The notes under the pieces: generated by a model
Databases searched by the model: none
Told to the model about the DNA's origin: nothing
The model's input: only the letters and a program-made list of their open reading frames with translations
From: a phage
Length of the DNA stretch: 50,192 bases
Reading direction: 5' to 3' (one strand)
Sequence record: PZ445416.1
Shown here: positions 1 through 50,192 of the stretch, in pieces
Layout: every line of letters begins with the position of its first letter
Position numbering within the stretch: position 1 is the stretch's first letter
Position numbers and translations under genes: made by a program

Positions 1-1584
1 ATGGGGGACTTAATCATGATTCAATGGGAAGATCTTAACGCAACGCAGAAGTTAGCGATCAAGAAAATGAGTGAGGCTAATTTCGAAAAAATGATTCGGA
101 TCTGGTTCCAGCTTATGCAGGCGCAGCAGTTCCAGCCTAACTGGCATCACCTTTACCTATGTCACGAAGTGGAGGAAATTATTGCAGGGCGACGAGGGAA
201 TACAATCTTTAACGTCACGCCAGGTTCCGGTAAAACTGAAGTGTTCTCAATTCACCTTCCGGTGTACGCAATGCTCAAGTGTAAAAAGGTGCGAAACCTT
301 AACGTGTCGTTTGCCGACAGTTTGGTTAAGCGTAACAGTAAGCGTGTCCGTGAGATTATCAGCAGCAACGAATTTCAAGAGCTATGGCCTTGCAAGTTCG
401 GCACATCGAAAGACGAGGAGATGCAGGTTCTTAACGAAGATGGAAAGGTTTGGTTTGAGTTGATATCCGCAGCGGCTGGAGGTCGTATTACAGGTTCGCG
501 TGGTGGCTACATGACGCCGGGATTCTCCGGGATGGTAATGCTAGACGATATCGACAAGCCTGATGATATGTTCTCAAAGGTTAAGCGTGAGCGTACGCAC
601 ATGCTATTAAAAAACACCATCCGATCCCGTCGTATGCACAACGAGACGCCGATTATCGCAATCCAGCAGCGACTGCACGCGCAGGATTCAACCTGGTTTA
701 TGATGAATGGCGGTATGGGTATTGAGTTTGACCAGATTTCTATCCCGGCGCTGGTGACTGAAGAATACGGAAAGACGCTTCCTGACTGGTTACAACCTTA
801 CTTCGAGCGCGACGTTTTATCGTCTGAGTATGTCGAACTTGATGGCGTCAAGCATTACTCGTTCTGGCCCAGCAAGGAAAGTGTACATGACCTGTTAGCG
901 CTTCGCGAAGCTGATCAGTACACCTTTGACTCTCAGTATCAGCAGAAGCCGATCGCGCTTGGTGGCTCCGTGTTTAACTCGGAATGGTGGACTTATTACG
1001 GCAGCAGCCTTGACGCTGACGAACCAGATCCGGGTAAGTACGACTACCGTTTCATCACTGCCGATACCGCTCAGAAGACAGGCGAGCTAAACGACTACAC
1101 AGTCTTTTGCTTGTGGGGTAAGAAGAACGATAAGGTTTACTTTATTGACGGCATTCGCGGTAAGTGGGAAGCGCCGGATATGGAGAAACAATTTACCGCC
1201 TTAGTTAATCAGGCATGGAGACACAATAAATCAATGGGCGTGCTTCGAAAAATATACGTGGAAGACAAAGCAAGCGGTACGGGCTTGATTCAGAACTTAA
1301 GGAAAAAGACCCCTATCTCAATTACACCATTGCAACGTAACAAAGATAAAGTTACCCGCGCGATGGATGCTCAGCCAGTCATTAAGGCTGGTCGCGTGGT
1401 TCTTCCAGAAGAGCACCCTATGCTTGCGGAAATCATCGCAGAACATAGCGCCTTCACTTACGATGACACCCATCCGCATGATGATATCGTCGATAACTTC
1501 ATGGATGCGGCGAATATCGAATTATTGACAATTGATGATCCTATCGAGAGAATGAAGCGACTCGCCGGGATGGTTAAGCGGTAA
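1..1584 (+). CDS. terminase large subunit
   Basis: 527-aa ORF with P-loop-like GSGKTEV near the N-terminus and acidic nuclease-type C-terminal half; sits directly upstream of portal. True start may be the ATG at 16 (MIQWEDL), preceded by GGGGGA. Confidence 0.9.
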   Translation: MGDLIMIQWEDLNATQKLAIKKMSEANFEKMIRIWFQLMQAQQFQPNWHHLYLCHEVEEIIAGRRGNTIFNVTPGSGKTEVFSIHLPVYAMLKCKKVRNLNVSFADSLVKRNSKRVREIISSNEFQELWPCKFGTSKDEEMQVLNEDGKVWFELISAAAGGRITGSRGGYMTPGFSGMVMLDDIDKPDDMFSKVKRERTHMLLKNTIRSRRMHNETPIIAIQQRLHAQDSTWFMMNGGMGIEFDQISIPALVTEEYGKTLPDWLQPYFERDVLSSEYVELDGVKHYSFWPSKESVHDLLALREADQYTFDSQYQQKPIALGGSVFNSEWWTYYGSSLDADEPDPGKYDYRFITADTAQKTGELNDYTVFCLWGKKNDKVYFIDGIRGKWEAPDMEKQFTALVNQAWRHNKSMGVLRKIYVEDKASGTGLIQNLRKKTPISITPLQRNKDKVTRAMDAQPVIKAGRVVLPEEHPMLAEIIAEHSAFTYDDTHPHDDIVDNFMDAANIELLTIDDPIERMKRLAGMVKR

Positions 1585-1601
1585 TAAATGAGATATAATT
1601 A

Positions 1602-1627
1602 GGGCTGTCAATTGACGGCCTTTTTTA
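1602..1627 (+). terminator. hairpin plus T-tract between TerL and portal
   Basis: GGGCTGTCAATTGACGGCC hairpin with one wobble, followed by TTTTTTATT. Confidence 0.4.
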
Positions 1628-1638
1628 TTGGAGGAAAC

Positions 1639-2922
1639 ATGAAAATTGTTAAGCATGATGGATATAACGATATCTTTAACGGCGGCGCGGACGGATCGCC
1701 TAAGCCATTCTTTATGGTTGATGCGTCATATAACGTCGGCTCATTCTATAACGACAACGCGACAGCGAAAAGAATTGTCGACGTGATCCCTGAAGAGATG
1801 GTTACGGCTGGTTTTAAAATATCAGGAGTCAAGGATGAAAAGGAGTTCAAATCTCTGTGGGATAGTTACAAAATTGATCCTAGCTTGGTTGATGTTCTTT
1901 GCTGGGCGCGCCTATACGGTGGAGCGGCTATTGTAGCGATCATTAACGACAACAGAATGCTAACCAGTCCAGTTAAACCTGGAGCTAAACTTGAAGGTGT
2001 GCGTGTTTATGATAGATTCGCAATTACAATCGAAAAAAGAGTAACCAATGCTCGATCGCCTCGCTATGGTGAACCTGAGATCTATAAGGTGTCTCCTGGT
2101 GACAATATTCAACCTTACTTAATCCACCACACAAGAATTTTTATTGCTGATGGTGAACGAGTAACACCTCAGACTAGAAAACAGAATCAAGGGTGGGGCG
2201 CTTCAGTTTTGAATAAGTCACTAATTGATGCGATCTGCGACTACGACTATTGCGAATCTCTAGCGACTCAGATCCTGAGGCGTAAGCAGCAGGCGGTATG
2301 GAAAGTCAAAGGTCTTGCTGAGATGTGTGATGATGATGATGCTCAGTATGCAGCGCGTTTGAGGCTGGCTCAGGTTGACGATAATTCAGGCGTAGGCCGT
2401 GCTATCGGTATCGATGCTGAGACGGAAGAATACGACGTTCTCAACTCTGATATCAGCGGAGTTCCTGAGTTCTTATCAAGCAAGATGGACCGCATCGTCT
2501 CCCTATCCGGTATCCATGAGATTATCATCAAGAATAAGAACGTAGGCGGCGTATCAGCGAGCCAAAACACAGCGCTTGAGACTTTCTATAAGCTAGTCGA
2601 TCGCAAGCGAGAGGAAGATTACAGGCCGCTTCTTGAGTTCTTGTTGCCGTTCATTGTTGACGAAGAAGAGTGGTCCATCGAGTTTGAGCCGCTGTCGGTC
2701 CCGAGCAAGAAAGAAGAATCCGAGATCACGAAGAACAACATTGAGTCGGTAACGAAAGCTATCACCGAGCAAATCATCGATCTGGAAGAAGCTCGCGACA
2801 CGTTGCGATCCATTGCGCCTGAGTTCAAACTCAAGGATGGTAATAACATCAACATTCGCGAACCGGAAGAAACAACAGAGCCGGAGCCGGGATTAGGGGA
2901 GAAGTTAGAAGATGAAGATTAA
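1639..2922 (+). CDS. portal protein
   Basis: About 427 aa, immediately after TerL; start moved to the ATG at 1639, which follows GGAGGAAAC. Size, position and acidic C-terminus are typical of siphovirus portals. Confidence 0.8.
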   Translation: MKIVKHDGYNDIFNGGADGSPKPFFMVDASYNVGSFYNDNATAKRIVDVIPEEMVTAGFKISGVKDEKEFKSLWDSYKIDPSLVDVLCWARLYGGAAIVAIINDNRMLTSPVKPGAKLEGVRVYDRFAITIEKRVTNARSPRYGEPEIYKVSPGDNIQPYLIHHTRIFIADGERVTPQTRKQNQGWGASVLNKSLIDAICDYDYCESLATQILRRKQQAVWKVKGLAEMCDDDDAQYAARLRLAQVDDNSGVGRAIGIDAETEEYDVLNSDISGVPEFLSSKMDRIVSLSGIHEIIIKNKNVGGVSASQNTALETFYKLVDRKREEDYRPLLEFLLPFIVDEEEWSIEFEPLSVPSKKEESEITKNNIESVTKAITEQIIDLEEARDTLRSIAPEFKLKDGNNINIREPEETTEPEPGLGEKLEDED

Positions 2923-3673
2923 TGGCGTTGCTACTCAGTGGCGCTATCCTGAAATGAGTGAGCGCGAAATGTCGCGCTCCTTACAGGATGTTGCAGCCAG
3001 ACTAACAGAAAGAATGCGTGACGAATTAAAGCCGATGAAATTTGACGCTACCGACGAAGAGATAGACCAAGCGGAAAGGTCATTGCTTGATTACGTCGAA
3101 TCTCTAATCGCGCCGATTATCGGATCTCTATCATCCGTCGCGCTAACTATCTATAAATTCAACTCTAAGCAGTGGTTGCGAATAGCTCGGAATGCTGGAG
3201 GTAAGAAGAATCAAGCCGTAATGCTACTTGCCCTGATTGGTCCTACCGCTGCCGAAAACTGGTACTCAGGACAATATAATCTGTGGCGATCGCAGGTGAC
3301 TACTTCTATCAGGAAATTTGCCGCCAACATGGTTACTGATTTCACTGATAAACTTCGTGCGGCATCCGGTCAGGGTAAAAGCAAGGATTTTGTTGTTGAA
3401 CTTGCTAAGGAGAGGTTTGGTATTTACCGGAATTGGGCCAAAAACAGAGCGTCGGGGATTGTCGGAACCTGGAACAGTAGACTGATGCGGCAGCGCATAA
3501 AAGACGCTGGTGTATCTTACTATTTCTGGCGCGGGGTGATGGATTTACGCGAACGTGAAAAACATGTAAGATGGGAAGGTAAGCGCATAGCGGTAGATTC
3601 CGATCACGTATTCCCGGGTGAAGAATACAACTGCCGCTGTTGGGCTGTTCCAGACTTTTCTACAGGAGATTAA
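2912..3673 (+). CDS. minor head protein (Mu F-like head morphogenesis)
   Basis: 253 aa; C-terminal motif HVFPGEEYNCRCW resembles the conserved Mu F / SPP1 gp7 signature; lies between portal and scaffold. Confidence 0.75.
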   Translation: MKINGVATQWRYPEMSEREMSRSLQDVAARLTERMRDELKPMKFDATDEEIDQAERSLLDYVESLIAPIIGSLSSVALTIYKFNSKQWLRIARNAGGKKNQAVMLLALIGPTAAENWYSGQYNLWRSQVTTSIRKFAANMVTDFTDKLRAASGQGKSKDFVVELAKERFGIYRNWAKNRASGIVGTWNSRLMRQRIKDAGVSYYFWRGVMDLREREKHVRWEGKRIAVDSDHVFPGEEYNCRCWAVPDFSTGD

Positions 3674-3675
3674 AA

Positions 3676-4788
3676 ATGAAGGCAAAGCAAAGATTCGATT
3701 CAGTAAAAATCAAGGCTCACTTTGATGATAACGGTTTTTTAGTTGACCGCCCAATCGTGGCGCGAATCGGCGCTCAGGTTTACAAAACGCCGCACGGCGA
3801 TCGAGTTGAGTTCCGTCCGGCATCCGAAGTTTTCAAGCAAGATTCCTTGCAAAGTTTTGCAGGCAAGCCGATCACAGTCGGTCACGTAACGGTGACACCC
3901 CAAAATGCTAAGGACGTTGTTGTCGGATCGTGTGCTGGCGCTGGTATTGCTTCAGGGGTTGGCGTTGAAGTTCCTTTGAGTATTTACAGCGACTACGCGA
4001 TCAGCAAAGCTAAAGCGAAGGAGGCCGGGGAATTATCTGTAGGGTATACGTCGGTAGATATTGATAAGCCAGGCTGGGGTTCAAATGAGACTGGAGAATA
4101 TATCTTCGAAGAGGATATGAAACAGGACGAAGCGCCGCCTGAAGGTTGGGTGAAATTCGACGCGGTACAGACTAATATCAAGGTCAACCATATTGCCCTA
4201 GTTTTTAAAGGTCGTGCGGGAATTGCTAAATTAAATCTTGATGCCGAACAGGAGTTCCCGTATGATAATAACGTTCAATTAACTAACGAGGACAAGCAAA
4301 TGAAAAAAATTAAGATCGACTCAGTTGATGTGGAAGTAACCGAAGACGTTGCGAACCATATCGAAAAATTAACCGCGCAGATTGCCACCATTCAGGGGAA
4401 AGCTGATGGCTTCGAAGCTGAGCGCGATGCGCTGAAGGTTAAGGTTGACTCTCTGCCGGAACTTGTGAAGGCCGAGGTAGAGAAGCAAAAAGCCGATGCC
4501 GCCGCACGCGCAGAAGTTACCGCAGTAGCAGAAACCGCAGGCGTCAAACATGATGGTCTTGATATCAAAGACGTCAAGATTGCCGTAGTTAAAGCCATGC
4601 TTGATAAAGATGTTAGTGAAAAATCAGACGCATATATCGACGCTATGTTTGATGTTGCTAAAGATTCTGATATCATGGCTATTCAGCGTAAAGCAGTAAA
4701 AGGCGACTCTATCGAAGGCGGTAAGCCGGAAGAGAAAAACGACGCCGCGCCTGTTACGCCAAATTCACGTTTAAGCAAAGTAATGTAA
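3676..4788 (+). CDS. putative scaffolding / prohead protein
   Basis: Start at MKAKQRF after GGAG; C-terminal half is Lys/Glu/Ala-rich and coiled-coil-like (KAEVEKQKADAAARAEVTAVAE); position before capsid genes. Confidence 0.55.
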   Translation: MKAKQRFDSVKIKAHFDDNGFLVDRPIVARIGAQVYKTPHGDRVEFRPASEVFKQDSLQSFAGKPITVGHVTVTPQNAKDVVVGSCAGAGIASGVGVEVPLSIYSDYAISKAKAKEAGELSVGYTSVDIDKPGWGSNETGEYIFEEDMKQDEAPPEGWVKFDAVQTNIKVNHIALVFKGRAGIAKLNLDAEQEFPYDNNVQLTNEDKQMKKIKIDSVDVEVTEDVANHIEKLTAQIATIQGKADGFEAERDALKVKVDSLPELVKAEVEKQKADAAARAEVTAVAETAGVKHDGLDIKDVKIAVVKAMLDKDVSEKSDAYIDAMFDVAKDSDIMAIQRKAVKGDSIEGGKPEEKNDAAPVTPNSRLSKVM

Positions 4789-4799
4789 GGGGAAATATC

Positions 4800-5276
4800 A
4801 TGGCACAAATTAATGCATCTTATCAGCGAGATATGGCGATTGCGCTTCCGGGTATGGTTGCGGATACTTCAAAGTACAATATTGACGGCGCTTGTGTCGT
4901 TAATGAAGGTGATGTTCTTGTTGGCGCTGCCGTACAGGTCGTTCAAGCTCAGGCGGTTGATGGTCATAAGTTGGTTAAGGCTCTTACTACCGGAACCACT
5001 CCTTACGGCGTGGCAATCCGATCTCACTGGCAGACTGTTAACGCTCAAAATCAGATGGTTTACGAAGATGGCGGCGCTATCAACGTGATGACTTCAGGCC
5101 GAGTATGGATGCTTTCCAAATCCACCGAAGCACCAACTTTCGGCTCTGCCGTTAAACTTGATGTTGATGGTCAGGAAAAATCTGATGGCACGATCGAAAC
5201 AACCTGGACCTACGCTGGCGGTTGGACTAAATACAAAGATATTCAGCTTGTTGAGGTTCAGTTGCATCAACTGTAA
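4800..5276 (+). CDS. capsid-associated protein, paralog A (decoration-like)
   Basis: 158 aa; shares the motifs YNIDGACV, GAAVQVV and GTTPYG with the downstream ORF. Confidence 0.5.
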   Translation: MAQINASYQRDMAIALPGMVADTSKYNIDGACVVNEGDVLVGAAVQVVQAQAVDGHKLVKALTTGTTPYGVAIRSHWQTVNAQNQMVYEDGGAINVMTSGRVWMLSKSTEAPTFGSAVKLDVDGQEKSDGTIETTWTYAGGWTKYKDIQLVEVQLHQL

Positions 5277-5292
5277 TTAGCGTTTAATATGG

Positions 5293-5324
5293 GGACTATC
5301 CTTTTTTGGATAGTCCTTTTTTTA
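5293..5324 (+). terminator. rho-independent terminator
   Basis: GGACTATCC, loop TTTTTT, GGATAGTCC, then TTTTTTT. Confidence 0.7.
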
Positions 5325-5337
5325 TGGAGAAATCATT

Positions 5338-6105
5338 ATGGCTTACGAAAATTTAATGTTGCGCCCGGCGTGTCCGGGAAATCTTTCTGATACTTCAACC
5401 TACAATATTGATGGCGCTTGCGTGGCTCAAGGTGACATTGAGTTCGGCGCGGCGGTTCAGGTTGTCGGCATCGTTGATGGTGTAAAAGTCGTCAAAGTAC
5501 TTTCTGATGGCGGGACTCCTTACGGTATCGCTTTCCGTTCTCAATATGAACACCTGAGCGGTAAAATTCTCGACGGCGAAGTTTGCAACGTCGTTTCTCA
5601 CGGTCGCATGTGGGCGCTTACTTCTCTTGATGAGGCTCCCGGCTTGTTCTCAAAGTTGCAGTTTGGATCTGGTGGAGTTGTTACTGGTGGGTCTGGTTCC
5701 GCAGGATGGACCTTTGCTGGCGGCTTTGTTAAGCACGAAGACGGGCACATTATTGAGGTTCAGGTGAAACAAAATGCTTTCATCGTTCCACCGCCGCCGC
5801 CCCCTGTTGTTCTTGTTGAGTCCGCTACAATCACCACTGACAAGGAAAGTCCTCAACCAAACAATGTTACGATCCAGTGTGTAGCTAATGCTCTTCCGGC
5901 TAATGCAACCGATAAGACTGGTAAATGGTCAATCGACGCTACCAATATCGCCACTGTCGATCCGGACTCAGGTCTTGTAACTCCCGTTGGTGGAGAGGTA
6001 GTCGGTGATTTCAATATTACCTGGACGGCTAACGATGCCAGCAAGACGACGGCAACCATTGCTTATCGCGTAGAAGCAGTGCCAACGCCAGAGGTTGATG
6101 CATAA
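5338..6105 (+). CDS. capsid-associated protein, paralog B with C-terminal Ig-like extension
   Basis: 255 aa; N-terminal 150 aa paralogous to 4800-5276, then a PPPPPP linker and a beta-rich domain resembling bacterial Ig-like (Big_2) folds. Confidence 0.5.
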   Translation: MAYENLMLRPACPGNLSDTSTYNIDGACVAQGDIEFGAAVQVVGIVDGVKVVKVLSDGGTPYGIAFRSQYEHLSGKILDGEVCNVVSHGRMWALTSLDEAPGLFSKLQFGSGGVVTGGSGSAGWTFAGGFVKHEDGHIIEVQVKQNAFIVPPPPPPVVLVESATITTDKESPQPNNVTIQCVANALPANATDKTGKWSIDATNIATVDPDSGLVTPVGGEVVGDFNITWTANDASKTTATIAYRVEAVPTPEVDA

Positions 6106-6126
6106 CATAAAAACACTTTGACGCTT

Positions 6127-6141
6127 TAACAAAAAGTGCTA
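6127..6141 (-). promoter_or_regulatory. isolated Box-A site (reverse orientation) before major capsid gene
   Basis: Minus strand TAGCACTTTTTGTTA between paralog B stop and terminator 6150-6177; no -10 at the cassette position. Confidence 0.45.
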
Positions 6142-6149
6142 TTATTGAA

Positions 6150-6177
6150 GCCGTGAACATAATCACGGCTTTTTTAT
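6150..6177 (+). terminator. rho-independent terminator
   Basis: GCCGTGA, loop ACATAA, TCACGGC, then TTTTTTATT. Confidence 0.7.
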
Positions 6178-6196
6178 TAACTACGGAGAAGTAATC

Positions 6197-7156
6197 ATGA
6201 CTACTAAAAAATTTGATGAAGCAGATAAAAGCAATGTTGAAATGTATCTGATCCAGGCTGGCGTAAAACAGGATGCAGCCGCAACGATGGGTATCTGGAC
6301 CGCTCAGGAACTACACCGCATCAAAAGCCAGTCCTATGAAGAAGACTACCCGGTAGGATCAGCTTTACGCGTATTCCCGGTTACAACCGATCTTTCTCCG
6401 ACTGATAAGACGTTTGAATACATGACCTTTGATAAGGTTGGTACTGCTCAGATTATCGCAGACTACACCGACGATCTTCCGCTGGTTGATGCCCTGGGTA
6501 CTTCTGAATTTGGCAAGGTGTTCCGTCTTGGTAACGCGTACCTGATCTCAATCGACGAAATCAAAGCGGGTCAGGCAACTGGTCGACCGTTATCGAACCG
6601 TAAGGCAAATGCGTGCCAGTTGGCGCATGATCAGCTTGTTAACCGCCTGGTGTTCAAAGGTTCCGCGCCGCACAAGATTGTGTCCGTGTTCAACCATCCG
6701 AACATCACCAAAATTACCTCTGGTAAATGGATTGATGTATCGACCATGAAGCCGGAAACTGCGGAAGCTGAGTTAACTCAGGCGATCGAAACCATCGAGA
6801 CGATTACTCGTGGTCAGCACCGCGCAACCAACATCCTGATCCCGCCTTCCATGCGTAAGGTTTTGGCGATTCGTATGCCTGAGACAACCATGTCTTACCT
6901 GGACTATTTTAAGTCTCAGAACTCCGGTATCGAAATCGACTCTATCGCAGAACTTGAGGATATTGACGGAGCAGGAACCAAAGGCGTACTGGTGTATGAA
7001 AAGAATCCGATGAACATGTCCATCGAGATCCCGGAAGCATTTAACATGCTGCCAGCACAACCGAAAGACTTGCACTTTAAAGTGCCTTGCACCTCTAAGT
7101 GTACTGGTCTTACAATTTATCGCCCGATGACTATTGTCTTAATCACTGGCGTGTAA
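6197..7156 (+). CDS. major capsid protein
   Basis: 319 aa, strong RBS, flanked by rho-independent terminators on both sides (high-expression unit), position after scaffold and decoration genes. Confidence 0.7.
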   Translation: MTTKKFDEADKSNVEMYLIQAGVKQDAAATMGIWTAQELHRIKSQSYEEDYPVGSALRVFPVTTDLSPTDKTFEYMTFDKVGTAQIIADYTDDLPLVDALGTSEFGKVFRLGNAYLISIDEIKAGQATGRPLSNRKANACQLAHDQLVNRLVFKGSAPHKIVSVFNHPNITKITSGKWIDVSTMKPETAEAELTQAIETIETITRGQHRATNILIPPSMRKVLAIRMPETTMSYLDYFKSQNSGIEIDSIAELEDIDGAGTKGVLVYEKNPMNMSIEIPEAFNMLPAQPKDLHFKVPCTSKCTGLTIYRPMTIVLITGV

Positions 7157-7163
7157 TATTATA

Positions 7164-7192
7164 GGGGCTAACTTAGTTAGTCCCTTTTTTAT
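7164..7192 (+). terminator. rho-independent terminator after major capsid gene
   Basis: GGGGCTAAC...GTTAGTCCC hairpin with one G-U wobble, then CTTTTTTATT. Confidence 0.6.
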
Positions 7193-7205
7193 TGGAGAAA
7201 TCAAA

Positions 7206-7493
7206 ATGGCTAAAGAAAAAACTGTTGTTATCGTAAACGTTGGTGTAGCTCTTCAGATGTTCCGTCTTGAAGATGGTTCCTTTGCTAAAGTTCTTCCAGA
7301 TGAAGAGGTCACGCTTCCGGCGTCCGTTCTTGATTTGCCTGGCCTGCGTTGCTTAATTGCTCGCGAAGAAATCGAAGTTAAAGACGACAGTGCAACCAAC
7401 CGCAAAATCCGCGCTGAAATGGCAAAGATCACTAAGCCAGATCCGTGGGATAGCAAAAGCGTTAAAGAGCTTGAGGACGGCGGCGAATATTAA
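7206..7493 (+). CDS. hypothetical head-associated protein
   Basis: 95 aa, RBS GGAGAAA, own terminator at 7501-7525. Confidence 0.5.
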   Translation: MAKEKTVVIVNVGVALQMFRLEDGSFAKVLPDEEVTLPASVLDLPGLRCLIAREEIEVKDDSATNRKIRAEMAKITKPDPWDSKSVKELEDGGEY

Positions 7494-7500
7494 TCATCAA

Positions 7501-7525
7501 GGCGCTCATGTAGCGCCTTTTTTTA
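7501..7525 (+). terminator. rho-independent terminator
   Basis: GGCGCTCATGTAGCGCC hairpin then TTTTTTT. Confidence 0.75.
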
Positions 7526-7537
7526 TGGGGGTAAATC

Positions 7538-7948
7538 ATGAATCAAGAAGCTTTAATTGCAGTTGTTGAGCAAATGCGAAAGCTGGTTCCGGCACTTCGT
7601 AAGGCTCCAGACGAAACGCTTTATGCGTGGGTAGAAATGGCTGAGCTATTTGTATGCCAGAAGACCTTTAAAGATGCATACGTCAAGGCGCTTGCTCTTT
7701 ATGCATTGCACCTTGCTTTCCTTGATGGGGCGCTAAAAGGTGAAGATGAGGATCTTGAATCGTACTCACGACGCGTTACGTCATTCTCCCTGAGCGGTGA
7801 ATTTAGCCAGACTTTCGGAGAGGTGACGAAGAACCAGTCAGGAAACATGATGCTTTCGACGCCGTGGGGTAAGATGTTCGAACAGCTTAAGGCGCGACGA
7901 CGTGGTCGATTCGCATTAATGACAGGACTCCGTGGAGGATGCCACTAA
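7538..7948 (+). CDS. putative head-tail connector/adaptor
   Basis: 136 aa, located between capsid and tail genes; function assigned by synteny only. Confidence 0.45.
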   Translation: MNQEALIAVVEQMRKLVPALRKAPDETLYAWVEMAELFVCQKTFKDAYVKALALYALHLAFLDGALKGEDEDLESYSRRVTSFSLSGEFSQTFGEVTKNQSGNMMLSTPWGKMFEQLKARRRGRFALMTGLRGGCH

Positions 7949-8319
7949 TGAACTACTCACAGATTGAAAGGATGGCTCGCAAAGGCGTGGCTTTCTTCAC
8001 CGATCCGTCAAGACCTATGAACCTGATAAAACAAGGTGAATACGGATATGATGAAAACGGATTCGAGATCCCACCAATGGAAAAGGTTATTCCAATATCC
8101 GGCGCGACGCGAAGACCGAACGCGCGTGAGATTGACGGGGAAACTATCCGCGCCTCAGATATTTTGGGGATCTTCAATAATGATCATGAAATAAACGAAG
8201 GTGACTATATAGAGATTGATGGCATTCGTCATGTTGTCGTTGATGCTCGCCCGGTTCAGGCGGCACTGAAACCAGTCGCCTATCGTCCAGTATTGCGGAG
8301 GGTATCAGTAGGTGGCTAA
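7939..8319 (+). CDS. putative head-tail joining protein
   Basis: 126 aa, overlaps neighbours by a few nucleotides (translational coupling); assigned by synteny. Confidence 0.45.
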   Translation: MPLMNYSQIERMARKGVAFFTDPSRPMNLIKQGEYGYDENGFEIPPMEKVIPISGATRRPNAREIDGETIRASDILGIFNNDHEINEGDYIEIDGIRHVVVDARPVQAALKPVAYRPVLRRVSVGG

Positions 8320-8755
8320 TTATCAGATTCGTAGATTTCAAGGCGAGATTGATGCGTGGATTAAGGCCGCTGAAAGCACGCTAGAACATGCTATTGAGAT
8401 ATTCGTAAGGGATGTTCACGATGCTCTTGTTAGTCGATCACCTGTCGATACTGGTCGATTTAAGGGTAACTGGCAGATAACTTTTAACGAAATCCCTAAC
8501 CACGCATTAAACCGATACGATAAAACTGGCGGCGTCGTCAGAGGTGAGGAGCAGGCCAAAACTTATGGCATGTTCAGCCGTGGCGGCGCGATAACATCCG
8601 TTCACTTTTCAAACATGTTGATTTATGCAAACGCTCTTGAGTACGGTCATTCACAACAAGCACCGAGCGGCGTTGTCGGCCTTGTAGCATTAAGGCTGAG
8701 ATCATATATGGCTGACGCAATCAAGCAGGCAAGGAGACAGCAAAATGCATTATGA
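8312..8755 (+). CDS. HK97 gp10-like neck/tail completion protein
   Basis: GTG start; contains SPVDTGRFKGNW, which resembles the conserved SP.DTG motif of the HK97 gp10 family. Confidence 0.55.
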   Translation: MANYQIRRFQGEIDAWIKAAESTLEHAIEIFVRDVHDALVSRSPVDTGRFKGNWQITFNEIPNHALNRYDKTGGVVRGEEQAKTYGMFSRGGAITSVHFSNMLIYANALEYGHSQQAPSGVVGLVALRLRSYMADAIKQARRQQNAL

Positions 8756-9143
8756 GTTATCAGCGGCGGCGCGAGCCGCTTTTCTATCAAAGTACAGAGA
8801 CTTTCCTCACTACATGGAAAACAGAAATTTCACACCTCCGAAGGATGGCGGCATATGGCTGAGGTTCAACTACATTGAAGGGGATACGCTTTATCTATCC
8901 ATTGACAGAAAGTGTAAATCTTACATCGCAATCGTTCAGATCGGCGTAGTGTTCCCTCCAGGCTCCGGCGTTGACGAAGCAAGATTGAAAGCAAAAGAGA
9001 TTGCTGATTTTTTCAAAGATGGTAAAATGCTTAACGTTGGTTATATTTTCGAGGGTGCAATCGTGCATCAAATTGTTAAACATGAAAGCGGGTGGATGAT
9101 TCCGGTTCGCTTTACAGTACGAGTAGACACAAAGGAGACTTAA
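8745..9143 (+). CDS. hypothetical tail-associated protein
   Basis: 132 aa, RBS AGGAGA, directly precedes the major tail protein. Confidence 0.45.
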   Translation: MHYELSAAARAAFLSKYRDFPHYMENRNFTPPKDGGIWLRFNYIEGDTLYLSIDRKCKSYIAIVQIGVVFPPGSGVDEARLKAKEIADFFKDGKMLNVGYIFEGAIVHQIVKHESGWMIPVRFTVRVDTKET

Positions 9144-9144
9144 T

Positions 9145-9813
9145 ATGCACTTACCAAATGGCGCGCAAATTTTCGTGGAAACCTCTCGCGGAGAAGAGAT
9201 CGAGGCGACCGCTGTCACTAACGCAAAAAATCCTGTTGCTACAGTTACATCTAAAGGCGACTTAGTAAAAGGCGATTACGTTATTGTAACTCAGTCAACT
9301 TGGGCTAAGATGGCTAGTCGAGTGCTAATTGTTGCTGAGGCTCAGGAAACAAGCATCACTCTTGCTGGAATTGACACCTCTGATACTCTTGTTTTTCCGG
9401 CTGGCGGTACGATGAGCTTTGCAAAAATTACTGGCTGGACTGAGATTCCTTGCGTACAGGAGATTGGTCAGGACGGCGGCGAGCAGCAGTATTACACTTA
9501 TCAGTGTTTGTCCGACGATAAAGAGCAGCAGATCCCAACGTTTAAATCTGCGGTATCGCTAACGTACACTTTCGCGCACGAATTTGATAACCCGATCTAC
9601 CCGATTCTGCGCAAGCTGGATTCGTCTGGCCAGGTAACAGCGGTTCGAATGTACGTGCCGAAAGCGAGCGAAATGCGTATGTGGGCTGGCATCTTGTCGT
9701 TTAACGATATCCCATCCACGCAGGTTAACGAAATGGAAACGGTGGAACTCGCCGTATCCCTGAAAGGTGACTTTACTTTCATTTCCTCCACTCTGGCATC
9801 GCCTGGTGCTTAA
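9145..9813 (+). CDS. major tail protein
   Basis: 222 aa, RBS AAGGAGA, followed by a terminator and then the chaperone/tape-measure block. Confidence 0.6.
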   Translation: MHLPNGAQIFVETSRGEEIEATAVTNAKNPVATVTSKGDLVKGDYVIVTQSTWAKMASRVLIVAEAQETSITLAGIDTSDTLVFPAGGTMSFAKITGWTEIPCVQEIGQDGGEQQYYTYQCLSDDKEQQIPTFKSAVSLTYTFAHEFDNPIYPILRKLDSSGQVTAVRMYVPKASEMRMWAGILSFNDIPSTQVNEMETVELAVSLKGDFTFISSTLASPGA

Positions 9814-9825
9814 ATACCATCCATA

Positions 9826-9850
9826 GGGGGCTTGCGCCCCCTTATTCATT
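9826..9850 (+). terminator. terminator-like hairpin after major tail gene
   Basis: GGGGGCTTGCGCCCCC hairpin followed by a weak T-rich run (TTATTCATTTC). Confidence 0.5.
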
Positions 9851-9889
9851 TCTGTAAAATCATCTTATCAACTTTATTCGATTAACTTT

Positions 9890-9904
9890 TAACAAAAAGT
9901 GCCA
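9890..9904 (-). promoter_or_regulatory. isolated Box-A-like site (reverse orientation) before tail chaperone gene
   Basis: Minus strand TGGCACTTTTTGTTA (one arm mismatch) immediately before the CCAATCAGGAG leader of the chaperone gene. Confidence 0.4.
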
Positions 9905-9926
9905 TCAACCAATCAGGAGAAACATC

Positions 9927-10244
9927 ATGGCTAAATTCAATTTCGTGTTGGGCCAGCTTCCAGACTTCAAACTTCCGGTGACGTTCACCATGCCAAACGG
10001 CGAGGATGCGACTATTATTTTTACAGTGCGCCACCTTTCCAGTAAAGAAGTGCAAGATATGTATGCGAAGCAGGGCGAAATGAATGATAGCGATTTCATC
10101 ACTAAGATCGCGTCAGGCTGGAATCTGGAAGAAGAATTTAACGAAGAGAATGCGCGCAAACTGGTACAGTATTATCCTTCCGCAGCATACAATCTGACGG
10201 CAACTTACATCAAGGCGCTCGCCGGACACCGAGCAAAAAACTAA
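9927..10244 (+). CDS. tail assembly chaperone (G-like)
   Basis: 105 aa, acidic, immediately upstream of the tape measure; ends in slippery heptamer A_AAA_AAC. Confidence 0.7.
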   Translation: MAKFNFVLGQLPDFKLPVTFTMPNGEDATIIFTVRHLSSKEVQDMYAKQGEMNDSDFITKIASGWNLEEEFNEENARKLVQYYPSAAYNLTATYIKALAGHRAKN

Positions 10245-10561
10245 AAAGGGCGGTTTATCTGTTATATCAGAAACCGCCGACAGAAGAGCAATTGCGATCG
10301 GTTGGCCTCAGTCTTTCTGACTATGAAGACGAGGAACCGGAAACGATAATCGGCGATACTGAAATGGTGAAGGCGTGGAATGTTTTTACGTCAATGCTCA
10401 CTCAGTGGAGAAGTTCAGGCGCTGGAGCTTATGGCCTTGACTATAATGTTTTGCCTATGTTGTTCAAAATCTATAAAATAGAAGATGAAGAACTGGCATT
10501 GCAGGACGTTAGGATCATGGAAGCGAAAGCGCTTGAAATGATTGCTAAGCAAAACAACTAA
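9927..10561 (+). CDS. tail assembly chaperone, -1 frameshift fusion product (G-T-like)
   Basis: The -1 frame is open from the slippery site (10235-10241) through 10561; an 8-bp stem GGCGGTTT/AAACCGCC begins 7 nt downstream. Confidence 0.55.
10235..10278 (+). other. programmed -1 ribosomal frameshift site (slippery heptamer plus stem-loop)
   Basis: A_AAA_AAC at 10235-10241 in the zero frame; stem 10249-10256 pairs with 10271-10278 around a 14-nt loop. Confidence 0.6.
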
Positions 10562-10600
10562 GCCGCCGTTTGGCGGTTTTTTCGTATATAGGGGGGTTAT

Positions 10601-13474
10601 ATGGTTGATAAGGTAGCAGGTCTGTCGCTTGACGTTGATGTGTCAACAGTGCAGCGCGCCGTCAAGTCACTGAAAGAGTTTTCAAAGGCCAACGACCAGG
10701 CCGCTGATTCTATGGGTTCTTTAATCAATGAGTCAGAGGTTGCAAAACAGAAGGCCAAAGAACACGCTGAACAACTCAAGCGCCAGAGAAAAGAGTATGA
10801 GGCCGTGGAGAAGGCAATCGATCCTACAGTATCAAAAATGGAAAGGTTGAAGATTGCGTCTCAGCAGCTTGATAAACTCTGGCAGCAGGGAGTCGTTCCG
10901 GATGAGACATTTTTCCGTTTGGGTGAAATGCTGGATCTGCAAAACGCAAAACTTGCTCGCAGCCGGGCTATGCTTACGGAAGAAGGTCAGGCGGCATTGC
11001 AGGAAGCGAAAGCAAAAGAGCAGGCGGCAGCACGAAGCAAGGCGTTCATGGATGCCCTGAATGGTCAAGTTAATGCGATCGGCAAGACTCATGCTGAATT
11101 GATGGAACTGAAAGCGGCTGAGCTTGGTTTATCGAAAGAAGCAGCACCACTAATCGCAAAACTTAAAGATCAAGGCCGGGCTATGAATGCAGCAGGTATT
11201 AGCGCCGGGGAATACAGGCAAGCAATGCGAATGCTTCCTGCACAGATTACCGACGTTGTTACATCTCTTGCGTCAGGTATGCCAGTTTGGATGGTTGCCA
11301 TCCAGCAAGGCGGTCAAATCAAGGACTCGTTCGGCGGGATCGGGAATACGTTTAAGGTATTGCTCAGCTATATTAATCCGGTCACAGTTGGCGTTGGTGT
11401 TCTTGTCGGTTCTTTAGGTCTTCTTGCGAAAGCTGGTTATGACTCTTACAAGTCAATAACCGATATGCAGAATGCGCTTATTGAGACTGGCGGTTATGCA
11501 GGTGTTACGGCTGAAGATCTTGATTCAGTGTCTAAAAAGATCGCGCAGACAAGTAACTCAACCATTGGGAGTATTCGCGAGATTGTAACGGAGTTGGCAA
11601 GTTCTGGTAAGTACACCCGAGAGCAGATCCAGAACATCACTAAGGCTACCGCAGAGTGGTCAGCGTCAACAGGAAAATCAGCAAGTCAAATTATTGCTGA
11701 GTTCGACAAAATCGCAAGTGATCCGGTAAAAGGTCTGAAGAAGTTAAACGAGCAATATAATTTCCTTGAAAAAGGGCAGCTTACCTATATCGATACATTA
11801 AGCCGGACGAAAGGAGAAACTGAGGCTGTATCAGAGGCTACCAAACTATTCGCAGACGTAATGGAAAAGCGAATGAAGTCGATCGCGGATAACGCTACTC
11901 CTCTGGAAAAGATGTGGAGCGATATTAAACAATGGGCTTCGGACGCGTGGGGATGGGTTGGTGATCATACGCTTGGTGCGCTAAACCTGATTATCGACGT
12001 TGTTCAGGGTACAGTGATTCAGGTTAAAATGATTCTTGCGAAGGGTGATGAGTACATCTCAAATTTTATCGCCTCAGCCATAAAGGCAACTCAGTCACTG
12101 CCTGGAATGAGTGATTTCGGCGCTGATGTGCTGAAGGAGCAGGAGAACATTGTAAAAAGTTCTCGCGACAACTACGATCAGTTAGCTTCAGAGCTTGACG
12201 CTATTAACGCTCGCGTAGAAAAAGGCGAGATGGGATACGTTGAAGCGATGAAGCAGCGTCGCACTCTTGAAAAGCAGTACAGCGAGGAAACTAAGGAAGC
12301 AATAAGGAAAGAAGCAGAAGAGATCGAGAAGCGAAACCGAGAACGAAATAAGCAGTCGAAAATTGTGCGCTCACCGACAGAGCAATTCGACAAGGAGTTA
12401 ATTTCACTCAAGGCTCAACTTAAGGTATTGCAGGAGCACAAGGAGATCGGTCAAAAACTTTCCGCGCAGAGAAAAGCGCTGTTTACGACCGAGGCGACGA
12501 TTGCTGTTCTTCGTGAAGCCAGTTCCAAGCGTCAGTTGTCTGCGGAAGAAAAAGCATTGTTGGCAAGTCAGGAGAAGGTTGTAGAACTTGCTAAACAGAA
12601 GGCTGAGATTGGCGATCAGATTGTCAAGCAACAGCAGTTGAACGCACTTACCGACAAATCACTGAAGTTTGTCAATGAGATGACGGCGGCGACGGAACAG
12701 CTTAACGCTTCACGAGGTCTTAGTACTCGCGACATGGAACGACAAGCTGAACTAGCTAAAATCACCACTGATTACATCAACTCCGGCGGCGGTGAAGGAG
12801 ACGAAAAACTCCAGAACATGATTAAGGCGCAAAATGATTACTACGCTGCGGAAGATGCCAAGCGAGCTGACTGGTTGGCAGGTGCTGAAAGTGCTTTTGC
12901 TGATTACGGTGATGCAGCAATGGATATGTACGGCAATGTTAACGAGATCGCGTCAAGTGCCCTTAACGGAATGTCAGATATGATGGTTCAATTTCTGACC
13001 ACAGGAAAAGCGAACTTTGAGGACTTTGCGAAAAATATCATCGGCATGATTATAAAGATGATTGCTCAGATGGTAATCTTCAATACGATCTCAGGCATGA
13101 TGGGCGGTAAGACGTGGAGCTTTGCTGGAGGGGCGTCGTCTGGTGCTTCTGCGGCATCACAGGCAACCCCTACGCCTGCCGTCTCTGGTTTTAGGTCTTT
13201 ATCTTCAGGCGTCGCTGTTACCTCGCTTGCTGCCGCTGCGGGTAGTGTTGCAACATCTGGATTTAACGCATCTAAATCAGCACCGAAGGCAGCAAACCAA
13301 TCAGCAGGCGGGACGGTCGTTGATGTTAGGGGTATGGAGGTTAAGGTTGATAACGGTTCAGATCCGAGAGGAATTTCTCAGGGCGTAGAAATGATGTTCA
13401 AAAAAATGATTCGCGAGTCTTGTTCGCAGGGCGGTGAGGTTTATAATTACATTCAGGAAAAAACAGGAGGCTAA
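10601..13474 (+). CDS. tail tape measure protein
   Basis: 957 aa, long coiled-coil-rich middle, Gly/Ala/Ser-rich hydrophobic C-terminal segment, canonical position after the chaperones. Confidence 0.85.
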
Positions 13475-13476
13475 TA

Positions 13477-13830
13477 ATGGCGACACTTGACACTTTCGGT
13501 TGGTGTACGCAGGTTCAAGGGGGCGGTGGCTCCCTTACCACTACCAATAATGACCGCTCCATCCAGTTTGGTAACGGATACATGCAGCTTGCGTCGTCTG
13601 GATTTAACACTACTCGACGCGAGTATTCAGTTGTCTATGCTGGGGAAGATTTCATGTCTGTTTACGACTTCTGTGACTCTCACCGCATTAAGCCGTTCGC
13701 ATGGACGCCGCCGGACGGTAAGGTCGGGGTATGGGTAGTAAAGCCTAACAGTTTGGGAGCGAAGCCAGTATCACGCGACGTGATGGAGATTAACGTCACG
13801 TTTATGGAACAGTTTACATCTATGGATTAA
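13477..13830 (+). CDS. minor tail protein (lambda M-like)
   Basis: 117 aa directly after the tape measure; RBS CAGGAGG. Confidence 0.55.
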   Translation: MATLDTFGWCTQVQGGGGSLTTTNNDRSIQFGNGYMQLASSGFNTTRREYSVVYAGEDFMSVYDFCDSHRIKPFAWTPPDGKVGVWVVKPNSLGAKPVSRDVMEINVTFMEQFTSMD

Positions 13831-13846
13831 CGCCACATAACAAAAA

Positions 13847-13868
13847 CCCGCCTTGCGCGGGTTTTTTT
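13847..13868 (+). terminator. rho-independent terminator
   Basis: CCCGCCTTGCGCGGG hairpin then TTTTTTT; identical hairpin recurs at 16026. Confidence 0.75.
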
Positions 13869-13909
13869 GTAGCTGTAGAATGGTTGCAGGTAAACAAGAG
13901 GAAAAATCA

Positions 13910-14692
13910 ATGAGCGAAAACAAAAAACTTTATGATGAAGAAAGCGGAAGAAGCCTGTTTCACAACTGCCTACAATCACTATATCCGGGAGAGATAATCA
14001 CTCTCATCGAAGTTGATGGTAGTAAGTTCGGCGCTCAGGTGTACCGATTCCACGGTGAGAATATCCAGTACACTCCAGAAGAAATCATGCAGGCCCAGCA
14101 AACTGGAACGCTACCGCCGAAGGAAATTACATTCCGTGGCGAGAAATACGGGGCGCGACCGTTCGGCATATCCGGGATCTCGTTTGACAGTTCAGGAAAG
14201 GCAACAAAACCACAATTAACGGTGGCAAACATTGATAGTCGCGTATCTGCGATGATCCGTGCATATAACGGACTAATGCAAGCTAAGGTGACTATCTGGA
14301 TAACTCAGCGTGAGCTTATTAACTCCGATGGCTCAATCGCTGATGGAGCTTACCGCAAACTGGTATACTATATCGAGCGTCCGAACTATGTTGATAAAAG
14401 CGTTGCGCGGTTCGATCTCACATCACCTTACGATATGGACGGCATCATGATTCCGTCTCGACTCACGCAAAGCGTATGCTATTGGGCGCAGCGTGGATGG
14501 TATAAAACCGGGAAGGGCTGCGGATACAACGGGCAAAATGGTTACTTCGATAAAGACAATAATCCTGTAGACGATCCGTCGCTGGATTTTTGCCCGGGAA
14601 CGGTAACGGCCTGCCGACTGCGGTTCGGCGCAAACAATGAATTGGATTTTGGCGGTTGCGCTGTCGCTTCACTACAGAGGAAAAATCAATGA
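13910..14692 (+). CDS. minor tail protein (lambda L-like)
   Basis: Start at MSENKK after AGAGGAAAAATCA; C-terminal Cys cluster (CGYNG, CPG, CRLRFG) as in L-like tail tip proteins. Confidence 0.6.
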   Translation: MSENKKLYDEESGRSLFHNCLQSLYPGEIITLIEVDGSKFGAQVYRFHGENIQYTPEEIMQAQQTGTLPPKEITFRGEKYGARPFGISGISFDSSGKATKPQLTVANIDSRVSAMIRAYNGLMQAKVTIWITQRELINSDGSIADGAYRKLVYYIERPNYVDKSVARFDLTSPYDMDGIMIPSRLTQSVCYWAQRGWYKTGKGCGYNGQNGYFDKDNNPVDDPSLDFCPGTVTACRLRFGANNELDFGGCAVASLQRKNQ

Positions 14693-15423
14693 TTAGTGCA
14701 AAAATTAAACTTGAAATTATGACTCACGCTCAGGAAGAATACCCCCGCGAATGCTGCGGGGTAGTCACCCAAAAGGGCCGCGTGCAAAAATACCATCGCA
14801 TTGATAATGTGCATCGTGATCCCGAGAATCATTTCATGATGGATGCTGTACAATACGCTTGCATTGAGGACGATGCGGAATCAACAACAATAGCAATTGT
14901 TCACAGCCACACAGGAGACGGGGCTACAACTCTACCAAGCGCTCACGATACGTGCATGTGCAACGAGATGGAAGTTACCTGGATTATTGTTAGTGTGCCG
15001 GAAGGGGATATGCGATTTGTGAAGCCGGAGAAATTGCCTCTGATTGGTCGTCCGTGGTCATTAGGTTCATTCGACTGTTACGGTCTTGTTATGGCGTGGC
15101 ACAAAGAGCACGGCGTAGAATTGCGCGATCGCCGATTGAATTTTGAATGGTGGAAACCTGAGTACGGAATTAATCTCTATCAGGATTATTACAAGCAGGA
15201 TGGCTTCGTTGAGATTCCAGATCAGAATAATCCGTCATTCGGTGATATGGTAATCATGCAGATAGGGCAAAACGTTCCGGTATGGAACCATGCAGGGATT
15301 TACCTGGGAGATAATCAGATCTTGCATCATGCCTTCGGCAAGCTATCTCGTCGTGATATTTATTCCGGATGGTATCAGGATCATACTGTTTTAATCGTTC
15401 GCCATAAGGATCTTAAATTATGA
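14689..15423 (+). CDS. tail tip assembly protein (lambda K-like: MPN/JAB plus NlpC/P60)
   Basis: JAMM-like HSHTGDGATTLPSAHD; cysteine-peptidase-like DCYGLV plus downstream His; ATGA overlap with upstream gene. Confidence 0.75.
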   Translation: MISAKIKLEIMTHAQEEYPRECCGVVTQKGRVQKYHRIDNVHRDPENHFMMDAVQYACIEDDAESTTIAIVHSHTGDGATTLPSAHDTCMCNEMEVTWIIVSVPEGDMRFVKPEKLPLIGRPWSLGSFDCYGLVMAWHKEHGVELRDRRLNFEWWKPEYGINLYQDYYKQDGFVEIPDQNNPSFGDMVIMQIGQNVPVWNHAGIYLGDNQILHHAFGKLSRRDIYSGWYQDHTVLIVRHKDLKL

Positions 15424-16019
15424 ATGATGTAAAAGTAATTAAATTGTCAGGTTCACTTGGGAGACGCTTCGGCGTCTTTCACCGTTACGCTGTTGACTCT
15501 TACCCGGAAGCCATACGGGCGCTATCCAGTCAGGTGGACGGATTTAAAGAGTACATGCAAAGCGAGGTAGGATCTCGTAGCAGGTTTGCAATATTTGTGG
15601 ATGGCGTTAACGTGGGACACCATGAAGAGGAAAAATTCAAGTGCGCGAAAGAGATAAGAATCGTACCGATCCCTACTGGCTCTAAGACAGGAGGTCTATT
15701 TCAGGTTGTATTGGGCGCGGCAATAATGGTTGCAGCATTCTATACTGGCGGCGCGTCTCTGGCTTTAATGGGCACAATGTCCTCGTCTCTGTTTATGATG
15801 GGTGGCGCTATGGTGCTGGGCGGCGTGATGCAGATGATTTCACCGCAGCCGGGTGGCGCAAACTTTGAAGTTCAATCAAGCAAGAATAAACCTTCGTACG
15901 CGTTCGGCGGTGCTGTCAATACGACGGCGGCGGGATACCCTCTCCCGGTCCCGTATGGATATCGCGCCGGAGGTGGCGCAACTTTCTCAGCAGGTTCTTA
16001 TGCCGAGGATATGAGTTAA
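15420..16019 (+). CDS. tail assembly protein (lambda I-like)
   Basis: 199 aa with Gly/Ala/Met-rich hydrophobic C-terminal half; position between K-like and J-like genes. Confidence 0.6.
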   Translation: MNDVKVIKLSGSLGRRFGVFHRYAVDSYPEAIRALSSQVDGFKEYMQSEVGSRSRFAIFVDGVNVGHHEEEKFKCAKEIRIVPIPTGSKTGGLFQVVLGAAIMVAAFYTGGASLALMGTMSSSLFMMGGAMVLGGVMQMISPQPGGANFEVQSSKNKPSYAFGGAVNTTAAGYPLPVPYGYRAGGGATFSAGSYAEDMS

Positions 16020-16025
16020 AATTAA

Positions 16026-16048
16026 CCCGCCTTGCGCGGGTTTTTTTT
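16026..16048 (+). terminator. rho-independent terminator
   Basis: CCCGCCTTGCGCGGG hairpin then TTTTTTTT, followed by TATAAT at 16054-16059 ahead of the J-like gene. Confidence 0.75.
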
Positions 16049-16096
16049 CGCCTGTATAATGAGTCCACCGATAAATAGCACAAAAAGGTAAACATC

Positions 16097-19000
16097 ATGA
16101 TTCAAAAAGTGATAAGTGGATCTAAGGGTGGGTCACAGAAGCCTCATAACCCAGTTGAGATGGAAGACAATCTAATCTCAATCAACAAAATCAAAATCCT
16201 GTTAGCTGTATCTGATGGTGAAATTGACGAAACATTCAGCCTAAAGCAGTTGATGTTTAACTCAGTTCCGGTGCAAAACGAGGATGGATCGTTCAACTTC
16301 GAAGGGGTAAAGGCTGAGTTCAGGCCGGGAACTCAGACGCAGGAATACATAAAGGGCATGGAAGATAGCTCCAGCGAGGTAACTGTAAATCGTGAGGTTA
16401 CTACCGATAACCCATACACGATCTCAGTAACCAACAAAACGCTGTCGGCAATCCGTATCAAAATGTTCATGCCTCGCGGCGTACGAATTGAAAGTAACGG
16501 CGATAAAAACGGCGTTCGCGTTGAGTACGAGGTGCAGCAAGCGGTTGATGGCGGTTCGTTTGAGACTGTTCTTACTGATGTAATCGAAGGCAAAACAATG
16601 TCGGGTTATGATCGAAGCCGTCGCGTAAACCTGCCTAACTTCAACAATCAGGTAATATTCAGAGTTGTTCGAAAGACTCCTGATTCCAATGACTCGAATG
16701 TCGTTGATGCAATCCAGGTAAGAAGCTATGCAGAGGTCATTGATGCCAAATTCCGATATCCTCTGACTGGTCTTCTTTTCGTAGAGTTCGATTCGAAGAT
16801 GTTCCCCAACCAGTTACCTACGATCTCAATTCGTAAGCGCTGGAAGATTGTAAACGTTCCGTCTAACTACGACCCAGAATCGCGAACATACAACGGCAAT
16901 TGGGATGGCACTTTCAAAAAAGCATGGACGAATAATCCGGCGTGGGTTCTTTATGACCTGATGATTAATCAGCGTTACGGCCTGGATCAGAAAGAGCTTG
17001 GTATCGCTGTCGATAAATGGGCGCTCTACGAGGCTGCGCAATATTGCGATCAGATGGTTCCTGATGGGAAGGGCGGGACGGAACCTCGATACCTTTGCGA
17101 CGTGATAATCCAGTCCCAGACTGACGCTTACAAGGTTATTCGAGATATTTGCTCAATCTTTCGAGGTATGAGCTTTTGGAATGGCGAAAGCATTTCGGTA
17201 ATCATCGACAGGCCGCGTGAACCTGCGTACATCTTCACTAACGACAACGTTGTTAATGGTGACTTCTCCTACACGTTCGCAAGCGAAAAGAGCATGTACA
17301 CGACGTGTAATGTGATGTTTGATGATGAACAAAACATGTATCAACAGGACGTTGAGCCAGTATTCGATCGTGAGGCTACTCTACGCTTCGGGAACAACGT
17401 AACGAGCATTACAGCGATCGGGTGCACTCGACGCAGCGAGGCTAACCGACGTGGGCGATGGATTCTGAAAACGAACCTACGCAGCACTACGGTAAACTTC
17501 GCTACTGGACTGGAAGGGATGATTCCGACAATCGGAGACGTGGTGGCAATATCTGATAACTTCTGGTCAAGTAACTTGACGATGAACCTGTCAGGGCGAT
17601 TGCTCGAAGTGTCAGGTAGTCAGATTTTCCTGCCGTTCCGCGTTGATGCGCGCGCAGGTGACTTTATTATCGTAAATAAGCCAGATGGCAAGCCCGTGAA
17701 GCGCACAATCTCAAGTGTTAGTGCGGATGGTAAGACCATAGAGATTAACATCGGCTTTGGCTTTCCTGTGAAGCCTAACACGGTATTCGCAATCGACCGT
17801 ACTGACATTGCGTTGCAGCAGTACGTCGTGACAAAAATCGACAAGGGCGATGATGATGAGGAATTTACCTACAAAATCACGGCGGTGGAGTACGATCCTA
17901 ACAAGTACGATGAAATTGATTACGGGGTTAACATCGACGACCGACCGACGAGCATCGTTGAGCCAGATCAGATCCCTAAGCCGAAAAACGTGAAAGTGTC
18001 CTCAGAGTCGAGAATCGTCCAGGGGATGAGCGTAGAAACGATGATTGTTAGCTGGGATAAAGTGCCGTACGCAGTTTTCTATGACGTACAGTGGCGAAAG
18101 GATAACGGCAACTGGCAAAACGTTCCGCAGACAGCAAACAAAGAGGTTTATGTTGAAGGGATTTACGCTGGCAACTATCAGGTTCGCGTTCGCTCCGTCG
18201 CTGGTTCGGGTACGACTTCAGGCTGGTCAAATATCGTCGCGGCAACATTGACGGGTAAACAGGGTGAGCCTGGCCGACCGATTAACCTTACAGCTACGGA
18301 TGATGTTGTTTTTGGCATCCGTACAAAATGGGGGTTCTCTGATGGTTCTGGAGATACGGCCTATACGGAGTTGCAACAGTCACCGGATGGAACAGTGGAT
18401 AACGCAAGTTTGCTTTCATTGATTCCGTATCCGCAGCATGAGTATTATCACTCACCGATGCCGGGAGGGAATATTGTGTGGTATCGGGTAAGGACAGTTG
18501 ACAGGATCGGTAACGTGTCTCAGTGGACTGATTTTGTCAGGGGCATGGCATCAACAAACGTTGACGATATCATCGGAGAGATTTCTGTCGATATCGAAAA
18601 CTCGCCGGGTTACGAGTGGCTTGTTGATAACGCAACCGACAACGCGTCGCAGAACGCAGCGAACGCAGAGGCAGCAATTGAGAACGCGCTGGCTAATGAC
18701 AAAGACGCGATCTACATGAAGAAGGAGAACGGAAAGCGAAAAGCGGAGTACACCAAATCACTGAAGCTAATTGCTGATGAGACTGAGGCGCGAGTAACGG
18801 CGGTTGAGCAATTGAGGGCGAGCTTTGGCGATCAGATTAGCGCAAGCAATAGTGAATTGCGTGAAGTTATCGCAACTGAGACAGGGGCGCTATCTCGTGA
18901 GATTGACCAACTCAAGGCAGAGATTGGTGATGATATTCAGGCAAGTTTGACCGATATCCGTGAAGCCATCGCGAACGAGACTGAGGCGAGAACGCAAGCT

Positions 19001-19516
19001 GACTTAACGTTAAGCGCGCGACTTGGGAATAACGAGGCAGCACTTTCTCAAAAACTTGACTCGTGGAGTAACGCCGATTCGACTGGTGCAATGTACGGCG
19101 TCAAGCTGGGTCTGAAATACAACGGCCAGGAATACAGCGCAGGAATGGCTATGTCTCTGATTGGTTCCGGGGCTGCGGTTAAAGCGCAAATTCTATTCGA
19201 AGCGTCACGATTTGCAATCATGACTGGAATGAACGGTCAGACTCAGTATCCTTTCGTTGTTGAAGGTAATCAGGTGATTCTTAATAGTGCCATCATTAAG
19301 AACGGATTCATCACGAATGCGATGATTGGTAATGTTATTCAATCGAATAACTATGTCGTTAACAAGGCTGGCTGGAGACTTGACAAGGGAGGTACATTTG
19401 AAAACTACGGAAGTGATGGTGAGGGTGCAATGAAGCAAACTAATACCACAATATCTGTTAGGGATGCGAGTGGTCGCCTGAGGGTTCAGATTGGCAGGTT
19501 GACTGGCTCATGGTAA
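16097..19516 (+). CDS. tail tip / host-specificity protein (lambda J-like)
   Basis: 1139 aa, largest tail-tip ORF, with central fibronectin-III-like repeats and a C-terminal receptor-binding region; followed by terminator. Confidence 0.8.
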   Translation: MIQKVISGSKGGSQKPHNPVEMEDNLISINKIKILLAVSDGEIDETFSLKQLMFNSVPVQNEDGSFNFEGVKAEFRPGTQTQEYIKGMEDSSSEVTVNREVTTDNPYTISVTNKTLSAIRIKMFMPRGVRIESNGDKNGVRVEYEVQQAVDGGSFETVLTDVIEGKTMSGYDRSRRVNLPNFNNQVIFRVVRKTPDSNDSNVVDAIQVRSYAEVIDAKFRYPLTGLLFVEFDSKMFPNQLPTISIRKRWKIVNVPSNYDPESRTYNGNWDGTFKKAWTNNPAWVLYDLMINQRYGLDQKELGIAVDKWALYEAAQYCDQMVPDGKGGTEPRYLCDVIIQSQTDAYKVIRDICSIFRGMSFWNGESISVIIDRPREPAYIFTNDNVVNGDFSYTFASEKSMYTTCNVMFDDEQNMYQQDVEPVFDREATLRFGNNVTSITAIGCTRRSEANRRGRWILKTNLRSTTVNFATGLEGMIPTIGDVVAISDNFWSSNLTMNLSGRLLEVSGSQIFLPFRVDARAGDFIIVNKPDGKPVKRTISSVSADGKTIEINIGFGFPVKPNTVFAIDRTDIALQQYVVTKIDKGDDDEEFTYKITAVEYDPNKYDEIDYGVNIDDRPTSIVEPDQIPKPKNVKVSSESRIVQGMSVETMIVSWDKVPYAVFYDVQWRKDNGNWQNVPQTANKEVYVEGIYAGNYQVRVRSVAGSGTTSGWSNIVAATLTGKQGEPGRPINLTATDDVVFGIRTKWGFSDGSGDTAYTELQQSPDGTVDNASLLSLIPYPQHEYYHSPMPGGNIVWYRVRTVDRIGNVSQWTDFVRGMASTNVDDIIGEISVDIENSPGYEWLVDNATDNASQNAANAEAAIENALANDKDAIYMKKENGKRKAEYTKSLKLIADETEARVTAVEQLRASFGDQISASNSELREVIATETGALSREIDQLKAEIGDDIQASLTDIREAIANETEARTQADLTLSARLGNNEAALSQKLDSWSNADSTGAMYGVKLGLKYNGQEYSAGMAMSLIGSGAAVKAQILFEASRFAIMTGMNGQTQYPFVVEGNQVILNSAIIKNGFITNAMIGNVIQSNNYVVNKAGWRLDKGGTFENYGSDGEGAMKQTNTTISVRDASGRLRVQIGRLTGSW

Positions 19517-19522
19517 TATCAA

Positions 19523-19549
19523 GGGCATCGAGAGATGCCCTTTTCTTTT
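19523..19549 (+). terminator. rho-independent terminator after J-like gene
   Basis: GGGCAT, loop CGAGAG, ATGCCC, then TTTTCTTTT. Confidence 0.65.
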
Positions 19550-19561
19550 GGAGGATTTATT

Positions 19562-19867
19562 ATGGCGTACGGTATATCAACTTGGGACACAAATGGCGTT
19601 TATAATAACTATGGAATTAAGCCCGTCACGGTTGTTGGTTGGAACTTTTTGTCAGCAGGCCAGAATTCAGCATCGTTCAGCTATCAAGTGCCACCTGGTA
19701 TGCATGTGAACTACGTTATAAGCCTTGACGACGGCGCCATTAGTGGGCCTGGCAGGAAAATTATTGCTAGCGGTAATACGATAACAGTAACGCCAGCAAA
19801 CTCACCTGGGCCAAACGTGTACCCATCATCAAACTGTTACTTAATAGCATATCTGGAGAATGATTAA
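19562..19867 (+). CDS. hypothetical tail-associated protein
   Basis: Start at MAYGIST after GGAGGA; beta-rich; downstream of J. Confidence 0.45.
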   Translation: MAYGISTWDTNGVYNNYGIKPVTVVGWNFLSAGQNSASFSYQVPPGMHVNYVISLDDGAISGPGRKIIASGNTITVTPANSPGPNVYPSSNCYLIAYLEND

Positions 19868-20556
19868 TGTCATACGGTGCTTTTATAGATGTAAACGGAA
19901 ACCCATTCATAACCCCGCTATCCACGCCATTCGCTTTATATGCGAGAGGGGAAATTAAATCAGTAAATGTTAGTGGTTCACAGGTTGCGGAGAGATATGT
20001 TCGGATACCTACAGGTGTTCCGGTTATAGCTTTTTGCAAAACAACAAACACGCAGCAGGGGACCGCGCTTTCAGCCTTTACTTTCAGAAGCGGACCCAAT
20101 GTTGGAACTGTTTATATAAGGGGGACAAATCCAGCAAACCAATCATACACACTAACATATTACATATTTGCCATATTTGAGCAGTCACTACCGAGCTGGG
20201 GTATGGCGATATGGGATGCGTCAGGAAAGCTAGTGCTGACAAATGAGACAAAAGTCCTTAGTGATTTGGTTACAATCGGCACTCCTGGATACGCTGGCGG
20301 CGGATTAAACATAGACACAACACTCAGCGGAAGCTACGCAGTTGTTCCAACTATACTTGGCAACTATCAAATTGTTATTGGCAGGCTGCCAACTGGGCAA
20401 CCCATAATAGGAAACTCAACAGCAGGCAGTTCATGCAGGTACAATGGGAGCACAACGAGAATAAATGCAGCAGCAACCACTGCAGCGGGTCAGATAATGA
20501 ACACCACAAATAATGGAAATATTATAACAGCAATCAAAACGGCAGCGTACGACTAA
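19867..20556 (+). CDS. hypothetical tail-associated protein
   Basis: 229 aa, Gly/Thr/Asn-rich, start overlaps upstream stop; last gene of the late block before a bidirectional terminator. Confidence 0.45.
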   Translation: MSYGAFIDVNGNPFITPLSTPFALYARGEIKSVNVSGSQVAERYVRIPTGVPVIAFCKTTNTQQGTALSAFTFRSGPNVGTVYIRGTNPANQSYTLTYYIFAIFEQSLPSWGMAIWDASGKLVLTNETKVLSDLVTIGTPGYAGGGLNIDTTLSGSYAVVPTILGNYQIVIGRLPTGQPIIGNSTAGSSCRYNGSTTRINAAATTAAGQIMNTTNNGNIITAIKTAAYD

Positions 20557-20579
20557 GCCCCTTGCGGGGCTTTTCTTTT
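20557..20579. terminator. bidirectional terminator between late block and cor
   Basis: GCCCCTTGCGGGGC hairpin flanked by T-tract downstream; lies between convergent genes. Confidence 0.7.
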
Positions 20580-20805
20580 ATATCGAGCAATCGTGAGATT
20601 TGAAGTTTTTCTCTGATACATAGTTGAAGGAGAATGGGTATCCAGCACGCAATACCATCTCCTTTCCGCGCATCTTAGAGCCAAAAACGTAAACCGAGTA
20701 CTCCGCGCCACCTGATTCATAAATTGCCGTGCAAGTACGCTCAGGCATCGATGAGCAACCAGTCAGGATGAATGCCGAAGCGATAATGGTGATTAACTTT
20801 TTCAT
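20578..20805 (-). CDS. cor: Cor-like superinfection-exclusion lipoprotein
   Basis: 75 aa with lipoprotein signal MKKLITIIASAFILTGC; own near-consensus promoter; position after tail genes as in T1/phi80-type phages. Confidence 0.6.
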   Translation of the reverse strand: MKKLITIIASAFILTGCSSMPERTCTAIYESGGAEYSVYVFGSKMRGKEMVLRAGYPFSFNYVSEKNFKSHDCSI

Positions 20806-20833
20806 TTGTATGTCCTCGTCGTTAGTGTGATTG

Positions 20834-20862
20834 CATTGTATGTCGCATTTACTTTTATTGCA
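20834..20862 (-). promoter_or_regulatory. sigma70-type promoter for cor-like gene
   Basis: Minus strand TTGCAA (20862-20857), 17-bp spacer, TACAAT (20839-20834), about 28 nt before the start codon. Confidence 0.55.
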
Positions 20863-20966
20863 ATAGCACGATTACAATTTTCGTGTAACAGGTGTCTATT
20901 TTTGTAACCGGAGCGGGTGTTACAAAATCCACCCCATCCGACCGCAGAGGGGTATGATAAAAACTC

Positions 20967-21022
20967 TATATAATATATATAGATAGATAATATTTAATTT
21001 TAGCTTTATATATATAATTATT
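20967..21022. repeat. TA-rich tract with element TATATAATATATATAG
   Basis: TATATAATATATATAGATAGATAAT... within the 525-bp non-coding gap between cor and the exonuclease gene; the same 16-mer recurs at 40251-40266. Confidence 0.7.
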
Positions 21023-21270
21023 GTTGTGTAACAGTTGTCTATCGTGTAACTGGTGATTTGATTGATTCGTCAAATTTCTATCATATACGTTCAAAATTTA
21101 ATCAATATGGATTCTACTTGTAGCTATCTCTGTATTTCTAAGAAAAATCGGTTACAAGTATTACACAGTAGACATCACATAAAAATAGACTTAAGCCATT
21201 GATTCCGTTAATGCTGGTTGTAACTTGAGCGATATAGACACGCTATTACACACCAATTACATGTATCCGA

Positions 21271-21298
21271 TTGACTAAACGCTGTTAATGGCTATAAT
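21271..21298 (+). promoter_or_regulatory. sigma70-type early promoter for recombination module
   Basis: TTGACT (21271-21276), 16-bp spacer, TATAAT (21293-21298); leader CATCGTAAACGAAGGAG before the ATG at 21330. Confidence 0.6.
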
Positions 21299-21329
21299 GG
21301 ATTCATCGTAAACGAAGGAGATAAACGCA

Positions 21330-22394
21330 ATGTTCCAGGTATTCACATCAAGTCAGCTTTCTAATGACGAGTATCATAGCAACGAAGGTTGGGCGGCAGA
21401 GTATGTAAGCGGTTCGAGCCTTGCAGAAATTTATCAGACTTGCCCGGCTAACTGGCGATTCAAGAAGAACGAGACGACTAAAGCGCTGGAGTTTGGTACT
21501 CAGTCGCACACCAACTTTGAGAGCCGAGATCTGTTTACTGCATCGTATGCGCGTTGTCCGGCTCCGGCAGAGTTTAAAGATCTCATTACTTCGCAGGCGG
21601 CGCTGGCAGCAAAATTAAAATCTTTTGGCCTGAAAGGTACATCCGGTAAGCAGTACCCGGACCTCATCAAAATGATGGTTGATTGTGGCGAAGACCTTAA
21701 CGTTCAATACCTGATTGAACTGATCGCAGAGGCTGAGGCTCGCGCTGAAGGAAAGAAACTCGTCGACGCTGATAAATACGACGCCTGCATGAAGATGAGA
21801 GCTATACTTGAACAGAACCCCGATCATGAAGCGTGCATCAACAGCGAAACAGCGCAGCGTGAAATCTCAATCTTCGGTGAAATATCCGGCGTCAAGGTTA
21901 AGGTTCGACTAGATCATCTTGACTATAAAGAGAATGTACCAGGTCGTGTACTGACTGGTTATGATGAGAATGGTGATCCGGTATTTGAAGACGTAATTTT
22001 CCCGGAAGCACTGATTATCACAGATTTCAAAACTACGATGAGCGCCAACCCGTTAGAGTTCCCGAGACTGGCATACAATCACGGTTATTACCTGAAGATG
22101 GCATTGCAGCATGACCTGCTACGTCGCGCAATCCAGGCTGGCGCTTTTGAAGGAAACTTCCCGGAAGATATTCCGATCGTAGTTCGATTGCTTGCGCAGG
22201 AGAAAAAAGAGCCTTATATCGCACTGGCTTACCGTATGACTATGGAGCAAATCAGGATCGGTCGTAACCAGTACATTAGCGTAGTCCACACTTACAAGGC
22301 TTGCTCTGAAATGGATGTTTGGCCTGGGTACGCTGGCGACGCAAGCGAGATCGAACTTGAAACGCCATCATGGGTGCGTTACCAAAATAAGTAA
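21330..22394 (+). CDS. PD-(D/E)xK exonuclease (RecE/YqaJ-like)
   Basis: Motifs VRLDHLD and IITDFKT fit the D...(D/E)xK nuclease signature; followed by Erf and SSB. Confidence 0.6.
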   Translation: MFQVFTSSQLSNDEYHSNEGWAAEYVSGSSLAEIYQTCPANWRFKKNETTKALEFGTQSHTNFESRDLFTASYARCPAPAEFKDLITSQAALAAKLKSFGLKGTSGKQYPDLIKMMVDCGEDLNVQYLIELIAEAEARAEGKKLVDADKYDACMKMRAILEQNPDHEACINSETAQREISIFGEISGVKVKVRLDHLDYKENVPGRVLTGYDENGDPVFEDVIFPEALIITDFKTTMSANPLEFPRLAYNHGYYLKMALQHDLLRRAIQAGAFEGNFPEDIPIVVRLLAQEKKEPYIALAYRMTMEQIRIGRNQYISVVHTYKACSEMDVWPGYAGDASEIELETPSWVRYQNK

Positions 22395-22468
22395 ACGGCA
22401 CAAATAGCTAAACAAATAATTAATGAGGTGTTATAATGCACCTCATACACCAATCAGGAGAAGTTAAT

Positions 22469-23116
22469 ATGCAATTATCACCAGAAACAAACGAAATCCT
22501 TCCTGCACTGTTCAATGCTCGCAACAAATTCGCGAAAGCAAAGAAGGACGCTAAAAACAATCACCTGAAAAATTCATACGCAACTCTTGATGCAATGATG
22601 GCGGCAGTAAGCCCGGCGCTAACCGATAACGATATCATGATCCTGCAATCAATGCTGGATACCAGCACTGAAACAACTTTCCACCTTGAGACTATGTTGA
22701 TTCACAAATCAGGGCAATGGGCCAAATTCTTCATGATGATGCCTATTGCAAAACGCGATCCGCAAGGCGTAGGATCTGCAATGACTTACGCTCGGCGCTA
22801 CTCACTCGCTGCGGCGCTGGGGATTAGTCAGAGTGATGACGATGCTCAGCTTGCAGTGAAATCTGTCAAGGACTGGAAAAAAGAACTTGATGCGTGTGAA
22901 GATATCGAATCACTGAAAGAGGTATGGGCCAGCGCCTACCGTCAGACTGACACGGCAAGTAAGTCAATTATTCAGGATCACTACAACGCACTTAAGGCTA
23001 AGTTTGAGATCGGTAAAGCTCGTGGTATTCGCCCGGCGCAACCGGAACAGAAAAAACAGGTTGAAGCAACTAGCGCGAAGCCTGTACAATCTCAATCAAT
23101 CACCAACTTCGAATAA
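22469..23116 (+). CDS. Erf-like single-strand annealing protein
   Basis: Start at MQLSPE after CAGGAGAAG; motifs NSYATLDAMM and TYARRYSLAAALG resemble the Erf family. Confidence 0.6.
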   Translation: MQLSPETNEILPALFNARNKFAKAKKDAKNNHLKNSYATLDAMMAAVSPALTDNDIMILQSMLDTSTETTFHLETMLIHKSGQWAKFFMMMPIAKRDPQGVGSAMTYARRYSLAAALGISQSDDDAQLAVKSVKDWKKELDACEDIESLKEVWASAYRQTDTASKSIIQDHYNALKAKFEIGKARGIRPAQPEQKKQVEATSAKPVQSQSITNFE

Positions 23117-23161
23117 TCATCAGGGCGGCTTCTGTCGCCCATAAATTTTAGGAGAGAAATA

Positions 23162-23587
23162 ATGCATATTATCACTGGCGAGATCCGCAAAGAACCTAAG
23201 ATTCTTGAACGTAACGGCGGCAATACTTATATCATCGAACTGGCAGAAAGCTATAAGCCTCGTGATGGCGATCGAGAATACACAAACTACACATTCTTTT
23301 TTAGCGATGGTGGAAAGCCTGGCCTTGCTGACTGGTATCGCGAAGCGTTTCAGGTTGGTCGGGTAATTTCAGTATCTTGCGAAACGTTGAAGATCTCATC
23401 CCGTGAGCACAACGGAACGATTTACAATTCATTGCAGGCAGCTGATTTCCCTAAGCTGGTATTCAGTCAACGAGGACAAAGCAATCAACAACAGCGATCG
23501 CCTCAGCAGCAACAACAGCGTTCTCAGCAGCAGTCACAACCACAACCAAATCAACAATCAACATTTGACGACGATATTCCATTCTAA
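23162..23587 (+). CDS. ssb: single-stranded DNA-binding protein
   Basis: 141 aa OB-fold-like N-terminus, Gln-rich linker and acidic C-terminal tail DDDIPF typical of SSB. Confidence 0.85.
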   Translation: MHIITGEIRKEPKILERNGGNTYIIELAESYKPRDGDREYTNYTFFFSDGGKPGLADWYREAFQVGRVISVSCETLKISSREHNGTIYNSLQAADFPKLVFSQRGQSNQQQRSPQQQQQRSQQQSQPQPNQQSTFDDDIPF

Positions 23588-23615
23588 AAAGAAGCCCCGC
23601 AATGCGGGGCTTTTT
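23587..23615. terminator. bidirectional terminator between ssb and tail fibre gene
   Basis: AAAAAGAA, GCCCCGCAATGCGGGGC hairpin, TTTTTG; convergent genes on both sides. Confidence 0.75.
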
Positions 23616-23616
23616 G

Positions 23617-25599
23617 TTACTTGTTTTCGATTAGTCTGTTAACCAACACTTCAAGCGCTGACAGTCTTGATTCAAGATCAGCGATCCTTTCCTTGTTCTG
23701 TTCATCACGAGCACGTAGCGCCTTGATTGCAGCAAGTCCATCTAAAAGCATTGGTGTCCGATCTAGGTGGTAGTACCCACCAATTAATTTGGTGTATTCC
23801 TTATCGATTCCTCGAATTTGTTGGCTGATAACACCCCTTCGGACAGTTGGCTCTTTATTTTGGTCCCTTTCTTCTTTAAACCGGAATAGTTTAAAGTCCA
23901 TGCGGTTAATGTTATCCAATGCCCCCTCGACGTTAAGATTACCAAGCACGTCTTTAAGACGTTCATCAGAGACTGCGCTCATAGTGTATTCCGACCACGG
24001 TTGCCACCCACCTTTGTTGGTGTTCACCCTTGAGTACGTGACGTTCCCTGTAGTGTAGTAGATCTGACGCCACCATACATCTTTCGGGTTATAGCTCCCT
24101 GGTAAGCTACCCTCCTTAAGACCCTGCGAGCAATAAGAGAAACAAGACCCGTAAGTGTCCGTGACAGGACCGTTAGCTGGGTTGCCAGCAACATACGACC
24201 AGCCCTGTGCAATATCGTCAAAGTTACCAAGCCATACGTCGTCACCATTCCACATCAAACCACCTTTTAGCGCTAACGATGTATCCGCACCTTCGACCCC
24301 CTCGATTTGTGGGAACTCAAGCCGCTGAAAGGTTCCGTTGCCGTCGTTGGCGCGGCGGTACAGGCGTACGATTCCGTCATCGTTTAGCTCAAGCGACATG
24401 TTATGGCGCATTGATGACGACTCAATGGTGTCGTTAGTGAGGCTGATTTTAGGCGAAGCATTCCCGCGTACCTTAACCATGCTCGACGCTCGCACTTCGC
24501 TCGGCCCGGATAATAGTCCATCCTCGTTATACGTGAGGTATGCGGTCTTTGCCGCTTCATGGTTCCCTGTAGAAATAGAGGTGGTGGATTTGCCGTCAAC
24601 CAGTTCGTTGTTAAACGTCGATTTTGTTAACAGCGCACCGCCCGCATCATTTCGGTGGGACTCCATGCCGCCGCCGTATGCAGTACCGTTCAGTTTTAGG
24701 TGCAAGGATTGGTGAGTTACGTTATCCGCGTCACCAAGCCCCACATTAGTTCGCGACGTCGGCAGATCAGCCAGGCCAGCCAGGTTGTCGGATTTAGTTA
24801 GCAGGTTTTCAGCATTAACGCTATTTGCTGCGTCTTTCGCTTCCTGAGCACTTACCGCCGCCGCATCTTTTGCGCTTACCGCATTGTCACGCGCTACCTG
24901 AGCGTCGTTTTTTGCAGAGGTTGCCGTTTGCGCTGCCGTTTGAGCGTCATTAACGTAACCTGACAGATCGCCTTTTGCGTCATTAATTGCCTGAATCGCC
25001 GCTGCCTCTTCTGTGTCAATGTGAGAGATAACAGATGATTCCTTAGATCCGATATTAGTAATAGCCTGATCTTTTGCCGCATTAATGCTATCTACAGCGC
25101 CGTCAACAATTTGCTGAGTCTGGTTCTTGATTGAGTTAGTTTCATCACGAGCCGCATTTGCTGCGTCACGAGCTAATTCAGATTGATTCTGAGCCGACTC
25201 TGCCGCCGATTTGTTCGCCTTAATTTCCTCAACGATACGGTTAAGGTTATCCATACCCAGATCTGCAATGATATCCATTGCCCCAGCAATCTCAGTCTCT
25301 TTACTTTGATAGTATCTAAGCGTCTCAGCAACGTTTTGAGCCAATCCATTAACGGTTAGTGAGTCGTTAAGCAGGATTACATACTTTCCGTCAGCGGCAG
25401 TCTGACCATCCGTAGAGATAGCCTTTAACTCTGTGTCACTCACAATATCGCTGATTACAGCCAGCTTAATTGGTTGCTCCAGGAATACGATAGTTGCACC
25501 GACTCGAATCAGAGCAAGCTGATCTTTCCATTTTGTATCGGTTCCGTGAACTGTGCCGTCTGCATCCATTGATGCCGTACCGCGTCGATATAAAGCCAT
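23617..25599 (-). CDS. tail fibre with C-terminal intramolecular chaperone (peptidase S74-like) domain
   Basis: 660 aa; C-terminus has SDERLKDV followed by a roughly 110-aa coiled-coil domain, matching the autocleavage motif of S74 chaperone domains. Confidence 0.75.
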   Translation of the reverse strand: MALYRRGTASMDADGTVHGTDTKWKDQLALIRVGATIVFLEQPIKLAVISDIVSDTELKAISTDGQTAADGKYVILLNDSLTVNGLAQNVAETLRYYQSKETEIAGAMDIIADLGMDNLNRIVEEIKANKSAAESAQNQSELARDAANAARDETNSIKNQTQQIVDGAVDSINAAKDQAITNIGSKESSVISHIDTEEAAAIQAINDAKGDLSGYVNDAQTAAQTATSAKNDAQVARDNAVSAKDAAAVSAQEAKDAANSVNAENLLTKSDNLAGLADLPTSRTNVGLGDADNVTHQSLHLKLNGTAYGGGMESHRNDAGGALLTKSTFNNELVDGKSTTSISTGNHEAAKTAYLTYNEDGLLSGPSEVRASSMVKVRGNASPKISLTNDTIESSSMRHNMSLELNDDGIVRLYRRANDGNGTFQRLEFPQIEGVEGADTSLALKGGLMWNGDDVWLGNFDDIAQGWSYVAGNPANGPVTDTYGSCFSYCSQGLKEGSLPGSYNPKDVWWRQIYYTTGNVTYSRVNTNKGGWQPWSEYTMSAVSDERLKDVLGNLNVEGALDNINRMDFKLFRFKEERDQNKEPTVRRGVISQQIRGIDKEYTKLIGGYYHLDRTPMLLDGLAAIKALRARDEQNKERIADLESRLSALEVLVNRLIENK

Positions 25600-25620
25600 A
25601 ATATAAACTCCTTAAATAAA

Positions 25621-25635
25621 TAGCACGAATTGCTA
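25621..25635 (+). promoter_or_regulatory. isolated Box-A site
   Basis: TAGCACGAATTGCTA between tail fibre start and primase terminator; only a weak hexamer (TATGAG) at the 22-bp position and no plus-strand gene downstream. Confidence 0.45.
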
Positions 25636-25673
25636 AACACAGATTTTATCATTGCTCTATGAGTCTTGCAACG

Positions 25674-25702
25674 GGCAATAAAAAACCGCCCGAAGGCGGT
25701 TA
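25674..25702 (-). terminator. rho-independent terminator after primase (minus strand)
   Basis: Minus strand CCGCCTTCGGGCGG hairpin then TTTTTTATT, immediately after the primase stop. Confidence 0.7.
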
Positions 25703-26635
25703 GAGTAGGTCACTTGCTGAGAATAACTTAGCTTGCATTCCTGAACGGTATCCTCCAGGATTCGGGATAATTATTTTTAATTGCCTGTCGTCAGCCATGT
25801 ATAAAGTCTCCTTATCTGAAGGTTCGCACGCCACTCTTACCTCGCGATCTCCTTTGTATCTGTACGCAACCATTTCGAGATTTTCAGGAGTGAAGCAGGC
25901 CCACACCTCTTGCTTTGTGTGAAATGCAATATGCTGAGCATCAATCCAATTAAGGCATAAGTAGATCGCTTTTTCAGTTTTACCAGTCACGGCAACCGAG
26001 CAACTTGTGTATTTCTTAGCGTAAAATGACTCCCTTCCTTCCTCATCAATAATCAAAATATTGCAAAACTCATCATCAAGACCGTCCTCGTGTACAAGTT
26101 GACATGGTATGGTGTGAAATACGCTCTCCCCGCCATCGTCGCGACGTTTTACGCCAACGTCGAATGATTCAGTAGGTAGCGACTCAAACATGCTTAGAGG
26201 CGTCTTTACGCGCTTCTCTGTGCGCTCCATGACTTTCATCACCGCTTCATGATCTGCCATCATGACATTGACACCAGATACCGGAGTTCGGCGCGCTTTC
26301 TTGTTTGCCTTGACGATGTATTCCTGCGGAACTTTTCCGAGAAATCTTCCCAATATATTTATGCATTCGCTATACGGCATACCAGTTAATTTCATCAACC
26401 AACCGATCCCGGAGTCGTTACCGCATGAGTTGCAGATTGCACCGCCGTCTCCTGGGGTATTCAGGTTGTCGGTCCAGCGAAAACGGTCTTTACCTCCACA
26501 GTTGGGGCAAGGTTGATGCTTCTTGTTGAATACCTCGTTAGGCAATCCGCAGACTGACTGAAAAGCCTCACGCCATAACCCCTTCATATACGGCAAGACG
26601 TCCTCTTTCTGAAACATCATAAACTCTTCGTTCAC
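25700..26635 (-). CDS. DNA primase
   Basis: N-terminal zinc-binding motif CPNCGG...CNSCG followed by a Toprim-like acidic region; adjacent to helicase. Confidence 0.65.
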   Translation of the reverse strand: MNEEFMMFQKEDVLPYMKGLWREAFQSVCGLPNEVFNKKHQPCPNCGGKDRFRWTDNLNTPGDGGAICNSCGNDSGIGWLMKLTGMPYSECINILGRFLGKVPQEYIVKANKKARRTPVSGVNVMMADHEAVMKVMERTEKRVKTPLSMFESLPTESFDVGVKRRDDGGESVFHTIPCQLVHEDGLDDEFCNILIIDEEGRESFYAKKYTSCSVAVTGKTEKAIYLCLNWIDAQHIAFHTKQEVWACFTPENLEMVAYRYKGDREVRVACEPSDKETLYMADDRQLKIIIPNPGGYRSGMQAKLFSASDLL

Positions 26636-26651
26636 TTCCAGATCTCCAAAT

Positions 26652-26696
26652 AAAAAACGCGTAGAAGGATGTTAACCCGCTACGCGTCGTTTGTTT
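26652..26696 (-). terminator. terminator/attenuator-like hairpin between HTH gene and primase
   Basis: Minus strand stem CGCGTAG / CTACGCG with 15-nt loop followed by TTTTTTA; long loop makes it weak. Confidence 0.4.
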
Positions 26697-27148
26697 TAAC
26701 TAAAAATGCTATTCGTCGTTCCAATATCTTCCTTCTTCACGACTCGCATAAACTTCTTGTTTTTGCATCGCTTCTCAAGGCACTTTCCGTTCCCATCAAA
26801 CTTCAGATCGAATCGTAGCCATGCCGCCCGGAATCCTTTGCAACCCTGTCGGCGGTAAGCACGATGCGCTGCTTCAGCGCCTTGCCATGAAATCATATTG
26901 CGATCTTTCCAGCCTTGCACCGTCTGATTGCTAACTTTTAGAGCCTTTGCGCAGGCCGCAGGACCACCGTAATATTCGATAAGAGCATCCAATCGCGCTC
27001 TCAGTCCTGCGCGCGTTTCTTCTTTATGGATATAAAATCCGCAGCGCTGGCGAGGCTTTTTATCTTTACCGCGTCGTGTTCCGTTGTTACCATTGATGTG
27101 ACGTTTATCGATTTCACCAGTAGACTCTGCGATACGTTTCATATTCAT
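26696..27148 (-). CDS. HTH DNA-binding protein (YdaS/Cro-like)
   Basis: Start moved to MNMKR after AGGAG; segment GGPAACAKALKVSNQTVQGWK resembles YdaS/XRE-type helix-turn-helix; basic N-terminus. Confidence 0.5.
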   Translation of the reverse strand: MNMKRIAESTGEIDKRHINGNNGTRRGKDKKPRQRCGFYIHKEETRAGLRARLDALIEYYGGPAACAKALKVSNQTVQGWKDRNMISWQGAEAAHRAYRRQGCKGFRAAWLRFDLKFDGNGKCLEKRCKNKKFMRVVKKEDIGTTNSIFS

Positions 27149-27161
27149 CTTAATTCTCCTG

Positions 27162-27204
27162 TAGCACTTTTTGCTAAAAACGTTTACTGTATGCCGTGTA
27201 TTAT
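27162..27204 (+). promoter_or_regulatory. Box-A cassette (putative phage promoter/operator) upstream of helicase
   Basis: TAGCACTTTTTGCTA, 22 bp, TATTAT; in the divergent gap between the HTH gene and helicase. Confidence 0.6.
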
Positions 27205-27242
27205 ATCGTAAACGATACAACGATTCAAAGGATTAAATAGCC

Positions 27243-29261
27243 GTGACAATTAACATCAAAAAGCAAATCGCATTACTTGGCGAGGACTATATAAAACGCA
27301 CTCAAGAACGATTCACTGTTGGTGAGGTCGTTCCGTATCCGTACCAGGTTGTTGCTTATGCTGAGATCGCAAAACGCCTATCAAATTATGAGCATCCATT
27401 CTTTGTTAAAGCGTCAGTATCGGCGGGTAAGACCATCATTTTTGCTATGGTTGCAAAGCAGTGTCAAAAAATGGGCTTGAAAATGCTTGTGCTGGCACGC
27501 CAGGGTGAGATTGTCGATCAGGATAGTGAAGAGATCGACAATTTCGGGGTGACTAACTCTATATTCTCAGCGTCACTTGGAATCAAGTCTTGCTACTTCC
27601 CGATCGTGGTAGGCTCTGAGGGTACTGTTGCAAATGGTTTAAATAATGAGCTAGCTGATTTTGTCCCTCACGTAATCGGGATAGATGAATGTCACCAGGT
27701 GGATTGGGAAGACCTTGCACAAGCCATAGATGGCAAGGAAACGATGGAACAGATGCGGGAAGAGAAGGGAAAAATCATTATGGAAGGGGGGATTTCTCTG
27801 ATTGGTAATGATGGGAAGCCTTTACTTGGAACTAAGCGAAGCCAGTACACGATCGTAATAATGGAGATGATGCGTCGCTGTAAAGAGGTTCACGGGCATG
27901 ACCTAAGAATATTTGGTATGACGGGATCTGAATTTCGCGGCGTTGTTCCTATTCTTGTTGAGAATCCAAAGGCGTTAGGATTCTGGCGCGAGCGCGTTAC
28001 TGATATTGACACCAACTACCTCATTGAGTTTGGCTCTGTCGTTCCGACGATATTCGGTTCAACGGATGGCGCTCACTACGATCTGGATAAGTTCAAAGCG
28101 TCAAGCGAGGACGGCGTTCAGGACTTTACAGAGAAAGATATGAAAGCGATGGAAGATGAAATTCTTCATGACAAATCTCTGACTCAGCGAATCATGCAAA
28201 TGGTCGCCAAAAAGGCTGAAGAGCGCAACGCGGTCCTGATTACATGTGCCGGGGTGCGTCACTGTAAAGAGGCAGCGGCGGCACTTCCTCCAGGAAGCAC
28301 CTATGCAATCATCACTGGAGATACAGACACCAAAACTCGCAAGAAGATTCTGGACGATGTGAGGTCCGGGAAGATTAAATACACCTTTCAGGTAATGGCT
28401 CTCACGACTGGCGTTAACGTTCCAAATTGGGATTTCAGTGTCATACTTCGCAAAATAGGATCACTCACGCTGTTGATTCAACTTTTGGGTAGGGGTATGC
28501 GATTGCTTAAATCCTGGCAGGTTGCTGAAGGAATGGTTAAGCAAGATCATCTTGTATGGGATTTCGCTGGCACTATGGATGAGTTGGGGCAACTTTATTT
28601 CGATCCTATACTTGAGCAGGCTCAATTCCAAAAGCGTTTTGAAAATGGCAAAGACCCGAAAACGTGTCCGAAGTGTGGTTGCGTAAATAGCTTCTACGCT
28701 CGCCGATGCGTTAACGTTATCGATGGTGAGCGTTGTGATCATTTCTGGACTTCTCAGATTTGCGAGGACCAGGTGGATGAGCGAACCGGGAAAATCCTTG
28801 TCAAAGGGTGTGGTGCCGAGAATGACGTTGTCGCCCGAGTTTGTCGTTGCTGTGATGTGTCACTTGTCGATCCTAACCTGAAATTGTCCGGCAAGGCGTA
28901 CACCAAGAATGACTGGTACGAGGTAAAGAATTTTGAGGTAACGCTAACCAAAAACCAAAAGGGTGTGATATACAAATACACACTGATTAACGATGATGGT
29001 GATGAGTTCAAGGCGTATGAAAAGTTCTTCCCCGAGTCTGACTCTAAGATTTGCGGTACACTATGGAAAACTAAAGGTGTATTGCCACACGTATCAGATC
29101 CTAAAATGCGCCGCTACTTTATCGGAATGAAGAACGCCATCAAGATCGTGCAATACGCACATCATATTGCTCACCCGGTGCGCGTAACTCATCGTCGCAA
29201 CCAGAAGAAAGAAGATATTATTAGTCGGAAGGATTTTGGAATGGAGGATATCCCGGAATGA
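27243..29261 (+). CDS. DExH-box DNA helicase
   Basis: GTG start; Walker A SAGKTII and motif II GIDECHQ; C-terminal Cys clusters (CPKCGC, CRCC) suggest a zinc finger. Confidence 0.8.
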   Translation: MTINIKKQIALLGEDYIKRTQERFTVGEVVPYPYQVVAYAEIAKRLSNYEHPFFVKASVSAGKTIIFAMVAKQCQKMGLKMLVLARQGEIVDQDSEEIDNFGVTNSIFSASLGIKSCYFPIVVGSEGTVANGLNNELADFVPHVIGIDECHQVDWEDLAQAIDGKETMEQMREEKGKIIMEGGISLIGNDGKPLLGTKRSQYTIVIMEMMRRCKEVHGHDLRIFGMTGSEFRGVVPILVENPKALGFWRERVTDIDTNYLIEFGSVVPTIFGSTDGAHYDLDKFKASSEDGVQDFTEKDMKAMEDEILHDKSLTQRIMQMVAKKAEERNAVLITCAGVRHCKEAAAALPPGSTYAIITGDTDTKTRKKILDDVRSGKIKYTFQVMALTTGVNVPNWDFSVILRKIGSLTLLIQLLGRGMRLLKSWQVAEGMVKQDHLVWDFAGTMDELGQLYFDPILEQAQFQKRFENGKDPKTCPKCGCVNSFYARRCVNVIDGERCDHFWTSQICEDQVDERTGKILVKGCGAENDVVARVCRCCDVSLVDPNLKLSGKAYTKNDWYEVKNFEVTLTKNQKGVIYKYTLINDDGDEFKAYEKFFPESDSKICGTLWKTKGVLPHVSDPKMRRYFIGMKNAIKIVQYAHHIAHPVRVTHRRNQKKEDIISRKDFGMEDIPE

Positions 29262-29674
29262 TTACAGACAAAGGCGATTATTTGGAGTTTTACGAACGAG
29301 ATCCCAGTGATACGCGAAAGGAGGATGCGCACCAGGTAGATTGCGTGTCCTGGCTGAAATACAATTTCCCACACCTTCTATTTTGGCACACTGTCAATGA
29401 AGGTGAAAAAACAATCACTTCAGCACTCAGGGATGAGCAGGCTGGATTACTTAAAGGTGTGTCAGATTTCGTTATCCTGATTGGTGTTAACTCACGATAC
29501 CCGTTTGCAGCAATAGAACTCAAACGGGTTAATAAGTCAGGCAAAGGAAAGGCGTCACCAGTCAGCGACAAGCAAAGGGAATTTCTCCGAAAGGTCAGGG
29601 AGCGTGGCGGCTTCCCCGCCGTCGCATACGGATTTGAGCAATTCAAGGTCGCAATTTACGAATTGATGAAATAG
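29258..29674 (+). CDS. VRR-NUC domain nuclease
   Basis: 138 aa with D...ELK-type catalytic pattern (VSDFVI, AAIELKR) typical of VRR-NUC; coupled to helicase stop. Confidence 0.65.
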   Translation: MITDKGDYLEFYERDPSDTRKEDAHQVDCVSWLKYNFPHLLFWHTVNEGEKTITSALRDEQAGLLKGVSDFVILIGVNSRYPFAAIELKRVNKSGKGKASPVSDKQREFLRKVRERGGFPAVAYGFEQFKVAIYELMK

Positions 29675-29714
29675 CACTTTTTGTTAAAACTGCTGGAATG
29701 GAATCTGGCATTAT
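29672..29714 (+). promoter_or_regulatory. Box-A cassette upstream of dam
   Basis: TAGCACTTTTTGTTA, 22 bp, CATTAT; TAG is the stop codon of the VRR-NUC gene. Confidence 0.6.
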
Positions 29715-29741
29715 TATCTCACCGAAACGAGAGGACTAAAG

Positions 29742-30455
29742 ATGAAAGACTTTAATGATATTGAAACCATCGACTTTGCAGAAACTGGTTGCTCATTCAC
29801 TCGCGAAGCAATAGCATCAGGCGGTTATTATCAGGCATTGAAAACGCCAACCTGCAAAGAGATTTCAGGGCGTCGATACAAGGGAACAAATACCCCTGAC
29901 GCTGTTCGTGATTTATGGTCAACTCCGCGCGAGGTTATTGCATACCTTGAGGGGCGATACGGAAAATATGATCTCGACGCTGCGGCAAGCGAAGAAAATA
30001 AAGTTTGCGATAAGTTCTACTCTCAGGAAACAAACTGCTTAAAACGTTGGTGGGGTAAGAATAAGCACGTTTGGTTAAACCCCCCTTATAGCAGACCCGA
30101 TATATTCGTCAAGAAGGCTATTGAGCAAATGGAGCACAATAACCAGATCGATATACTGTTACCCGCCGATAACTCTACGGCGTGGTTTACTGAAGCTCGA
30201 CAGAACGCAGCTGAAATAATCTGGATTGAAGCGGACTTGACTGAGGATATTGACGGCAATGAATACGCGCGATCCGGTCGCCTGGCTTTCATATCCGGTG
30301 AAACTGGAAAGGCCGTAGACGGTAATAACAAAGGTTCGGTAATTTTTATTATGCGCGAACTTAAAGAAGGTGAGGTGCAACAGACTCACTACATCCCAAT
30401 CACAAGCATTTGCCCTTCGGTGAAAAACAAACGAGCAAAGGTGAGGAAAGTATGA
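29742..30455 (+). CDS. dam: DNA N6-adenine methyltransferase (phage Dam-like)
   Basis: Catalytic NPPY motif (WLNPPYS) and upstream acidic SAM-binding region; 237 aa. Confidence 0.75.
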   Translation: MKDFNDIETIDFAETGCSFTREAIASGGYYQALKTPTCKEISGRRYKGTNTPDAVRDLWSTPREVIAYLEGRYGKYDLDAAASEENKVCDKFYSQETNCLKRWWGKNKHVWLNPPYSRPDIFVKKAIEQMEHNNQIDILLPADNSTAWFTEARQNAAEIIWIEADLTEDIDGNEYARSGRLAFISGETGKAVDGNNKGSVIFIMRELKEGEVQQTHYIPITSICPSVKNKRAKVRKV

Positions 30456-30703
30456 TGAGCGAAAAAATGGTTCCTGTTAAATTAACTGAGCAAGGTTTAT
30501 GGCTACTTTATCGAGCTACGTGCTGCGAGATTATGGAGCGAAATGGATTGACTAAGGATGTTATTGGTTGCGATCTGTGGGAGTTCACTAGTTCTCTTGA
30601 TATGTCTTTCGAAGAGATAAGGAATGAATACATTGAGAATTGGCCATTAATCATCCAAAAAGACGTAGAAGAACTTTCTTCTGAGATAATCACACAGCAC
30701 TAA
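30452..30703 (+). CDS. hypothetical protein
   Basis: Start at MMSEK after GAGGAAAG, overlapping the dam stop; 83 aa. Confidence 0.45.
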   Translation: MMSEKMVPVKLTEQGLWLLYRATCCEIMERNGLTKDVIGCDLWEFTSSLDMSFEEIRNEYIENWPLIIQKDVEELSSEIITQH

Positions 30704-30737
30704 TTGCTAAAACTACCCGGCGAAAGTCGGGTATAGT
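30695..30737 (+). promoter_or_regulatory. Box-A cassette
   Basis: CAGCACTAATTGCTA, 22 bp containing hairpin ACCCGGCGAAAGTCGGGT, TATAGT; upstream stop TAA is inside the box. Confidence 0.6.
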
Positions 30738-30769
30738 TATTTCATGGAAACGAAATGAGGAATCAGAAG

Positions 30770-30979
30770 ATGGCACGCATTAACGCAAACTTTTTCAATA
30801 TCGCCCAGCAGTCTGCAAAAATGGCCGTTCATATTACGAACAAGCAAGGCGGCAACTTCGATTGGGATATTGCTATGAACTTCCTTAAAATGTCTTATTA
30901 CCGTTGCTCGGTTGAAGAAGTCGAAGGCTTTATCTCTGACGTGGAGAAAATAACTAATGCTGATAAAAAAGAAAGGTAA
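30770..30979 (+). CDS. hypothetical protein
   Basis: Start at MARIN after GAGGAA, downstream of Box-A cassette 30695-30737. Confidence 0.45.
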   Translation: MARINANFFNIAQQSAKMAVHITNKQGGNFDWDIAMNFLKMSYYRCSVEEVEGFISDVEKITNADKKER

Positions 30980-31229
30980 GCGCGAAGTGTGGGAGCACGC
31001 AAAGGAATGCGGAATCTCAGACGATATAGCACTAATAGCAAAATATTTCGATATAAAGGATGTTAGCATTATCTCAAACGGAAAGATTTCATTTATGGAA
31101 GATATGCCGAGAAAAATGCATAGAGTGCCAGCTACCCCATCACTTGAATTTTATCGTGAAGAAGGAAAGAGAATTGAGCGAGAACGAAAAACAGCAAAGA
31201 GCAACAAGTCTTCCAGGCTTAAACATTAA
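30957..31229 (+). CDS. hypothetical protein (frame-ambiguous region)
   Basis: 90-aa ORF overlapping a second long ORF in another frame over a Lys/Glu/Arg-rich AAG/GAA-repetitive stretch. Confidence 0.35.
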   Translation: MLIKKKGKREVWEHAKECGISDDIALIAKYFDIKDVSIISNGKISFMEDMPRKMHRVPATPSLEFYREEGKRIERERKTAKSNKSSRLKH

Positions 31230-31461
31230 CTTAGATGACTACCAGACCATATGGATCGGAAAGAAGCAGGTTAAGAAAATCCCTTTCTCTGATTGGTTGC
31301 CTCCTGACTTCGTTAATGTGCTTTGCACTATTGGGATCGAGCAAGAGTTGCATATAGGTTATTACTCACCAGGTAGAAACAGTATGATGCTTGAGGTTAA
31401 TGGAAAACTGGTTGAGTTTAAATCTTCAGATCTAGGATTCTGGTTAAAGGCTGTGGCATGA
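31060..31461 (+). CDS. hypothetical protein (frame-ambiguous region)
   Basis: 133-aa ORF; its C-terminal 80 aa look protein-like but the N-terminal part overlaps 30957-31229; no convincing RBS. Confidence 0.35.
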   Translation: MLALSQTERFHLWKICREKCIECQLPHHLNFIVKKERELSENEKQQRATSLPGLNINLDDYQTIWIGKKQVKKIPFSDWLPPDFVNVLCTIGIEQELHIGYYSPGRNSMMLEVNGKLVEFKSSDLGFWLKAVA

Positions 31462-31539
31462 GACTTTATTTTGCTGTAGTATTAACACCGCTAATTTCAT
31501 TTTCAGTAATGTATTTCATTATCATGTAAGGATTAAAAT

Positions 31540-32691
31540 ATGTCACAATCTAAAATCACTACCGAGCAACTTATCGAAGAACGCATGAACGGACTTACAC
31601 TTCGCGAGATCGCGGAAAAGTACGGTATGCACATTCGCACGGTTGAAGCTCGCCACGCAAAATTGGCAAAAGAAGGCCACTTCCACGGTAACGAGCATGT
31701 CGCTAAGAACGTACCGGAAGGATTCATGGTAAAAGGTACATCAACGATGATTCGCGGAGATGGGACCGAGGTAGTGCGCTGGGTTAAAACCGATCAGGAC
31801 CGTGAGAAGATCGCGGCAATGATGGAAGCGGCGCGCATTGCATTCTGTGAAGACCTGCCGCGAGCAAAGCCAACCGAGCTACTAGCCTCGCAAGGGCTTA
31901 CGACAGCGATGGGTAAGTTGGCGCTCTATCCGGTGTTCGATCTTCATATTGGTGCGCTTGCTCATAAGCATGAATGCGGTGAGAACTATTCCACCGACGT
32001 AGCGGAAAAAGTGCTTAGCGACTTCTTTAATTACGCGATCGATATCGCGCCGAACGCAGAGAAGGCTGTTCTGTTAATCGGCGGCGACTTCCTTCACTCT
32101 GACGGCCTTGATGCAGTTACCCCGGCAAGTGGTCACGTTCTTGATCAGGACTCACGATACGCAAAATTAGTTCATGTTGCGATTCGTTCGGTACGCCGAG
32201 CCATCGACAAAATGCTTATGAAACACAAAGAAGTCGAGGTCCAGGTTATCGAAGGGAACCACGATCAGTCTGGGATGATTTGGCTGCGAGCTGCAATGTC
32301 GGCATATTATGAAGACGAGCCGCGAGTATTCGTTGACGTTAGTCCTATGATTCTGCATAAGACTCGTTGGGGAAATACCTTGCTGGGATACACTCACGGG
32401 CACACTATGAAAAAGGCAGACACGCGACTTGCAGCAATGGCGGCAGATTTCCGGTCAGACTTCGGTGAGAGCAAGTATGTGTATACTCATAGCGGTCACT
32501 GGCATCACCAGACAATCACTGAGCACTCGCTTGGTATTGATGAAGTACACGGTCAGTTAGGCGCGAAAGATGCATACGCCGCGCGAGGCGGGTGGCGCTC
32601 ATATCGCCAGGCGGCGGTAATAGTTTACGATAAACAGTTTGGTGAAATCGGTCGATTCATCTACCGTCCAGAAATGACAGGATCGCACTAA
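31540..32691 (+). CDS. metallophosphoesterase with N-terminal HTH domain
   Basis: N-terminal LTLREIAEKYGMHIRTVEARHAKL is HTH-like; calcineurin-type motifs GGDFLHSDG, EGNHDQ, GHTHG and GHWHH. Confidence 0.65.
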   Translation: MSQSKITTEQLIEERMNGLTLREIAEKYGMHIRTVEARHAKLAKEGHFHGNEHVAKNVPEGFMVKGTSTMIRGDGTEVVRWVKTDQDREKIAAMMEAARIAFCEDLPRAKPTELLASQGLTTAMGKLALYPVFDLHIGALAHKHECGENYSTDVAEKVLSDFFNYAIDIAPNAEKAVLLIGGDFLHSDGLDAVTPASGHVLDQDSRYAKLVHVAIRSVRRAIDKMLMKHKEVEVQVIEGNHDQSGMIWLRAAMSAYYEDEPRVFVDVSPMILHKTRWGNTLLGYTHGHTMKKADTRLAAMAADFRSDFGESKYVYTHSGHWHHQTITEHSLGIDEVHGQLGAKDAYAARGGWRSYRQAAVIVYDKQFGEIGRFIYRPEMTGSH

Positions 32692-32725
32692 TTGCTAAAG
32701 ATACCCGAATCCCTTCGGGTATAGT
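32683..32725 (+). promoter_or_regulatory. Box-A cassette
   Basis: TCGCACTAATTGCTA, 22 bp with perfect IR ATACCCGAA/TTCGGGTAT, TATAGT. Confidence 0.6.
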
Positions 32726-32754
32726 AATCACATCGAAAACAAAGAGGATATATC

Positions 32755-32931
32755 ATGAAACTAGTTAAGTGCATCCGAAATGACTCCAAAACACTTCCAT
32801 TCCGCGTAAATCAGATCTATAGTGTTGGTTATGATTTCGGTGGGGGATTATTTGAGATTCACGATGGTCGAGGTTCAGCAATCCAGGCTCCTCTGAACGG
32901 CAGCTATCTGGAATTTATTGCGATAGATTAA
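32755..32931 (+). CDS. small hypothetical protein (58 aa)
   Basis: ORF MKLVKCIRND..., absent from the supplied track; sits at the canonical distance downstream of Box-A cassette 32683-32725 with RBS AAAGAGGA. Confidence 0.4.
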   Translation: MKLVKCIRNDSKTLPFRVNQIYSVGYDFGGGLFEIHDGRGSAIQAPLNGSYLEFIAID

Positions 32932-33049
32932 CAATATCATTCATCACCTTACAGGCTGGCATGATTTACATGCTGGCCTTTTTGCGTTGTGTCAAATAAA
33001 TTTGAAGGTTAAAATCAACTCACTTGTTCAAAAAATATATGGTGAGATT

Positions 33050-33265
33050 ATGAAAGAATTTTTAACCGCAGCTACGTCTAGCACGGGCGGGGCTTCATTA
33101 GTGGGGGCGGCGACCGGGCAACTTTATATTGCTGGCGCTACATTCATTTGCTTTCTGCTTTTTGGTGCTTGGGGCGCATACTGGAAGTATCGTGATAGCA
33201 AGGCGATTCAGGAAGCGTTAAACGATGGCGATCTAAATAAGGCACTTAAGATCAGGGGGAGATAA
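33050..33265 (+). CDS. putative holin
   Basis: 71 aa with one strongly hydrophobic segment ([21 protein letters not shown]) and charged C-terminus; stop overlaps the endolysin start. Confidence 0.55.
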
Positions 33266-33753
33266 TGAGCTTAAAAAATAACGTTATAGGCGCATCGATC
33301 GGGGCTGCTTTGACGTTGACGCCTACCCTACTGGAACGAATCGAAGGGATAGAATACGAGGTGTATTACGATATCGCCGGAGTCCCTACCGTATGCAGCG
33401 GAATAACCGGGCCTGACGTCATACCTGGTAAGAAATACACTAAGCGAGAATGCGATGCATTGCTGATAAAACATATCGGCGTCGCTCAGCGATACGTTGA
33501 CAAAAAGGTGAATGTTGATATTCCGGTAACGATGCGCGCGTCACTGTACAGCTTCACTTTCAACGTTGGTACTGGCGCGTTCGGATCTTCTACAATGCTT
33601 AAGCTAATAAATCAGAGTAAGCACAAGGAAGCGTGCAATCAGTTATGGCGATGGGTATACTACTACAACCCAAAAACAAAAAAGCGAGAAGTGTCTAGAG
33701 GACTCAAGAACCGACGCGCTGAAGAATACGCGTATTGCGTTAAGGAATTATGA
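33265..33753 (+). CDS. endolysin (lysozyme-like muramidase)
   Basis: 162 aa; N-terminal [26 protein letters not shown] resembles the catalytic E...D...T region of GH24 phage lysozymes. Confidence 0.75.
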
Positions 33754-34154
33754 TGAAACTGAAGAAAACGTGCATTGCGATTGCAGTGGCTTTTGGTGTT
33801 ATTTCCCTATCCGGTTGCTCGACGGCATCTGCCCTGAGCGGTTTAATCGGATCTAAACCGGAAGTTACAGCACAAATCGGAGAGGAGAACACAAAGCAAT
33901 TAGCAGGAGTAACCGCAAAATCCGAAGATAAGCGAGATGTTAAAGTTGAGAAGTCCAATGTAGGAAAGATTGACTCTTCCTTGAAGAAGTCAATTGAAGT
34001 GTCAACCATTAAGGCTAACACGGTTAACGCTGAAAGCATCACAGTAACAAAACCGGAAAACTGGTACGATGCTATCGTTGGCTGGATTCTCGTTTTTATC
34101 GGTCTATTGCTGGTTTATTTTTCACTTCGTAAGGACGAAAAAAAGGAGGCGTAA
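33750..34154 (+). CDS. unimolecular spanin (lipoprotein with C-terminal transmembrane anchor)
   Basis: Lipobox LSGC after a signal peptide, plus C-terminal TM helix [13 protein letters not shown]; overlaps endolysin stop. Confidence 0.7.
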
Positions 34155-34168
34155 GCCTCCTTTCTTTT
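34138..34168. terminator. bidirectional terminator at lysis cassette end
   Basis: AAAAAAA, GGAGGCGTAAGCCTCC hairpin, TTTCTTTT; between convergent spanin and minus-strand early genes. Confidence 0.6.
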
Positions 34169-34382
34169 ATGCATCATCCCACATGTAACTTTCGTTCGTG
34201 AGTTTTGCGTATTCGCGAACTTCAATCTCACAGGTGTCTCCGTACATCTCAGCGACCTTCTTCTCGTTCGCTACCGCCGTTTCTTCATCCCATCCATCAG
34301 CCTTGCTGTAAATGGTAGGAATCTCACTGCTAGTGCCGTTAGAGTGGTTGTAAACGCGAACTACTAAAAATTTGTTAGCCAT
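34167..34382 (-). CDS. hypothetical protein
   Basis: Start moved to MANKF after AAGGAAAG; downstream of Box-A cassette 34420-34462. Confidence 0.5.
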   Translation of the reverse strand: MANKFLVVRVYNHSNGTSSEIPTIYSKADGWDEETAVANEKKVAEMYGDTCEIEVREYAKLTNESYMWDDA

Positions 34383-34419
34383 GATGCTTTCCTTCAGGTC
34401 GTTTCGTTTCGATGAAACA

Positions 34420-34462
34420 AATATACCCGATACGAGATCGGGTGTTTTAACAAAAAGTGCTA
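34420..34462 (-). promoter_or_regulatory. Box-A cassette (minus strand)
   Basis: Minus strand TAGCACTTTTTGTTA, 22 bp with IR CCCGAT/ATCGGG, TATATT, leader CATCGAAACGAAACGA. Confidence 0.6.
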
Positions 34463-34571
34463 TTTGTACCTTTTTACGTGAAGTAGCAACTCCCCCTCCT
34501 GGTCGCAAAGATTATGCTCGCTTTCGTTACTAGCCCTCATTGAAGTGAGTAACAGACTCAACAACCCTTGC

Positions 34572-34979
34572 TCAAATTCTTCTTTCGTAAGCTGGAGCCT
34601 TGCGCACAATTCGACGTTCTGATCTATCAATGTTTCTACGTTCGCCAAACAAATCTTCATCACTCATCTCTCCAATGTGCATCATTTCCCACGTATACCG
34701 ATTGTTGTAGCCATCAATACACATCAGCTTCATCATTACAGGGCGCTTAATCTTTCCCTTGCACCAGTAAAACCCATCCTTGCAATCAAGATAACCCTCA
34801 GTCACGCAGCGCGCGCAAAACTCCTTAGATAGCGCGCTTGTAAATTCACGGCGAGTCATTCCGGCGGCCTTAGCAAATCGCTCACTTTCCTTGTGGGCGT
34901 ATATAAATTTCGCTATGTGCTGTCGAGTGTATTTGTCGTAACCTTCGCAGAACCTGAACAGATCTAAAAGAAGAAGCAT
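34572..34979 (-). CDS. hypothetical Cys-rich protein
   Basis: 135 aa; Cys cluster CARCVTEGYLDCKDGFYWCKG; start lies 5 nt after the stop of the upstream P-loop gene. Confidence 0.5.
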   Translation of the reverse strand: MLLLLDLFRFCEGYDKYTRQHIAKFIYAHKESERFAKAAGMTRREFTSALSKEFCARCVTEGYLDCKDGFYWCKGKIKRPVMMKLMCIDGYNNRYTWEMMHIGEMSDEDLFGERRNIDRSERRIVRKAPAYERRI

Positions 34980-34983
34980 ATTA

Positions 34984-36552
34984 TTAACCCATCAGTCGAG
35001 GATTGATGAAAACAATATCATCAATCCGGCAAGTGTAGTTCATCTCTTCGAGCGTTATCAGCAGGCTGTCGATTCGCTCAGATACTTTCTGTTGACCGTT
35101 GAACGGCGTAACGTTACGGCACTTTGCAACAATGCTATGAATCGGAGCGCGCCCTTTATTCTTCTTTGCGATCTCAGTGATAACATCAATCAGCTTACGA
35201 GATTCAGCCTCATCACCAGCATACCCGGCGGCGCTTGCGGACGACAGATAAGTCCTGGAAAGCTCATTGAAAATCATAATCGCTTCCTGCATTGTCTCAA
35301 GATCAATCTCACGATTAGATCGGTTCGGTGATTCACCCTCCCAATTCTTGATCGTGTGAAGAACTGAAGCAATGCGCAAGGCGTGCTTATCGAACTTACC
35401 GAGATGACCGCGTAGCATTGAGTGAGAGTATTTGCCCCCGGCGGCGAAATCAGGCTCCATCGCCTGGCGAGCAAGGTTTAATTCACGCATAGCGTTACGG
35501 CTTACAGAGAGAACAACGTTGTCTTCCTTCATGATGTTGTGAACGAGTCTGTAATATTTGCTAACCAGTCCGCGATCGACTTCTTTATACAATGCATCAC
35601 CATTTTCATCACAAAGAATACGAGTACCTAAAAGCGGTTCCTCGCGAACCAATAGGAAACGCTCAGATACACCGATACCGCGCTGGCCTGCGTCCATGAT
35701 ACCCTTGATTGTTTCATCCTGCGCAATGACGCAGATCGAACCGACCGGGCAAAGAGATAAGTTGTTGTCTTGGTTTGAACGCGCGACCTCCATATGGTTT
35801 TTATCCCACGCCTTAAGGATAAGTTCGCTGTTTGATTTCTTATCAGAGCCGCCATAAGTCAGGCCGAGCAATGTGTTGATTGCTGTCGCCTCATCAGAGA
35901 TTACTGAGAAGTGACCTTGAACAGCCGCCACCTTCGCAAGACCTTCAGGTGTAGGATCTGATACAGCGAAAACAATATCAGCCATCTTCTTGATCTTTTC
36001 TTCCAGTTTTTCCTTGTCCTCGTATAGCGCTGCCGTCGTGTTACCCTTCGGGTCGTTTTTAATTTCCTTCTCGACCTGACGTAGCTGACTGGTTAAACGG
36101 ATACGTTCCTTTTTTCGCTCTTCATTCAGTCGCTGAATCTCTGCGCGCATAGGCGTAATCGCTGCGGAGTTAATCGCAGATTTACCTGTTGACGGTGGCT
36201 GGCTGATTACCATGTAAAGAGCGGTTGGTTGTTCTTCTCCGTGATATTGCACCCAAAACTTCCCGAGCATCGCGGCTGATATGCACCCAATGAAATGAGC
36301 GTACGCAGACGAAACAGGGAACTGTACAGACTCGGCCTTTGCTTTTGCATATTCGAATACCAGGTTATCGCCACCTAACGAAATCAGAGGGAACTTATCG
36401 TTGCCGCTATTGATATCGATCGGATCTTGCCAAAATGAAACTGAGTCACCATAGCTGTTTTCACGAATTGCTATCGCCACCGGATTAACTCCAGTGCTAT
36501 TGGCGATCTCAATAATCTGTTGGTAATTCAGTTTTGGCTTAATATTAAACAT
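34984..36552 (-). CDS. P-loop NTPase of unknown function
   Basis: Start moved to MFNIK after AAGGAG; Walker A-like QPPSTGKSA, then long coiled-coil and helical regions; no further family assignment possible. Confidence 0.6.
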   Translation of the reverse strand: MFNIKPKLNYQQIIEIANSTGVNPVAIAIRENSYGDSVSFWQDPIDINSGNDKFPLISLGGDNLVFEYAKAKAESVQFPVSSAYAHFIGCISAAMLGKFWVQYHGEEQPTALYMVISQPPSTGKSAINSAAITPMRAEIQRLNEERKKERIRLTSQLRQVEKEIKNDPKGNTTAALYEDKEKLEEKIKKMADIVFAVSDPTPEGLAKVAAVQGHFSVISDEATAINTLLGLTYGGSDKKSNSELILKAWDKNHMEVARSNQDNNLSLCPVGSICVIAQDETIKGIMDAGQRGIGVSERFLLVREEPLLGTRILCDENGDALYKEVDRGLVSKYYRLVHNIMKEDNVVLSVSRNAMRELNLARQAMEPDFAAGGKYSHSMLRGHLGKFDKHALRIASVLHTIKNWEGESPNRSNREIDLETMQEAIMIFNELSRTYLSSASAAGYAGDEAESRKLIDVITEIAKKNKGRAPIHSIVAKCRNVTPFNGQQKVSERIDSLLITLEEMNYTCRIDDIVFINPRLMG

Positions 36553-36581
36553 CACAATAAACTCCTTAGTTGACGGTGTAA

Positions 36582-36624
36582 ATGATACACCGCCAATGGT
36601 ACACGCGTTTTGCAAAAAGTGCTA
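36582..36624 (-). promoter_or_regulatory. Box-A cassette (minus strand) upstream of P-loop gene
   Basis: Minus strand TAGCACTTTTTGCAA, 22 bp, TATCAT, IR GGTGTA/TACACC. Confidence 0.55.
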
Positions 36625-36628
36625 TTGG

Positions 36629-37045
36629 TTATAAGTATTTGGCCTCAAAGGTTGTGCCGTCTGCGATACTAAAACCAACCTCTTCGCGAAATAAGGTCCA
36701 GCGACAACCATCTTCATCAAAGATGTAACCAGCTACGCCACCGAGAGCGCGACCGCTTTCAACCTGGTAACGCTTGCCAACTTTGAATGATTTTTTCATT
36801 GGGTTGCGATGGTCAAGCCCGGTGCACTTGAGCGTCTTTGTTTTCAACTCAGTGAACTTCGCGAAGAAGATTTCATCAGATCCGTGAATCTGTAATTCAT
36901 CATGCTTTTCAAGTTTTAAATACTTCCCGCATTTTAATTTTACTTCGCGAGTGCCATCATAGCGCTCACGACCTTTGTATAGGTTGTTTACTTCAAATCC
37001 TGTGATTTTATCTGCGTGAGTGCATTTCAGTTTGATGGATTTCAT
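36629..37045 (-). CDS. hypothetical protein
   Basis: 138 aa, RBS CAGGAG, downstream of Box-A cassette 37082-37124. Confidence 0.5.
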   Translation of the reverse strand: MKSIKLKCTHADKITGFEVNNLYKGRERYDGTREVKLKCGKYLKLEKHDELQIHGSDEIFFAKFTELKTKTLKCTGLDHRNPMKKSFKVGKRYQVESGRALGGVAGYIFDEDGCRWTLFREEVGFSIADGTTFEAKYL

Positions 37046-37081
37046 TTCGTTAACTCCTGATTGGTTATCTTGAATAAGGTC

Positions 37082-37124
37082 ACTTTATCAAATGACCTTA
37101 CGGCAATATTAACAAATCGTGCTA
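37082..37124 (-). promoter_or_regulatory. Box-A cassette (minus strand)
   Basis: Minus strand TAGCACGATTTGTTA, 22 bp, TAAAGT enclosed by IR AAGGTCA/TGACCTT, leader CCAATCAGGAG. Confidence 0.55.
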
Positions 37125-37125
37125 T

Positions 37126-37335
37126 TTACCAGGGAATATAATCGTCGTCGTCCTCATCAATATCATCGCCAGGTAACTCGAAGTTTGGATTATATTCGCT
37201 TTCTGCGTCCATATCCATATTCCCTAGAGCGTCCTCAAGTGTGATTTCTTTATATGCAACCTTGATACACCATTCCGCACTAAGCCCGGCATCAAGAGCG
37301 GCAAAATAACGAGTCCAGAAATTATCCCGTTCCAT
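37126..37335 (-). CDS. small acidic protein
   Basis: ATG at 37335 (track start is a TTG one codon upstream); C-terminus LPGDDIDEDDDDYIPW is strongly acidic. Confidence 0.5.
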   Translation of the reverse strand: MERDNFWTRYFAALDAGLSAEWCIKVAYKEITLEDALGNMDMDAESEYNPNFELPGDDIDEDDDDYIPW

Positions 37336-37338
37336 CAA

Positions 37339-37563
37339 TTAACTCCATGAATTAATGTAAATTGAGTTAGCCTCAAGCGTAGCGCGCACATCAGCATCTG
37401 TTGCATTTACTAAGCGCGAGCCTGGCGTGCTGCCGATAACGTTATTACCGTTACGAGTCTTAGTTACCGTCATTGAAATAAAACCGGAAGACTTATCCAT
37501 TTTGATAACTACACGGCCTTTCGCGTTCAGGTGCTTGATGATATTCTCAACTTTAATGCTCAT
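37339..37563 (-). CDS. hypothetical protein
   Basis: 74 aa, RBS AAAGGA, downstream of Box-A cassette 37596-37639. Confidence 0.5.
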   Translation of the reverse strand: MSIKVENIIKHLNAKGRVVIKMDKSSGFISMTVTKTRNGNNVIGSTPGSRLVNATDADVRATLEANSIYINSWS

Positions 37564-37595
37564 TTTTAATTCCTTTGTTTGTTTGGTGTGGGAGT

Positions 37596-37639
37596 AATAT
37601 ACCTTACTCCCTGCTGATTGTCTTTAGCTATTCGTGCTA
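37596..37639 (-). promoter_or_regulatory. Box-A cassette (minus strand, variant box)
   Basis: Minus strand TAGCACGAATAGCTA, 23 bp, TATATT, IR GGGAGTAA/TTACTCCC. Confidence 0.5.
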
Positions 37640-37779
37640 TCAGTACTCAGAAATTACTTTGCACTCTTTGATTGTGCCGCCTAGAACTACTTTCTGCATC
37701 ATTGCCTTTTGGTGGCTATCGTAAACGCGAACATTTTTTACGCTGTTAAATTTGCCAGTATAGAAAGTGTGAATATAAA

Positions 37780-38100
37780 TCATTTTTTACCGTCCCAAGT
37801 TTGATACGCCGTCACCAGGTTGATGCTATGATCTAACTCATCAATGCTTAGCGATCCGATTCGAACCAATTCTTTTTCATGCTTGATATCAATCATCCTG
37901 CCATATGGATGACCTGGAACGTATTTGAACAGTCGCTTGCTGTCGGCAATGTCGGCATTGATCCCGTAGAATCTACCTACCGCCGCCTTCACGCGCTCCA
38001 TGATATTTTTTTCGTGAATTGCCGCCGCGTTATTCAGTGCCGCAACCGTGCTTCCGTTAATCTTCGGTGACTTCGTTGTGATTTTGTAAGTGTGGTTCAT
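37780..38100 (-). CDS. hypothetical protein
   Basis: 106 aa, in an operon-like arrangement with the two upstream genes. Confidence 0.5.
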   Translation of the reverse strand: MNHTYKITTKSPKINGSTVAALNNAAAIHEKNIMERVKAAVGRFYGINADIADSKRLFKYVPGHPYGRMIDIKHEKELVRIGSLSIDELDHSINLVTAYQTWDGKK

Positions 38101-38117
38101 TACTCCCCCTTAACCAG

Positions 38118-38318
38118 TCAGGATAGCTTTCGCGCTTCATCAATGATAACAGGTTCGAGGCGCTCAAGTCGAACGCGGAACGTGTTCATAAATCCCTCGT
38201 TGTTCTTCAATAATTCGAAGGCATCCGTAGCTTCAATTGCGCTATTTCCCATGTAGGCAACTACTCTCTTTTTCGTCTTGCGTGAGATCGCAACCACGCG
38301 GTAGATATTATCACTCAT
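38118..38318 (-). CDS. hypothetical protein
   Basis: Start at MSDNIY; ATGAGTGA overlap with the upstream stop. Confidence 0.45.
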   Translation of the reverse strand: MSDNIYRVVAISRKTKKRVVAYMGNSAIEATDAFELLKNNEGFMNTFRVRLERLEPVIIDEARKLS

Positions 38319-38682
38319 ACAATGCCTCCTTAACACGATCCGCAATGCAGGAGTTTACAGTGATTGAGTAGTTAGCCACGCCCCATAATGCAATATTGCC
38401 AAGCTCGGTACGCATTGATGGATTGTTAAGCTGGATTATTGTCTCTCCAGTATCATTATCAATAAAGCGAGACACGCCTAAATGGTCCACAGCGCGGGTT
38501 ACTCGGTTCACGCACTCCATTGCATCACTTACGCCGTAATAAGCGCTTAGAGCGGCTCTCACTCCATTCTCTTGCTTGTTGTAAATCTTGCGCGCAATGT
38601 TCTCGATCGCTACATTCTCTTTCTCGTCAGTCTGGATTGCTGTGCTTGCTGAGAAGTCTAGGTCTACGAATTGTTTAAACAT
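38311..38682 (-). CDS. hypothetical protein
   Basis: Start moved to MFKQF, at the canonical distance from Box-A cassette 38714-38756 with leader ACGAGG. Confidence 0.5.
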   Translation of the reverse strand: MFKQFVDLDFSASTAIQTDEKENVAIENIARKIYNKQENGVRAALSAYYGVSDAMECVNRVTRAVDHLGVSRFIDNDTGETIIQLNNPSMRTELGNIALWGVANYSITVNSCIADRVKEALYE

Positions 38683-38713
38683 GGTGATTACCTCGTTTTC
38701 TGTTGATGGGATG

Positions 38714-38756
38714 ACTATACCAGCCATCCTTGATGCGCGTTTAGCAATTTGTGCTA
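38714..38756 (-). promoter_or_regulatory. Box-A cassette (minus strand)
   Basis: Minus strand TAGCACAAATTGCTA, 22 bp, TGgTATAGT, IR GGATG/CATCC. Confidence 0.6.
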
Positions 38757-39092
38757 TTAAGCAATATCGAACTCAGCGGCGTACGCTTCTTTGAAGCCAG
38801 CTTCACGCATGGTGCGCTTACTGATTTTGCGCGGGAATTTGTACTGGCTGTTAGGCATCACCCACCAGAAGCAAGCTGTCTCGCGAACGATTTCATATTT
38901 ACCGTAACGAGTGAAGGTGTCGCGCTCCATGTCAGGCTGGTTAACACAGGTCAGGAATTTAACTTCCTTGTCTTCAGTTTTGATTTCTTCCCAAACGAAG
39001 GAGTCCATTCCGTTAACCTTGCAAGCAACCATGATGTACTCAAAGCCGTTTTCGATTTTGATGATTTCGTTACCGCGATTTTCGTATTTCAT
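38757..39092 (-). CDS. hypothetical protein
   Basis: 111 aa, RBS CAGGAG, downstream of Box-A cassette 39131-39173. Confidence 0.5.
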   Translation of the reverse strand: MKYENRGNEIIKIENGFEYIMVACKVNGMDSFVWEEIKTEDKEVKFLTCVNQPDMERDTFTRYGKYEIVRETACFWWVMPNSQYKFPRKISKRTMREAGFKEAYAAEFDIA

Positions 39093-39130
39093 TTTCTTGC
39101 TCCTGATGTGTATCTCGTTTCGATGAGGTA

Positions 39131-39173
39131 ATTATGCCAAATCACACCGATCGAGTTTTAACAAAAAGTGCTA
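39131..39173 (-). promoter_or_regulatory. Box-A cassette (minus strand)
   Basis: Minus strand TAGCACTTTTTGTTA (stop of the methyltransferase-like gene inside box), 22 bp, CATAAT, leader CCTCATCGAAACGAGA. Confidence 0.6.
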
Positions 39174-39862
39174 TCCGCGATCGCTTTAAAAAATCCCCTG
39201 GGTGATAGGGATCGTATCAACTTAGTTTTGGCAGATTTGCCGCCTAGCTTGCTGTGCTGCGCAGAGTACCCGTCAGGCAGGCTTACAGGTTTTCTTTCAG
39301 GCATGACAAAATCGTCAGAGGTCCACAGACAAGTTTTCTTCGGGTAAGCATCGCGCGGCGCAATATACATAGGGAACCAGGGATGCGCGTCATTCTCAGG
39401 AAGATAGCCGCCATACTCCCAGGGATTGAAGGAGTGATTTGGTTTTCTCCACACAGACGACAGGACGCTAACCGGATTCTCAATGATGTAAGTCACACCC
39501 AGGCTATCGCCAATGTTCGCGGCAATCCTTGCGGTGGCAACGGCCTTTTCCTGGAATAACGGATCGCGTTCACGCTTTCTTGCGAAGTGGGCGGCACCGC
39601 TAACAGCCAGGTCGGTACACGGAGGGAAAGCCATAATGAAATCCGGCTTGCCATACACACCAGCGATAGCATCACGCTCAAACGCTGCGTCAATGAACAC
39701 GTTCACATACTCAATGTTCGGATGCTCCACCCGGGCATTGTACTTTGCATAATCCCCGTGATCGGCTCCGTCAAAGTTGAAGCACATCACCTTGTGACCT
39801 TGCTTAGCCAGTTCATGACCAGCAAGACCGGAACCGTCGAATAGCGACCAGATTAATTTCAT
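39158..39862 (-). CDS. C5-cytosine methyltransferase-like protein
   Basis: Start moved to MKLIW after AGGAG; motif order FDGSG (I), FPPCTDLAVSG (IV, Thr in place of the usual Gln), IIENP (VI); short at 234 aa. Confidence 0.55.
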   Translation of the reverse strand: MKLIWSLFDGSGLAGHELAKQGHKVMCFNFDGADHGDYAKYNARVEHPNIEYVNVFIDAAFERDAIAGVYGKPDFIMAFPPCTDLAVSGAAHFARKRERDPLFQEKAVATARIAANIGDSLGVTYIIENPVSVLSSVWRKPNHSFNPWEYGGYLPENDAHPWFPMYIAPRDAYPKKTCLWTSDDFVMPERKPVSLPDGYSAQHSKLGGKSAKTKLIRSLSPRGFFKAIADSTFC

Positions 39863-39895
39863 TGCAAATCTCCTACTGATTGGTTGATGTGATGA

Positions 39896-39939
39896 ATCAT
39901 ACACTGCCAGCCTGACCAAGTCGTTAGCAAAAAATGCTA
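39896..39939 (-). promoter_or_regulatory. Box-A cassette (minus strand) upstream of C5-methyltransferase-like gene
   Basis: Minus strand perfect palindrome TAGCATTTTTTGCTA, 23 bp, TATGAT, leader CCAATCAGTAGGAG. Confidence 0.6.
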
Positions 39940-40020
39940 TTCCAATAGTTGCTCATTATTCCACCAGTAATGGAATATCTGGAATAATTGCGATCCCGAT
40001 TGATCTCGAATGATGAAATG

Positions 40021-40090
40021 TGATTGTTGCATGATGTGCAACTGTTGATGTGATTGTTGCTTGGAATGCAATGATTGTGAGAGGGAGGAT
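40021..40090. repeat. iteron-like direct repeats and short palindromes
   Basis: 13-mer ATGTGATTGTTGC at 40028 and 40058 (30-bp register), plus palindromes TTGCATGATGTGCAA and TTGC-N6-TGCAA. Confidence 0.55.
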
Positions 40091-40129
40091 TTAGTGTTAC
40101 CCGGTTCGCCTGGTGGTCATCTCCATTTT

Positions 40130-40144
40130 TAGCAAAACGTACTA
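40130..40144 (-). promoter_or_regulatory. isolated Box-A-like site within AT-rich hub
   Basis: Plus strand TAGCAAAACGTACTA (minus strand TAGTACGTTTTGCTA); no hexamer at the cassette position. Confidence 0.4.
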
Positions 40145-40230
40145 TCGATTACACTTTAACTTGTCACGATTGTAATATTTGTCTAGAATCGCACTTGTGA
40201 CAAAATTACGCACTGTGACGCATAACAATA

Positions 40231-40300
40231 GACATATAGATATATGTATATATATAATATATATAGTGTTTTTTTTATTTATATATATAGATAATCATAT
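40231..40300. repeat. TA-rich tract with element TATATAATATATATAG (second copy)
   Basis: TATATGTATATATATAATATATATAG...ATATATATAGATAAT inside the 630-bp non-coding hub between the divergent early clusters. Confidence 0.7.
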
Positions 40301-40548
40301 TGTAATAGTTGTGTATAGCTGTCTTACATTGTCTAGCGTACTGTTGGCATATTTCTATCTGCATGTTTATATATACAGTACTTTTTTGAGAGCTATATAT
40401 TTCTATGGTTACTCTAGACAGCTAGACAAATGTTACACGGCTTAAAATTGACTCGCAGGCATTGACAGCTCTACATCACGTTGTCACAATGGCAATTGTT
40501 GACACATTATGACGCCATTTACACACAAATAGACAAAGAGGATATATT

Positions 40549-41064
40549 ATGAGCAATACCAATCAGGAATTAAAAATCACCGATATGATTCGCCTAACCT
40601 GTGATGCAATGTACCGCGACAAAGGCATGACCGAGTTCTCTTTCGTGGCTGATGATATGGCCCTAGAAGCAGCGCGATTCTACTTCCGTGGCCAGGAGGT
40701 AAGCGATGCCGATCTTGAATCTGCCGCTGCCGGATGGGTGGACCAGAACCAGGGGGAGGTAGAGAAGCGATTCAAATCTGCTTTCATCACTCCAATCATT
40801 ACCCGACACTTTTGCAAGTATGGCAAGGTGGCAAAGGTGAAGGTAGGCCGGAATGACGCGGCAATCACGATGATAACCGTTATCGTTACAGACGAAGAGG
40901 TTCCAGTGAAGAAACGCCGTAGCCGGAAAAAAGTTAGCCTGGCCGACTGCCTGGACTCGTTTGATGTTGATGTTAGCAAGCTATCAGATAGCGAGTTAAT
41001 GGTTCGTGATGTGAATGAGATCGTGCGCCAGATGAAAGCGCATATTGAAAAGTGTGGACTGTAA
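40549..41064 (+). CDS. hypothetical protein (first gene of rightward early cluster)
   Basis: 171 aa, RBS AAAGAGGA, directly downstream of the AT-rich hub. Confidence 0.5.
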   Translation: MSNTNQELKITDMIRLTCDAMYRDKGMTEFSFVADDMALEAARFYFRGQEVSDADLESAAAGWVDQNQGEVEKRFKSAFITPIITRHFCKYGKVAKVKVGRNDAAITMITVIVTDEEVPVKKRRSRKKVSLADCLDSFDVDVSKLSDSELMVRDVNEIVRQMKAHIEKCGL

Positions 41065-41070
41065 GGAGAG

Positions 41071-41316
41071 ATGAGTATGAGCAAGATTAAGCATGACGCC
41101 CTGAAAGGTATCTTGATGCGACTAAACCCAGGCGAAGCATTCCAGCTTAACCCCGAGACGTTTGGATTCAATGGTGATTATCGTACAACCTTCGAATTTG
41201 TAAGGTATGTAAAGAAAGAGTTTGGATTCGAAGTTATTCACGCAGGTCTTATCAATGGCATCCAGACATTCATCTTTAAGCCAAATGAGATTCGTTGCTT
41301 CACGATGATGAAATAG
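41071..41316 (+). CDS. hypothetical protein
   Basis: 81 aa, RBS AAGGAGAG; its stop TAG is the first triplet of Box A at 41314. Confidence 0.5.
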   Translation: MSMSKIKHDALKGILMRLNPGEAFQLNPETFGFNGDYRTTFEFVRYVKKEFGFEVIHAGLINGIQTFIFKPNEIRCFTMMK

Positions 41317-41356
41317 CACTTTTTGTTAAAGCCCGGTCGAGCGGATCGGGTATTAT
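41314..41356 (+). promoter_or_regulatory. Box-A cassette
   Basis: TAGCACTTTTTGTTA, 22 bp, TATTAT, leader CATCGACACGATACAGAGGA. Confidence 0.6.
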
Positions 41357-41388
41357 CTTCTCATCGACACGATACAGAGGAATCGAAG

Positions 41389-41583
41389 ATGGAAATGCAA
41401 ATTGATGTGGTTGTTGTTCAGCGCGACTCAACTCATGAAAAGGGTCTGTTCAAGAAAGGAACCGAAATCACGATCGACCTTGAGGATATGGTTGCATATC
41501 ACTCGGGCCTTACCTGGAACGTGGTGCGCGTAGGCAGCGACTACAAACTCAAAGGCTTTAACACTTACTTTGCGGAGGTTTAA
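41389..41583 (+). CDS. hypothetical protein
   Basis: Start moved to MEMQID after CAGAGGAA, at canonical cassette distance. Confidence 0.5.
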   Translation: MEMQIDVVVVQRDSTHEKGLFKKGTEITIDLEDMVAYHSGLTWNVVRVGSDYKLKGFNTYFAEV

Positions 41584-41585
41584 TC

Positions 41586-42056
41586 ATGGCGACAATTACC
41601 GTATTCCTGGCTAAAGATGAGATTGATGGCGAAATGTCATTCTTCGCGTTTGAGCACAAGACCGGATCGCACTGGCACATGTACAGTCACTACACGGTTA
41701 TTGATATCAACTCATACGCTTGCGATTCGCTAAATGAAAAACTTGGTCGATTCATTGAGCATGTTAAATTAAGAGATGGTGGCGAGTGGAATGATAAGCA
41801 TGAAGGTCGACGCATGTGTGACATGATTGATCCTGTTTATCTGGAGTCGTTCGAGCTTGATGCTGATGTTGCCATTAAGGTGAGAAAGTCGGGTGAATTG
41901 TTGCCAGGGATGCGTGTGCTGACTGGTTACTCGGGCCGTAAGGTGTGGCGCACTGTATCCAAGATTCGCCAGCGTTCGGCAACATGCTATAGCGTATTCT
42001 TTGATGATGGTTGGAATATGATTTCCGGCAGTGAGGTAAAGTATCTCACCAAATAG
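41586..42056 (+). CDS. hypothetical protein
   Basis: 156 aa; stop TAG is the first triplet of Box A at 42054. Confidence 0.5.
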   Translation: MATITVFLAKDEIDGEMSFFAFEHKTGSHWHMYSHYTVIDINSYACDSLNEKLGRFIEHVKLRDGGEWNDKHEGRRMCDMIDPVYLESFELDADVAIKVRKSGELLPGMRVLTGYSGRKVWRTVSKIRQRSATCYSVFFDDGWNMISGSEVKYLTK

Positions 42057-42096
42057 CACGAATTGTTAAAACCGGATCGGGGTATCTTGCTATAGT
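42054..42096 (+). promoter_or_regulatory. Box-A cassette
   Basis: TAGCACGAATTGTTA, 22 bp with IR GGGGTA/TACCCC, TGcTATAGT. Confidence 0.6.
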
Positions 42097-42134
42097 TACC
42101 CCATCAAAACGAGATACCAATCAGAGGATTCACC

Positions 42135-42365
42135 ATGTCAATCGTCAAGAACCAACAAGCCATCGACTCAACCAGCCACAACCGCTTTGCTATTTTCATC
42201 ACATCTATAGGTCGCCGATTTGCAGTTAAGGCCGCGCCTGGTGGATACAAAACATACATGGAGGATAACGGGAAATGGGTGTGGTGCGAAAACCTAGCCA
42301 ACTTCCTGGTATGGAACGCAGACCTGCAAGGATTCGATGATATCAGCACTTTAATTGAGGAGTAA
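42135..42365 (+). CDS. hypothetical protein
   Basis: 76 aa, leader CCAATCAGAGGA. Confidence 0.5.
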   Translation: MSIVKNQQAIDSTSHNRFAIFITSIGRRFAVKAAPGGYKTYMEDNGKWVWCENLANFLVWNADLQGFDDISTLIEE

Positions 42366-42371
42366 ATAATA

Positions 42372-42599
42372 ATGCCACGTTACAGTAACCTAACCAAACT
42401 AGTCCGCGTCAACGGGCATATGATCCCGGCTAAATCTACTCACTGCGCGAAAGGCGCAAAGCACGGATTATATTTCAAGTGGCGCGGTCAATGGAACTTC
42501 ACGGCGGTGAGCAATTTTTACATGCGAGTTCCAGGTGATGACCCGCAATCGGTAGTAGAAAACTCAATAGGTGACAACAAGATCGAGGTGCTAAAATGA
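42372..42599 (+). CDS. hypothetical protein
   Basis: 75 aa, basic and Cys/His-containing. Confidence 0.45.
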   Translation: MPRYSNLTKLVRVNGHMIPAKSTHCAKGAKHGLYFKWRGQWNFTAVSNFYMRVPGDDPQSVVENSIGDNKIEVLK

Positions 42600-42706
42600 A
42601 CTTCAATACAATAGCTCTATGGTCTGCCGTCTGGTTCTTCTGCATGGGTCACGTTATGGTCGGCATCGTGGTAATGCTTCTCCTGTGCGCGGGGGCGTTC
42701 GAATGA
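42596..42706 (+). CDS. putative small membrane peptide (36 aa)
   Basis: ATGA overlap with upstream stop; almost entirely hydrophobic (ALWSAVWFFCMGHVMVGIVVMLLL); absent from the supplied track. Confidence 0.35.
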   Translation: MNFNTIALWSAVWFFCMGHVMVGIVVMLLLCAGAFE

Positions 42707-42876
42707 TGCGAATATTGATTTGCATGATGGCGGCTGTCGCCCTGGCTATCCTGGTAGTGTCCGGCTGCGGCGAGGTCAAAGAGCGATGCCATGAAACCGG
42801 GAGCCAGGCTACTACTTTCGTGATGGTTGGCAACGTTTTGCTACCAATCACATCAAATGAAATCACTTGCGAATAG
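42703..42876 (+). CDS. putative small lipoprotein (57 aa)
   Basis: Start MMRIL overlaps the previous stop; signal peptide with lipobox-like VVSGC. Confidence 0.4.
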   Translation: MMRILICMMAAVALAILVVSGCGEVKERCHETGSQATTFVMVGNVLLPITSNEITCE

Positions 42877-42884
42877 AGGTTAAT

Positions 42885-43076
42885 ATGGCTGACTTTATGC
42901 ACCAAATGATTGCAGTATTCAAAGGTAGCGAAGATGAGGAAGTAAAAGAGTGCTTTACTGTCGACAAGCCTTATAACGCTTCTCTGACCAGCTTCGGTAA
43001 CATCTCATTGCTTGATGATAATGGCGACCCCTGGGTATTCGATGAAGATACGGATTGCTTCGAAATTAAAGAATAG
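42885..43076 (+). CDS. hypothetical acidic protein
   Basis: Start at MADFMHQ after AGAGG; stop TAG is the first triplet of Box A at 43074. Confidence 0.5.
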   Translation: MADFMHQMIAVFKGSEDEEVKECFTVDKPYNASLTSFGNISLLDDNGDPWVFDEDTDCFEIKE

Positions 43077-43116
43077 CACTTTTTGTTAAAACGCGATCAT
43101 ATGGTTGCGATATAGT
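43074..43116 (+). promoter_or_regulatory. Box-A cassette
   Basis: TAGCACTTTTTGTTA, 22 bp, TATAGT, leader CACATCAACAACGAATGAGGA. Confidence 0.6.
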
Positions 43117-43147
43117 AACCACATCAACAACGAATGAGGACGAGAAC

Positions 43148-43636
43148 ATGAAAATTAAATTACTGTGCACTGGAGGTTACAAAGGCTTTACTCGCAACCT
43201 GGAGTCAGACCCGATTATCGTTGACGCTGTGAAGTGTGATGATAGCACGGGCGGCTACCGTGTTAAGGTTGACGATCTGGTAAAAGCTGGCGTGTACGAT
43301 CTGGATTATGGACTTTCGGTTAGCCCGGTAGTCGGTCCGGCAGACTTCAATGAGAAAAACGGAACGATGTTCTTCTTCGAGTGGGAAGTCCAGGCAAATC
43401 CTAAGCCGCGCAAGGTTCGACTTCTCAATAGTGGCGGATACCCGATGCGCTCGGGGTATGAGAACCGCACGTTCCCGGTTATCGTTGATTTTGAAGAAAT
43501 CACTAGCAACCTGGCATACGTTAACGATGAGCAGTTGCGAGCGGTTGGATTTGTCGGCGGTATGAATAAAGAGGCGCTCTGCTTCTTCCATCGAGATCCA
43601 GAACCGTTCGATATTGAGTGCGAGTTAGTTTACTAA
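43148..43636 (+). CDS. hypothetical protein
   Basis: 162 aa; stop TAA overlaps Box A at 43635. Confidence 0.5.
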   Translation: MKIKLLCTGGYKGFTRNLESDPIIVDAVKCDDSTGGYRVKVDDLVKAGVYDLDYGLSVSPVVGPADFNEKNGTMFFFEWEVQANPKPRKVRLLNSGGYPMRSGYENRTFPVIVDFEEITSNLAYVNDEQLRAVGFVGGMNKEALCFFHRDPEPFDIECELVY

Positions 43637-43677
43637 GCACGAATTGTTAAAAGGGGATTTGTCCTGACTGGTATAAT
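43635..43677 (+). promoter_or_regulatory. Box-A cassette
   Basis: AAGCACGAATTGTTA, 22 bp with IR GGGGATT/AATCCCC, TGgTATAAT. Confidence 0.6.
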
Positions 43678-43707
43678 CCCCACATCAACCACTAAGAGGA
43701 AAGCATC

Positions 43708-44214
43708 ATGTTAAAATTAGAATACGTAAAATTCCCGATTAAATTTATCAGCCTGGGTTGCGGTGAAATTACACTCACCAGTGAAGATAAAGGCAAGTGG
43801 GCCACTGATGAGGTGTCTCAGCTTAAGTTGGATTGGTTTATCAATCGGCACAATGAAGTAAATCCTGAAAACTCAGCCAAGAAGGATTACCATTACATTA
43901 TTAGTGGTAGTCAGGATGCGTACGGAAAGTATGATGGTTGGAAAACTGATCGATCCATCTTCCACCCCGCAAAGCCAGAAATTAAACCGATGTTACAATG
44001 CACTCAGATCGAGAACATGCCATTGAGCGCTACGCTAAAGGGCGTCCAACTTGATAGCGAATCCTGGACCGAGATTACCGCCACACCTAAAACTATTGAG
44101 GTGCATGATGATGTAGTGATTCTCCTATTGCATTACGGCAGCTTTAAGCACAAAACGGTATCAGGTGAAATAAGCATTAAGCGCGGAACACTTGTACGCT
44201 ATGAGGTGAAATAA
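43708..44214 (+). CDS. hypothetical protein
   Basis: 168 aa; RBS AAGAGGAAAG. Confidence 0.5.
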   Translation: MLKLEYVKFPIKFISLGCGEITLTSEDKGKWATDEVSQLKLDWFINRHNEVNPENSAKKDYHYIISGSQDAYGKYDGWKTDRSIFHPAKPEIKPMLQCTQIENMPLSATLKGVQLDSESWTEITATPKTIEVHDDVVILLLHYGSFKHKTVSGEISIKRGTLVRYEVK

Positions 44215-44363
44215 TGGCGGCGTGGATTTTGATTATCTTGATGAGTACCGGGCCGGATCACGTATACATGGAAAGTCAGCAATCATGCAACAAGGCTCGG
44301 GAAGTAATTGCAGAGAGCAAGCCGTTCGGATACGAAGTAAAAACGATGTGCGTTAAACGATAG
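44214..44363 (+). CDS. small hypothetical protein (49 aa)
   Basis: ATG overlaps upstream TAA; hydrophobic N-terminus (AAWILIILMS); stop TAG is the first triplet of Box A at 44361; absent from the track. Confidence 0.35.
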   Translation: MAAWILIILMSTGPDHVYMESQQSCNKAREVIAESKPFGYEVKTMCVKR

Positions 44364-44403
44364 CACGAATTGCTAAACCTTCCGCAAGGCCATTTGATAT
44401 AGT
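44361..44403 (+). promoter_or_regulatory. Box-A cassette
   Basis: TAGCACGAATTGCTA, 22 bp with IR AAGGCCA/TGGCCTT, TGaTATAGT. Confidence 0.6.
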
Positions 44404-44443
44404 GGCCTTATTGAAGCAAGGCAACCAATCAGAGGAATCAGCT

Positions 44444-44650
44444 ATGGCTACACGACTAACTCAGTGGCAGATTTACGACAAGGCCTCACACCTTCGTGAA
44501 TCGCTTCGCGGACTGGCACCGAACGACCGCATGGAGATTATCGGGCACGCATTGCACGAACTCACGTCTCAGGACGTAATCTATCACTCATGCGGCAATA
44601 AATTCTGGAACGTGACATTCGAGGTAAAGAAAGATGAGCAAAACTCATAA
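44444..44650 (+). CDS. hypothetical protein
   Basis: Start moved to MATRLTQ after CCAATCAGAGGA. Confidence 0.5.
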   Translation: MATRLTQWQIYDKASHLRESLRGLAPNDRMEIIGHALHELTSQDVIYHSCGNKFWNVTFEVKKDEQNS

Positions 44651-44921
44651 GTTAAAAATCTCCCCGGTACATTTCATTGGTGTAATGAACGGAACCAAAA
44701 CGGCAGAGTTCCGCGTCAATGACCGCAACTTCCAGGTTGGTGATATCCTTGAGCTACGCGAGTTCGATCGTGACGAGCTTACCGGGTGGGAAGTTCACGC
44801 CAGGGTGTCCGATGTTACAGATGTGACGCCATACATCAATCGCGGTTATGACGAGCAAGAATGCGACTTCACGCAGTACGTGATGTTATCAATCAAGCCC
44901 TACAGGAAGATTAGACCATGA
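44634..44921 (+). CDS. ASCH / DUF3850-like protein (PUA-like fold)
   Basis: HKLKISPVHFIGVMNGTKTAEFRVNDRNFQVGDILELRE resembles the DUF3850/ASCH signature as I remember it. Confidence 0.55.
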   Translation: MSKTHKLKISPVHFIGVMNGTKTAEFRVNDRNFQVGDILELREFDRDELTGWEVHARVSDVTDVTPYINRGYDEQECDFTQYVMLSIKPYRKIRP

Positions 44922-45556
44922 AATTTGAGTGTGTATCGAGTAGCGGATCTGGTTTTAAGTGGGGAAAAACTTACAAAGGTGTTCGCGTAAATGATGACAG
45001 CTTCATCATTACTGATGAGAACGGTTGCAACGTGAACGTTGTACGGCGTCACGAATATCAGGAAATTTTCCTGCCTTATGGCGGTAGCTCAAAATATATC
45101 TTCCATCGAATCGTGGATGGTGTTAAATTTAACGACGTAATCGAAGCAATCAACCAACTGCATAATAAAGAGGTAAAATTTATGAAATTCGAATGTATCA
45201 GCGATAACACCAAAAAATTTACTGTTGGAAAAATCTATGACGTTCCATCTGAGCACGCTAAGCACACGACTGTAATTACCGATGACACGGGCCATAACCG
45301 CATCGCAACGATCACTCACAATGGTGAGGGTCTTCGTTGGAACAGTGGCGGCACTAAGTTCGCAACTTTCGGTAAGAAGAGTAAGCGCACTTTCTGCGTC
45401 AACGACAAGATCAATACCAGCAAGATTAGCAACGTCAAGCCTATTAATGTTGACCGCAAGCCAGCGATGAAGTTTGAAGAGAAAGCGGATTTATCCATCC
45501 TGGCTGTGGCGCTTGTTCTCCTGGTGGCTTCGATTTCGCTGATGTTCATCATGTAA
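44918..45556 (+). CDS. membrane-anchored protein with internal tandem repeat
   Basis: Residues 1-90 and 91-180 both begin MKFEC(V/I)S... and share G(K)xYxxV; C-terminal TM helix ILAVALVLLVASISLMFIM. Confidence 0.55.
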   Translation: MKFECVSSSGSGFKWGKTYKGVRVNDDSFIITDENGCNVNVVRRHEYQEIFLPYGGSSKYIFHRIVDGVKFNDVIEAINQLHNKEVKFMKFECISDNTKKFTVGKIYDVPSEHAKHTTVITDDTGHNRIATITHNGEGLRWNSGGTKFATFGKKSKRTFCVNDKINTSKISNVKPINVDRKPAMKFEEKADLSILAVALVLLVASISLMFIM

Positions 45557-45609
45557 TTTCAATTGGGAATCGGCTCTGAACGGTTCCCCTTTCTTTTGGA
45601 GAAAACACT

Positions 45610-45720
45610 ATGCCAGACTTTTCTAACTGGAATAACGAGCCACCATCATTTCAGGATTTGCTATTCTGCCTCCTGGTCCTGACATTATCTCTTAAGGGTG
45701 TTTTATGGCTACTATCATGA
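45610..45720 (+). CDS. possible small hydrophobic peptide (36 aa)
   Basis: ORF MPDFSNWNNEPPSFQDLLFCLLVLTLSLKGVLWLLS with upstream GGAG; overlaps the start of 45705-45923 in another frame, so only one may be real. Confidence 0.25.
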   Translation: MPDFSNWNNEPPSFQDLLFCLLVLTLSLKGVLWLLS

Positions 45721-45923
45721 CAGCAGAAGATGCAGCGCGTGACGCAGTGGAAGGAATGCGCCCAAATACCTCCAGAATCGCACACTACTACAAATCTGAG
45801 GTGTCGGCAGTGCAATTGGTCCACGAAATTTTAATGCTACCACAAGTCGATTCAGCGCGCGTGGTGACGTGCTTAAAAAATTATTTTTGCATCACTATTA
45901 AAACGAATAGCACGAATTGCTAA
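45705..45923 (+). CDS. hypothetical protein
   Basis: 72 aa; stop TAA lies inside Box A at 45908-45922. Confidence 0.35.
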   Translation: MATIMTAEDAARDAVEGMRPNTSRIAHYYKSEVSAVQLVHEILMLPQVDSARVVTCLKNYFCITIKTNSTNC

Positions 45924-45950
45924 AACCTATCAAGGTGAATGCGCTATGAT
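45908..45950 (+). promoter_or_regulatory. Box-A cassette
   Basis: TAGCACGAATTGCTA, 22 bp, TATGAT. Confidence 0.6.
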
Positions 45951-45980
45951 TCCCCTACACCAACAAACGAGGAAACGATA

Positions 45981-46427
45981 ATGAAACACTTAATCTGCAT
46001 TGAAGCGCCTAACGATGAATACACTCTGCACGGCATTGGAATGTTCAAAGGTCACTACATGACAGCAAGTATTCATGATTCGCGTTGCGTCAATGGCGAT
46101 CTGATGATTACGTCAAAAGAAGTAAATCCGTACATTATGCAGAATCTTGGCAATAACGAATATATGGCCTATGGATGCAACGCAGTGTATAAGCACATTA
46201 AGATCCGCAAGCGCGTCGTGCGTGCATTCAAGAAGATTGCAATGAAGTACTGGAAGATGAGCAAGAAGGACGCCGGGCGCTGGGCGCGTAATGTTGCTGA
46301 CGCATACTTCTACCGTAACGGTGAGTCCTGCTACTTCCTGATCGATGAAATTATGGAAAACTACGGCGGCGACTTCAGCCAGTGCAGCTTTGACGATTGG
46401 GTTAATTATGAGATCAGTTGCTGGTAA
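45981..46427 (+). CDS. hypothetical protein
   Basis: Start moved to MKHLI after ACGAGGAAACG; Cys/Tyr/Trp-rich; stop followed immediately by Box A at 46428. Confidence 0.5.
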   Translation: MKHLICIEAPNDEYTLHGIGMFKGHYMTASIHDSRCVNGDLMITSKEVNPYIMQNLGNNEYMAYGCNAVYKHIKIRKRVVRAFKKIAMKYWKMSKKDAGRWARNVADAYFYRNGESCYFLIDEIMENYGGDFSQCSFDDWVNYEISCW

Positions 46428-46470
46428 TAGCACGAATTGCTAAAACTTGCTCAAGGGTATTTGATAGAAT
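46428..46470 (+). promoter_or_regulatory. Box-A cassette upstream of HAD phosphatase gene
   Basis: TAGCACGAATTGCTA, 22 bp, TGaTAGAAT, leader CCAATCAGAGGA. Confidence 0.6.
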
Positions 46471-46510
46471 GCCCTTCGTTGAGTTAAGCAACCAATCAGA
46501 GGAATAAATC

Positions 46511-47122
46511 ATGGATAAAATTACCATTTGGGGACAGACAATCAACCTGTTTCTCGGCACGCGCCGCGTAGCAATCTTTGACTTTGATGGAACACTTAGC
46601 GATGGATCTGGTCGACTTCACCTGCTACCTACAAAGGATTTGCAATTAACTGAAAGCTGGTCCGAGTTTAACCGCGCGGCAATATTTGATAACCCAATCA
46701 AGAGTACGATTGAAGTGATGAACTCTATGTTTGCCGCTGGGTATCATGTGATCATTTTAACCGGGCGAAGTGATGAGGTGCGTTACGCATCTGAGTTATG
46801 GCTTAAGCATCACGGCGCTCGATATGATTACTTAGTCATGCGACCGCATACCGACAACCGCAAAGACACGGTAATGAAAGAAGAGGCAGTGCGCGCGATC
46901 GGCATTGAGAACATTCTGGCGGCCTGGGATGACTCACCGCAAATTATTCCATTATTCCGCTCGCTTGGAATAACAACTTACGCTGTAGTTGACTATGGCG
47001 ATAACGTTCACAATCATTTAAAATCTCACGGGGTAGATGAGGTTTGCAATCATGAACCATCTGAGCCGCTACCGCCATTTGGTGAGAAAATTTGCATTAA
47101 GTGCAAGGAGTTATTGAAGTGA
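46511..47122 (+). CDS. HAD-family phosphatase (polynucleotide 3'-phosphatase-like)
   Basis: N-terminal DxDGT motif (IFDFDGTL) typical of HAD phosphatases such as the T4 Pnkp phosphatase domain; C-terminal CxxC pair. Confidence 0.65.
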   Translation: MDKITIWGQTINLFLGTRRVAIFDFDGTLSDGSGRLHLLPTKDLQLTESWSEFNRAAIFDNPIKSTIEVMNSMFAAGYHVIILTGRSDEVRYASELWLKHHGARYDYLVMRPHTDNRKDTVMKEEAVRAIGIENILAAWDDSPQIIPLFRSLGITTYAVVDYGDNVHNHLKSHGVDEVCNHEPSEPLPPFGEKICIKCKELLK

Positions 47123-47230
47123 ACCTATACGAATTTATTGCATCGCACCCGGTATTGACGGTTATCATTCTGCTAATCATCAATCACACTATCATCAATG
47201 TGGCAAAATTATTTTTAGGGAGATGCTAAC

Positions 47231-47803
47231 ATGAAAACAGCTATCATTTTAAACGGCGCACCTGGTGCGGGAAAGGACACTATCGGATGCATCCTGGCTG
47301 ACACTTACGATCACGTAGCGCTACGCAGCTTCAAAGCGCCAATGTTTGAGATTGCCCGAGCAATCCTGGGTGAGACTAATTTCGAGTATTTCATGTTCTT
47401 GTACGAGGACCGTCGCTATAAAGAAGAGCCAACATCAATCCTGAACGGTAAAAGCCCACGCCAGTTCATGATCTGGATTAGCGAGGAGGTCATCAAGCCG
47501 CAGTTCGGAAATCGCTTCTTCGGTATGCGAGCGGAAAGCAAGGTGAAAGAGTCGCACTCCCTTTCGGTATTTACTGACGGTGGATTCAAAGATGAGATCC
47601 TACAAATGATTGAAGGTGATATCCAGGTTAAGCTATGTCGAATCCATCGCAACGGTTGCAGCTTTGATAACGACAGCCGAGACTATATCTATCTTGACGA
47701 TATGATCGGGGTCAACGGTTATCAGGAATGTGACTTCTTTTCTGTCGAAGGCCATCCAGAAATTACCGCTCAGCACATAGCCGCCACGTTCATCAACAAA
47801 TAG
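47231..47803 (+). CDS. P-loop kinase (polynucleotide 5'-kinase / nucleotide kinase-like)
   Basis: Walker A LNGAPGAGKDT at residues 7-17; 190 aa; adjacent to the HAD phosphatase gene. Confidence 0.6.
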   Translation: MKTAIILNGAPGAGKDTIGCILADTYDHVALRSFKAPMFEIARAILGETNFEYFMFLYEDRRYKEEPTSILNGKSPRQFMIWISEEVIKPQFGNRFFGMRAESKVKESHSLSVFTDGGFKDEILQMIEGDIQVKLCRIHRNGCSFDNDSRDYIYLDDMIGVNGYQECDFFSVEGHPEITAQHIAATFINK

Positions 47804-47843
47804 CACGAATTGCTAAAACTTCGGTGGGGTGATTTGATATAGT
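47801..47843 (+). promoter_or_regulatory. Box-A cassette
   Basis: TAGCACGAATTGCTA (TAG is the kinase stop), 22 bp, TGaTATAGT, leader CATCGACAACGAAGAGAG. Confidence 0.6.
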
Positions 47844-47875
47844 TACCTCATCGACAACGAAGAGAGAAAATCGAA

Positions 47876-48085
47876 ATGATGGTATCAACTGATAAGTTTT
47901 TCACTTGCAATAAAACTTCTGAAGTATTCGAACTGGTTCATACTGATAATGGTGACTTCATGCATGACGGTTGCGACGTTTTCATTGAAGTGAAAGAAAG
48001 CGACTATGACGATGGGGTTTATTATAACCCGGCAGTGAACACTCAGTTTTTTACCCCGATCGAAGATGAAGGAGAAGAAGCATGA
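47876..48085 (+). CDS. hypothetical acidic protein
   Basis: 69 aa, RBS AGAGAGAAA, downstream of cassette 47801-47843. Confidence 0.5.
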   Translation: MMVSTDKFFTCNKTSEVFELVHTDNGDFMHDGCDVFIEVKESDYDDGVYYNPAVNTQFFTPIEDEGEEA

Positions 48086-48405
48086 TCACGATTAACCTGT
48101 CAGATAAACAAGCGCGTGAAATCCTCGACACTATCGGCGAACAGCTTCACGTAAAAGGCGCTACCGCTGAGATTCTTAACCAGATCGAAAGACAGCTAAC
48201 TCCGGTGTCGACGAATCAAGCTGAGTTCGCAGCATGGAAAAGCGAACGCATTACGCCAAATATTATCAAGGCATGGAAGCGCAAGCATAAAAAAGAAATC
48301 AATGTTGAGGATAAGCTAACGGAAGTTTTGAATAACTTCACTAAATATCAAATCGCATACATGGAAAGGGTAACAGGTTTTCATTTAATTAGTGGGGATA
48401 AATAA
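48082..48405 (+). CDS. hypothetical protein
   Basis: 107 aa, start overlaps upstream stop. Confidence 0.5.
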   Translation: MITINLSDKQAREILDTIGEQLHVKGATAEILNQIERQLTPVSTNQAEFAAWKSERITPNIIKAWKRKHKKEINVEDKLTEVLNNFTKYQIAYMERVTGFHLISGDK

Positions 48406-48635
48406 TGTTCGGTTTAAGCGAAGCGGAGTGGAACGTAGTAAAGCGTGCAGCTAAGGAATTAAACAAATTCGTCAGTGGAATGAAGAAAGAAGATCGTAAA
48501 AACGACAAGATCATGATTGACGTGATTTCGACTCACCACAAAAAGGTCGAGCTACTCATTGACCGATACAAATTTGTCTGGACTGCCGGGTATATTGCTG
48601 GGCGCGTAGGGAACAAAGAAGGGGATTACGAATAA
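48405..48635 (+). CDS. hypothetical protein
   Basis: 76 aa, start overlaps upstream stop. Confidence 0.5.
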   Translation: MFGLSEAEWNVVKRAAKELNKFVSGMKKEDRKNDKIMIDVISTHHKKVELLIDRYKFVWTAGYIAGRVGNKEGDYE

Positions 48636-48838
48636 TGGCTAACTTACCGAAGAAAGGCGAGCAGGTTCGATGTGTCACTTCACGCAATAGCGATGCTTTC
48701 TCAGCAGGGTGCGCGTACGATGTGGAAAAGGTTAGTAAATCAAAGAGATTGGTATTCGTATACGGCGATGATGGAAACCTGCACGAGATTGATTACCCGC
48801 AGGATATGACTAAGGGGCAATTCGAAATTAATGATTGA
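48635..48838 (+). CDS. hypothetical protein
   Basis: 67 aa, start overlaps upstream stop. Confidence 0.5.
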   Translation: MANLPKKGEQVRCVTSRNSDAFSAGCAYDVEKVSKSKRLVFVYGDDGNLHEIDYPQDMTKGQFEIND

Positions 48839-48864
48839 CCTAAATCCCTGAGCGGTGATAGTAT
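48835..48864 (+). promoter_or_regulatory. sigma70-type promoter with extended -10
   Basis: TTGACC (48835-48840), 18-bp spacer including TG, TAGTAT (48859-48864); followed by a ~135-nt structured untranslated region. Confidence 0.45.
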
Positions 48865-49002
48865 TAATCCCGTAGATAGACGAGGCGCAACTAAGCGCAA
48901 CGCGTGAGACGATTCTCACACTTCCAGCTAACAAGCTCGGTTGCATAGTGGTTAAGCAACGCCGCAGACCCGTAAGCGGCAACAATTCAAGAGGATTGCA
49001 TA

Positions 49003-49164
49003 ATGCAAAAAACTAAAGACGAATCAGTCAAAATTGAAATTAAAGTAACTCGCAACGGTGAAACCACTCGTTATAAAAAACGATTAAATCCTGGCGAGGC
49101 TGTTATTGGTCGCATTGCTGGCGTTATGATTAAGGCGCAGGAAGATGAAGCGATTCAAAGTTAA
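49003..49164 (+). CDS. small hypothetical protein (53 aa)
   Basis: ORF MQKTKDESVKIEIKVTRNGE... with RBS AAGAGGA; absent from the supplied track. Confidence 0.4.
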   Translation: MQKTKDESVKIEIKVTRNGETTRYKKRLNPGEAVIGRIAGVMIKAQEDEAIQS

Positions 49165-49330
49165 ATTAATTATTCGAAAGATGGGAATGTTTTGCCAGTC
49201 TTGCAAGCAATCTTTCGAAACTGAATTATCAGCAACCAGTCAGGCAGAAGCCATCACGAAAGCAAAAAAACTTTCCGGCGCTAACCTTGACACTCACAAA
49301 ATAAATATTGAATTAATCAAGGAGATTTAA
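49145..49330 (+). CDS. hypothetical protein
   Basis: 61 aa with CQSC motif; start uncertain (49145 overlaps previous ORF; alternative ATG at 49181). Confidence 0.35.
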   Translation: MKRFKVKLIIRKMGMFCQSCKQSFETELSATSQAEAITKAKKLSGANLDTHKINIELIKEI

Positions 49331-49331
49331 C

Positions 49332-49559
49332 ATGACAATTTTTTTATTGATTATCGCTGGTGTTGTTATTTTTGGTGCTGGTTTGTTTGCTGGCTTCGCA
49401 CTTGTTGCGGCAGCAATTGCGATGGACGCTAAGGATAAAACTGGTGTATGGCTGACATACTCGCCTAAGAAGGATCAATGGGAAATGACTGGCGACCTTG
49501 CTCACTGCTACTCTAAAGCTCAGACCCACCCTAAAGGCATTAAACGACGATTGTCGTGA
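49332..49559 (+). CDS. small membrane protein
   Basis: RBS AAGGAGA; N-terminal TM helix IFLLIIAGVVIFGAGLFAGFALVAAAI; followed by terminator. Confidence 0.5.
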   Translation: MTIFLLIIAGVVIFGAGLFAGFALVAAAIAMDAKDKTGVWLTYSPKKDQWEMTGDLAHCYSKAQTHPKGIKRRLS

Positions 49560-49569
49560 TAAACACTAA

Positions 49570-49590
49570 CCCGCTCCGGCGGGTTTTTTT
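49570..49590 (+). terminator. rho-independent terminator before TerS
   Basis: CCCGCTCCGGCGGG hairpin then TTTTTTT. Confidence 0.75.
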
Positions 49591-49610
49591 ATGCCTGCAA
49601 TATGGTAAAA

Positions 49611-49625
49611 TAGCACTAAATGTTA
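49611..49625 (+). promoter_or_regulatory. isolated Box-A site over the TerS leader
   Basis: TAGCACTAAATGTTA immediately downstream of extended -10-like TGgTAAAAT (49603-49611) and 18 nt before the TerS ATG. Confidence 0.5.
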
Positions 49626-49643
49626 AACAGAGAGGATGTATTT

Positions 49644-50168
49644 ATGAGTGAACCTAAGAACGCTCCCGTAGTCCAGGGGGGTAATTTCAAAGAGCTATAC
49701 AAGAAAAAGTTTGGCACTGTACTCGCGAAAAACCGGGCAATGACGCCTGAGCAATTATTCGATCTGTCAGTGAAGTATTTCGAATGGGCCGAGGACAACG
49801 CAATCAAGGCGTCAGAATCAGCCAGCTTTCAAGGTGGCGTTTATGAATCGCTTGTTCATAAGCCGCGCGTCTTCACCTGGACCGGATACCGACTGTTCAT
49901 CGGTGCAAGCGAGGCCGCAATCATTAAGTGGAAGCGAGAGGAAGAATACAGTGAGGTTATGGAGTTTGTGGAATCGGTAATCAACGAGCAAAAATTCCAG
50001 CTTGCCGCCAACGGTGTTATTAATGCCTCCTTTATCGGTAAGGATCTCGGAATCGATAAGCCAGCCTCAATCAATATCGAAAACTCGTCAGCTTCCGCAT
50101 CGACAGTAGTCGCCACTACTGAGGATGCAATGAAGGACGCAGTAAATAGCATTCTTGACATGCTTTAA
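49644..50168 (+). CDS. terminase small subunit
   Basis: Start at MSEPKN after AGAGAGGA; about 175 aa, directly precedes TerL in a circular reading of the window; assignment from position and remembered family resemblance. Confidence 0.6.
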   Translation: MSEPKNAPVVQGGNFKELYKKKFGTVLAKNRAMTPEQLFDLSVKYFEWAEDNAIKASESASFQGGVYESLVHKPRVFTWTGYRLFIGASEAAIIKWKREEEYSEVMEFVESVINEQKFQLAANGVINASFIGKDLGIDKPASINIENSSASASTVVATTEDAMKDAVNSILDML

Positions 50169-50192
50169 CGTTAGGGGCGCGCGAGCGCCCAC

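Follow-up and report, generated by a model that had tools for sequence, protein, structure and literature searches.

What do two adjacent open reading frames in a phage genome encode when the second repeats the N-terminal domain of the first and then adds a run of prolines and a C-terminal extension of its own? This question is raised by positions 4800 to 6105 of a 50,192-base stretch of phage DNA (record PZ445416.1), which was analyzed as a whole and is hereafter called the window. A preliminary description, made from the letters of the sequence, had read the two genes, here named A and B, as tandem paralogues for capsid decoration proteins, in which a duplication was followed by the gain of an Ig-like domain of the kind that binds surface glycans. 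It had also placed a strong terminator between them.

The window is a T1-like (Tunavirus) genome, 92 to 98% identical to those of T1, ADB-2, and IME167; over its full length, identity to T1-like genomes is 92 to 95%. Its first letters are the ATG of the large terminase gene terL (1-1584), and it runs collinear to complete genomes of T1-like phages (about 49 to 50 kb); apparently, therefore, it is an entire genome that has been rotated to begin at terL. A search of the whole window detected no tRNA genes. Within the A/B region, DNA identity to phages ADB-2, pSf-2, and T1 is 97 to 98%.

Genes A and B lie on the plus strand amid genes for head assembly. By their Pfam and PHROG matches, the neighbors encode a Mu-F-like head morphogenesis protein and a head maturation protease (DUF2213), with a major capsid protein (MCP) of the HK97 type downstream. 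Directly upstream of A is the head maturation protease/scaffold gene (3676-4788, plus strand; Pfam DUF2213, 7.9e-26; PHROG 530, "head maturation protease," 4e-108), whose orthologue in the T1 record is named capsid maturation protease. Downstream of B is the gene for the MCP, the binding partner of A and B (6197-7156, plus strand; Pfam PF09950, 1.9e-62; PHROG 264, 1.1e-104), which is the orthologue of T1 gp47. The order protease, A, B, MCP is identical in 10 related lineages.

Gene A (4800-5276, plus strand) encodes 158 amino acids and is the orthologue of T1 gp49 and FCWL1 gp28, the major cement (decoration) protein. It matches the Pfam family PF22758, Phage_cement, described as "Structural cement protein (E217 gp24/Pam3 gp6)," with an E value of 2.5e-30 and 105.9 bits, relative to a cutoff of 27. 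Gene B (5338-6105, plus strand), the orthologue of T1 gp48 and FCWL1 gp29, encodes 255 amino acids and is preceded by a ribosome-binding site, GGAG, at 5326-5329, which lies 8 nt 5' of the ATG and is annotated at the matching place in T1. Three parts of B can be distinguished on this strand. The first is an N-terminal cement domain paralogous to A by BLASTP (residues 1-147, 5338-5778), which matches PF22758 at 8.3e-18 and 65.3 bits and is the counterpart of residues 2 to 153 in the model of T1 gp48. The second is a linker of six prolines (residues 151-156, 5788-5805; CCA CCG CCG CCG CCC CCT). The third is a C-terminal Ig-like domain (residues 157-255, together with the stop codon 5806-6105), so that 99 residues follow the prolines, in agreement with the roughly 100-residue extension first proposed. 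Residues 176 to 240 match Pfam PF02368, Big_2, with 31.7 bits against a gathering cutoff of 22.8 (E 1.5e-07), which bears out the Ig-like assignment. B also matches the Ig-domain families PHROG 215 ("structural protein with Ig domain"), PHROG 1280, and PHROG 341, and InterPro IPR003343 is given in the T1 record. Moreover, A and B each match PF23982 (XM1_gp53) and PHROG 1989. A single-sequence AF2 model of the whole of B had a mean pLDDT of 35.7 and was discarded.

The identity of the pair is decided by solved structures of very close relatives. A differs at 1 of its 158 residues (V87I) from the cement chain common to PDB entries 9KMG, 9KMH, and 9KZJ, where it is called "decoration protein / cement protein II." For B, the count is 10 of 255 residues relative to T1 gp48 (9KZJ chain H, "BIG2 domain-containing protein"; 96% identical) and 15 relative to the FCWL1 "decoration protein gp29" (9KMH). 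Chains this close to A and B have been built into cryo-EM maps of the T1 and FCWL1 virions. Both proteins can therefore be placed in the virion, contrary to the refuting condition set in the preliminary description (neither protein in virions), and its label of capsid decoration proteins holds. GenBank already uses this label too: "capsid decoration protein" for the orthologue of A and "IgG-domain-containing decoration protein" for that of B, in the re-annotated T1 record as in the FCWL1 record.

The head of T1 has been resolved by cryo-EM at 3.5 Å (Chen et al., Viruses 2025;17:351, PMC11945409). The capsid is a T=7 shell with 415 copies of the MCP gp47, covered by 80 homotrimers of gp49 and 60 heterotrimers made of two gp49 subunits and one gp48 subunit (PMC11945409). 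A beta-tulip fold like that of TW1 gp56 and lambda gpD is adopted by gp49 and by the first 153 residues of gp48, of which residues 2 to 153 were modeled. The N-terminal arm of gp49 is embedded in the inner capsid surface, and gp48 has no embedded arm (PMC11945409). The C terminus of gp48 (residues 154-255) appears as a weak, flexible outward protrusion, for which an AlphaFold3 model was presented and of which the authors wrote that it "may assist T1 adsorption" (PMC11945409). For trimeric cement proteins, PMC13033339 refers to the structure of FCWL1 (Cai et al., Structure 2025;33:663).

For T1 and FCWL1, whose proteins are 96 to 99% identical to those encoded here, the presence in virions, the fold, the kinds of trimer, and the numbers of copies are thus shown. 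From the near-identity to solved chains (1 of 158 residues different for A and 10 of 255 for B), we assign the beta-tulip fold to A and B. Trimers at threefold as well as quasi-threefold axes are shown for T1, and they are assumed for the window phage from the 96 to 99% identity. The Ig-like domain of B is likewise expected to be exposed on the capsid surface, by homology to the protrusion of T1 gp48. Simple arithmetic on the T1 trimer counts gives about 360 copies of A and about 60 of B per head.

As a whole, and with all its inferred steps included, we assign a probability of about 0.93 to the reading of A and B as the cement pair of a T1-like siphophage. In this arrangement, A would be the major subunit, forming beta-tulip trimers at every threefold and quasi-threefold of a T=7 HK97-fold capsid and clamping neighboring capsomers. 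B would be the minor paralogue, whose cement domain replaces a single A subunit (giving two A and one B) in 60 trimers out of 140, so that about 60 flexible Big_2 Ig-like domains per head would be displayed on proline-rich stalks. Judging from the counts, the 60 heterotrimer sites would be the quasi-threefolds next to the pentons, and this placement is probably correct because there are 5 × 12 = 60 such sites and five gp29 chains in 9KMH, and because, of the six trimers depicted around a hexon and a penton in Fig. 2A of the T1 study, two are heterotrimers, the legend giving two heterotrimers per hexon. Also, the N terminus of B is about 5 residues shorter than that of A in the alignment, consistent with the lack of an embedded arm in gp48.

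Comparison with known systems puts the T1 group apart. The nearest relatives differ little. T1 gp49 and gp48 match A and B in length (158 and 255 aa), in gene order, and in the intergenic terminator, which is identical, and they differ from A and B by point substitutions alone (1 in A and 10 in B), mostly in the cement domain of B, so that no structural or functional difference is expected. FCWL1 gp28 and gp29 (PDB 9KMG and 9KMH) are orthologues as well, with 1 difference in A and 15 in B, and the FCWL1 terminator differs by one base in its loop region. More distant are the cement proteins E217 gp24 and Pam3 gp6, which have the Pfam family PF22758 in common with A and B, and PDB 8hdt, "Cement," which is a weak sequence match. 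TW1 gp56 and lambda gpD are stated to be analogous to the T1 cement in fold and threefold binding (PMC11945409 for the fold), although lambda gpD lacks an N-terminal arm embedded in the inner surface as in T1 gp49 (PMC11945409). TW1 gp56, Sf11 gp40, lambda gpD, E217 gp24, and Pam3 gp6 are each a single cement protein that forms beta-tulip homotrimers only, whereas the T1 group adds a second, Ig-carrying paralogue that forms heterotrimers.

For the Ig-like domain itself, the T1 authors draw a parallel to T5 and crAss001 (PMC11945409). T4 Hoc and T5 pb10 resemble B in that an Ig-like domain is displayed outward on a capsid-binding module. Unlike B, Hoc and pb10 are monomers at hexamer centers and are not paralogues of cement proteins. 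Ig-like decoration of the Hoc/pb10 type has been linked with the idea of "bacteriophage adherence to mucus."

What follows A in related phages offers a wider view of the same position. A tblastn search with B returned 630 phage records, of which 177 cover at least 80% of B. In the T1 group, the slot holds a cement domain, PPPPPP, and Big_2, the linker being present in the T1 and FCWL1 orthologues. Phunderstruck has a protein of 331 aa composed of a cement domain, PPPPHH, and two Big_2 stretches (1501-2496 of the extracted locus), in an open reading frame that includes an X and stops 36 nt short of where the linear record finishes. BrunoManser and orkinos carry a cement domain and Big_2 without a proline linker. 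K50 and UTK0007, also without a proline linker, carry a cement domain and a C-terminal domain of about 100 aa that has no Pfam Big_2 match; that of K50 can be aligned to B's Ig domain. In LL5, the slot is filled by an Ig-less second paralogue of the cement protein, 146 aa long (2506-2946 of the extracted locus). Rogue1 has a 481-aa collagen-repeat protein without a cement domain (NC_019718.1, 9564-11009), and EC3a and the Yersinia phage YP10S2 have nothing in the slot. The Rogue1 protein, which has long Gly-X-Y repeats (Pfam Collagen, 3.3e-27), is annotated as a "tail fiber protein," but its placement within the head module suggests a possible head fiber.

With this range of slot contents in hand, the role of the Ig-like domain can be weighed. 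In the reading that we prefer, the putative adhesion domain would give the virion a weak, reversible adherence to surface polymers of the host or the environment. Binding to glycans or to the host surface is, at present, a suggestion, made by the T1 authors with regard to adsorption. The most serious competing explanation is that the domain has no adhesion role and is a feature of structure or assembly, its display in about 60 copies being neutral for finding a host. It might, for example, steer B to the penton-adjacent class of trimers, add stabilizing contacts, or serve as a solubility aid. The density of the T1 Ig domain is weak and not resolved (PMC11945409), and relatives exist whose paralogue has no Ig domain (LL5) or that lack B altogether (EC3a and YP10S2), both of which would suit such a role. 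Substitutions in B point the same way, as 8 of the 10 relative to T1 and 11 of the 15 relative to FCWL1 fall in the cement domain. This distribution gives no hint of a ligand-binding surface under diversifying selection. However, a flexible domain that is carried on a proline stalk, without ordered contact to the T1 shell, is poorly placed to stabilize that shell, and the cement domain alone should set the site of B. Moreover, the slot holds other modules suited to outward display, namely, the two Big_2 domains of Phunderstruck and the collagen-repeat protein of Rogue1, which suggests that surface display is the property under selection. We therefore regard a purely structural role as doubtful, though not negligible, and retain surface adherence as the working model.

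The second question posed by the locus is how B is expressed. Between A and B, the terminator proposed in the preliminary description corresponds to a hairpin at 5291-5318, whose 11-bp stem (GGGGACTATCC/GGATAGTCCTT, with 5 GC pairs) closes a loop of 6 nt and leads into a run of seven Ts; the whole element, at 5291-5325 on the plus strand, is identical in T1, where it is annotated as a rho-independent terminator. Its centroid energy is -17.4 kcal/mol, with a z-score of -3.4 against shuffles. Termination here is predicted, as annotated in T1. A hairpin with a run of 4 to 7 Ts occurs at the matching position after A in 10 of 10 lineages, the stem sequences differing, and it is present also in the lineages that lack B (EC3a and YP10S2). 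The 61-nt spacer between A and B has no promoter-like site.

A second terminator-like hairpin (6147-6172) with a T-run lies between B and the MCP gene (6147-6178, plus strand), at an annotated terminator of T1. Upstream of the MCP gene is a sigma-70-like promoter, TTGACG-16-TATTAT with a TG (6118-6145, plus strand), which has 10 of 12 matches and is conserved in sequence in seven lineages; a promoter is annotated at the matching place in T1. This promoter directly abuts the hairpin at 6147-6172, and its predicted start, at about position 6152, lies inside the 5' arm. RNA initiated there would consequently lack the full stem, while transcripts arriving from upstream would terminate. A related observation concerns a recurrent cassette, made up of a GC-rich hairpin, six or seven Ts, a ribosome-binding site of the form AT(T)GGAG(A/G)AA, and a start codon, which is found after terL, A, the MCP gene, and a 95-aa open reading frame at 7206-7493. 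The T-runs of these four copies start at 1621, 5317, 7185, and 7518, and a variant follows gene B at 6172.

Given the two bracketing terminators and the spacer without a promoter-like site, we infer that expression of B would depend entirely on transcripts that read through the post-A hairpin. Such read-through would keep the B transcript below that of A, would fit the 60 versus 360 copies, and would help set an A:B ratio of about 6:1. That ratio could equally be set by translation or assembly. A "transcripton" organization, which the layout seen here matches, has been described for the late/head-gene region of T1 and TLS (PMC11447400), and the presence of the hairpin in relatives without B marks it as a general feature of this head-gene layout and not as a B-specific device. 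The idea of the hairpin as an attenuator dedicated to B is weakened, since the hairpin follows A in phages that have no B.

An alternative is that the hairpin between A and B acts mainly at the RNA level, as a stabilizer of the mRNA 3' end or a barrier to processing that protects a heavily used A message. The recurrence of the hairpin, T-run, and ribosome-binding site after terL, the MCP gene, and the next open reading frame, together with the hairpin after A in phages without B, is what such a general function would lead one to expect. Nevertheless, the 4 to 7 Ts that directly follow each hairpin are the signature of intrinsic termination and not of a simple barrier to decay, and annotators of T1 and TLS treat these hairpins as terminators (PMC11447400 for TLS). 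The two roles are also mutually compatible. Stabilization as the main function thus seems unlikely to us, at perhaps one chance in a few, and a leaky terminator remains the preferred reading.

The MCP promoter also contains a member of a dispersed repeat. The 18-mer TTTAACAAAAAGTGCTAT occurs in 15 copies with at most 3 mismatches in the window, 6 of them exact, compared with 0.05 expected by chance; T1 has 13. The copies, each of which is at a gene boundary, are located at 6125-6142, 9888+, 26695+, 27161-, 29671-, 34446+, 36608+, 37108+, 39157+, 39923+, 40128+, 41313-, 42053-, 43073-, and 49610- (signs denote strand). In the early arms, the 18-mer is followed, at a distance of about 20 nt, by a -10-like TAT(T/A)(A/G)T box that has no -35 consensus, and the copy at 6125-6142 forms the spacer of the TTGACG-16-TATTAT promoter, in an orientation opposite to that reported for TLS. 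We considered the 18-mer as a new regulatory element and rejected this idea, because the element has already been described for TLS and T1 (PMC11447400): the 21-nt repeat aaATAGCACnnnTTGnTAAAA, reported for TLS, T1, Rtp, and Rogue1 (PMC11447400), has TTTAACAAAAAGTGCTAT as its reverse complement.

How the pair arose can be approached from the similarity of A and B. The two open reading frames share a domain of about 145 aa, close to the 150 first estimated, with 62 identities in 143 aligned residues (43%; A 15-157 and B 11-145; BLASTP E = 2e-33), and an identity of this extent establishes that the paralogy is real. The motifs YNIDGACV and GAAVQVV are found in both proteins, as had been described, while the third, GTTPYG, is exact in A alone and reads GGTPYG in B. 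Short motifs can recur in unrelated neighbors by chance or composition, but beyond this general caution nothing speaks for such an explanation, which is already refuted by the E value of 2e-33 over 143 residues, the common Pfam and PHROG families, and the common fold in solved structures.

The course of events after, or including, the duplication is less firmly drawn. The cement domain of T1-type B is 45% identical to A-type proteins, compared with 32 to 35% to B of other subfamilies. In a neighbor-joining bootstrap tree, the A-type proteins cluster, and the deep nodes do not separate one duplication from two. Ig motifs shared among the relatives (DKTGxW and W-ANDxS) favor a single fusion event. 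The order put forward in the preliminary description, duplication and then gain of the Ig domain, is plausible given the Ig-less second paralogue of LL5. A recent gene conversion between A and B was considered and set aside, the sole repeat at the DNA level being 56 nt at 79% identity over the YNIDGAC motif.

Gene A is itself closely conserved. Among the window phage, T1, and FCWL1, it is almost invariant, synonymous sites included, and the adjacent B and MCP genes are more changed. Relative to T1, A (158 codons) has 3 synonymous differences and 1 nonsynonymous difference, compared with 20 and 10 for B (255 codons; the nonsynonymous ones mostly in the cement domain) and 23 and 3 for the MCP gene (319 codons). 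The invariance of A may reflect a recent recombinational sweep or a constraint at the nucleotide level.

The identity and arrangement of the A/B pair are already known to the field from the cryo-EM work of 2025. What is new here is minor: the variable slot after A, the positionally conserved hairpin that follows A, and the bracketing of B by two terminators. It is nonetheless worth noting that a tool-free reading of raw sequence recovered a real and recently solved phage architecture. T1-like phages are notorious laboratory contaminants of great stability (PMC13164509), and the cement layer, with its two components, enters into the structural account proposed for this stability. The pattern of a fixed slot whose payload varies between conserved flanking terminators suggests that B could serve as a natural display scaffold, which would be an incremental advance.

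Finally, we tentatively propose a broader idea, which we hold to be possible and somewhat improbable. The slot after A in Drexlerviridae may be an exchangeable site for capsid display, occupied by a cement paralogue with one Ig domain, with two, or with none, by a collagen-repeat protein, or left empty. A leaky upstream terminator would fix its expression at about one-sixth of that of A, and the downstream terminator together with the promoter would act as an insulator that restores full expression of the MCP. If this is true, phages of the T1 type would possess a display cassette of 60 copies, both natural and tunable, whose payload adapts the capsid to different environments.

Follow-up and report, generated by a model that had tools for sequence, protein, structure and literature searches.

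The window, the whole stretch of 50,192 nucleotides that was analysed (PZ445416.1), is the complete genome of a T1-like (Tunavirus) coliphage. It carries an intergenic repeat, Box A (TAGCANNNNNTGYTA), which gave 51 strand matches with one mismatch or fewer, at about 27 sites, compared with 5.7 expected from shuffles. The copies examined here lie at the genes for the major capsid protein (MCP), the tail chaperone, tail J, the tail fibre and TerS, around the gene of an ST23-like protein, between recE and erf, and in the hub (Table 1). All promoters and start sites were predicted, and the late start sites were all assumed to lie 8 nt after the -10 hexamer. Box A repeats also flank many small gene units, and at least nine terminator-like hairpins were found in the late region.

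Table 1. Box A copies and neighbouring features in the window
Feature	Position	Strand	Details
P(MCP)	6101..6145	+	-35 TTGACG 6118-6123, 16-bp spacer, TGcTATTAT with -10 6140-6145; A-rich UP-like CATAACATAAAAAC at 6101-6114
Marbox, MCP	6123..6142	-	20-mer ATAGCACTTTTTGTTAAAGC; 17.9 bits, E. coli MarA ChIP matrix
Terminator-like hairpin	6147..6171	+	between P(MCP) and MCP start codon (6197)
Convergent overlapping -10s	9853..9867	.	sense cTGTAAAAT (hexamer 9855-9860); antisense TGaTAAGAT (hexamer TAAGAT 9867-9862)
Marbox, tail chaperone leader	9886..9905	-	ATGGCACTTTTTGTTAAAAG; 17.9 bits; ATG 9927
Marbox-like site, tail J leader	16075..16094	+	ATAGCACAAAAAGGTAAACA; 15.3 bits; ATG 16097; cTGTATAAT 16053-16060
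Extra Box A copy	22395-22414		between recE and erf; outside full early cassettes
Marbox, tail fibre	25620..25639	+	ATAGCACGAATTGCTAAACA; 18.9 bits; reversed relative to tail-fibre gene
P(tail fibre)	25643..25671	-	TTGCAA 25671-25666, 17 bp, TGaTAAAAT 25651-25643
Extra marbox	26693..26712	-	ATAGCATTTTTAGTTAAAAC; 14.7 bits; end of ST23-like gene, before primase
ST23-like protein gene	26699-27148	-	boxes at both sides, 26693-26712 and 27160-27180
Degenerate marbox, hub	40126..40145	-	ATAGTACGTTTTGCTAAAAA; 11.1 bits (E. coli MarA matrix)
Predicted rightward hub promoter	40161-40189		TTGTCA-17-TAGAAT
P(TerS)	49603..49611	+	extended -10 TGgTAAAAT (TGGTAAAAT); downstream of terminator 49569-49584
Marbox, TerS	49610..49629	+	ATAGCACTAAATGTTAAACA; 19.7 bits; overlaps last 2 nt of TerS -10; box end 49625, 18 nt before ATG 49644

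Box A and the host marbox

An earlier note had listed five Box A 15-mers as late-gene copies lacking the hexamer and spacer of full cassettes, and all five were found at the coordinates it gave. Four of them were strong copies, at MCP, tail chaperone, tail fibre and TerS, but the hub copy at 40130 was degenerate in the window genome and does not belong to a late gene. The list of copies outside full cassettes was also incomplete, as the tail J, recE–erf and pre-primase copies had been left out. With a 24-nt matrix derived from 19 full cassettes of the window, the five listed sites scored 22–31 bits, and the best non-motif sequence scored 6.7 bits or less.

In E. coli, the marbox, an asymmetric sequence of roughly 20 bp, is the binding site for the AraC/XylS-type proteins MarA, SoxS and Rob, and RamA is a further marbox-binding regulator in Klebsiella and Salmonella. 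A GCAC element and a YAAA element lie 7 bp apart in this site, and the MarA ChIP-seq consensus is gcactaattgctaaa (PMC5684230). The window sites 30697 and 32685 matched the consensus at 15/15 positions, and site 39923 was 1 nt off the E. coli ypeC site. Furthermore, the E. coli 15-mers identical to window sites were ChIP- and EMSA-positive for MarA (PMC5684230). With a matrix built only from 30 E. coli MarA ChIP-seq sites, 30 window sites reached at least 14 bits, compared with 1.4 expected in Markov simulations (maximum 4), and 23 window sites scored above the best simulated score. Four of the five listed sites scored 17.9–19.7 bits, the median genuine E. coli site 13.5 bits; the listed sites thus carried the marbox sequence, with the copy at 40130 weaker (11.1 bits). 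In addition, Box A was asymmetric, with G3 invariant, C or T at the mirror position and A flanks on both sides, which fits a marbox rather than a dyad. Judged by these comparisons, Box A is the marbox, the predicted host binding site of MarA, SoxS and Rob.

With Box A as a host marbox, the candidate regulator is most likely encoded by the host and not by the phage. No AraC-type domain was found among 20 early phage proteins. MarA and SoxS are low in abundance in unstressed E. coli, and most of the Rob is sequestered (PMC5684230), which makes them odd drivers for a 13-minute lytic cycle. That a phage-encoded protein binds Box A, activates the cassettes and represses the late promoters is unlikely in our judgement; in that case, the likeness to the marbox would have arisen by convergence or mimicry. 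The best candidate would be the ST23-like protein, which lies next to the primase, is conserved down to 46% identity, is assigned to PHROG 2856 ('transcriptional regulator') and weakly matches the P22 Cro / YdaS helix-turn-helix at residues 54–84. With a factor of the phage's own, early and late genes would follow one another in an ordinary cascade, and the G-type box TAGCACGAATTGCTA comes close to a perfect dyad. However, the protein has one helix-turn-helix, with a Pfam match below threshold, and the asymmetry of Box A is exactly that of the marbox. Moreover, the box is always forward in the cassettes, validated E. coli sites are matched base for base, and the micF spacing is matched to the base pair. 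Nearly all early units, including the leftward hub unit, need the box, so a phage activator would first have to come from very few box-free promoters.

By sequence, Box A also corresponds to the 21-nt intergenic direct repeat of phage TLS, with the consensus aaATAGCACnnnTTGnTAAAA. In TLS, 18 intergenic copies run along transcription about 76 nt before start codons, with A, T and G subtypes, and the authors found the repeat in T1, Rtp and Rogue1 as well; its function was left open as a stoperator, an enhancer-binding site or a UP-like element, and the marbox was not mentioned (PMC11447400). Unlike the TLS repeats, three of the five listed sites (MCP, chaperone and tail fibre) run opposite to the gene they adjoin, and the listed boxes end 18–55 nt before start codons. 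The stoperators of mycobacteriophage L5 are asymmetric, have one orientation within transcription units and are bound by the repressor of a temperate phage. They were rejected as a model because the late orientation is mixed and no repressor was identified in this virulent T1 relative. A sigma-54 promoter (TGGCAC-N5-TTGC) was also rejected, as Box A (TAGCAC-N3-TTGC) is 2 bp too short and usually has AG for GG.

Predicted class II cassettes and copies at putative activating positions

Class II marbox promoters have a forward marbox that overlaps the -35 region, with its centre near -41, and no -35 element (PMC12052159, PMC10268841). In the E. coli micF promoter, ACAGCACTGAATGTCAAAAC is followed by 18 nt, TAGAAT and 7 nt to +1. 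The early cassettes of the phage have a forward marbox, 18 bp and a -10 without a -35, with the box centred near -40.5. A TAnnnT hexamer stood at the exact micF gap at 17 window sites, and 5 more were off by 1 nt or had CAT for TAT. This geometry was found at about 20 early units and on the antisense strand at the chaperone copy, and was not found at the MCP, tail-fibre, hub and TerS copies. In their layout, the early cassettes match the class II promoter of micF and would by this likeness be activated by a marbox-bound factor. The lysis genes lie downstream of the perfect class II cassette at 32685, so genes behind cassettes are not simply 'early'. At the pre-primase copy, TAACAT stands at the class II gap within a terminator-hairpin loop, and a box is also present at this position in relatives.

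The cassettes are like the class II promoters of E. coli (micF, lpxC, lpxL and rfaY), which respond to MarA, SoxS, Rob or RamA as activators, in the 20-bp site, its orientation and the 18-bp gap, and four of the five listed sites differ from them in geometry. In contrast to E. coli, about 20 such predicted promoters are packed in one virulent genome, and in many cassettes a terminator hairpin separates the marbox from the -10. Phages also encode their own activators of promoters lacking a -35, such as Mor and C of Mu and MotA/AsiA of T4. Those promoters and the cassettes have in common that only a -10 is present and that an upstream protein site replaces the -35; however, the sites themselves differ, and Box A belongs to a host regulon.

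The chaperone copy (15-mer 9890–9904) is reversed and upstream of the tail chaperone gene, as the earlier note had described, but it is not isolated. It forms a complete class II cassette pointing antisense to the gene, with the antisense TAAGAT on the box's own minus strand separated from the marbox 20-mer by exactly 18 bp. In 25/48 distinct contexts, the best site of the region was a reversed marbox scoring 14 bits or more. An antisense TAnnnT at the class II gap was kept in 24/24 distinct box-bearing lineages, with TG in 21/24, and the sense TAnAAT in 24/24; the 20-nt spacer at this locus varied freely across the 24 lineages.

In class I promoters, a reverse marbox is centred from -56 to -85, typically at -62 or -72, and a good -35 lies downstream of it (PMC12052159, PMC10268841). 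The hub copy is reversed, the minus strand being its better orientation, and its centre is at about -61.5 from the predicted hub promoter. It has GTAC in place of GCAC, and T1 and SA32RD have a perfect ATAGCACTTTTTGCTAAAAA at this place, with a different promoter in T1 (TTGATT-17-TATGAT). The copy at 40130 would by this placement be at a class I, that is activating, position relative to a predicted promoter, and it is decayed in the window genome.

Marbox copies at late promoters

The MCP copy (15-mer 6127–6141, reverse and upstream of the gene, as noted earlier) occupies the spacer of P(MCP) from -30 to -11. It has TA in common with the -10, and its GTGC gives the TG of the extended -10. P(MCP) agrees with the consensus at 10/12 positions and was the top intergenic promoter match of the late region. 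Its hexamers are kept in relatives while the coding sequence upstream diverges, and its position carries a promoter annotation in SA32RD. The inferred start site near 6153 falls within the 5' arm of the hairpin downstream. Of 54 distinct upstream sequences from Drexlerviridae, 53 have a reversed marbox abutting the -10; lineages differ in the subtype of the box but not in its GCAC and TAAA ends.

At TerS, the marbox spans about -9 to +11, across the predicted start site, and its core GCACTAAATGTTAAA is the same as at E. coli pheP, a MarA site positive in ChIP and EMSA. The layout of extended -10, box and start codon given in the earlier note was confirmed (Table 1). TG and TAAAAT are kept in relatives, with g, c or a as the middle base. 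The box is kept in Tunavirus and two relatives with 71–77% TerS identity, and was absent from the more distant lineages among the relatives compared; other lineages have instead a forward box 8 nt upstream of the portal-gene -10. At P(tail fibre), which is located downstream of the primase terminator, the marbox extends from about -4 to +16; it is kept in Tunavirus and two more distant relatives. The 7 nt between the tail-fibre -10 and this box vary in relatives, as does the promoter spacer. The TerS and tail-fibre copies occur only in Tunavirus and near relatives, which indicates that placement is evolutionarily fluid. In the tail J leader, the box begins 14 nt past the -10, spans about +8 to +27 of the predicted promoter and overlaps the ribosome-binding site. 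Of 53 distinct lineages, 42 have a forward marbox scoring 12 bits or more, 11–14 nt past the -10, and 5 of the 42 have a canonical GCACAAATTGTTAAA with a separate ribosome-binding site.

Compared with the early centre near -40.5, the late boxes within the spacer, over the start site or, at tail J, past it are at occlusion or roadblock positions, as at the predicted and conserved P(MCP), P(TerS) and P(tail fibre). A protein bound to the late copies on or just past these promoters would more likely block than activate. MarA, SoxS and Rob activate class II promoters and also repress pbpG, where the marbox lies over the spacer; MarA repressed pbpG in vivo but not in vitro, and SoxS repressed it in vitro (PMC12052159). 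The marbox of P(MCP) is likewise in the spacer of a good sigma-70 promoter. Schneiders and Levy reportedly found marbox repression also at purA, hdeA and rob. The phage sites are nearer the marbox consensus than most host sites, and repression at the late ones would follow from their placement.

It is doubtful that host marbox proteins bind the late copies with a positive or neutral effect. The positive version, in which DNA distortion beside the -10 aids opening of P(MCP), has its precedent in flgBP2, where a marbox within the core promoter activates: MarA bound at -16 to -30 unpairs bases 5 bp past its site (PMC12781870). The 15-mer of P(MCP) at -13 to -27 is only 3 bp from this arrangement, and both sites are in the spacer beside the -10. 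Moreover, yadG is activated by a reverse marbox over the -35, and about half of the in vivo marbox targets are neither class I nor class II (PMC10268841). However, flgBP2 is a weak sigma-28 promoter with an opening defect, whereas P(MCP) is near the sigma-70 consensus, so it needs no help, and the TG of its extended -10, which sigma-70 reads, lies under the GCAC element. The TerS and tail-fibre sites also cover predicted start sites. Alternatively, the copies might sequester MarA, SoxS and Rob and dampen the stress response of the host, and about 25 predicted high-affinity sites would be available for this. However, a pure sink needs no conserved base-pair positions relative to the -10 across lineages.

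A role of the late copies in RNA or as DNA landmarks is very improbable. The reversed T-type box reads CUUUAACAA, like the rrn boxA of NusB/NusE antitermination, plus-strand transcripts at 6127 and 9890 contain it, and the hairpins of the late region would give antitermination a target. As landmarks, the repeats flanking small gene units might be short homology blocks for module exchange between phages. However, the late copies do not share one orientation relative to transcription (MCP, chaperone and fibre are reversed, TerS and J forward), and lineages L053–L062 have a G-type box at MCP without UUUAACAA. Conservation follows the GCAC and TAAA of the marbox and not the boxA core, and the late boxes keep fixed positions with respect to the -10 hexamers. 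The rrn or lambda boxA itself (GCUCUUUAACAA-like RNA) was rejected, as CUUUAACAA occurs only in reversed T-type copies and is absent from the forward late copies and the G-type MCP copies.

A proposed single host factor at early and late promoters

The earlier note had placed the TerS box where a bound protein blocks, and had suggested that one regulator activates one gene class and represses another. By position, blocking also fits MCP, the tail fibre and the unlisted tail J copy, and the division into two classes agrees with position alone; neither extends to the copies at 9890, an antisense class II site, and 40130, a putative class I site. No binding, start-site or expression data were found for T1-like phages in the literature searched. 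That a host marbox factor drives the cassettes and hinders late initiation is, as a whole reading, about evenly balanced between right and wrong. At the approximately 20 early units, the marbox-bound host factor, whether MarA, SoxS or Rob, would recruit sigma-70 RNA polymerase in the class II mode. In the late copies, the same site would be placed where productive recruitment is impossible: at MCP within the spacer of a strong promoter, where it also covers the extended -10; at TerS and the tail fibre over the predicted start sites; and at tail J in the leader. The chaperone copy would serve to activate an antisense promoter, and the open complex formed there would overlap the sense -10. From these placements, the factor would hinder late initiation by steric occlusion, roadblock or promoter competition, and the same factor would drive the cassette promoters meanwhile. 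The late genes would be freed once the free factor falls, which might be because MarA and SoxS are unstable after host synthesis stops, or because Rob is titrated by the replicating phage DNA.

Occurrence and identity of Box A

The loose Box A pattern TAGCANNNNNTGYTA, with at most one mismatch, had 51 strand matches in the window (about 27 sites), compared with 5.7 expected. A 24-nt phage matrix, trained on the 19 full cassettes, gave 25 sites of at least 20 bits over the genome and four intermediate ones at 11.6-18.3 bits, all others scoring 6.7 bits or less. The five 15-mers listed in the earlier note, at 6127, 9890, 25621, 40130 and 49611, were all present and scored 28.6, 22.4, 31.0, 23.0 (minus strand better) and 22.3 bits with this matrix, respectively; they are genuine copies and not chance matches.

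Box A, the 20-mer ATAGCAC(G/T)(A/T)(A/T)TTG(C/T)TAAAAC, is the same element as the 21-nt direct repeat aaATAGCACnnnTTGnTAAAA of phage TLS, for which stoperator, enhancer-site and UP-like readings were proposed and the function was left unanswered (PMC11447400). This description was all that turned up in the literature on promoters, transcriptomes and marbox links of T1 and Drexlerviridae, and in the library searched no paper linked T1-like phages to Rob, MarA, SoxS or their E. coli site, the marbox. MarA, SoxS and Rob (RamA in Klebsiella and Salmonella) bind the marbox, and the first three are monomeric AraC/XylS regulators. Window sites 30697 and 32685 matched the consensus gcactaattgctaaa from MarA ChIP-seq (PMC5684230) at 15 of 15 positions. 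Moreover, the TerS copy GCACTAAATGTTAAA was identical to the validated E. coli pheP site, and site 39923, GCATTTTTTGCTAAC, was one base off the ypeC site. With an E. coli matrix built from the 30 ChIP sites printed in PMC5684230, without phage sequence, 30 window sites reached at least 14 bits, compared with 1.4 in Markov simulations (maximum 4), and 23 exceeded the best simulated score of 16.6. Genuine E. coli sites had a median of 13.5 bits, which most phage sites exceeded, and the 20 kb of late coding sequence contained just one site of 14 bits or more. Box A fits the host marbox in sequence, and this is the more important result.

Like the marbox, Box A was asymmetric, with an invariant G3 against C/T at the mirror position, C6 against T, and A-rich flanks on both sides, which argues against a symmetric dimer. 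A phage-encoded binder, for which the ST23-like protein is the candidate, fits less well: this protein is conserved, flanked by boxes and has a weak Cro-type helix-turn-helix, but it accounts more poorly for the asymmetry and for the base-for-base match with host sites. Since it co-occurred with primase in every lineage examined, its distribution was not discriminating; a search for a solved homologue found none. As for a phage-encoded AraC-type, MarA-like protein, no AraC-type domain was found in 20 early proteins searched with Pfam and PHROGs, among them every unknown-function protein of at least 100 aa.

Class II cassettes and the hub copy

The E. coli micF promoter, read directly, has ACAGCACTGAATGTCAAAAC, 18 nt, TAGAAT and 7 nt to +1, with the marbox centred at -41.5. 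In the window, TAnnnT stood at exactly this 18-bp gap at 17 sites, and CATTAT or CATAAT at two more; the gap was one base longer in two cases and shorter in one. All of these sites were oriented toward the downstream gene. By this geometry, the full cassettes are predicted class II marbox promoters. A reading of TTGYTA in Box A as an ordinary -35 was rejected: it lies 22 bp from the -10, and the hexamer found 17 bp away does not resemble a -35.

Terminator-like hairpins are embedded in early cassette promoters (34380-34465, 30695-30745, 44361-44420, 46428-46480 and 26640-26712), and many of them are annotated terminators in T1 and SA32RD. In T-type units the hairpin lies between marbox and -10 (acccg...cgggTATAGT), and in G-type units the -10 is within the hairpin loop (AAGGCCAtttgaTATAGTGGCCTT). 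These hairpins would be encountered by transcripts from upstream, and the cassettes' own transcripts would begin inside or after them. After the -10, the leader word CATCGAAACGA or CATCAAC is conserved at the predicted start site (e.g., 44410-44430, 46480-46500 and 39860-39885), and AACCAATCAG(A)GGA stands just upstream of start codons in cassette leaders and also before the late tail chaperone gene (9905-9926). At 32683-32760, the unit running into the holin, endolysin and spanin genes has the perfect consensus marbox GCACTAATTGCTAAA with class II geometry; therefore, cassette-driven genes are not all early functions. Between recE and erf, the marbox at 22395-22414 has TGtTATAAT, which overlaps the erf start codon, at or close to the class II gap (22395-22437), and the marbox at 31029 (31027-31070) has TGtTAGCAT at or near this gap, inside a predicted small-ORF region. 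At 27146-27215, the class II promoter of the helicase gene (-10 TATTAT, 27199-27204) overlaps a minus-strand TATAAT, which would transcribe the ST23-like gene through a reversed marbox adjoining its ribosome-binding site. The tail chaperone gene has the same layout, which points to a toggle between the two directions.

The window is a whole Tunavirus genome, circularly permuted and starting at the large terminase gene, and its first 25 kb was about 94% identical to coliphage T1 and close relatives; the gene map follows the annotation of T1 and SA32RD. From the AT-rich hub near 40 kb, small early genes run outward in two divergent arms. The hub site 40130 was GTACGTTTTGCTAAA in the window, with 11 bits in the E. 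coli matrix, and T1 and SA32RD had a perfect ATAGCACTTTTTGCTAAAAA at this place. The box was reversed and centred about -61.5 from the predicted promoter TTGTCA-17-TAGAAT (40161-40189); the T1 hub promoter was different from that of the window and co-located. Relative to this predicted promoter, the hub copy would be in class I position and orientation. Two AT-rich non-coding hubs (40150-40520 and 20850-21300) contain (TA)n runs and the repeated words TTGTCAC, TGTGAC, TGTAACAG, TGTCTA and TAGACA, and direct repeats GTGATTGTTGC occur at 40020-40080. The hub repeats might serve as an origin, as a pac region or as binding sites of another factor, e.g., the ST23-like protein.

Copies at late genes

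The late-gene copies are collected in the table, with predicted start sites placed 8 nt after the end of the -10 hexamer, following micF.

Late-gene features and marbox copies in the window
Feature	Position	Orientation	Detail
TerS and structural genes	49644 through ~20.5 kb	+	
Tail fibre gene	23617-25599	-	
Primase		-	
MCP marbox	6123-6142	reversed	fills 16-bp spacer of TTGACG (6118-6123) and TATTAT (6140-6145); ~-30 to -11, predicted
Tail chaperone marbox	9886-9905	antisense	then TGaTAAGAT, hexamer 9867-9862, at class II gap
Tail J marbox-like site, ATAGCACAAAAAGGTAAACA	16075-16094	forward	overlaps ribosome-binding site
Predicted tail fibre promoter	25671-25643	-	TTGCAA-17-TGaTAAAAT, downstream of terminator
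Tail fibre marbox	25620-25639	reversed vs gene	~-4 to +16, predicted
Primase-side marbox	26693-26712		TAACAT at class II gap within terminator loop
Predicted TerS promoter	49603-49611		TGgTAAAAT, after terminator
TerS marbox	49610-49629	forward	~-9 to +11, predicted; ATG 18 nt after 15-mer

At the MCP gene, GTGC of the marbox provides the TG of the extended -10, and box and -10 overlap by two bases, the last of the former and the first of the latter. Upstream of the -35 is an A-rich UP-like block, and a terminator hairpin (6147-6171) follows the -10, with the predicted start site within its 5' arm. Among IMG/VR relatives with MCP identity down to 57%, the best marbox was reversed and abutted the -10 in 53 of 54 distinct upstream sequences. 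The box interior switched between T-type and G-type across lineages, and GCAC/GCAT, TAAA, the -35 TTG and the -10 TA...T were fixed, which indicates that the box itself is under selection. The G-type lineages, together with the mixed orientation of the late copies, contradict an RNA-level role as a NusB/NusE boxA in antitermination. An antisense sigma-70 promoter at 6127 (TTGTTA-17-TATGTT) was rejected, its supposed -11 A being G in many lineages. Several other late terminator hairpins also have a -10-like hexamer (TATAAT, TAATAT or TATTAT) directly upstream (1586-1622, 5285-5318, 7155-7185 and 19512-19542), as at the MCP promoter; these hexamers may partly be just TAA stop codons.

At the tail chaperone gene, the antisense TAnnnT stood at the exact class II gap in all 24 distinct lineages with the box, preceded by TG in 21, and the 20-nt spacer between them varied freely. 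The sense TAnAAT (9855-9860 in the window) was also kept in 24 of 24, one base from the antisense hexamer. The two predicted promoters are convergent, with each predicted start site at the edge of the other's -10. A sigma-54 promoter (TGGCAC at 9890) was rejected, its spacing being 2 bp short.

For the tail fibre gene, the -35, TGn, -10, box and ribosome-binding site were conserved in relatives; the promoter spacer varied, as did the 7 nt from -10 to box. An own-strand class II hexamer at 25621 was rejected: TATGAG in the window, it was TATCCG or TATTGG in relatives. Tunavirus and two relatives of 71-77% TerS identity keep the TerS arrangement, with g, c or a as the middle base of TGn. The box was absent from more distant lineages; single-protein locus searches with TerS and primase reached near relatives only, so that for the TerS and fibre boxes the absence in distant lineages rests on few loci. 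At tail J (16053-16097), a terminator, cTGTATAAT and 14 nt precede the marbox-like site, which scored at least 12 bits in 42 of 53 Drexlerviridae lineages; five lineages had a canonical GCACAAATTGTTAAA and a separate ribosome-binding site. Ahead of the portal gene, about 4.3-4.8 kb upstream of the MCP gene, many non-T1 lineages, including those without the TerS box, carry TATAAT plus a hairpin with a forward marbox 8 nt before it, so that TAGCAC takes the -35 position. The portal site of the T1 lineage (window 1586-1622) kept TATAAT and the hairpin, and the marbox was not found there.

The earlier note had described all five copies as lacking the hexamer and spacer. It was largely right: the TerS box does lie at TGgTAAAAT just before the ATG, while the 9890 copy was misclassified, having an antisense class II hexamer, 40130 is degenerate, and several copies were missed, among them the tail J, recE-erf and primase-side sites. 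Its proposal that one regulator might activate one class of genes and repress or time another gains partial support, on positional grounds.

Proposed mechanism and its meaning

In the most likely mechanism, a host protein on the marbox near -41 would recruit polymerase to the cassettes, a step supported by their exact geometry. In the MCP spacer, over the predicted TerS and fibre start sites and in the J leader, the same bound protein would act by occlusion or as a block. For the tail chaperone gene, it would keep polymerase at the antisense promoter and thereby shut out the sense one. At E. coli pbpG, MarA, SoxS and Rob are documented to repress through a marbox in the promoter spacer (PMC12052159), a location shared with the MCP marbox. 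Release is speculative: MarA and SoxS, which are Lon-labile (PMC7216687), might decay after host shut-off, or Rob might be titrated by replicating phage DNA (hundreds of genomes with about 25 sites each). We tentatively propose, with considerable doubt, that the temporal programme of Drexlerviridae runs on the host MarA/SoxS/Rob/RamA code, with about 20 early class II units, a marbox operator or marbox-driven antisense promoter at every late promoter, and loss or titration of the host factor as the switch. Several points speak against the proposed mechanism: unstressed cells contain little MarA and SoxS, and their Rob is mostly sequestered (PMC5684230), flgBP2 is activated by MarA inside the core promoter, at -16 to -30 (PMC12781870), and yadG by a reverse marbox over the -35 (PMC10268841). 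The lysis genes behind a perfect cassette also count against it.

The late-gene copies are the most informative, as their predicted positions fit blocking and would be incompatible with activation; under the model, mutating them is thus expected to change when late genes are expressed. If the repeat is a marbox, an open question on T1-like phages becomes accessible to direct experiments with existing reagents (purified MarA, SoxS and Rob; rob marA soxS mutants). If true, inducers of the regulon, such as salicylate, bile salts, redox drugs and some antibiotics, are predicted to alter phage gene timing and yield, which would be relevant to phage therapy against E. coli, Klebsiella and Salmonella and to the control of T1 contamination. 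Furthermore, this would be a virulent phage family with most promoters built around one host stress regulon, and its development would be tied directly to the antibiotic and oxidative stress state of the host.

Follow-up and report, generated by a model that had tools for sequence, protein, structure and literature searches.

ACC-N2-TCAG, a bipartite word under strong selection that recurs on each strand at intervals of about 2 kb in T1-family phage genomes

T1-family phages keep the bipartite word ACC-N2-TCAG approximately every 2 kb on each strand, genome-wide and under strong selection. The window, that is, the whole stretch of 50,192 nt that was analysed (PZ445416.1), comes from a T1-like coliphage (Tunavirus) that is ~94% identical to T1, and it holds 51 copies of the word (23 on the plus strand and 28 on the minus strand), where ~7 are expected. 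The word is the top gapped motif in a de novo search (log10 P = -26): all seven fixed positions are sharply defined, the enrichment is seen at a spacer length of 2 only, the commonest fourth base is A (30/51), and TCAG is preferentially followed by G and then a purine. ACC-N2-TCAG is a DNA-level, orientation-specific, selected signal, and the observations suggest that it is private to the phage, without prior description (none was found in the literature, the 2024 TLS re-annotation included), and read by a machine moving along DNA; the reader is probably an enzyme that tracks along a single strand. Its role, unlike its status as a selected signal, we infer: a Chi-like "self" mark is favoured, and lagging-strand priming or replisome loading, ranked just behind, is nearly as likely. 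The copies are as follows (coordinates, strand, context):

782..790 (-), ACCAGTCAG, antisense in terminase large subunit gene
1066..1074 (+), ACCGCTCAG, sense in terminase large subunit gene
3233..3241 (-), ACCAATCAG, antisense, intragenic; CTG-ATT-GGT = Leu-Ile-Gly
4387..4395 (+), ACCATTCAG, sense, intragenic
5554..5562 (-), ACCGCTCAG, antisense, intragenic
6299..6307 (+), ACCGCTCAG, sense in major capsid gene
7790..7798 (-), ACCGCTCAG, antisense, intragenic; next (+) copy 43 bp away
7833..7841 (+), ACCAGTCAG, sense, intragenic, phase 1
9760..9768 (-), ACCTTTCAG, antisense in major tail gene
9908..9916 (+), ACCAATCAG, leader, 10 nt upstream of ATG 9927 (tape-measure chaperone)
11057..11065 (-), ACCATTCAG, antisense in tape measure gene
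12867..12875 (-), ACCAGTCAG, antisense in tape measure gene, phase 1
13296..13304 (+), ACCAATCAG, sense in tape measure gene, phase 1
15040..15048 (-), ACCAATCAG, antisense, intragenic (tail tip)
16763..16771 (-), ACCAGTCAG, antisense in J-like tail fibre gene
17586..17594 (+), ACCTGTCAG, sense in J-like tail fibre gene
19157..19165 (-), ACCAATCAG, antisense in J-like tail fibre gene
20758..20766 (+), ACCAGTCAG, antisense in ORF 20578-20805(-), the T1 cor counterpart
21630..21638 (-), ACCTTTCAG, antisense in exonuclease VIII gene
21951..21959 (-), ACCAGTCAG, antisense in exonuclease VIII gene
22449..22457 (+), ACCAATCAG, leader, 11 nt upstream of ATG 22469 (Erf recombinase)
23328..23336 (-), ACCAGTCAG, antisense in SSB gene
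24325..24333 (-), ACCTTTCAG, sense in side tail fibre gene (-)
24685..24693 (+), ACCGTTCAG, antisense in side tail fibre gene (-)
25741..25749 (-), ACCGTTCAG, sense in primase gene
27798..27806 (-), ACCAATCAG, antisense in SNF2-type helicase gene
28383..28391 (+), ACCTTTCAG, sense in SNF2-type helicase gene
29477..29485 (-), ACCAATCAG, antisense in VRR-NUC gene; next (+) copy 80 bp away
29557..29565 (+), ACCAGTCAG, sense in VRR-NUC gene, phase 2
31289..31297 (-), ACCAATCAG, antisense, intragenic
31789..31797 (+), ACCGATCAG, sense in SbcD-like exonuclease gene
33834..33842 (-), ACCGCTCAG, antisense in spanin gene
34987..34995 (+), ACCCATCAG, antisense, 3' end of DUF3987 helicase gene (-)
36085..36093 (-), ACCAGTCAG, sense in DUF3987 helicase gene
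37057..37065 (-), ACCAATCAG, leader, 11 nt upstream of ATG 37045 (138-aa protein, first in helicase operon)
38113..38121 (+), ACCAGTCAG, antisense, across stop of ORF 38118-38345(-)
39268..39276 (+), ACCCGTCAG, antisense in second methyltransferase gene (-); DNA without T1 counterpart
39876..39884 (-), ACCAATCAG, leader, 13 nt upstream of ATG 39862 (methyltransferase, not in T1)
40558..40566 (+), ACCAATCAG, sense, codons 4-6 of ORF 40549-41064
41101..41109 (-), ACCTTTCAG, antisense, intragenic; DNA without T1 counterpart
41919..41927 (-), ACCAGTCAG, antisense, intragenic; DNA without T1 counterpart
42116..42124 (+), ACCAATCAG, leader, 10 nt upstream of ATG 42135
43664..43672 (-), ACCAGTCAG, intergenic, opposite strand within promoter spacer (TTGTTA ... 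CTGACTGGTATAAT)
44424..44432 (+), ACCAATCAG, leader, 11 nt upstream of ATG 44444
45576..45584 (-), ACCGTTCAG, intergenic, against local transcription
46491..46499 (+), ACCAATCAG, leader, 11 nt upstream of ATG 46511 (polynucleotide kinase)
47441..47449 (-), ACCGTTCAG, antisense, intragenic
47765..47773 (+), ACCGCTCAG, sense, intragenic
48095..48103 (+), ACCTGTCAG, sense, intragenic
48848..48856 (-), ACCGCTCAG, intergenic, against local transcription
49235..49243 (+), ACCAGTCAG, sense, intragenic

ORFs contain 41 of the 51 copies (18 sense and 23 antisense, in all three phases), and the 44 copies that are not leaders occupy intragenic or other intergenic DNA in all frames, about half of them antisense to transcription. 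A shuffle of synonymous codons that kept the proteins and the codon usage gave 19.2±2.9 copies versus the 51 observed, a figure that includes ~11 intergenic copies left unshuffled; this result, together with the frames and the orientations, rejects a codon artefact as the origin of the excess. In the comparison with T1, identity is 99.0% over the seven fixed bases but 92.7% over the flanks and 93.0% over the NN spacer, with 41 of 43 sites retained (25 expected); compared with Hanrivervirus, the fixed bases reach 85% versus 68%, with 9 of 17 sites retained (1.2 expected). Purifying selection acts precisely on the seven fixed positions, irrespective of frame or orientation, and DNA of the window that has no T1 counterpart carries the word at its usual density.

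Orientation matters, given that each DNA strand carries a separate, evenly spaced series of copies. Spacing per strand is 1.8-2.2 kb in the window, and the coefficients of variation (CV) of the gaps are 0.45 and 0.32, versus 0.94-0.95 for random placement (0 of 3000 random sets were as even); the largest gap in the minus-strand series is 2819 bp. Copies on the same strand are at least 321 bp apart, and pairs on opposite strands can be only 43 bp apart. In the union of both strands, regularity does not exceed that of two independent regular sets (shift test p = 0.14), and neighbouring pairs alternate in orientation in 41 of 50 cases (25 expected).

Enrichment of the word was seen in all the Drexlerviridae genomes and loci examined (four further whole genomes, 80 primase-anchored loci and most terminase-anchored loci), and the same seven positions are fixed in every clade examined. 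Whole genomes hold 47 copies in T1, 29 in Hanrivervirus, 21 in Webervirus and 22 in Veterinaerplatzvirus, while the 80 primase-anchored loci have 2.9-10 per 10 kb, versus 0.1-1.8 for scrambled half-site controls. The density is lower in Webervirus (3-5 per 10 kb) and in the terminase-side regions of the F20 type (2.6-2.8), and thus the requirement for the word is graded and not absolute. It is private to the phage and at chance level in E. coli: two 50-kb stretches of K-12 hold 9 and 5 copies, versus 9-10 expected. No specific enrichment was found in T7, nor any enrichment in Roufvirus and Shuimuvirus, which have a related replication module.

The explanation favoured here, tentatively, is that ACC-N2-TCAG works as a Chi-like "self" mark on phage DNA. 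T1-type phage DNA is not known to contain an unusual base, even though these phages degrade the host chromosome. An enzyme travelling in either direction would read the word in one orientation, most probably once the strand has been unwound and is single. A processive helicase-nuclease, either phage-encoded or the host's RecBCD after reprogramming by a phage protein, would degrade from ends or breaks until it met a correctly oriented word; degradation would then stop and the end would be passed to recombination-dependent replication by the phage Erf, exonuclease VIII and SSB. On phage DNA a correctly oriented word lies no more than ~2-4 kb from any point in both directions, while host DNA, with the word only at chance level (a density some six to ten times lower than in the phage), would be consumed. 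It has been reported that T1 and TLS degrade host DNA, that the responsible genes are not known, and that there is no phage-encoded DNA polymerase (PMC11447400). E. coli Chi is absent from the window and from T1. Against such a mark, the word shows no similarity to E. coli Chi, and no RecBCD- or AddAB-like helicase-nuclease was identifiable in the phage. The candidates for the reader and its partners are:

25700..26635 (-), candidate reader, stand-alone T7-gp4-type primase, zinc ribbon and catalytic domain (Pfam PF08273, E 5.5e-16)
34984..36615 (-), candidate partner, DUF3987 helicase/ATPase
31540..32691 (+), candidate, SbcD/Mre11-like exonuclease, conserved across motif-bearing genera
27243..29674 (+), candidate, SNF2/ResIII helicase with overlapping VRR-NUC nuclease gene, both also in motif-less relatives

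All motif-bearing genera have the SbcD/Mre11-like exonuclease, with 59-72% identity, and the motif-less relatives lack it. Roufvirus and Shuimuvirus phages, which are word-less, also possess the genes for the SNF2 helicase, VRR-NUC and exonuclease VIII, an observation that counts against a Chi-like mark, as does the graded density in Webervirus and the F20 type. Nor are mosaic breakpoints among Tunavirus genomes closer to the sites than chance (n = 14, a sample of little power).

Even spacing on each strand is predicted alike by a nuclease-attenuating role and by a role in priming or loading. According to the latter, only slightly less probable, the T7-gp4-type primase and the DUF3987 helicase would start Okazaki primers, or reload, preferentially at the word; a primer pppACC... 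would be copied from the template 5'-CTGANNGGT-3', so each strand would need sites some 2 kb apart to serve forks of both directions. The 1.8-2.2 kb spacing is on the scale of bacterial and phage Okazaki fragments. T7 and T4 primers begin with pppAC, the best T7 primers being ACCC and ACCA, and the word begins with ACC followed mostly by A. The primase that the phage encodes is a stand-alone protein with a zinc ribbon of the T7 type; its AlphaFold model (pLDDT 89.9) has T7 gp4 primase and the DnaG core as its top PDB fold matches, and, since the phage lacks its own polymerase, this primase and the helicase are its only replisome parts. Word density also follows primase similarity to T1 across the 80 loci, although this correlation is not separable from overall phylogeny. 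Against priming, no characterised DnaG- or T7-type primase is known that recognises anything longer than a trinucleotide, a requirement for seven of nine positions has neither precedent nor obvious advantage, and the preferred pentamers of T7 are unevenly spaced in T7 itself (CV ~1). Moreover, phages that share the replication module and whose primases are ~30% identical lack the word and any other evenly spaced asymmetric word, and in Webervirus the spacing per strand would reach 5-6 kb.

It is unlikely that the copies are bound, as duplex DNA, by a sequence-specific protein whose task is to organise, condense or regulate the genome. Candidates would be the Drexlerviridae-specific small proteins that flank the DUF3987 gene (34572-34979 and 36629-37045, HTH-like according to the T1 GenBank record) or a Cro/C2-like protein (26696-27220). 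A 9-bp site with seven specified positions is of a size that one DNA-binding domain may recognise, these proteins are kept in all motif-bearing genera and undetected in the motif-less relatives, and a leader copy precedes one of them and would permit autoregulation. However, a duplex-bound protein does not need separate even spacing of the two orientations: orientation-blind use predicts a CV per strand of ~0.8 (our own estimate from the CV of the union) and no alternation, in contrast to what is observed. The word is not clustered at promoters or at a putative origin, and for the Cro-like protein a palindromic promoter repeat is a better candidate target.

Quite improbable is a covalent mark or cut, made at the word by a phage methyltransferase, another modifying enzyme or a T5-like site-specific nickase. 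A sharply defined, asymmetric, bipartite word does look like what Type I, IIG and III enzymes recognise; these phages encode Dam, the window has a second methyltransferase, and T1 has HNH endonucleases. But T1, with its 47 copies of the word, lacks the second methyltransferase, Dam (T1 Dam family) is weak or undetectable in Veterinaerplatzvirus, which retains the word, and the HNH genes vary across the family. Targets of restriction and modification are normally avoided, whereas the word is enriched 7-fold, and T5 nicks are confined to one strand.

The first-pass annotation had described an extended leader ahead of start codons on both strands, holding more sequence than ribosome binding needs, and had explained it as a shared translational or RNA-stability element. 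All seven copies are present, each an exact ACCAATCAG, with AA as spacer, that ends 10-13 nt upstream of the start (9927, 22469, 37045, 39862, 42135, 44444 and 46511) and continues into the Shine-Dalgarno sequence (CAGGAG, CAGAGGA or CAGTAGGAG). The excess over what the ribosome needs is large and non-random: ACCARTCAG occurs 28 times on the two strands (15 exact ACCAATCAG and 13 ACCAGTCAG), versus 0.59 expected and 0 of 100 dinucleotide shuffles. The site immediately 5' of the Shine-Dalgarno sequence is a favoured location, with seven sense copies ending 8-16 nt before a start versus 0.36 expected (Poisson P ~1e-7), an expectation that already allows for the high density of the word throughout this phage genome. 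The leader observation is real yet incomplete, the true unit being ACC-N2-TCAG with its 51 copies. Even with two of the leaders belonging to promoter-leader cassettes that are nearly identical (at 44369 and 46436), the proposed element is the least probable of the explanations, for leaders account for only 7 of the 51 copies in the window, 5 of the 47 in T1 and 3-19% in the other Drexlerviridae clades examined, the same promoter family also precedes genes whose leaders lack the word, and antisense, intragenic and evenly spaced copies, with their conservation, are beyond its account.

A Chi-like mark does not predict the strong additional preference for leader positions. The leaders may be the cheapest placement, in which the Shine-Dalgarno sequence would supply the preferred 3' flank (G and then a purine); alternatively, they may reflect a second use, at the level of RNA, by the same single-strand reader, which could bind RNA there too.

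Both halves of the window match T1-like coliphages over nearly their full length (T1, IME167, phi2013 and IME18; approximately 94% identity), the start of the large terminase gene is window position 1, and gene names are taken from the T1 GenBank record, which annotates ribosome binding sites, promoters and terminators and has no feature equivalent to the element described here. The first-pass annotation had reported an extended leader reused ahead of start codons, and ACCAATCAG is indeed present at all seven places (starts 9927, 22469, 42135, 44444 and 46511, and 37045 and 39862 on the minus strand), where it ends 10–13 nt 5′ of the start codon and continues into the Shine-Dalgarno (SD) sequence. 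This 9-mer occurs 15 times in the window, on both strands, and its one-base variant ACCAGTCAG 13 times; the two are the commonest 9-mers of the window and together reach 28 occurrences versus 0.59 expected, and the remaining one-mismatch variants of ACCAATCAG are at chance level. When all variants are counted, ACCGCTCAG, ACCTTTCAG and ACCGTTCAG are frequent too, and the unit is therefore ACC-N2-TCAG (“the word”; ACCAGTCAGG is a written-out copy), with 51 copies in the window (23 on the plus and 28 on the minus strand) versus approximately 7 expected. Its seven fixed positions are nearly exclusive (at position 1, for example, A 51, C 0, G 1, T 4), none of the other spacer lengths counted (0, 1 and 3–6 bases) is enriched in the window (2–12 copies each), and there are weaker flank preferences, for A on the 5′ side and for G and then a purine on the 3′ side. 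An unbiased gapped-word scan places the word at rank 1 (log10 P = −26).

The word is a signal at the level of DNA, and neither a protein nor an mRNA signal. According to our own ORF calls, genes contain 41 of the 51 copies, 18 in sense and 23 in antisense orientation and with every phase represented, and the residues encoded there include Leu-X-Gly, Thr-X-Gln, Asp-Trp and Gln-Ser; an additional copy at 20758 lies antisense within the ORF that corresponds to T1 cor. Codon or dipeptide bias is excluded as the cause, since all frames and orientations are used and a shuffle that preserves each protein and the codon usage of each gene yields 19.2 ± 2.9 copies (maximum 28) versus 51 observed, a figure that takes in approximately 11 intergenic copies beyond the reach of the shuffle. 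The word is not a piece of a longer repeat or mobile element either, because the NN spacer evolves like the flanks and nothing is conserved past −1 and +1/+2. Comparison of the window with other phages at aligned positions indicates that the word is under selection. With respect to T1, identity is 99.0% at the seven fixed positions, 93.0% at the two spacer positions and 92.7% in the flanks, and 41 of 43 word sites are kept (25 expected); with respect to a Hanrivervirus genome, identity is 85% at the fixed positions and 68% in the flanks, and 9 of 17 sites are kept (1.2 expected). At one homologous site (window 782, T1 9726) the spacer has switched between A and G with the word retained, and the window DNA that is absent from T1 (approximately 38.7–42.1 kb) carries the word at its usual density.

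The copies are, moreover, distributed far more evenly than chance would allow. The gaps between successive copies in the window have a coefficient of variation (CV) of 0.58 versus 0.97 for random placement (none of 5000 random sets was as even), and the largest gap, both strands pooled, is 2167 bp. Taken separately, the plus strand has a CV of 0.45 and a mean gap of 2190 bp, and the minus strand a CV of 0.32, a mean gap of 1780 bp and a maximum of 2819 bp (none of 3000 random sets was as even in either case), and the regularity of the pooled strands does not exceed what two regular series give when they are shifted independently of one another (p = 0.14). Regularity is thus a property of each strand separately, as a consequence of which orientation alternates, in 41 of 50 neighbouring pairs versus 25 expected (p < 2e-4). 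Copies on the same strand are never closer than 321 bp, whereas those on opposite strands come as near as 43 and 80 bp; were orientation ignored, random thinning of an even series would give a per-strand CV estimated at approximately 0.8. T1, which is not independent of the window, gives a CV of 0.65 and alternation in 34 of 46 pairs, and a Veterinaerplatzvirus genome has per-strand CVs of 0.54 and 0.44 with alternation in 16 of 21. Across 63 non-Tunavirus loci alternation amounts to 433 of 676 pairs (344 expected) and the CV lies under its null in 62, numbers that describe the pattern and do not test it, since these loci are mutually related. In a single Webervirus genome the 21 exact copies are even as a set (CV 0.51, p = 0.0005), and alternation there is not significant (12 of 20, p = 0.23).

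Enrichment is found in T1 (47 copies) and in Hanrivervirus (29), Webervirus (21) and Veterinaerplatzvirus (22) genomes, with 5–7 expected in each, and in all 80 primase-anchored IMG/VR loci, which carry 2.9–10 copies per 10 kb versus 0.1–1.8 for scrambled half-sites. The seven positions and the spacer length are identical across every clade. Density drops with distance from T1 and is lowest, at 2.6–2.8 per 10 kb, in the terminase-side regions of the F20 group, the low-density Drexlerviridae, in which no alternative word was found. The word is not derived from the host, given that two 50-kb stretches of E. coli K-12 hold 9 and 5 copies versus 9–10 expected and that T7 is not enriched (14 versus 7.5, with neighbouring spacers equally common). 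A link with the entire replication module is not supported either: two phages without enrichment, pYD38-A of Vibrio (Roufvirus) and IME207 (Shuimuvirus), have the primase (approximately 30% identity), both helicases, the VRR-NUC nuclease and exonuclease VIII, and IME207 also Erf, yet they hold 6 and 9 copies, respectively. Neither of these two genomes contains another evenly spaced asymmetric word, their top oligomers being strand-biased hexamers with a CV of approximately 1. The palindrome TTATNATAA, present at 10 positions of pYD38-A (20 over both strands versus 3 expected) and evenly spaced (CV 0.49), may in Roufvirus serve as a dispersed operator or as part of promoters. Taken together, the word is a family-wide, selected, strand-specific and evenly spaced genomic signal.

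Several gene products of the window are candidates for a protein that recognises the word:

25700–26635, minus strand: primase with a T7-type zinc ribbon (PF08273, E 5.5e-16)
34984–36615, minus strand: DUF3987 helicase, with two small flanking proteins that are HTH-like according to the T1 record
27243–29674: SNF2-type helicase and overlapping VRR-NUC nuclease gene

The confident model of the primase (pLDDT 89.9) has its best fold matches in the T7 gp4 primase (probability 0.97–1.0) and DnaG, with TM scores of only approximately 0.3. An SbcD-like exonuclease (59–72% identity), SSB, a Cro/C2-like protein and the two HTH-like proteins occur in all motif-bearing genera and were undetected in the motif-less relatives. 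Computation ties no candidate to the word. Pfam and PHROGs searches with approximately 40 early proteins revealed no obvious reader, and neither the primase nor either of the small HTH-like proteins had a match when its sequence was searched against the PDB.

Two orientations that are separately even point to a process that tracks one strand, in both directions, over the whole genome, as replication forks and end resection do; transcription and packaging run one way in each region. The reading favoured here, tentatively and with well under even confidence, is a self mark similar to Chi. Chi (GCTGGTGG in E. coli, 5–8 nt elsewhere; RecBCD/AddAB) is active one way, is read on the unwound strand by a travelling enzyme and labels self against degradation. 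The word is likewise short and asymmetric (7 versus 8 bases) and several-fold over-represented in the genome that would be protected, at 51 versus approximately 7 copies, and not in E. coli. It differs in having an unrelated sequence (neither the window nor T1 contains an E. coli Chi), in being bipartite with a free NN, in being enriched in a virulent phage rather than in the host, and in its orientations, which are equally frequent and interleaved, whereas Chi is co-oriented with replication. The evidence on orientation concerns arrangement and not function, no RecBCD/AddAB-type helicase-nuclease is recognisable among the window proteins, and 14 mosaic breakpoints lie no nearer the word than chance, a comparison of low power at n = 14. 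A mark of this kind is favoured because the word fits a known class of over-represented oriented words, because it would explain why enrichment relative to the host matters, and because it bears on how T1 and TLS, which destroy the DNA of the host, can spare their own, for which no means is known (PMC11447400).

In its full form this proposal is possible, if rather doubtful: the T1 family would have a private oriented self word, set on both strands in steps of approximately 2 kb, that is obeyed instead of the host Chi by a strand-tracking enzyme. The enzyme might be encoded by the phage, or it might be host RecBCD to which a phage protein has given a new specificity; the phage could then destroy the unmodified host chromosome, spare its own chemically ordinary DNA and channel it into recombination-dependent replication. 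In the seven mRNA leaders the word might in addition be a target of this single-strand reader, which would tune translation. The uptake sequences of Haemophilus (USS) and Neisseria (DUS) are 9–12 nt long and enriched hundreds-fold, and like the word they are intragenic in several frames; USS were reportedly found to be unusually evenly spaced by Karlin et al. in 1996. They are, however, a feature of the genomes of naturally competent bacteria and function whichever way they face, whereas here the host is not enriched and orientation matters, and E. coli is not known to have sequence-specific DNA uptake.

Almost as likely as a self mark is priming or replisome loading at the word, with 5′-CTGANNGGT(T)-3′ as template and primers that would begin pppACC. 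The per-strand spacing matches Okazaki length, a zinc-ribbon primase of the T7 type is encoded, and the word begins like the primers of T7 and T4, which start with pppAC(C); the sites of T7 gp4, T4 gp61 and DnaG are used on a single-stranded template and on both strands, as the word would be. On the other hand, a 7-base primase site is without known precedent. Known primase sites are trinucleotides with a cryptic 3′ base in a loose context, frequent by chance and neither enriched nor evenly spaced (T7’s own sites have a CV of approximately 1), whereas the word has seven specified bases, a 7-fold enrichment and even spacing. Hairpins such as those at primosome assembly sites were not found near word copies, where folding energies equal those of controls.

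A plain duplex-binding protein fits less well, and so does a modification or nick site. As regards methylation, the window encodes a second DNA methyltransferase within a block of approximately 3 kb that T1 lacks (38.7–42.1 kb), in which a further protein absent from T1 was noted:

39158–39919, minus strand: second DNA methyltransferase (phrog_757, E 1.5e-83; no Pfam match)
41323–41583, plus strand: 86-aa protein, PF25180 “Phage antiviral trigger protein Gp54” (E 4e-35)

The methyltransferase has relatives in Hanrivervirus and Webervirus genomes and is missing from T1; in Veterinaerplatzvirus, Dam is at most a weak match. The word is kept by T1 and Veterinaerplatzvirus alike and thus does not co-occur with a cognate methyltransferase. 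GATC itself is mildly over-represented in the window (242 versus 196 expected) and also in T1, more so in Webervirus (311 versus 192), and strongly depleted in Veterinaerplatzvirus (62 versus 178), where the Dam gene match is weak and partial.

A shared translational or RNA-stability element, as proposed in the first-pass annotation, also fits less well: it is supported in part for seven copies and not supported for the whole element, since just 7 of the 51 copies lie in a 5′-UTR, in sense and at a fixed distance from the start. These leader copies make up 7 of 51 in the window, 5 of 47 in T1 and 3–19% in other clades, and the position is favoured (7 versus 0.36 expected at the phage’s own word density); the spacer is AA in all seven, and two of the leaders stand in near-identical promoter-leader cassettes and are not independent. 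The SD supplies the preferred 3′ flank of the word (G, purine) and UTRs are free of coding constraint, so that a leader may simply be the cheapest place for a copy. A second, RNA-level use of these copies by a single-strand reader is possible and would be similar to the translational autoregulation by T4 gp32 or gp43. The leader copy of erf (start at 22469) is immediately preceded by an inverted repeat with a TATAAT-like loop, TGAGGTG-ttataat-GCACCTCA (window 22424–22447), which could form a regulated hairpin or combine a terminator with a promoter.

T1 belongs to the seven classical T phages, and the Drexlerviridae rank with the commonest phages of E. coli and of Klebsiella. How they can degrade the DNA of the host and leave their own unharmed, where replication starts and what the primase does are open questions (PMC11447400), for which a selected, oriented and even word offers a concrete handle that can be mutated, moved onto plasmids or employed to fish out its reader. 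A Chi-like role would make the word a code for self and non-self DNA that the phage owns and that needs no base modification; a priming role would make the primase the first known of its class with a long recognition sequence. In both cases the word could be lost unnoticed when such phages are synonymously recoded or their genomes engineered, as might be done for therapy.

Phage-private words of approximately 13 bp with many genome copies are known from mycobacteriophages, in the stoperators of Cluster A and the start-associated sequences (SAS) of Cluster K. SAS lie directly 5′ of start codons, as the seven leader copies do, but both kinds are intergenic and oriented with transcription, whereas the word is mostly intragenic and in both senses. 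The only dispersed repeat described for T1, TLS, Rtp and Rogue1 is the 21-nt promoter repeat aaATAGCACnnnTTGnTAAAA (German et al., 2024; PMC11447400), which stands 5′ of some of the same genes and is distinct from the word, being intergenic, oriented with transcription and approximately 50–75 nt 5′ of start codons. That re-annotation of TLS, whose authors refer to the T1 genome paper as a previous study of theirs, does not mention ACC-N2-TCAG (PMC11447400), and literal and topical literature searches found no description of it; the 2004 T1 genome paper may contain a remark on it.

aaATAGCACnnnTTGnTAAAA itself fits the E. coli mar/sox/rob box consensus AYnGCACnnWnnRYYAAAY (PMC3709825), with 23 matches at ≤1 mismatch versus 1.0 expected, five of them perfect. 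Its marbox-like matches and the inverted repeat inside it are located in the window as follows:

6124, 9887, 16075, 22395, 25620, 29671, 30694, 31026, 32682, 34445, 36607: marbox-like matches
37622, 38739, 39156, 41313, 42053, 43073, 44360, 45907, 46427, 47800, 49610: marbox-like matches
25629, 30703, 32691, 38748 (minus strand), 44369, 45916, 46436, 47809: inverted repeat TAGCA-N5-TGCTA

In the copies examined aaATAGCACnnnTTGnTAAAA overlaps the −35 hexamer (TTGCTA or TTGTTA) of phage promoters, for which the host proteins Rob, MarA and SoxS are candidate activators; the TLS re-annotation put forward the roles of stoperator, enhancer site or UP element for the repeat, and not that of a marbox (PMC11447400). 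The inverted repeat, also present in the T1 record (L001) and two other phage genomes (L028 and L029), could be an operator for the Cro/C2-like protein encoded at 26696–27220 on the minus strand; TAGCANNNNNNNCTA occurs 20 times in T1 versus 0.8 expected.

Beside the primase gene lies a 660-aa ORF:

23617–25599, minus strand: side tail fibre, Peptidase_S74 chaperone domain at the C terminus

Its resemblance to T1 ORF26 is limited to the N-terminal 43%, which suggests a swapped receptor-binding part. Finally, CGCCGCC/GGCGGCG occurs 29 times in the window versus 5.7 expected, an excess that probably reflects Ala/Gly-rich structural proteins.

Follow-up and report, generated by a model that had tools for sequence, protein, structure and literature searches.

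A probable programmed -1 frameshift in the tail assembly chaperone gene of a T1-like siphovirus

The tail assembly chaperone gene of the phage studied here very probably yields, besides its standard product G, a longer fusion, GT, by a programmed -1 ribosomal frameshift at the heptamer A_AAA_AAC; we put the probability of this reading at about 0.9. The DNA is a stretch of 50,192 nt (sequence record PZ445416.1, hereafter the window) from a T1-like siphovirus (Drexlerviridae, Tunavirus). We regard the frameshift as well supported because the heptamer is conserved among relatives, it lies in a trough of synonymous variation, the peptide encoded in the -1 frame is conserved, and this frame lacks a start codon and a Shine-Dalgarno sequence of its own. 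In the papers on T1-like phages that we searched, we came across neither protein nor reporter data bearing directly on G/GT, nor data on what marks the G/GT type as a class (both products made at a fixed low ratio and required for tail assembly, and neither present in the virion), and all the support is comparative. The frameshift of T1-like tail chaperones is already known and is correctly annotated in T1, the type phage of the family. The locus is correctly annotated with two products that share a start, G and GT (Table 1).

Results

Anatomy of the locus

The heptamer AAAAAAC occupies positions 10235-10241, where the zero frame of the ORF 9927-10244 reads GC A_AAA_AAC TAA, i.e. the canonical X_XXY_YYZ register. 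A previous reading of the sequence alone had placed the heptamer in this 105-aa chaperone ORF, and both the sequence and the register agree with it. The same reading had the ORF ending two codons past the heptamer, which is incorrect: the zero-frame TAA (10242-10244) follows directly, and AAA and AAC are the final sense codons of G (Lys104 and Asn105). Its statement that the -1 frame is open from the heptamer to 10561 holds, since this frame has an upstream stop at 10139-10141 and is open from 10142 to its stop at 10559-10561. When fused in silico, the two parts stay in phase through the junction (...HRAKN-LKRAVYL...) and give a protein of 211 aa.

Table 1. Features of the chaperone locus and its neighbours (positions in the window)
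Feature	Position	Strand	Evidence and remarks
Tail tube (major tail) gene, upstream neighbour	9145..9813	+	Pfam Phage_tail_3, E = 2.3e-70; equivalent of T1 gp41
Terminator-like hairpin and T tract, between tail tube gene and G	9825..9842	+	Consensus scan; homologous T1 position annotated as rho-independent terminator
Shine-Dalgarno AGGAG	9915..9919	+	Sequence; 7 nt 5' of G start; anti-SD duplex -7.4 kcal/mol; common to G and GT
G, 105-aa tail assembly (tape measure) chaperone, standard decoding	9927..10244	+	Pfam Phage_TAC_4, E = 2.6e-37, full length; phrog_569
Slippery heptamer A_AAA_AAC	10235..10241	+	Register; identical in 66/87 related loci; synonymous trough
Zero-frame stop TAA, abutting the heptamer	10242..10244	+	Sequence; conserved with the heptamer in relatives
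T segment, -1 frame, 106 codons and stop, C-terminal part of GT only	10241..10561	+	DUF1799, E = 2.9e-12; phrog_17368 positions 109-212
GT fusion, 211 aa (probable)	join(9927..10241,10241..10561)	+	Homologous to joined CDS 18872..19506 of T1 AY216660.1
Predicted hairpin, candidate stimulator	10249..10278	+	MFE fold; begins 7 nt past the heptamer
Terminator-like hairpin and T tract, between T stop and tape measure gene	10560..10579	+	Consensus scan; annotated terminator in T1 and Skenny
Tape measure protein gene, 957 aa	10601..13474	+	Pfam TMP_2, E = 3.5e-74; Tape_meas_lam_C, E = 8e-26

The identity of the gene as a tail assembly chaperone, which had been proposed from the letters alone, is confirmed by protein families, by the synteny with the tube and tape measure genes, and by PHROG 17368. 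The G ORF matches Phage_TAC_4 (PF08748) with 128.2 bits, for a curated gathering cutoff of 21.1, and the -1 extension matches DUF1799 (PF08809) from position 10310 on with 47.1 bits, for a cutoff of 26. In the 213-position profile of PHROG 17368 the G part covers positions 1-107 and the T part positions 109-212. Since a single profile spans both halves, such fused proteins are already present in phage protein collections. The order of the genes, i.e. the tube gene, G, the T frame and the tape measure gene, is the G/GT-type arrangement, with two consecutive ORFs between the tube and the tape measure, and genes similar to lambda M, L, K and I come next. The tape measure protein is presumably the client of the chaperone. 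A search of the sequences in the PDB with the GT profile gave no meaningful match (E of at least 0.26), and none of the solved structures is thus related in sequence. Querying a protein database with the 211-aa fusion retrieved only two T-like fragments and no full-length fusion, a result that is limited by the word index and thus uninformative.

Chance expectation

The heptamer alone is unremarkable, as the window contains 20 copies for 15.25 expected. The hairpin that follows it is, by itself, mildly unusual: 4.2% of synonymous recodings (p = 0.042) and 4.9% of the 59-nt windows of the genome fold as well. A scan of the genome for X_XXY_YYZ heptamers in the frame of mechanically listed ORFs (60 aa or longer) gave 73. 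Only two of them are no more than 10 codons away from the stop and also have a -1 frame that runs on for at least 50 codons past it, and one of the two is the site at 10235. It is the conjunction of features, not the heptamer or the hairpin singly, that is non-random, and this arrangement is conserved throughout a phage family. The other passing site, TTTCCCG at 21400, lies on the minus strand in an ORF of 85 aa that faces the start of an intact gene on the plus strand, that of exonuclease VIII; we read it as spurious. The flagged site T_TTA_AAG at 21573, with a -1 extension of 271 codons, belongs to a spurious ORF within the same intact gene.

Conservation of the slippery site among relatives

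The 635-nt interval shows 98-99% identity to several coliphages and 97.8% to T1. We assembled 87 Drexlerviridae loci: 80 from IMG/VR, six annotated records and the window. The heptamer followed immediately by a stop is found in 66 of these 87 loci (TAA in 64, TGA in 2), down to about 50% protein identity. Synonymous changes were assessed in a codon alignment of the 211-codon gene that was reduced to 31 lineages. The synonymous-difference fraction is 0.00 (GYA), 0.06 (AAA), 0.01 (AAC) and 0.13 (CTA) at codons 103-106, against 0.52 gene-wide, and nowhere else in the gene does synonymous variation drop so low. The codon AAC is almost never swapped for AAT (the fraction of 0.01), so that the C at position 7 of the heptamer is near-invariant. 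Coding does not require this C, because AAT keeps Asn and AAT TAA gives Leu (TTA) in the -1 frame. Hence, the near-absence of AAC to AAT changes indicates that the heptamer itself is under selection. Protein conservation in the -1 frame sets in with the first codon past the slip: the residues of LKRAVYL are 77-100% conserved across the 31 lineages with an ordinary synonymous turnover, a combination that is the signature of translation in the -1 frame. The earlier suggestion of a conserved G/GT-type -1 frameshift is supported by the 66 loci, by the synonymous trough, by the conservation of the -1 peptide, by the lack of a conserved start or Shine-Dalgarno for T (see below) and by the joined CDS annotated in T1 and in the Klebsiella phage Skenny.

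Some lineages lack the heptamer. The junction reads GCA AAA GTY (or GCC) TAA in 11 Webervirus-type loci and GCA AAG GTC TAA in five others. As these lineages keep A_AAA or A_AAG, the element common to all lineages is a slippery Lys tetramer at Lys104. Both A_AAA and A_AAG are among the shift-prone motifs of E. coli (PMC4066793), where tetramers rank as A_AAG > U_UUY > C_CCY > A_AAA (Sharma et al., PMC4066793).

Four loci (L007, L040, L064 and L073) have A5 in place of A6 and would require a +1 shift, an observation that we counted against the mechanism. We considered a +1 version of the site for them and rejected it: three of the four have other frame breaks inside conserved coding sequence. 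Because of these further frame errors, a sequencing error is the simpler reading of the A5 loci.

Candidate stimulators

The sequence-only reading had also described an 8-bp stem 7 nt downstream of the heptamer. The stem is there: GGCGGTTT (10249-10256) has its exact reverse complement in AAACCGCC (10271-10278), and the spacer is of 7 nt (10242-10248). The MFE fold is larger: 7 bp (10249-10255 with 10272-10278) are followed, past a 2-nt bulge, by 4 more (10258-10261 with 10268-10271), which close a loop of 6 nt. This fold has an energy of -17 kcal/mol, compared with -8.65 +/- 2.35 in dinucleotide shuffles (z = -3.55). An 11-bp bulged hairpin with a 7-nt spacer fits the canonical layout of -1 frameshift sites, i.e. 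heptamer, spacer of 5-9 nt and structure. All the T1 core lineages have such a hairpin (-15 to -22 kcal/mol, spacer of 6-7 nt), and in Webervirus a different, longer-range stem at a similar distance replaces it.

The comparative data on this hairpin are less clear-cut. It is missing from loci L057, L061, L065-L072, L074 and L075, which fold at -3 to -9 kcal/mol; the majority of these loci have the heptamer. In the 31 lineages the stem codons show average synonymous variation, with no sign of constraint, 71.8% of the cells are paired against 69.0% in shuffles, and the covariation score is 0.142 against 0.149 when the partners are slid by -1. We also rejected the G-C to U-A swap seen in Webervirus as a case of covariation, for it arises from the re-registered, different stem and not from covariation of columns. 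Since it comes without synonymous constraint or clear covariation and is missing in distant lineages that bear the heptamer, we treat the hairpin as a plausible stimulator of the slip. The previous claim of a stem at the classic stimulatory spacing stands as regards the 7-nt spacer and the stable fold, and the role of stimulator is plausible. That the hairpin is not universal and that the heptamer is weak in E. coli were both counted against the mechanism.

A stop adjoining a slip site can be a source of ribosome pausing, the so-called 'shifty stops', and the abutting TAA may be an alternative or an added source of it here. The Leu codon CTA, which overlaps this TAA in the -1 frame, shows reduced synonymous change (0.13). 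An upstream Shine-Dalgarno like that of dnaX was not found: the best anti-SD pairing in the 23 nt 5' of the heptamer is -3.2 kcal/mol, i.e. at background level. The corresponding values in relatives are variable (-1.7 to -6.2) and unconserved, and codons 97-102 have high synonymous variation. The Rfam covariance models run over 10150-10650 gave no match near its gathering score (all E of at least 0.93), and none overlapped the site.

Alternative readings of the junction

One might read the locus without any ribosomal shift. If T were a separate gene with an internal start (TTG 10292, ATG 10364 or ATG 10394), G and T would be two proteins, as is implied by gene callers, which list 10292-10561 as an ORF, and by the distinct downstream CDS annotated in T1 RefSeq, ULIM2, SRT8, LHE71 and others. 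Both ATGs are moreover kept as Met codons, in 26 and 28 of the 31 lineages respectively. Yet, the annotated starts vary between records, and the -1 frame has no ATG, GTG or TTG from the upstream stop to 10292. The candidate starts are not preceded by a Shine-Dalgarno either, their anti-SD energies (-2.1 to -3.3 kcal/mol) being at background level (-2.9), whereas 12 gene starts that we tested range from -4.2 to -11.7, with -7.4 for the start of G. In particular, the sequence-only reading had named a start with its own ribosome binding site for 10292-10561 as the observation that would speak against a frameshift; TTG 10292 has an anti-SD duplex of -2.1 kcal/mol and is start-capable in only 6 of the 31 lineages, T1 itself having TTA. 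In addition, 17 to 51 strongly conserved -1 frame codons (LKRAVYL.YQKPPT...VGL..DYE) precede the candidate starts, the DUF1799 match begins 5' of both ATGs, and the conserved -1 frame protein begins exactly at the heptamer. We find a separate T gene extremely improbable. Transcriptional slippage, in which RNA polymerase would add one A in the A6 run and thereby put G and T in one frame (junction ...AKK-LKR...), seems very improbable too. A run of A6 is shorter than those giving appreciable slippage by E. coli RNA polymerase, which we count against this reading. The 16 loci with only A4 (GCA AAA GTY) or A3 (GCA AAG GTC) retain the G/T arrangement with a run too short for it, so they cannot use polymerase slippage, and the near-invariant C at position 7 and the A in the preceding codon fit the rules of tRNA re-pairing instead. 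What speaks for slippage of the polymerase is the homopolymeric run at the junction, the link of AAAAAAA and UUUUUUU motifs with this process (PMC4066793, PMC5009743), and the A5 of four database sequences, which indicates an instability of run length at least in sequencing.

A closer competitor keeps the ribosomal -1 shift and differs in how it takes place. A single Lys tRNA might slip on A_AAA, with or without a pause at the stop, rather than two tRNAs in tandem, and the hairpin would then be a by-product of coding RAVYL...QKPP. Several observations on the hairpin argue for this possibility: the average synonymous variation of the stem codons, a covariation no better than that of the structure slid by -1, the folds of only -3 to -9 kcal/mol in distant lineages bearing the heptamer, and the 4.2% of synonymous recodings that match the real fold. 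Furthermore, A_AAR at Lys104 is the only element common to all lineages, and IS1 uses the identical heptamer without an established stimulator (PMC4066793). However, synonymous constraint is strongest at AAC (0.01), the C included, as one would expect if the Asn tRNA participates. The hairpin is also stable at a canonical spacing of 6-7 nt in all the T1 core lineages, and in Webervirus another stem is found about as far from the junction. We thus hold slippage by the Lys tRNA alone to be unlikely, while taking it seriously.

Discussion

The tandem slip on A_AAA_AAC suggests the following scheme. Ribosomes would begin at ATG 9927 and mostly end at TAA 10242, giving the 105-aa G as the major product. 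A minority would slip back by one nucleotide on the heptamer; we infer both this slip and its efficiency. The Lys and Asn tRNAs, presumably the ones that slip, would re-pair with AAA AAA, and decoding would resume at CTA (10241) in the -1 frame until 10561, producing the 211-aa GT with the junction ...HRAKN-LKRAVYL.... If the two products act like lambda G/GT, the tape measure protein would be coated by the G part, and the T part (DUF1799) would bring in the protein of the tail tube. The intrinsically weak heptamer might set a fixed low ratio of GT to G, with the adjoining stop and the hairpin 7 nt downstream raising the rate of slipping through pausing. In E. coli, A_AAA_AAC is a low-efficiency heptamer whose programmed use is proven in IS1 (Sharma et al., PMC4066793), and the ratio of G to GT in lambda is about 30:1 (PMC5009743). 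Such a weak motif fits a pair of chaperones whose long form must be rare.

The closest known system is T1 itself. In record AY216660.1, the CDS 18872..19189 ('tape measure chaperone') corresponds base for base to 9927..10244 of the window, and the two-piece joined CDS 18872..19506 ('tape measure chaperone, frameshift product') to 9927..10561, with a single annotated ribosome binding site common to both. Over the 635 nt the two phages share the lengths, the heptamer and TAA, the hairpin, the terminators and the neighbouring genes, and only a few point differences separate them, e.g. CGA against CGC in front of GCA and CCG against CCA where the stem ends on its 3' side. Skenny (MK931444), a Webervirus of the same family, has the same gene pair with an annotated joined -1 product. 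Its junction, GCA AAA GTT TAA, has only the A_AAA tetramer left, and the stem predicted there is different and longer-range. The joined frameshift-product CDS of both records have a length of 3n-1 and lie in the homologous place. The genome papers of Skenny, Stevie and Solomon describe tape measure chaperones with a conserved lambda G/GT-like frameshift (PMC6763657, PMC4319613, PMC8407766).

The likeness to lambda G/GT is one of position and logic: the genes lie between those for the tube and the tape measure, and a short and a -1 extended product share one start. The lambda heptamer is G_GGA_AAG. The G and T ORFs of the lambda record have 19 nt in common (10115..10133), which puts the slip several codons ahead of the stop of G, whereas here the heptamer abuts the stop. 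The lambda shift is described as low-level and as involving a Lys tRNA in the summary that PMC5009743 gives of Levin 1993 and of Xu, Hendrix and Duda 2004, 2013 and 2014. The lambda proteins match other Pfam families, Phage_TAC_2 (PF06894) and Phage_tail_T (PF06223), than those of the window, Phage_TAC_4 and DUF1799, and the alignment of G and T with lambda G and T by hhalign gave probabilities of 0.1% and 0.7%. With values below 1% we rejected membership in the lambda G/T sequence families. As there is no detectable similarity with lambda, the roles of G (binding the tape measure protein) and T (recruiting the tube protein) are transferred by position and not by homology.

Two cellular or mobile systems help to situate the signal. 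In IS1 the identical A_AAA_AAC at the insA-insB' junction works on E. coli ribosomes with low efficiency to give a rare fusion protein (PMC4066793). There, the product is a transposase, the context is unrelated and no stimulator is established (PMC4066793), whereas here a stop abuts the heptamer and a hairpin follows. The E. coli gene dnaX shares an A-rich Lys heptamer (A_AAA_AAG) and a downstream stem-loop at about 6-7 nt (PMC4344849, PMC4066793). Yet, it has a G at position 7 where the phage has a C, which makes the phage heptamer much weaker in E. coli, and it has an upstream Shine-Dalgarno where the phage has no SD-like element (-3.2 kcal/mol, background). Finally, the frameshift shortens the product of dnaX and lengthens the one here.

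Since it is already annotated in T1 itself, the site is an ordinary one, and the main value of these results concerns annotation. Many records of T1-like phages give T arbitrary internal starts or leave it out, and such records also label both chaperone ORFs as 'tail length tape measure protein'. The RefSeq copy of T1 (NC_005833) still lists two separate ORFs; in T1 RefSeq, ULIM2, SRT8, LHE71 and Henu5_2 the downstream ORF stands apart, with internal starts that differ between the records, and those of ityhuna and aaroes omit the T part. The earlier advice to list the product as a fusion instead of two genes is right in that GT is a fusion and T is not a separate gene, and incomplete in that G is also a product, and the major one.

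The site illustrates, without adding anything new to it, the established principle that long-tailed phages fix the ratio of their tail chaperones by low-efficiency frameshifting. One might speculate further that Drexlerviridae form a natural series, with a single chaperone frameshift driven by three interchangeable minimal signals (A_AAA_AAC with an abutting stop, A_AAA, and A_AAG) and with downstream structures that differ or are absent depending on the lineage. In T1-type phages the main enhancer could be the adjacent stop (a 'shifty stop') and not the hairpin, and the fusion could then be a mix of AKN-LKR and AKK-LKR. We consider this idea speculative and rather doubtful. If true, the Drexlerviridae series would lend itself well to studying how the tuning of weak motifs leads to a fixed low ratio of GT to G in E. 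coli.

Variation at the G/T junction

Among the compared loci, the slippery motif at the junction between the tail assembly chaperone ORF (G) and its -1 frame extension (T) turns over within Drexlerviridae. Webervirus-type loci read GCA AAA GTY/GCC TAA at this junction and a second, distinct clade reads GCA AAG GTC TAA; the loci with variant motifs are L005 (18431-18442), L076-L086 and L067-L071 (junction just 5' of locus position ~1813-1825). Of the T1-type heptamer, the variant clades have only the A_AAR lysine tetramer, and their downstream structures are different or absent.

Four loci (L007, L040, L064 and L073) have A5, not A6, at the junction (locus position ~1805-1810), which would place T in the +1 frame. 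Homopolymer sequencing errors are the likely cause, because L007, L064 and L073 carry further frame breaks within conserved G or T sequence; L040 is otherwise intact over the stretch examined. In L064 the 3' part of T (~2080-2150) is apparently deleted or frame-broken and reads into an apparent tape measure start (MSEQYAGLTLGVDVS...), which may reflect either faulty assembly or a true deletion.

Other heptamers and database annotation

Another heptamer in register, A_AAA_AAG, lies within an A7 run, two codons 5' of the stop codon that closes an ORF of 134 aa. The encoded protein looks like the T1 unimolecular spanin: it carries LSGC, which resembles a lipobox, and has a hydrophobic segment at its C-terminal end. 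The heptamer is probably incidental: reading on in the -1 frame yields just 18 further codons, with a terminator hairpin immediately 3'. The scan of the window also flagged T_TTA_AAG at 21573, with a 271-codon -1 extension, which was rejected as a frameshift site since its 65-aa ORF (21421-21618) is spurious and lies inside the intact exonuclease VIII gene.

The chaperone ORFs are labelled 'tail length tape measure protein' in the RefSeq record of T1 (L006, NC_005833, 18872-19506), where the T part is begun at an internal ATG (19339..19506). PHROGs 569, 680 and 17368 bear the same 'tail length tape measure protein' label. The mis-annotation has passed into many Drexlerviridae records, and the GenBank record AY216660.1, unlike RefSeq T1, gives the joined CDS correctly.

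Features in the window
Feature	Position	Remark
Terminator-like hairpin and T tract	9825-9842	3' of tail tube gene
Terminator-like hairpin and T tract	10560-10579	between T stop and tape measure start
Exonuclease VIII gene	21330-22394	354 aa, intact, near-identical to T1 gp29
Spanin-like ORF	33750-34154	
A_AAA_AAG	34139-34145	

Transcription of the cassette

In the window, terminator-like hairpins with T tracts flank the G-T cassette on both sides, and rho-independent terminators are annotated at the positions equivalent to both of them in T1 and in the Klebsiella phage Skenny. This arrangement suggests that transcription is graded across tube, chaperones and tape measure.

Follow-up and report, generated by a model that had tools for sequence, protein, structure and literature searches.

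Cor of a T1-type phage: a long-known exclusion lipoprotein gene behind a conserved, lineage-specific sigma-70-like site

Phage T5 makes a small outer-membrane lipoprotein, the early-expressed lytic conversion lipoprotein Llp (PDB 8A60 chain B), which blocks the receptor FhuA from the periplasmic side; Cor is a small lipoprotein of the same kind, and published models propose that it acts alike. That Llp is 'expressed early during infection' is stated in the title of Decker et al. (1994). A recent preprint on the FhuA:Llp complex reports that the Cor proteins of T1, phi80, mEp167 and HK022 share the Llp fold (bioRxiv 10.64898/2026.03.26.714494), and for the T1-like phage KanT1 a Cor model that compares with Llp at a TM of 0.69 has been docked on the periplasmic face of FhuA, and an AlphaFold3 prediction pairing a near-identical Cor with FhuA reached an ipTM of 0.84 (PMC13164509). 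Despite this likeness, Llp and Cor have only marginal sequence similarity, come from different phage families and stand in different promoter contexts. The T5 llp gene adjoins the gene for the receptor-binding protein (RBP), in opposite, divergent orientation.

Cor is found in both temperate and virulent phages. In temperate phages the prophage expresses cor as a lysogenic-conversion 'moron', and for such homologues FhuA inactivation and exclusion of FhuA-dependent phages have been shown by experiment (Uc-Mass 2004 and others, as cited in the sources consulted). The phage described here is virulent, and its closest counterparts occupy the same position in T1 (ORF30, AAP49969; 'Cor superinfection exclusion protein' in RefSeq) and in the Tunavirus phages JMPW1, IME167, phi2013 and KanT1. 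According to the T1 record's own note, cor has been annotated in T1-type phages since the T1 genome paper, and RefSeq carries the name Cor on this protein in dozens of relatives. The finding is therefore that of a long-known, already annotated gene, an ordinary feature.

We analysed cor in a window of 50,192 nt of phage DNA (record PZ445416.1), where the original prediction had placed a 75-aa Cor-like lipoprotein, transcribed against the late block from a near-consensus promoter of its own. We favour, with a probability of roughly 75%, the reading that this is cor of a T1-type phage, a separate unit read by the host sigma-70 polymerase and encoding an FhuA-blocking lipoprotein. The features on which this reading draws are as follows.

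20578-20805, minus strand: cor coding sequence from the list of open reading frames, ATG start, 75 aa including the signal peptide, with the stop codon TAA at 20578-20580 inside the range
20755-20805, minus strand: lipoprotein signal peptide (residues 1-16) and lipidated Cys17 (20755-20757), from the translation
20813-20817, minus strand: Shine-Dalgarno sequence GAGGA, 7 nt ahead of the ATG and unchanged across 8 Tunavirus sequences
20835-20840, minus strand: candidate -10 hexamer TACAAT (5/6), from which transcription would start near 20828, leaving about 23 nt of 5' UTR
20858-20863, minus strand: candidate -35 hexamer TTGCAA (4/6; palindromic), with a 17-nt spacer (20841-20857) between it and the -10
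20555-20572, both strands: GC-rich hairpin common to the convergent late operon and cor, a canonical intrinsic terminator for the plus strand only

The reading frame bears out the 75-aa lipoprotein. Its N-terminus consists of an n-region MKK, a hydrophobic core and the lipobox L14-T15-G16-C17 (LTGC), that is, the signal peptide MKKLITIIASAFILTG followed by the cysteine, as in a lipoprotein, and then by Ser18; serine rather than aspartate at +2 predicts sorting to the outer membrane. All of 17 Cor homologues keep G16 and C17, and the T1 record AY216660 marks a ribosome-binding site at the position of the Shine-Dalgarno sequence. Pfam gave only sub-threshold matches, to LPAM_1 (19.2 bits, slightly under the cut-off of 20) and Phage_lipoprotein (15.9 against 27), and it is NCBIfam and PHROGs that settle the family: the protein matches the equivalog NF047972 'phage exclusion lipoprotein Cor' with 55.6 bits against a cut-off of 31 (E = 4e-15, residues 1-73) and PHROG_1119 'Cor superinfection exclusion protein' with E = 1.1e-29 (residues 1-74).

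Compared with T1 Cor (AAP49969), 74 of the 75 residues are identical; the sole difference, S10 here and A10 in T1, falls within the signal peptide and leaves the mature proteins the same. Cor proteins of the temperate phages N15, phi80, HK022 and mEp167 belong to the same NF047972 family at about 35% identity to the present protein, with which they share the lipobox cysteine, Cys25 and Cys73, and the AGYPF motif. Over the 17 homologues, which range from Tunavirinae to HK022 with identities down to 36%, C25, C73, A54, G55, Y56 and P57 of the mature domain are invariant and F58 nearly so. Taken with the conserved position and the predicted fold described below, the family matches and the 99% identity to T1 Cor fully support the identification, made from sequence, of the gene as cor of a T1-type virulent phage.

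An AlphaFold2 model of Cor, with pLDDT of 83-90 over the mature domain, is a small five-stranded barrel. Among solved structures this predicted beta-barrel appears closest to T5 Llp in its complex with FhuA (8A60 chain B). A profile of the 17 Cor proteins also found 8a60_B as its best sequence match in the PDB (E = 0.0023), over residues 1-44 in an alignment to which the signal peptide contributes most, and a Foldseek search of the PDB with the Cor model did not have Llp among the 50 best-ranked matches.

The surroundings of the gene are those of a Tunavirus. Over 19500-22500, identity is 98% to Escherichia phage JMPW1 and 95.5% to coliphage T1, and 27 Tunavirus-type records have full-length matches. 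Up to position 20556, every open reading frame of at least 90 aa (terminase, head and tail genes and a 1139-aa J-like tip protein) lies on the plus strand, so cor, on the minus strand, does oppose the structural block as had been claimed. Past 20556 comes this single small minus-strand gene and then, on the plus strand, recE-like, erf-like and ssb genes. Cor thus directly follows the two genes of the receptor-binding locus on the opposite strand and diverges from recE. The same place after the RBP locus is held by cor in T1, JMPW1, Sfin-3, Henu5_2, Sf12, MM01, Henu8, morffagbaw and SSL-2009a, and the convergent arrangement recurs across Tunavirinae, Tempevirinae, Rogunavirinae and Dhillonvirus. 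The neighbouring proteins of the RBP locus are 97% and 99% identical to their T1 counterparts, and the receptor of T1 is FhuA according to literature cited in one of the sources consulted; FhuA is therefore very likely the receptor of the present phage as well.

The hairpin between the late operon and cor is flagged by a terminator scan for the plus strand only, and the T1 record annotates a plus-strand terminator at its position. It would shield cor from convergent late transcripts. Read on the cor strand (20572 to 20555), the hairpin is followed by AGTCGTAC, which has no T-run, so transcription of cor may continue into the RBP gene as antisense RNA; the intrinsic terminator of its own, in the direction of cor, that would be expected of a 'moron' is absent.

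Upstream of cor lies the sigma-70-like site with a 17-bp spacer that had been claimed, but its match to consensus is weaker than the 10 of 12 positions first given: TTGCAA and TACAAT agree at four and five of six positions, nine of 12 together, and the feature as originally drawn ended at 20862, one base short of the -35 hexamer, which begins at 20863. The mismatches fall on positions 4 and 5 of the -35 and position 3 of the -10, all weakly conserved, and there is no extended -10. The core promoter should nevertheless work alone, because the most conserved positions (TTG and TA...T) are all kept. With hexamers close to TTGACA/TATAAT, a spacer within 16-18 bp and a short leader, the site has the composition of a sigma-70 promoter; as a sequence feature it is real and conserved, but only a moderately good promoter of the host type.

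By simple count such a match is unremarkable, as there are 11 sites with at least nine of 12 matches in 19500-22500 against 6.7 +/- 2.5 in shuffles, and two others on the same strand lie farther upstream of cor (21140-21111 and 21041-21014). The hexamers could therefore be a product of chance, cor being read instead from the AT-rich intergenic centre or from a non-canonical phage-specific promoter, which we consider very improbable. Under a position-weighted score, built from the classical Escherichia coli hexamer frequencies, the cor promoter reaches 12.5 bits and ranks 10 of about 500,000 positions in the window; the number of promoter-like sites is again not above chance, since 10 sites reach at least 12.5 bits against 7.75 +/- 2.4 in Markov-1 simulations. 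What argues against chance is where this one lies. Its -10 ends 29 nt before the ATG, it is the sole site above 8 bits within 250 nt upstream of cor (the next-best has 7.6 bits), and for any given start codon the chance of a site of this quality on the correct strand and no more than about 80 nt away is only about 0.6%. The top-scoring sites are, moreover, not scattered at random: seven of the 10 lie fully within gaps between open reading frames, such gaps accounting for 16% of the window (binomial P = 2e-4), and six of these seven are 30-122 nt upstream of an open reading frame on the same strand, the seventh being 360 nt away. Among the 10, at rank 6 with 13.0 bits, is TTGCAA-17-TAAAAT at 25643-25671 (minus strand), 44 nt upstream of a minus-strand gene for a 660-aa tail-fibre-like protein, which thus has the same -35 hexamer as cor.

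Conservation points in the same direction. The whole region between cor and recE was aligned for eight sequences, those of the window and of seven Tunavirus relatives that are only 2-6% diverged. From the -35 hexamer to the Shine-Dalgarno sequence 50 of 51 columns are invariant, the one change being in the spacer, compared with 84% of columns over the whole region, and variation is found just 5' of the -35, in the length of an A-run and in the bases adjoining the ATG. The promoter sequence is identical in T1 and other Tunavirus phages, and the T1 GenBank record has no annotated cor promoter. When IMG/VR was scanned with both hexamers masked, 12 of 12 loci kept TTGCAA and TACAAT; seven of these contigs are relatives already aligned, and the two sets together comprise 13 distinct Tunavirus sequences. 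The hexamers are thus conserved beyond their immediate background, in closely related sequences; because the relatives are so close and other stretches of the cor-recE region are just as invariant, this conservation is supportive rather than decisive.

More telling, as far as sequence comparison goes, is the parallel in Dhillonvirus, an independent lineage, where cor is preceded by TTGCAA-17-AATACT, with a TG at -15/-14, ending 30 nt before the ATG, while the rest of the upstream DNA is unlike that of Tunavirus: the -35 hexamer is the same, and so are the spacing and the distance to the gene. The canonical promoter is, however, not family-wide. In Tempevirinae (nine loci) cor is preceded by ATAGCACTTTTTGCTAAAC, then 18 nt and TATAGT ending 31 nt before the ATG, and in Rogunavirinae (four loci) a unit of the same ATAGCAC...TTGnTAAAA type lies upstream of a small hydrophobic open reading frame that precedes cor. 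That other subfamilies of the Drexlerviridae drive cor from such a non-canonical unit is a point for the chance reading of the hexamers, yet no ATAGCAC-type unit lies upstream of cor in the present window. A private promoter therefore seems general for cor, and the canonical -35/-10 type specific to some lineages. In the temperate phage HK022, where cor is on the plus strand of its record, the best sigma-70-like site upstream is weak (7.2 bits).

The small open reading frame of Rogunavirinae, of about 34 aa (MTNFATNVMAFTFGVATTGFFVWVLLLASKFNGF), lies directly upstream of cor on the same strand in all four loci (at 790-897 in locus L005), which suggests a two-gene cassette with a possible membrane partner.

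The ATAGCAC-type unit corresponds to the 21-nt repeat aaATAGCACnnnTTGnTAAAA described for phage TLS, which is said to occur in T1 as well and whose function has been listed as an open question (PMC11447400). In the window the pattern ATAGCAC-N3-TTGnTAAAA has 27 copies at up to three mismatches, mostly between genes, pointing with transcription, and in the non-structural half of the genome. Examples are as follows.

29671, 30694, 32682, 41313, 42053, 43073, 43634, 44360, 45907, 46427 and 47800, plus strand: copies of the repeat
34463, 36625, 37125, 37640, 38757 and 39174, minus strand: copies of the repeat

By our reading of the copies, about 20 have a -10-like hexamer (TATAGT, TATAAT or TATTAT), always 19 nt past the repeat. 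At 22 nt from that hexamer, the TTGnTA inside the repeat is too distant for a -35 role. The 46 nt after the repeat fold much more stably than their shuffles (mean z = -2.1, compared with -0.2 for random 46-mers), into a hairpin of variable sequence that either ends at the hexamer or encloses it. In six copies forming a GAA subgroup the stem has 7 bp with the hexamer in the loop, 95% of cells are paired and four of the seven pairs have changed on both sides; the covariation score of 0.73 compares with 0.27 in shuffles (0 of 500 reach 0.73) and with at most 0.28 for slid partners, but it is a lead and not a test, because the six copies were chosen after inspection. The units look like either a non-canonical promoter class or a box-plus-hairpin RNA element. 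As an isolated gene on the opposite strand, cor is a natural promoter trap, since in any lineage the element in front of it has to be its promoter. In Tempevirinae the ATAGCAC-type unit is the only conserved element before the isolated cor, and in Rogunavirinae it precedes the open reading frame before cor, so these units are most simply read as promoters.

Beyond its core, the cor promoter of Tunavirus is accompanied by further conserved elements, which it shares in part with the promoter of the divergent recE gene.

20882-20899, minus strand: upstream box ATAGACAcctGTTACAC (ATAGACA-N3-GTTACAC), 19 nt before the cor -35
20900-20927, strand-neutral: palindrome TTTTGTAAC-N10-GTTACAAAA, a candidate protein-binding site immediately beyond the upstream box
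21234-21251, plus strand: counterpart box ATAGACAcgctATTACAC, 19 nt before the -35 of the recE promoter
21271-21298, plus strand: recE promoter TTGACT-16-TATAAT (11/12), the strongest canonical promoter near cor

These elements bear on the claim that cor is expressed independently of phage factors, which is not secure, as judged from the sequence: the conserved elements at 20882-20927 could make the promoter factor-dependent. It may be that a phage or host DNA-binding protein, acting on the GTTACA/TAGACA boxes and the palindrome, controls the cor and recE promoters jointly, so that Cor is timed rather than constitutive; we regard this as unlikely. The box, in the general form ATAGACA-N3/4-RTTACAC, stands at the same 19 nt from the -35 in both promoters, and it is mostly conserved in Tunavirus, but in T1 itself it is degenerate (ATATACGcctGTTACAC, with ATATACG). 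Among relatives the palindrome varies in its 10-nt spacer, whereas its arms are conserved save for a single change, in ADB-2. Of 25 TGTAAC/GTTACA hexamers in the window, seven cluster in 20884-21219, where about 0.2-0.3 would be expected, and the composite TGTAAC-N3-TGTCTAT has five matches against 1.06 expected (0 of 100 shuffles reach five). Against these signs, the A-run between the upstream box and the cor promoter ranges from 4 to 8 nt among close relatives, and a strictly positioned activator is disfavoured because such changes in length alter helical phasing. The binding protein is, besides, hypothetical, and the core promoter, as argued above, should work without it.

A second divergent region, at 39920-40548, is partly paralogous to 20806-21329 (about 80 nt at 76% identity, E = 4e-6), and its paralogous part, at 40.17-40.44 kb, again lies between divergent genes and shows the same motifs together with an AT-rich core, which likewise speaks for joint control. 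Both regions have a TATATA-rich core, with 20% GC at 20950-21049 in the cor-recE region, flanked by TGTAAY-N3-TGTCTA motifs, and a block of about 150 nt in the latter (20935-21085) is nearly invariant in the eight Tunavirus sequences. Tentatively, instead of holding two constitutive promoters that act independently, the cor-recE region of about 525 bp could serve as a dedicated control region or a replication origin, though we think the odds are against it. GC skew tracks gene orientation only and speaks neither for nor against an origin in the intergenic region. The GTTACA boxes were compared by eye with DnaA, LexA and CRP sites, which were rejected, the matches being too poor. Because an Rfam scan of 20400-21400 returned nothing at E <= 1, the intergenic region appears to hold no known RNA element.

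In the same gap, a 46-aa open reading frame (21062-21202, plus strand) is the hypothetical CDS CPTT1_049 in the updated T1 record but is not annotated in RefSeq JMPW1; since it shares sequence with the repeat-rich control region, it may be no gene at all. Read-through from the minus-strand genes at 23.6-27.2 kb was also considered as a source of cor transcripts, and rejected because the plus-strand recE-erf-ssb block and terminators intervene.

We thus return to the reading of cor as a separate transcription unit, which, from its sequence and conservation, would be read by unmodified host sigma-70 RNA polymerase. Transcription would start near 20828 and give a leader of about 23 nt with a good ribosome-binding site, and from a host sigma-70 promoter Cor could be produced as soon as the DNA enters the cell. 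Early expression without the help of phage factors is accordingly plausible on the sequence, and by analogy it plausibly fits the precedent of T5 Llp. A literature search found no transcript mapping or transcriptome of any T1-like phage. Judging from what is known of the family, Cor would be exported, lipidated and sorted by Lol to the outer membrane, where it would bind the periplasmic face of FhuA and close it allosterically into a state unusable by T1, T5, phi80 and their relatives. The infected cell would thereby be protected from superinfection, and Cor probably also prevents the loss of progeny to FhuA on cell debris. The known exclusion experiments were made with cor of N15, phi80 and mEp167 and, to our knowledge, none with that of T1. 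That Cor excludes FhuA-dependent phages, as the original prediction had it, agrees with the literature on its homologues (PMC13164509; bioRxiv 10.64898/2026.03.26.714494).

In itself, the finding of cor has very little significance, the Llp-like fold and the docking model with FhuA having already been published in 2026. What our analysis adds is a corrected description of the cor promoter, as a nine-of-12 match that is conserved and lineage-specific. Were the cor-recE region indeed a dedicated control region, a DNA-binding protein would time Cor synthesis together with the recombination genes, and the cor promoter of Tunavirus would be of another class than the ATAGCAC-type units, roughly 27 in number, by which most non-structural genes are served. 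Of wider use is the observation that cor, as a promoter trap in Tempevirinae and Rogunavirinae, argues that the 21-nt repeats of T1-like phages are promoters.
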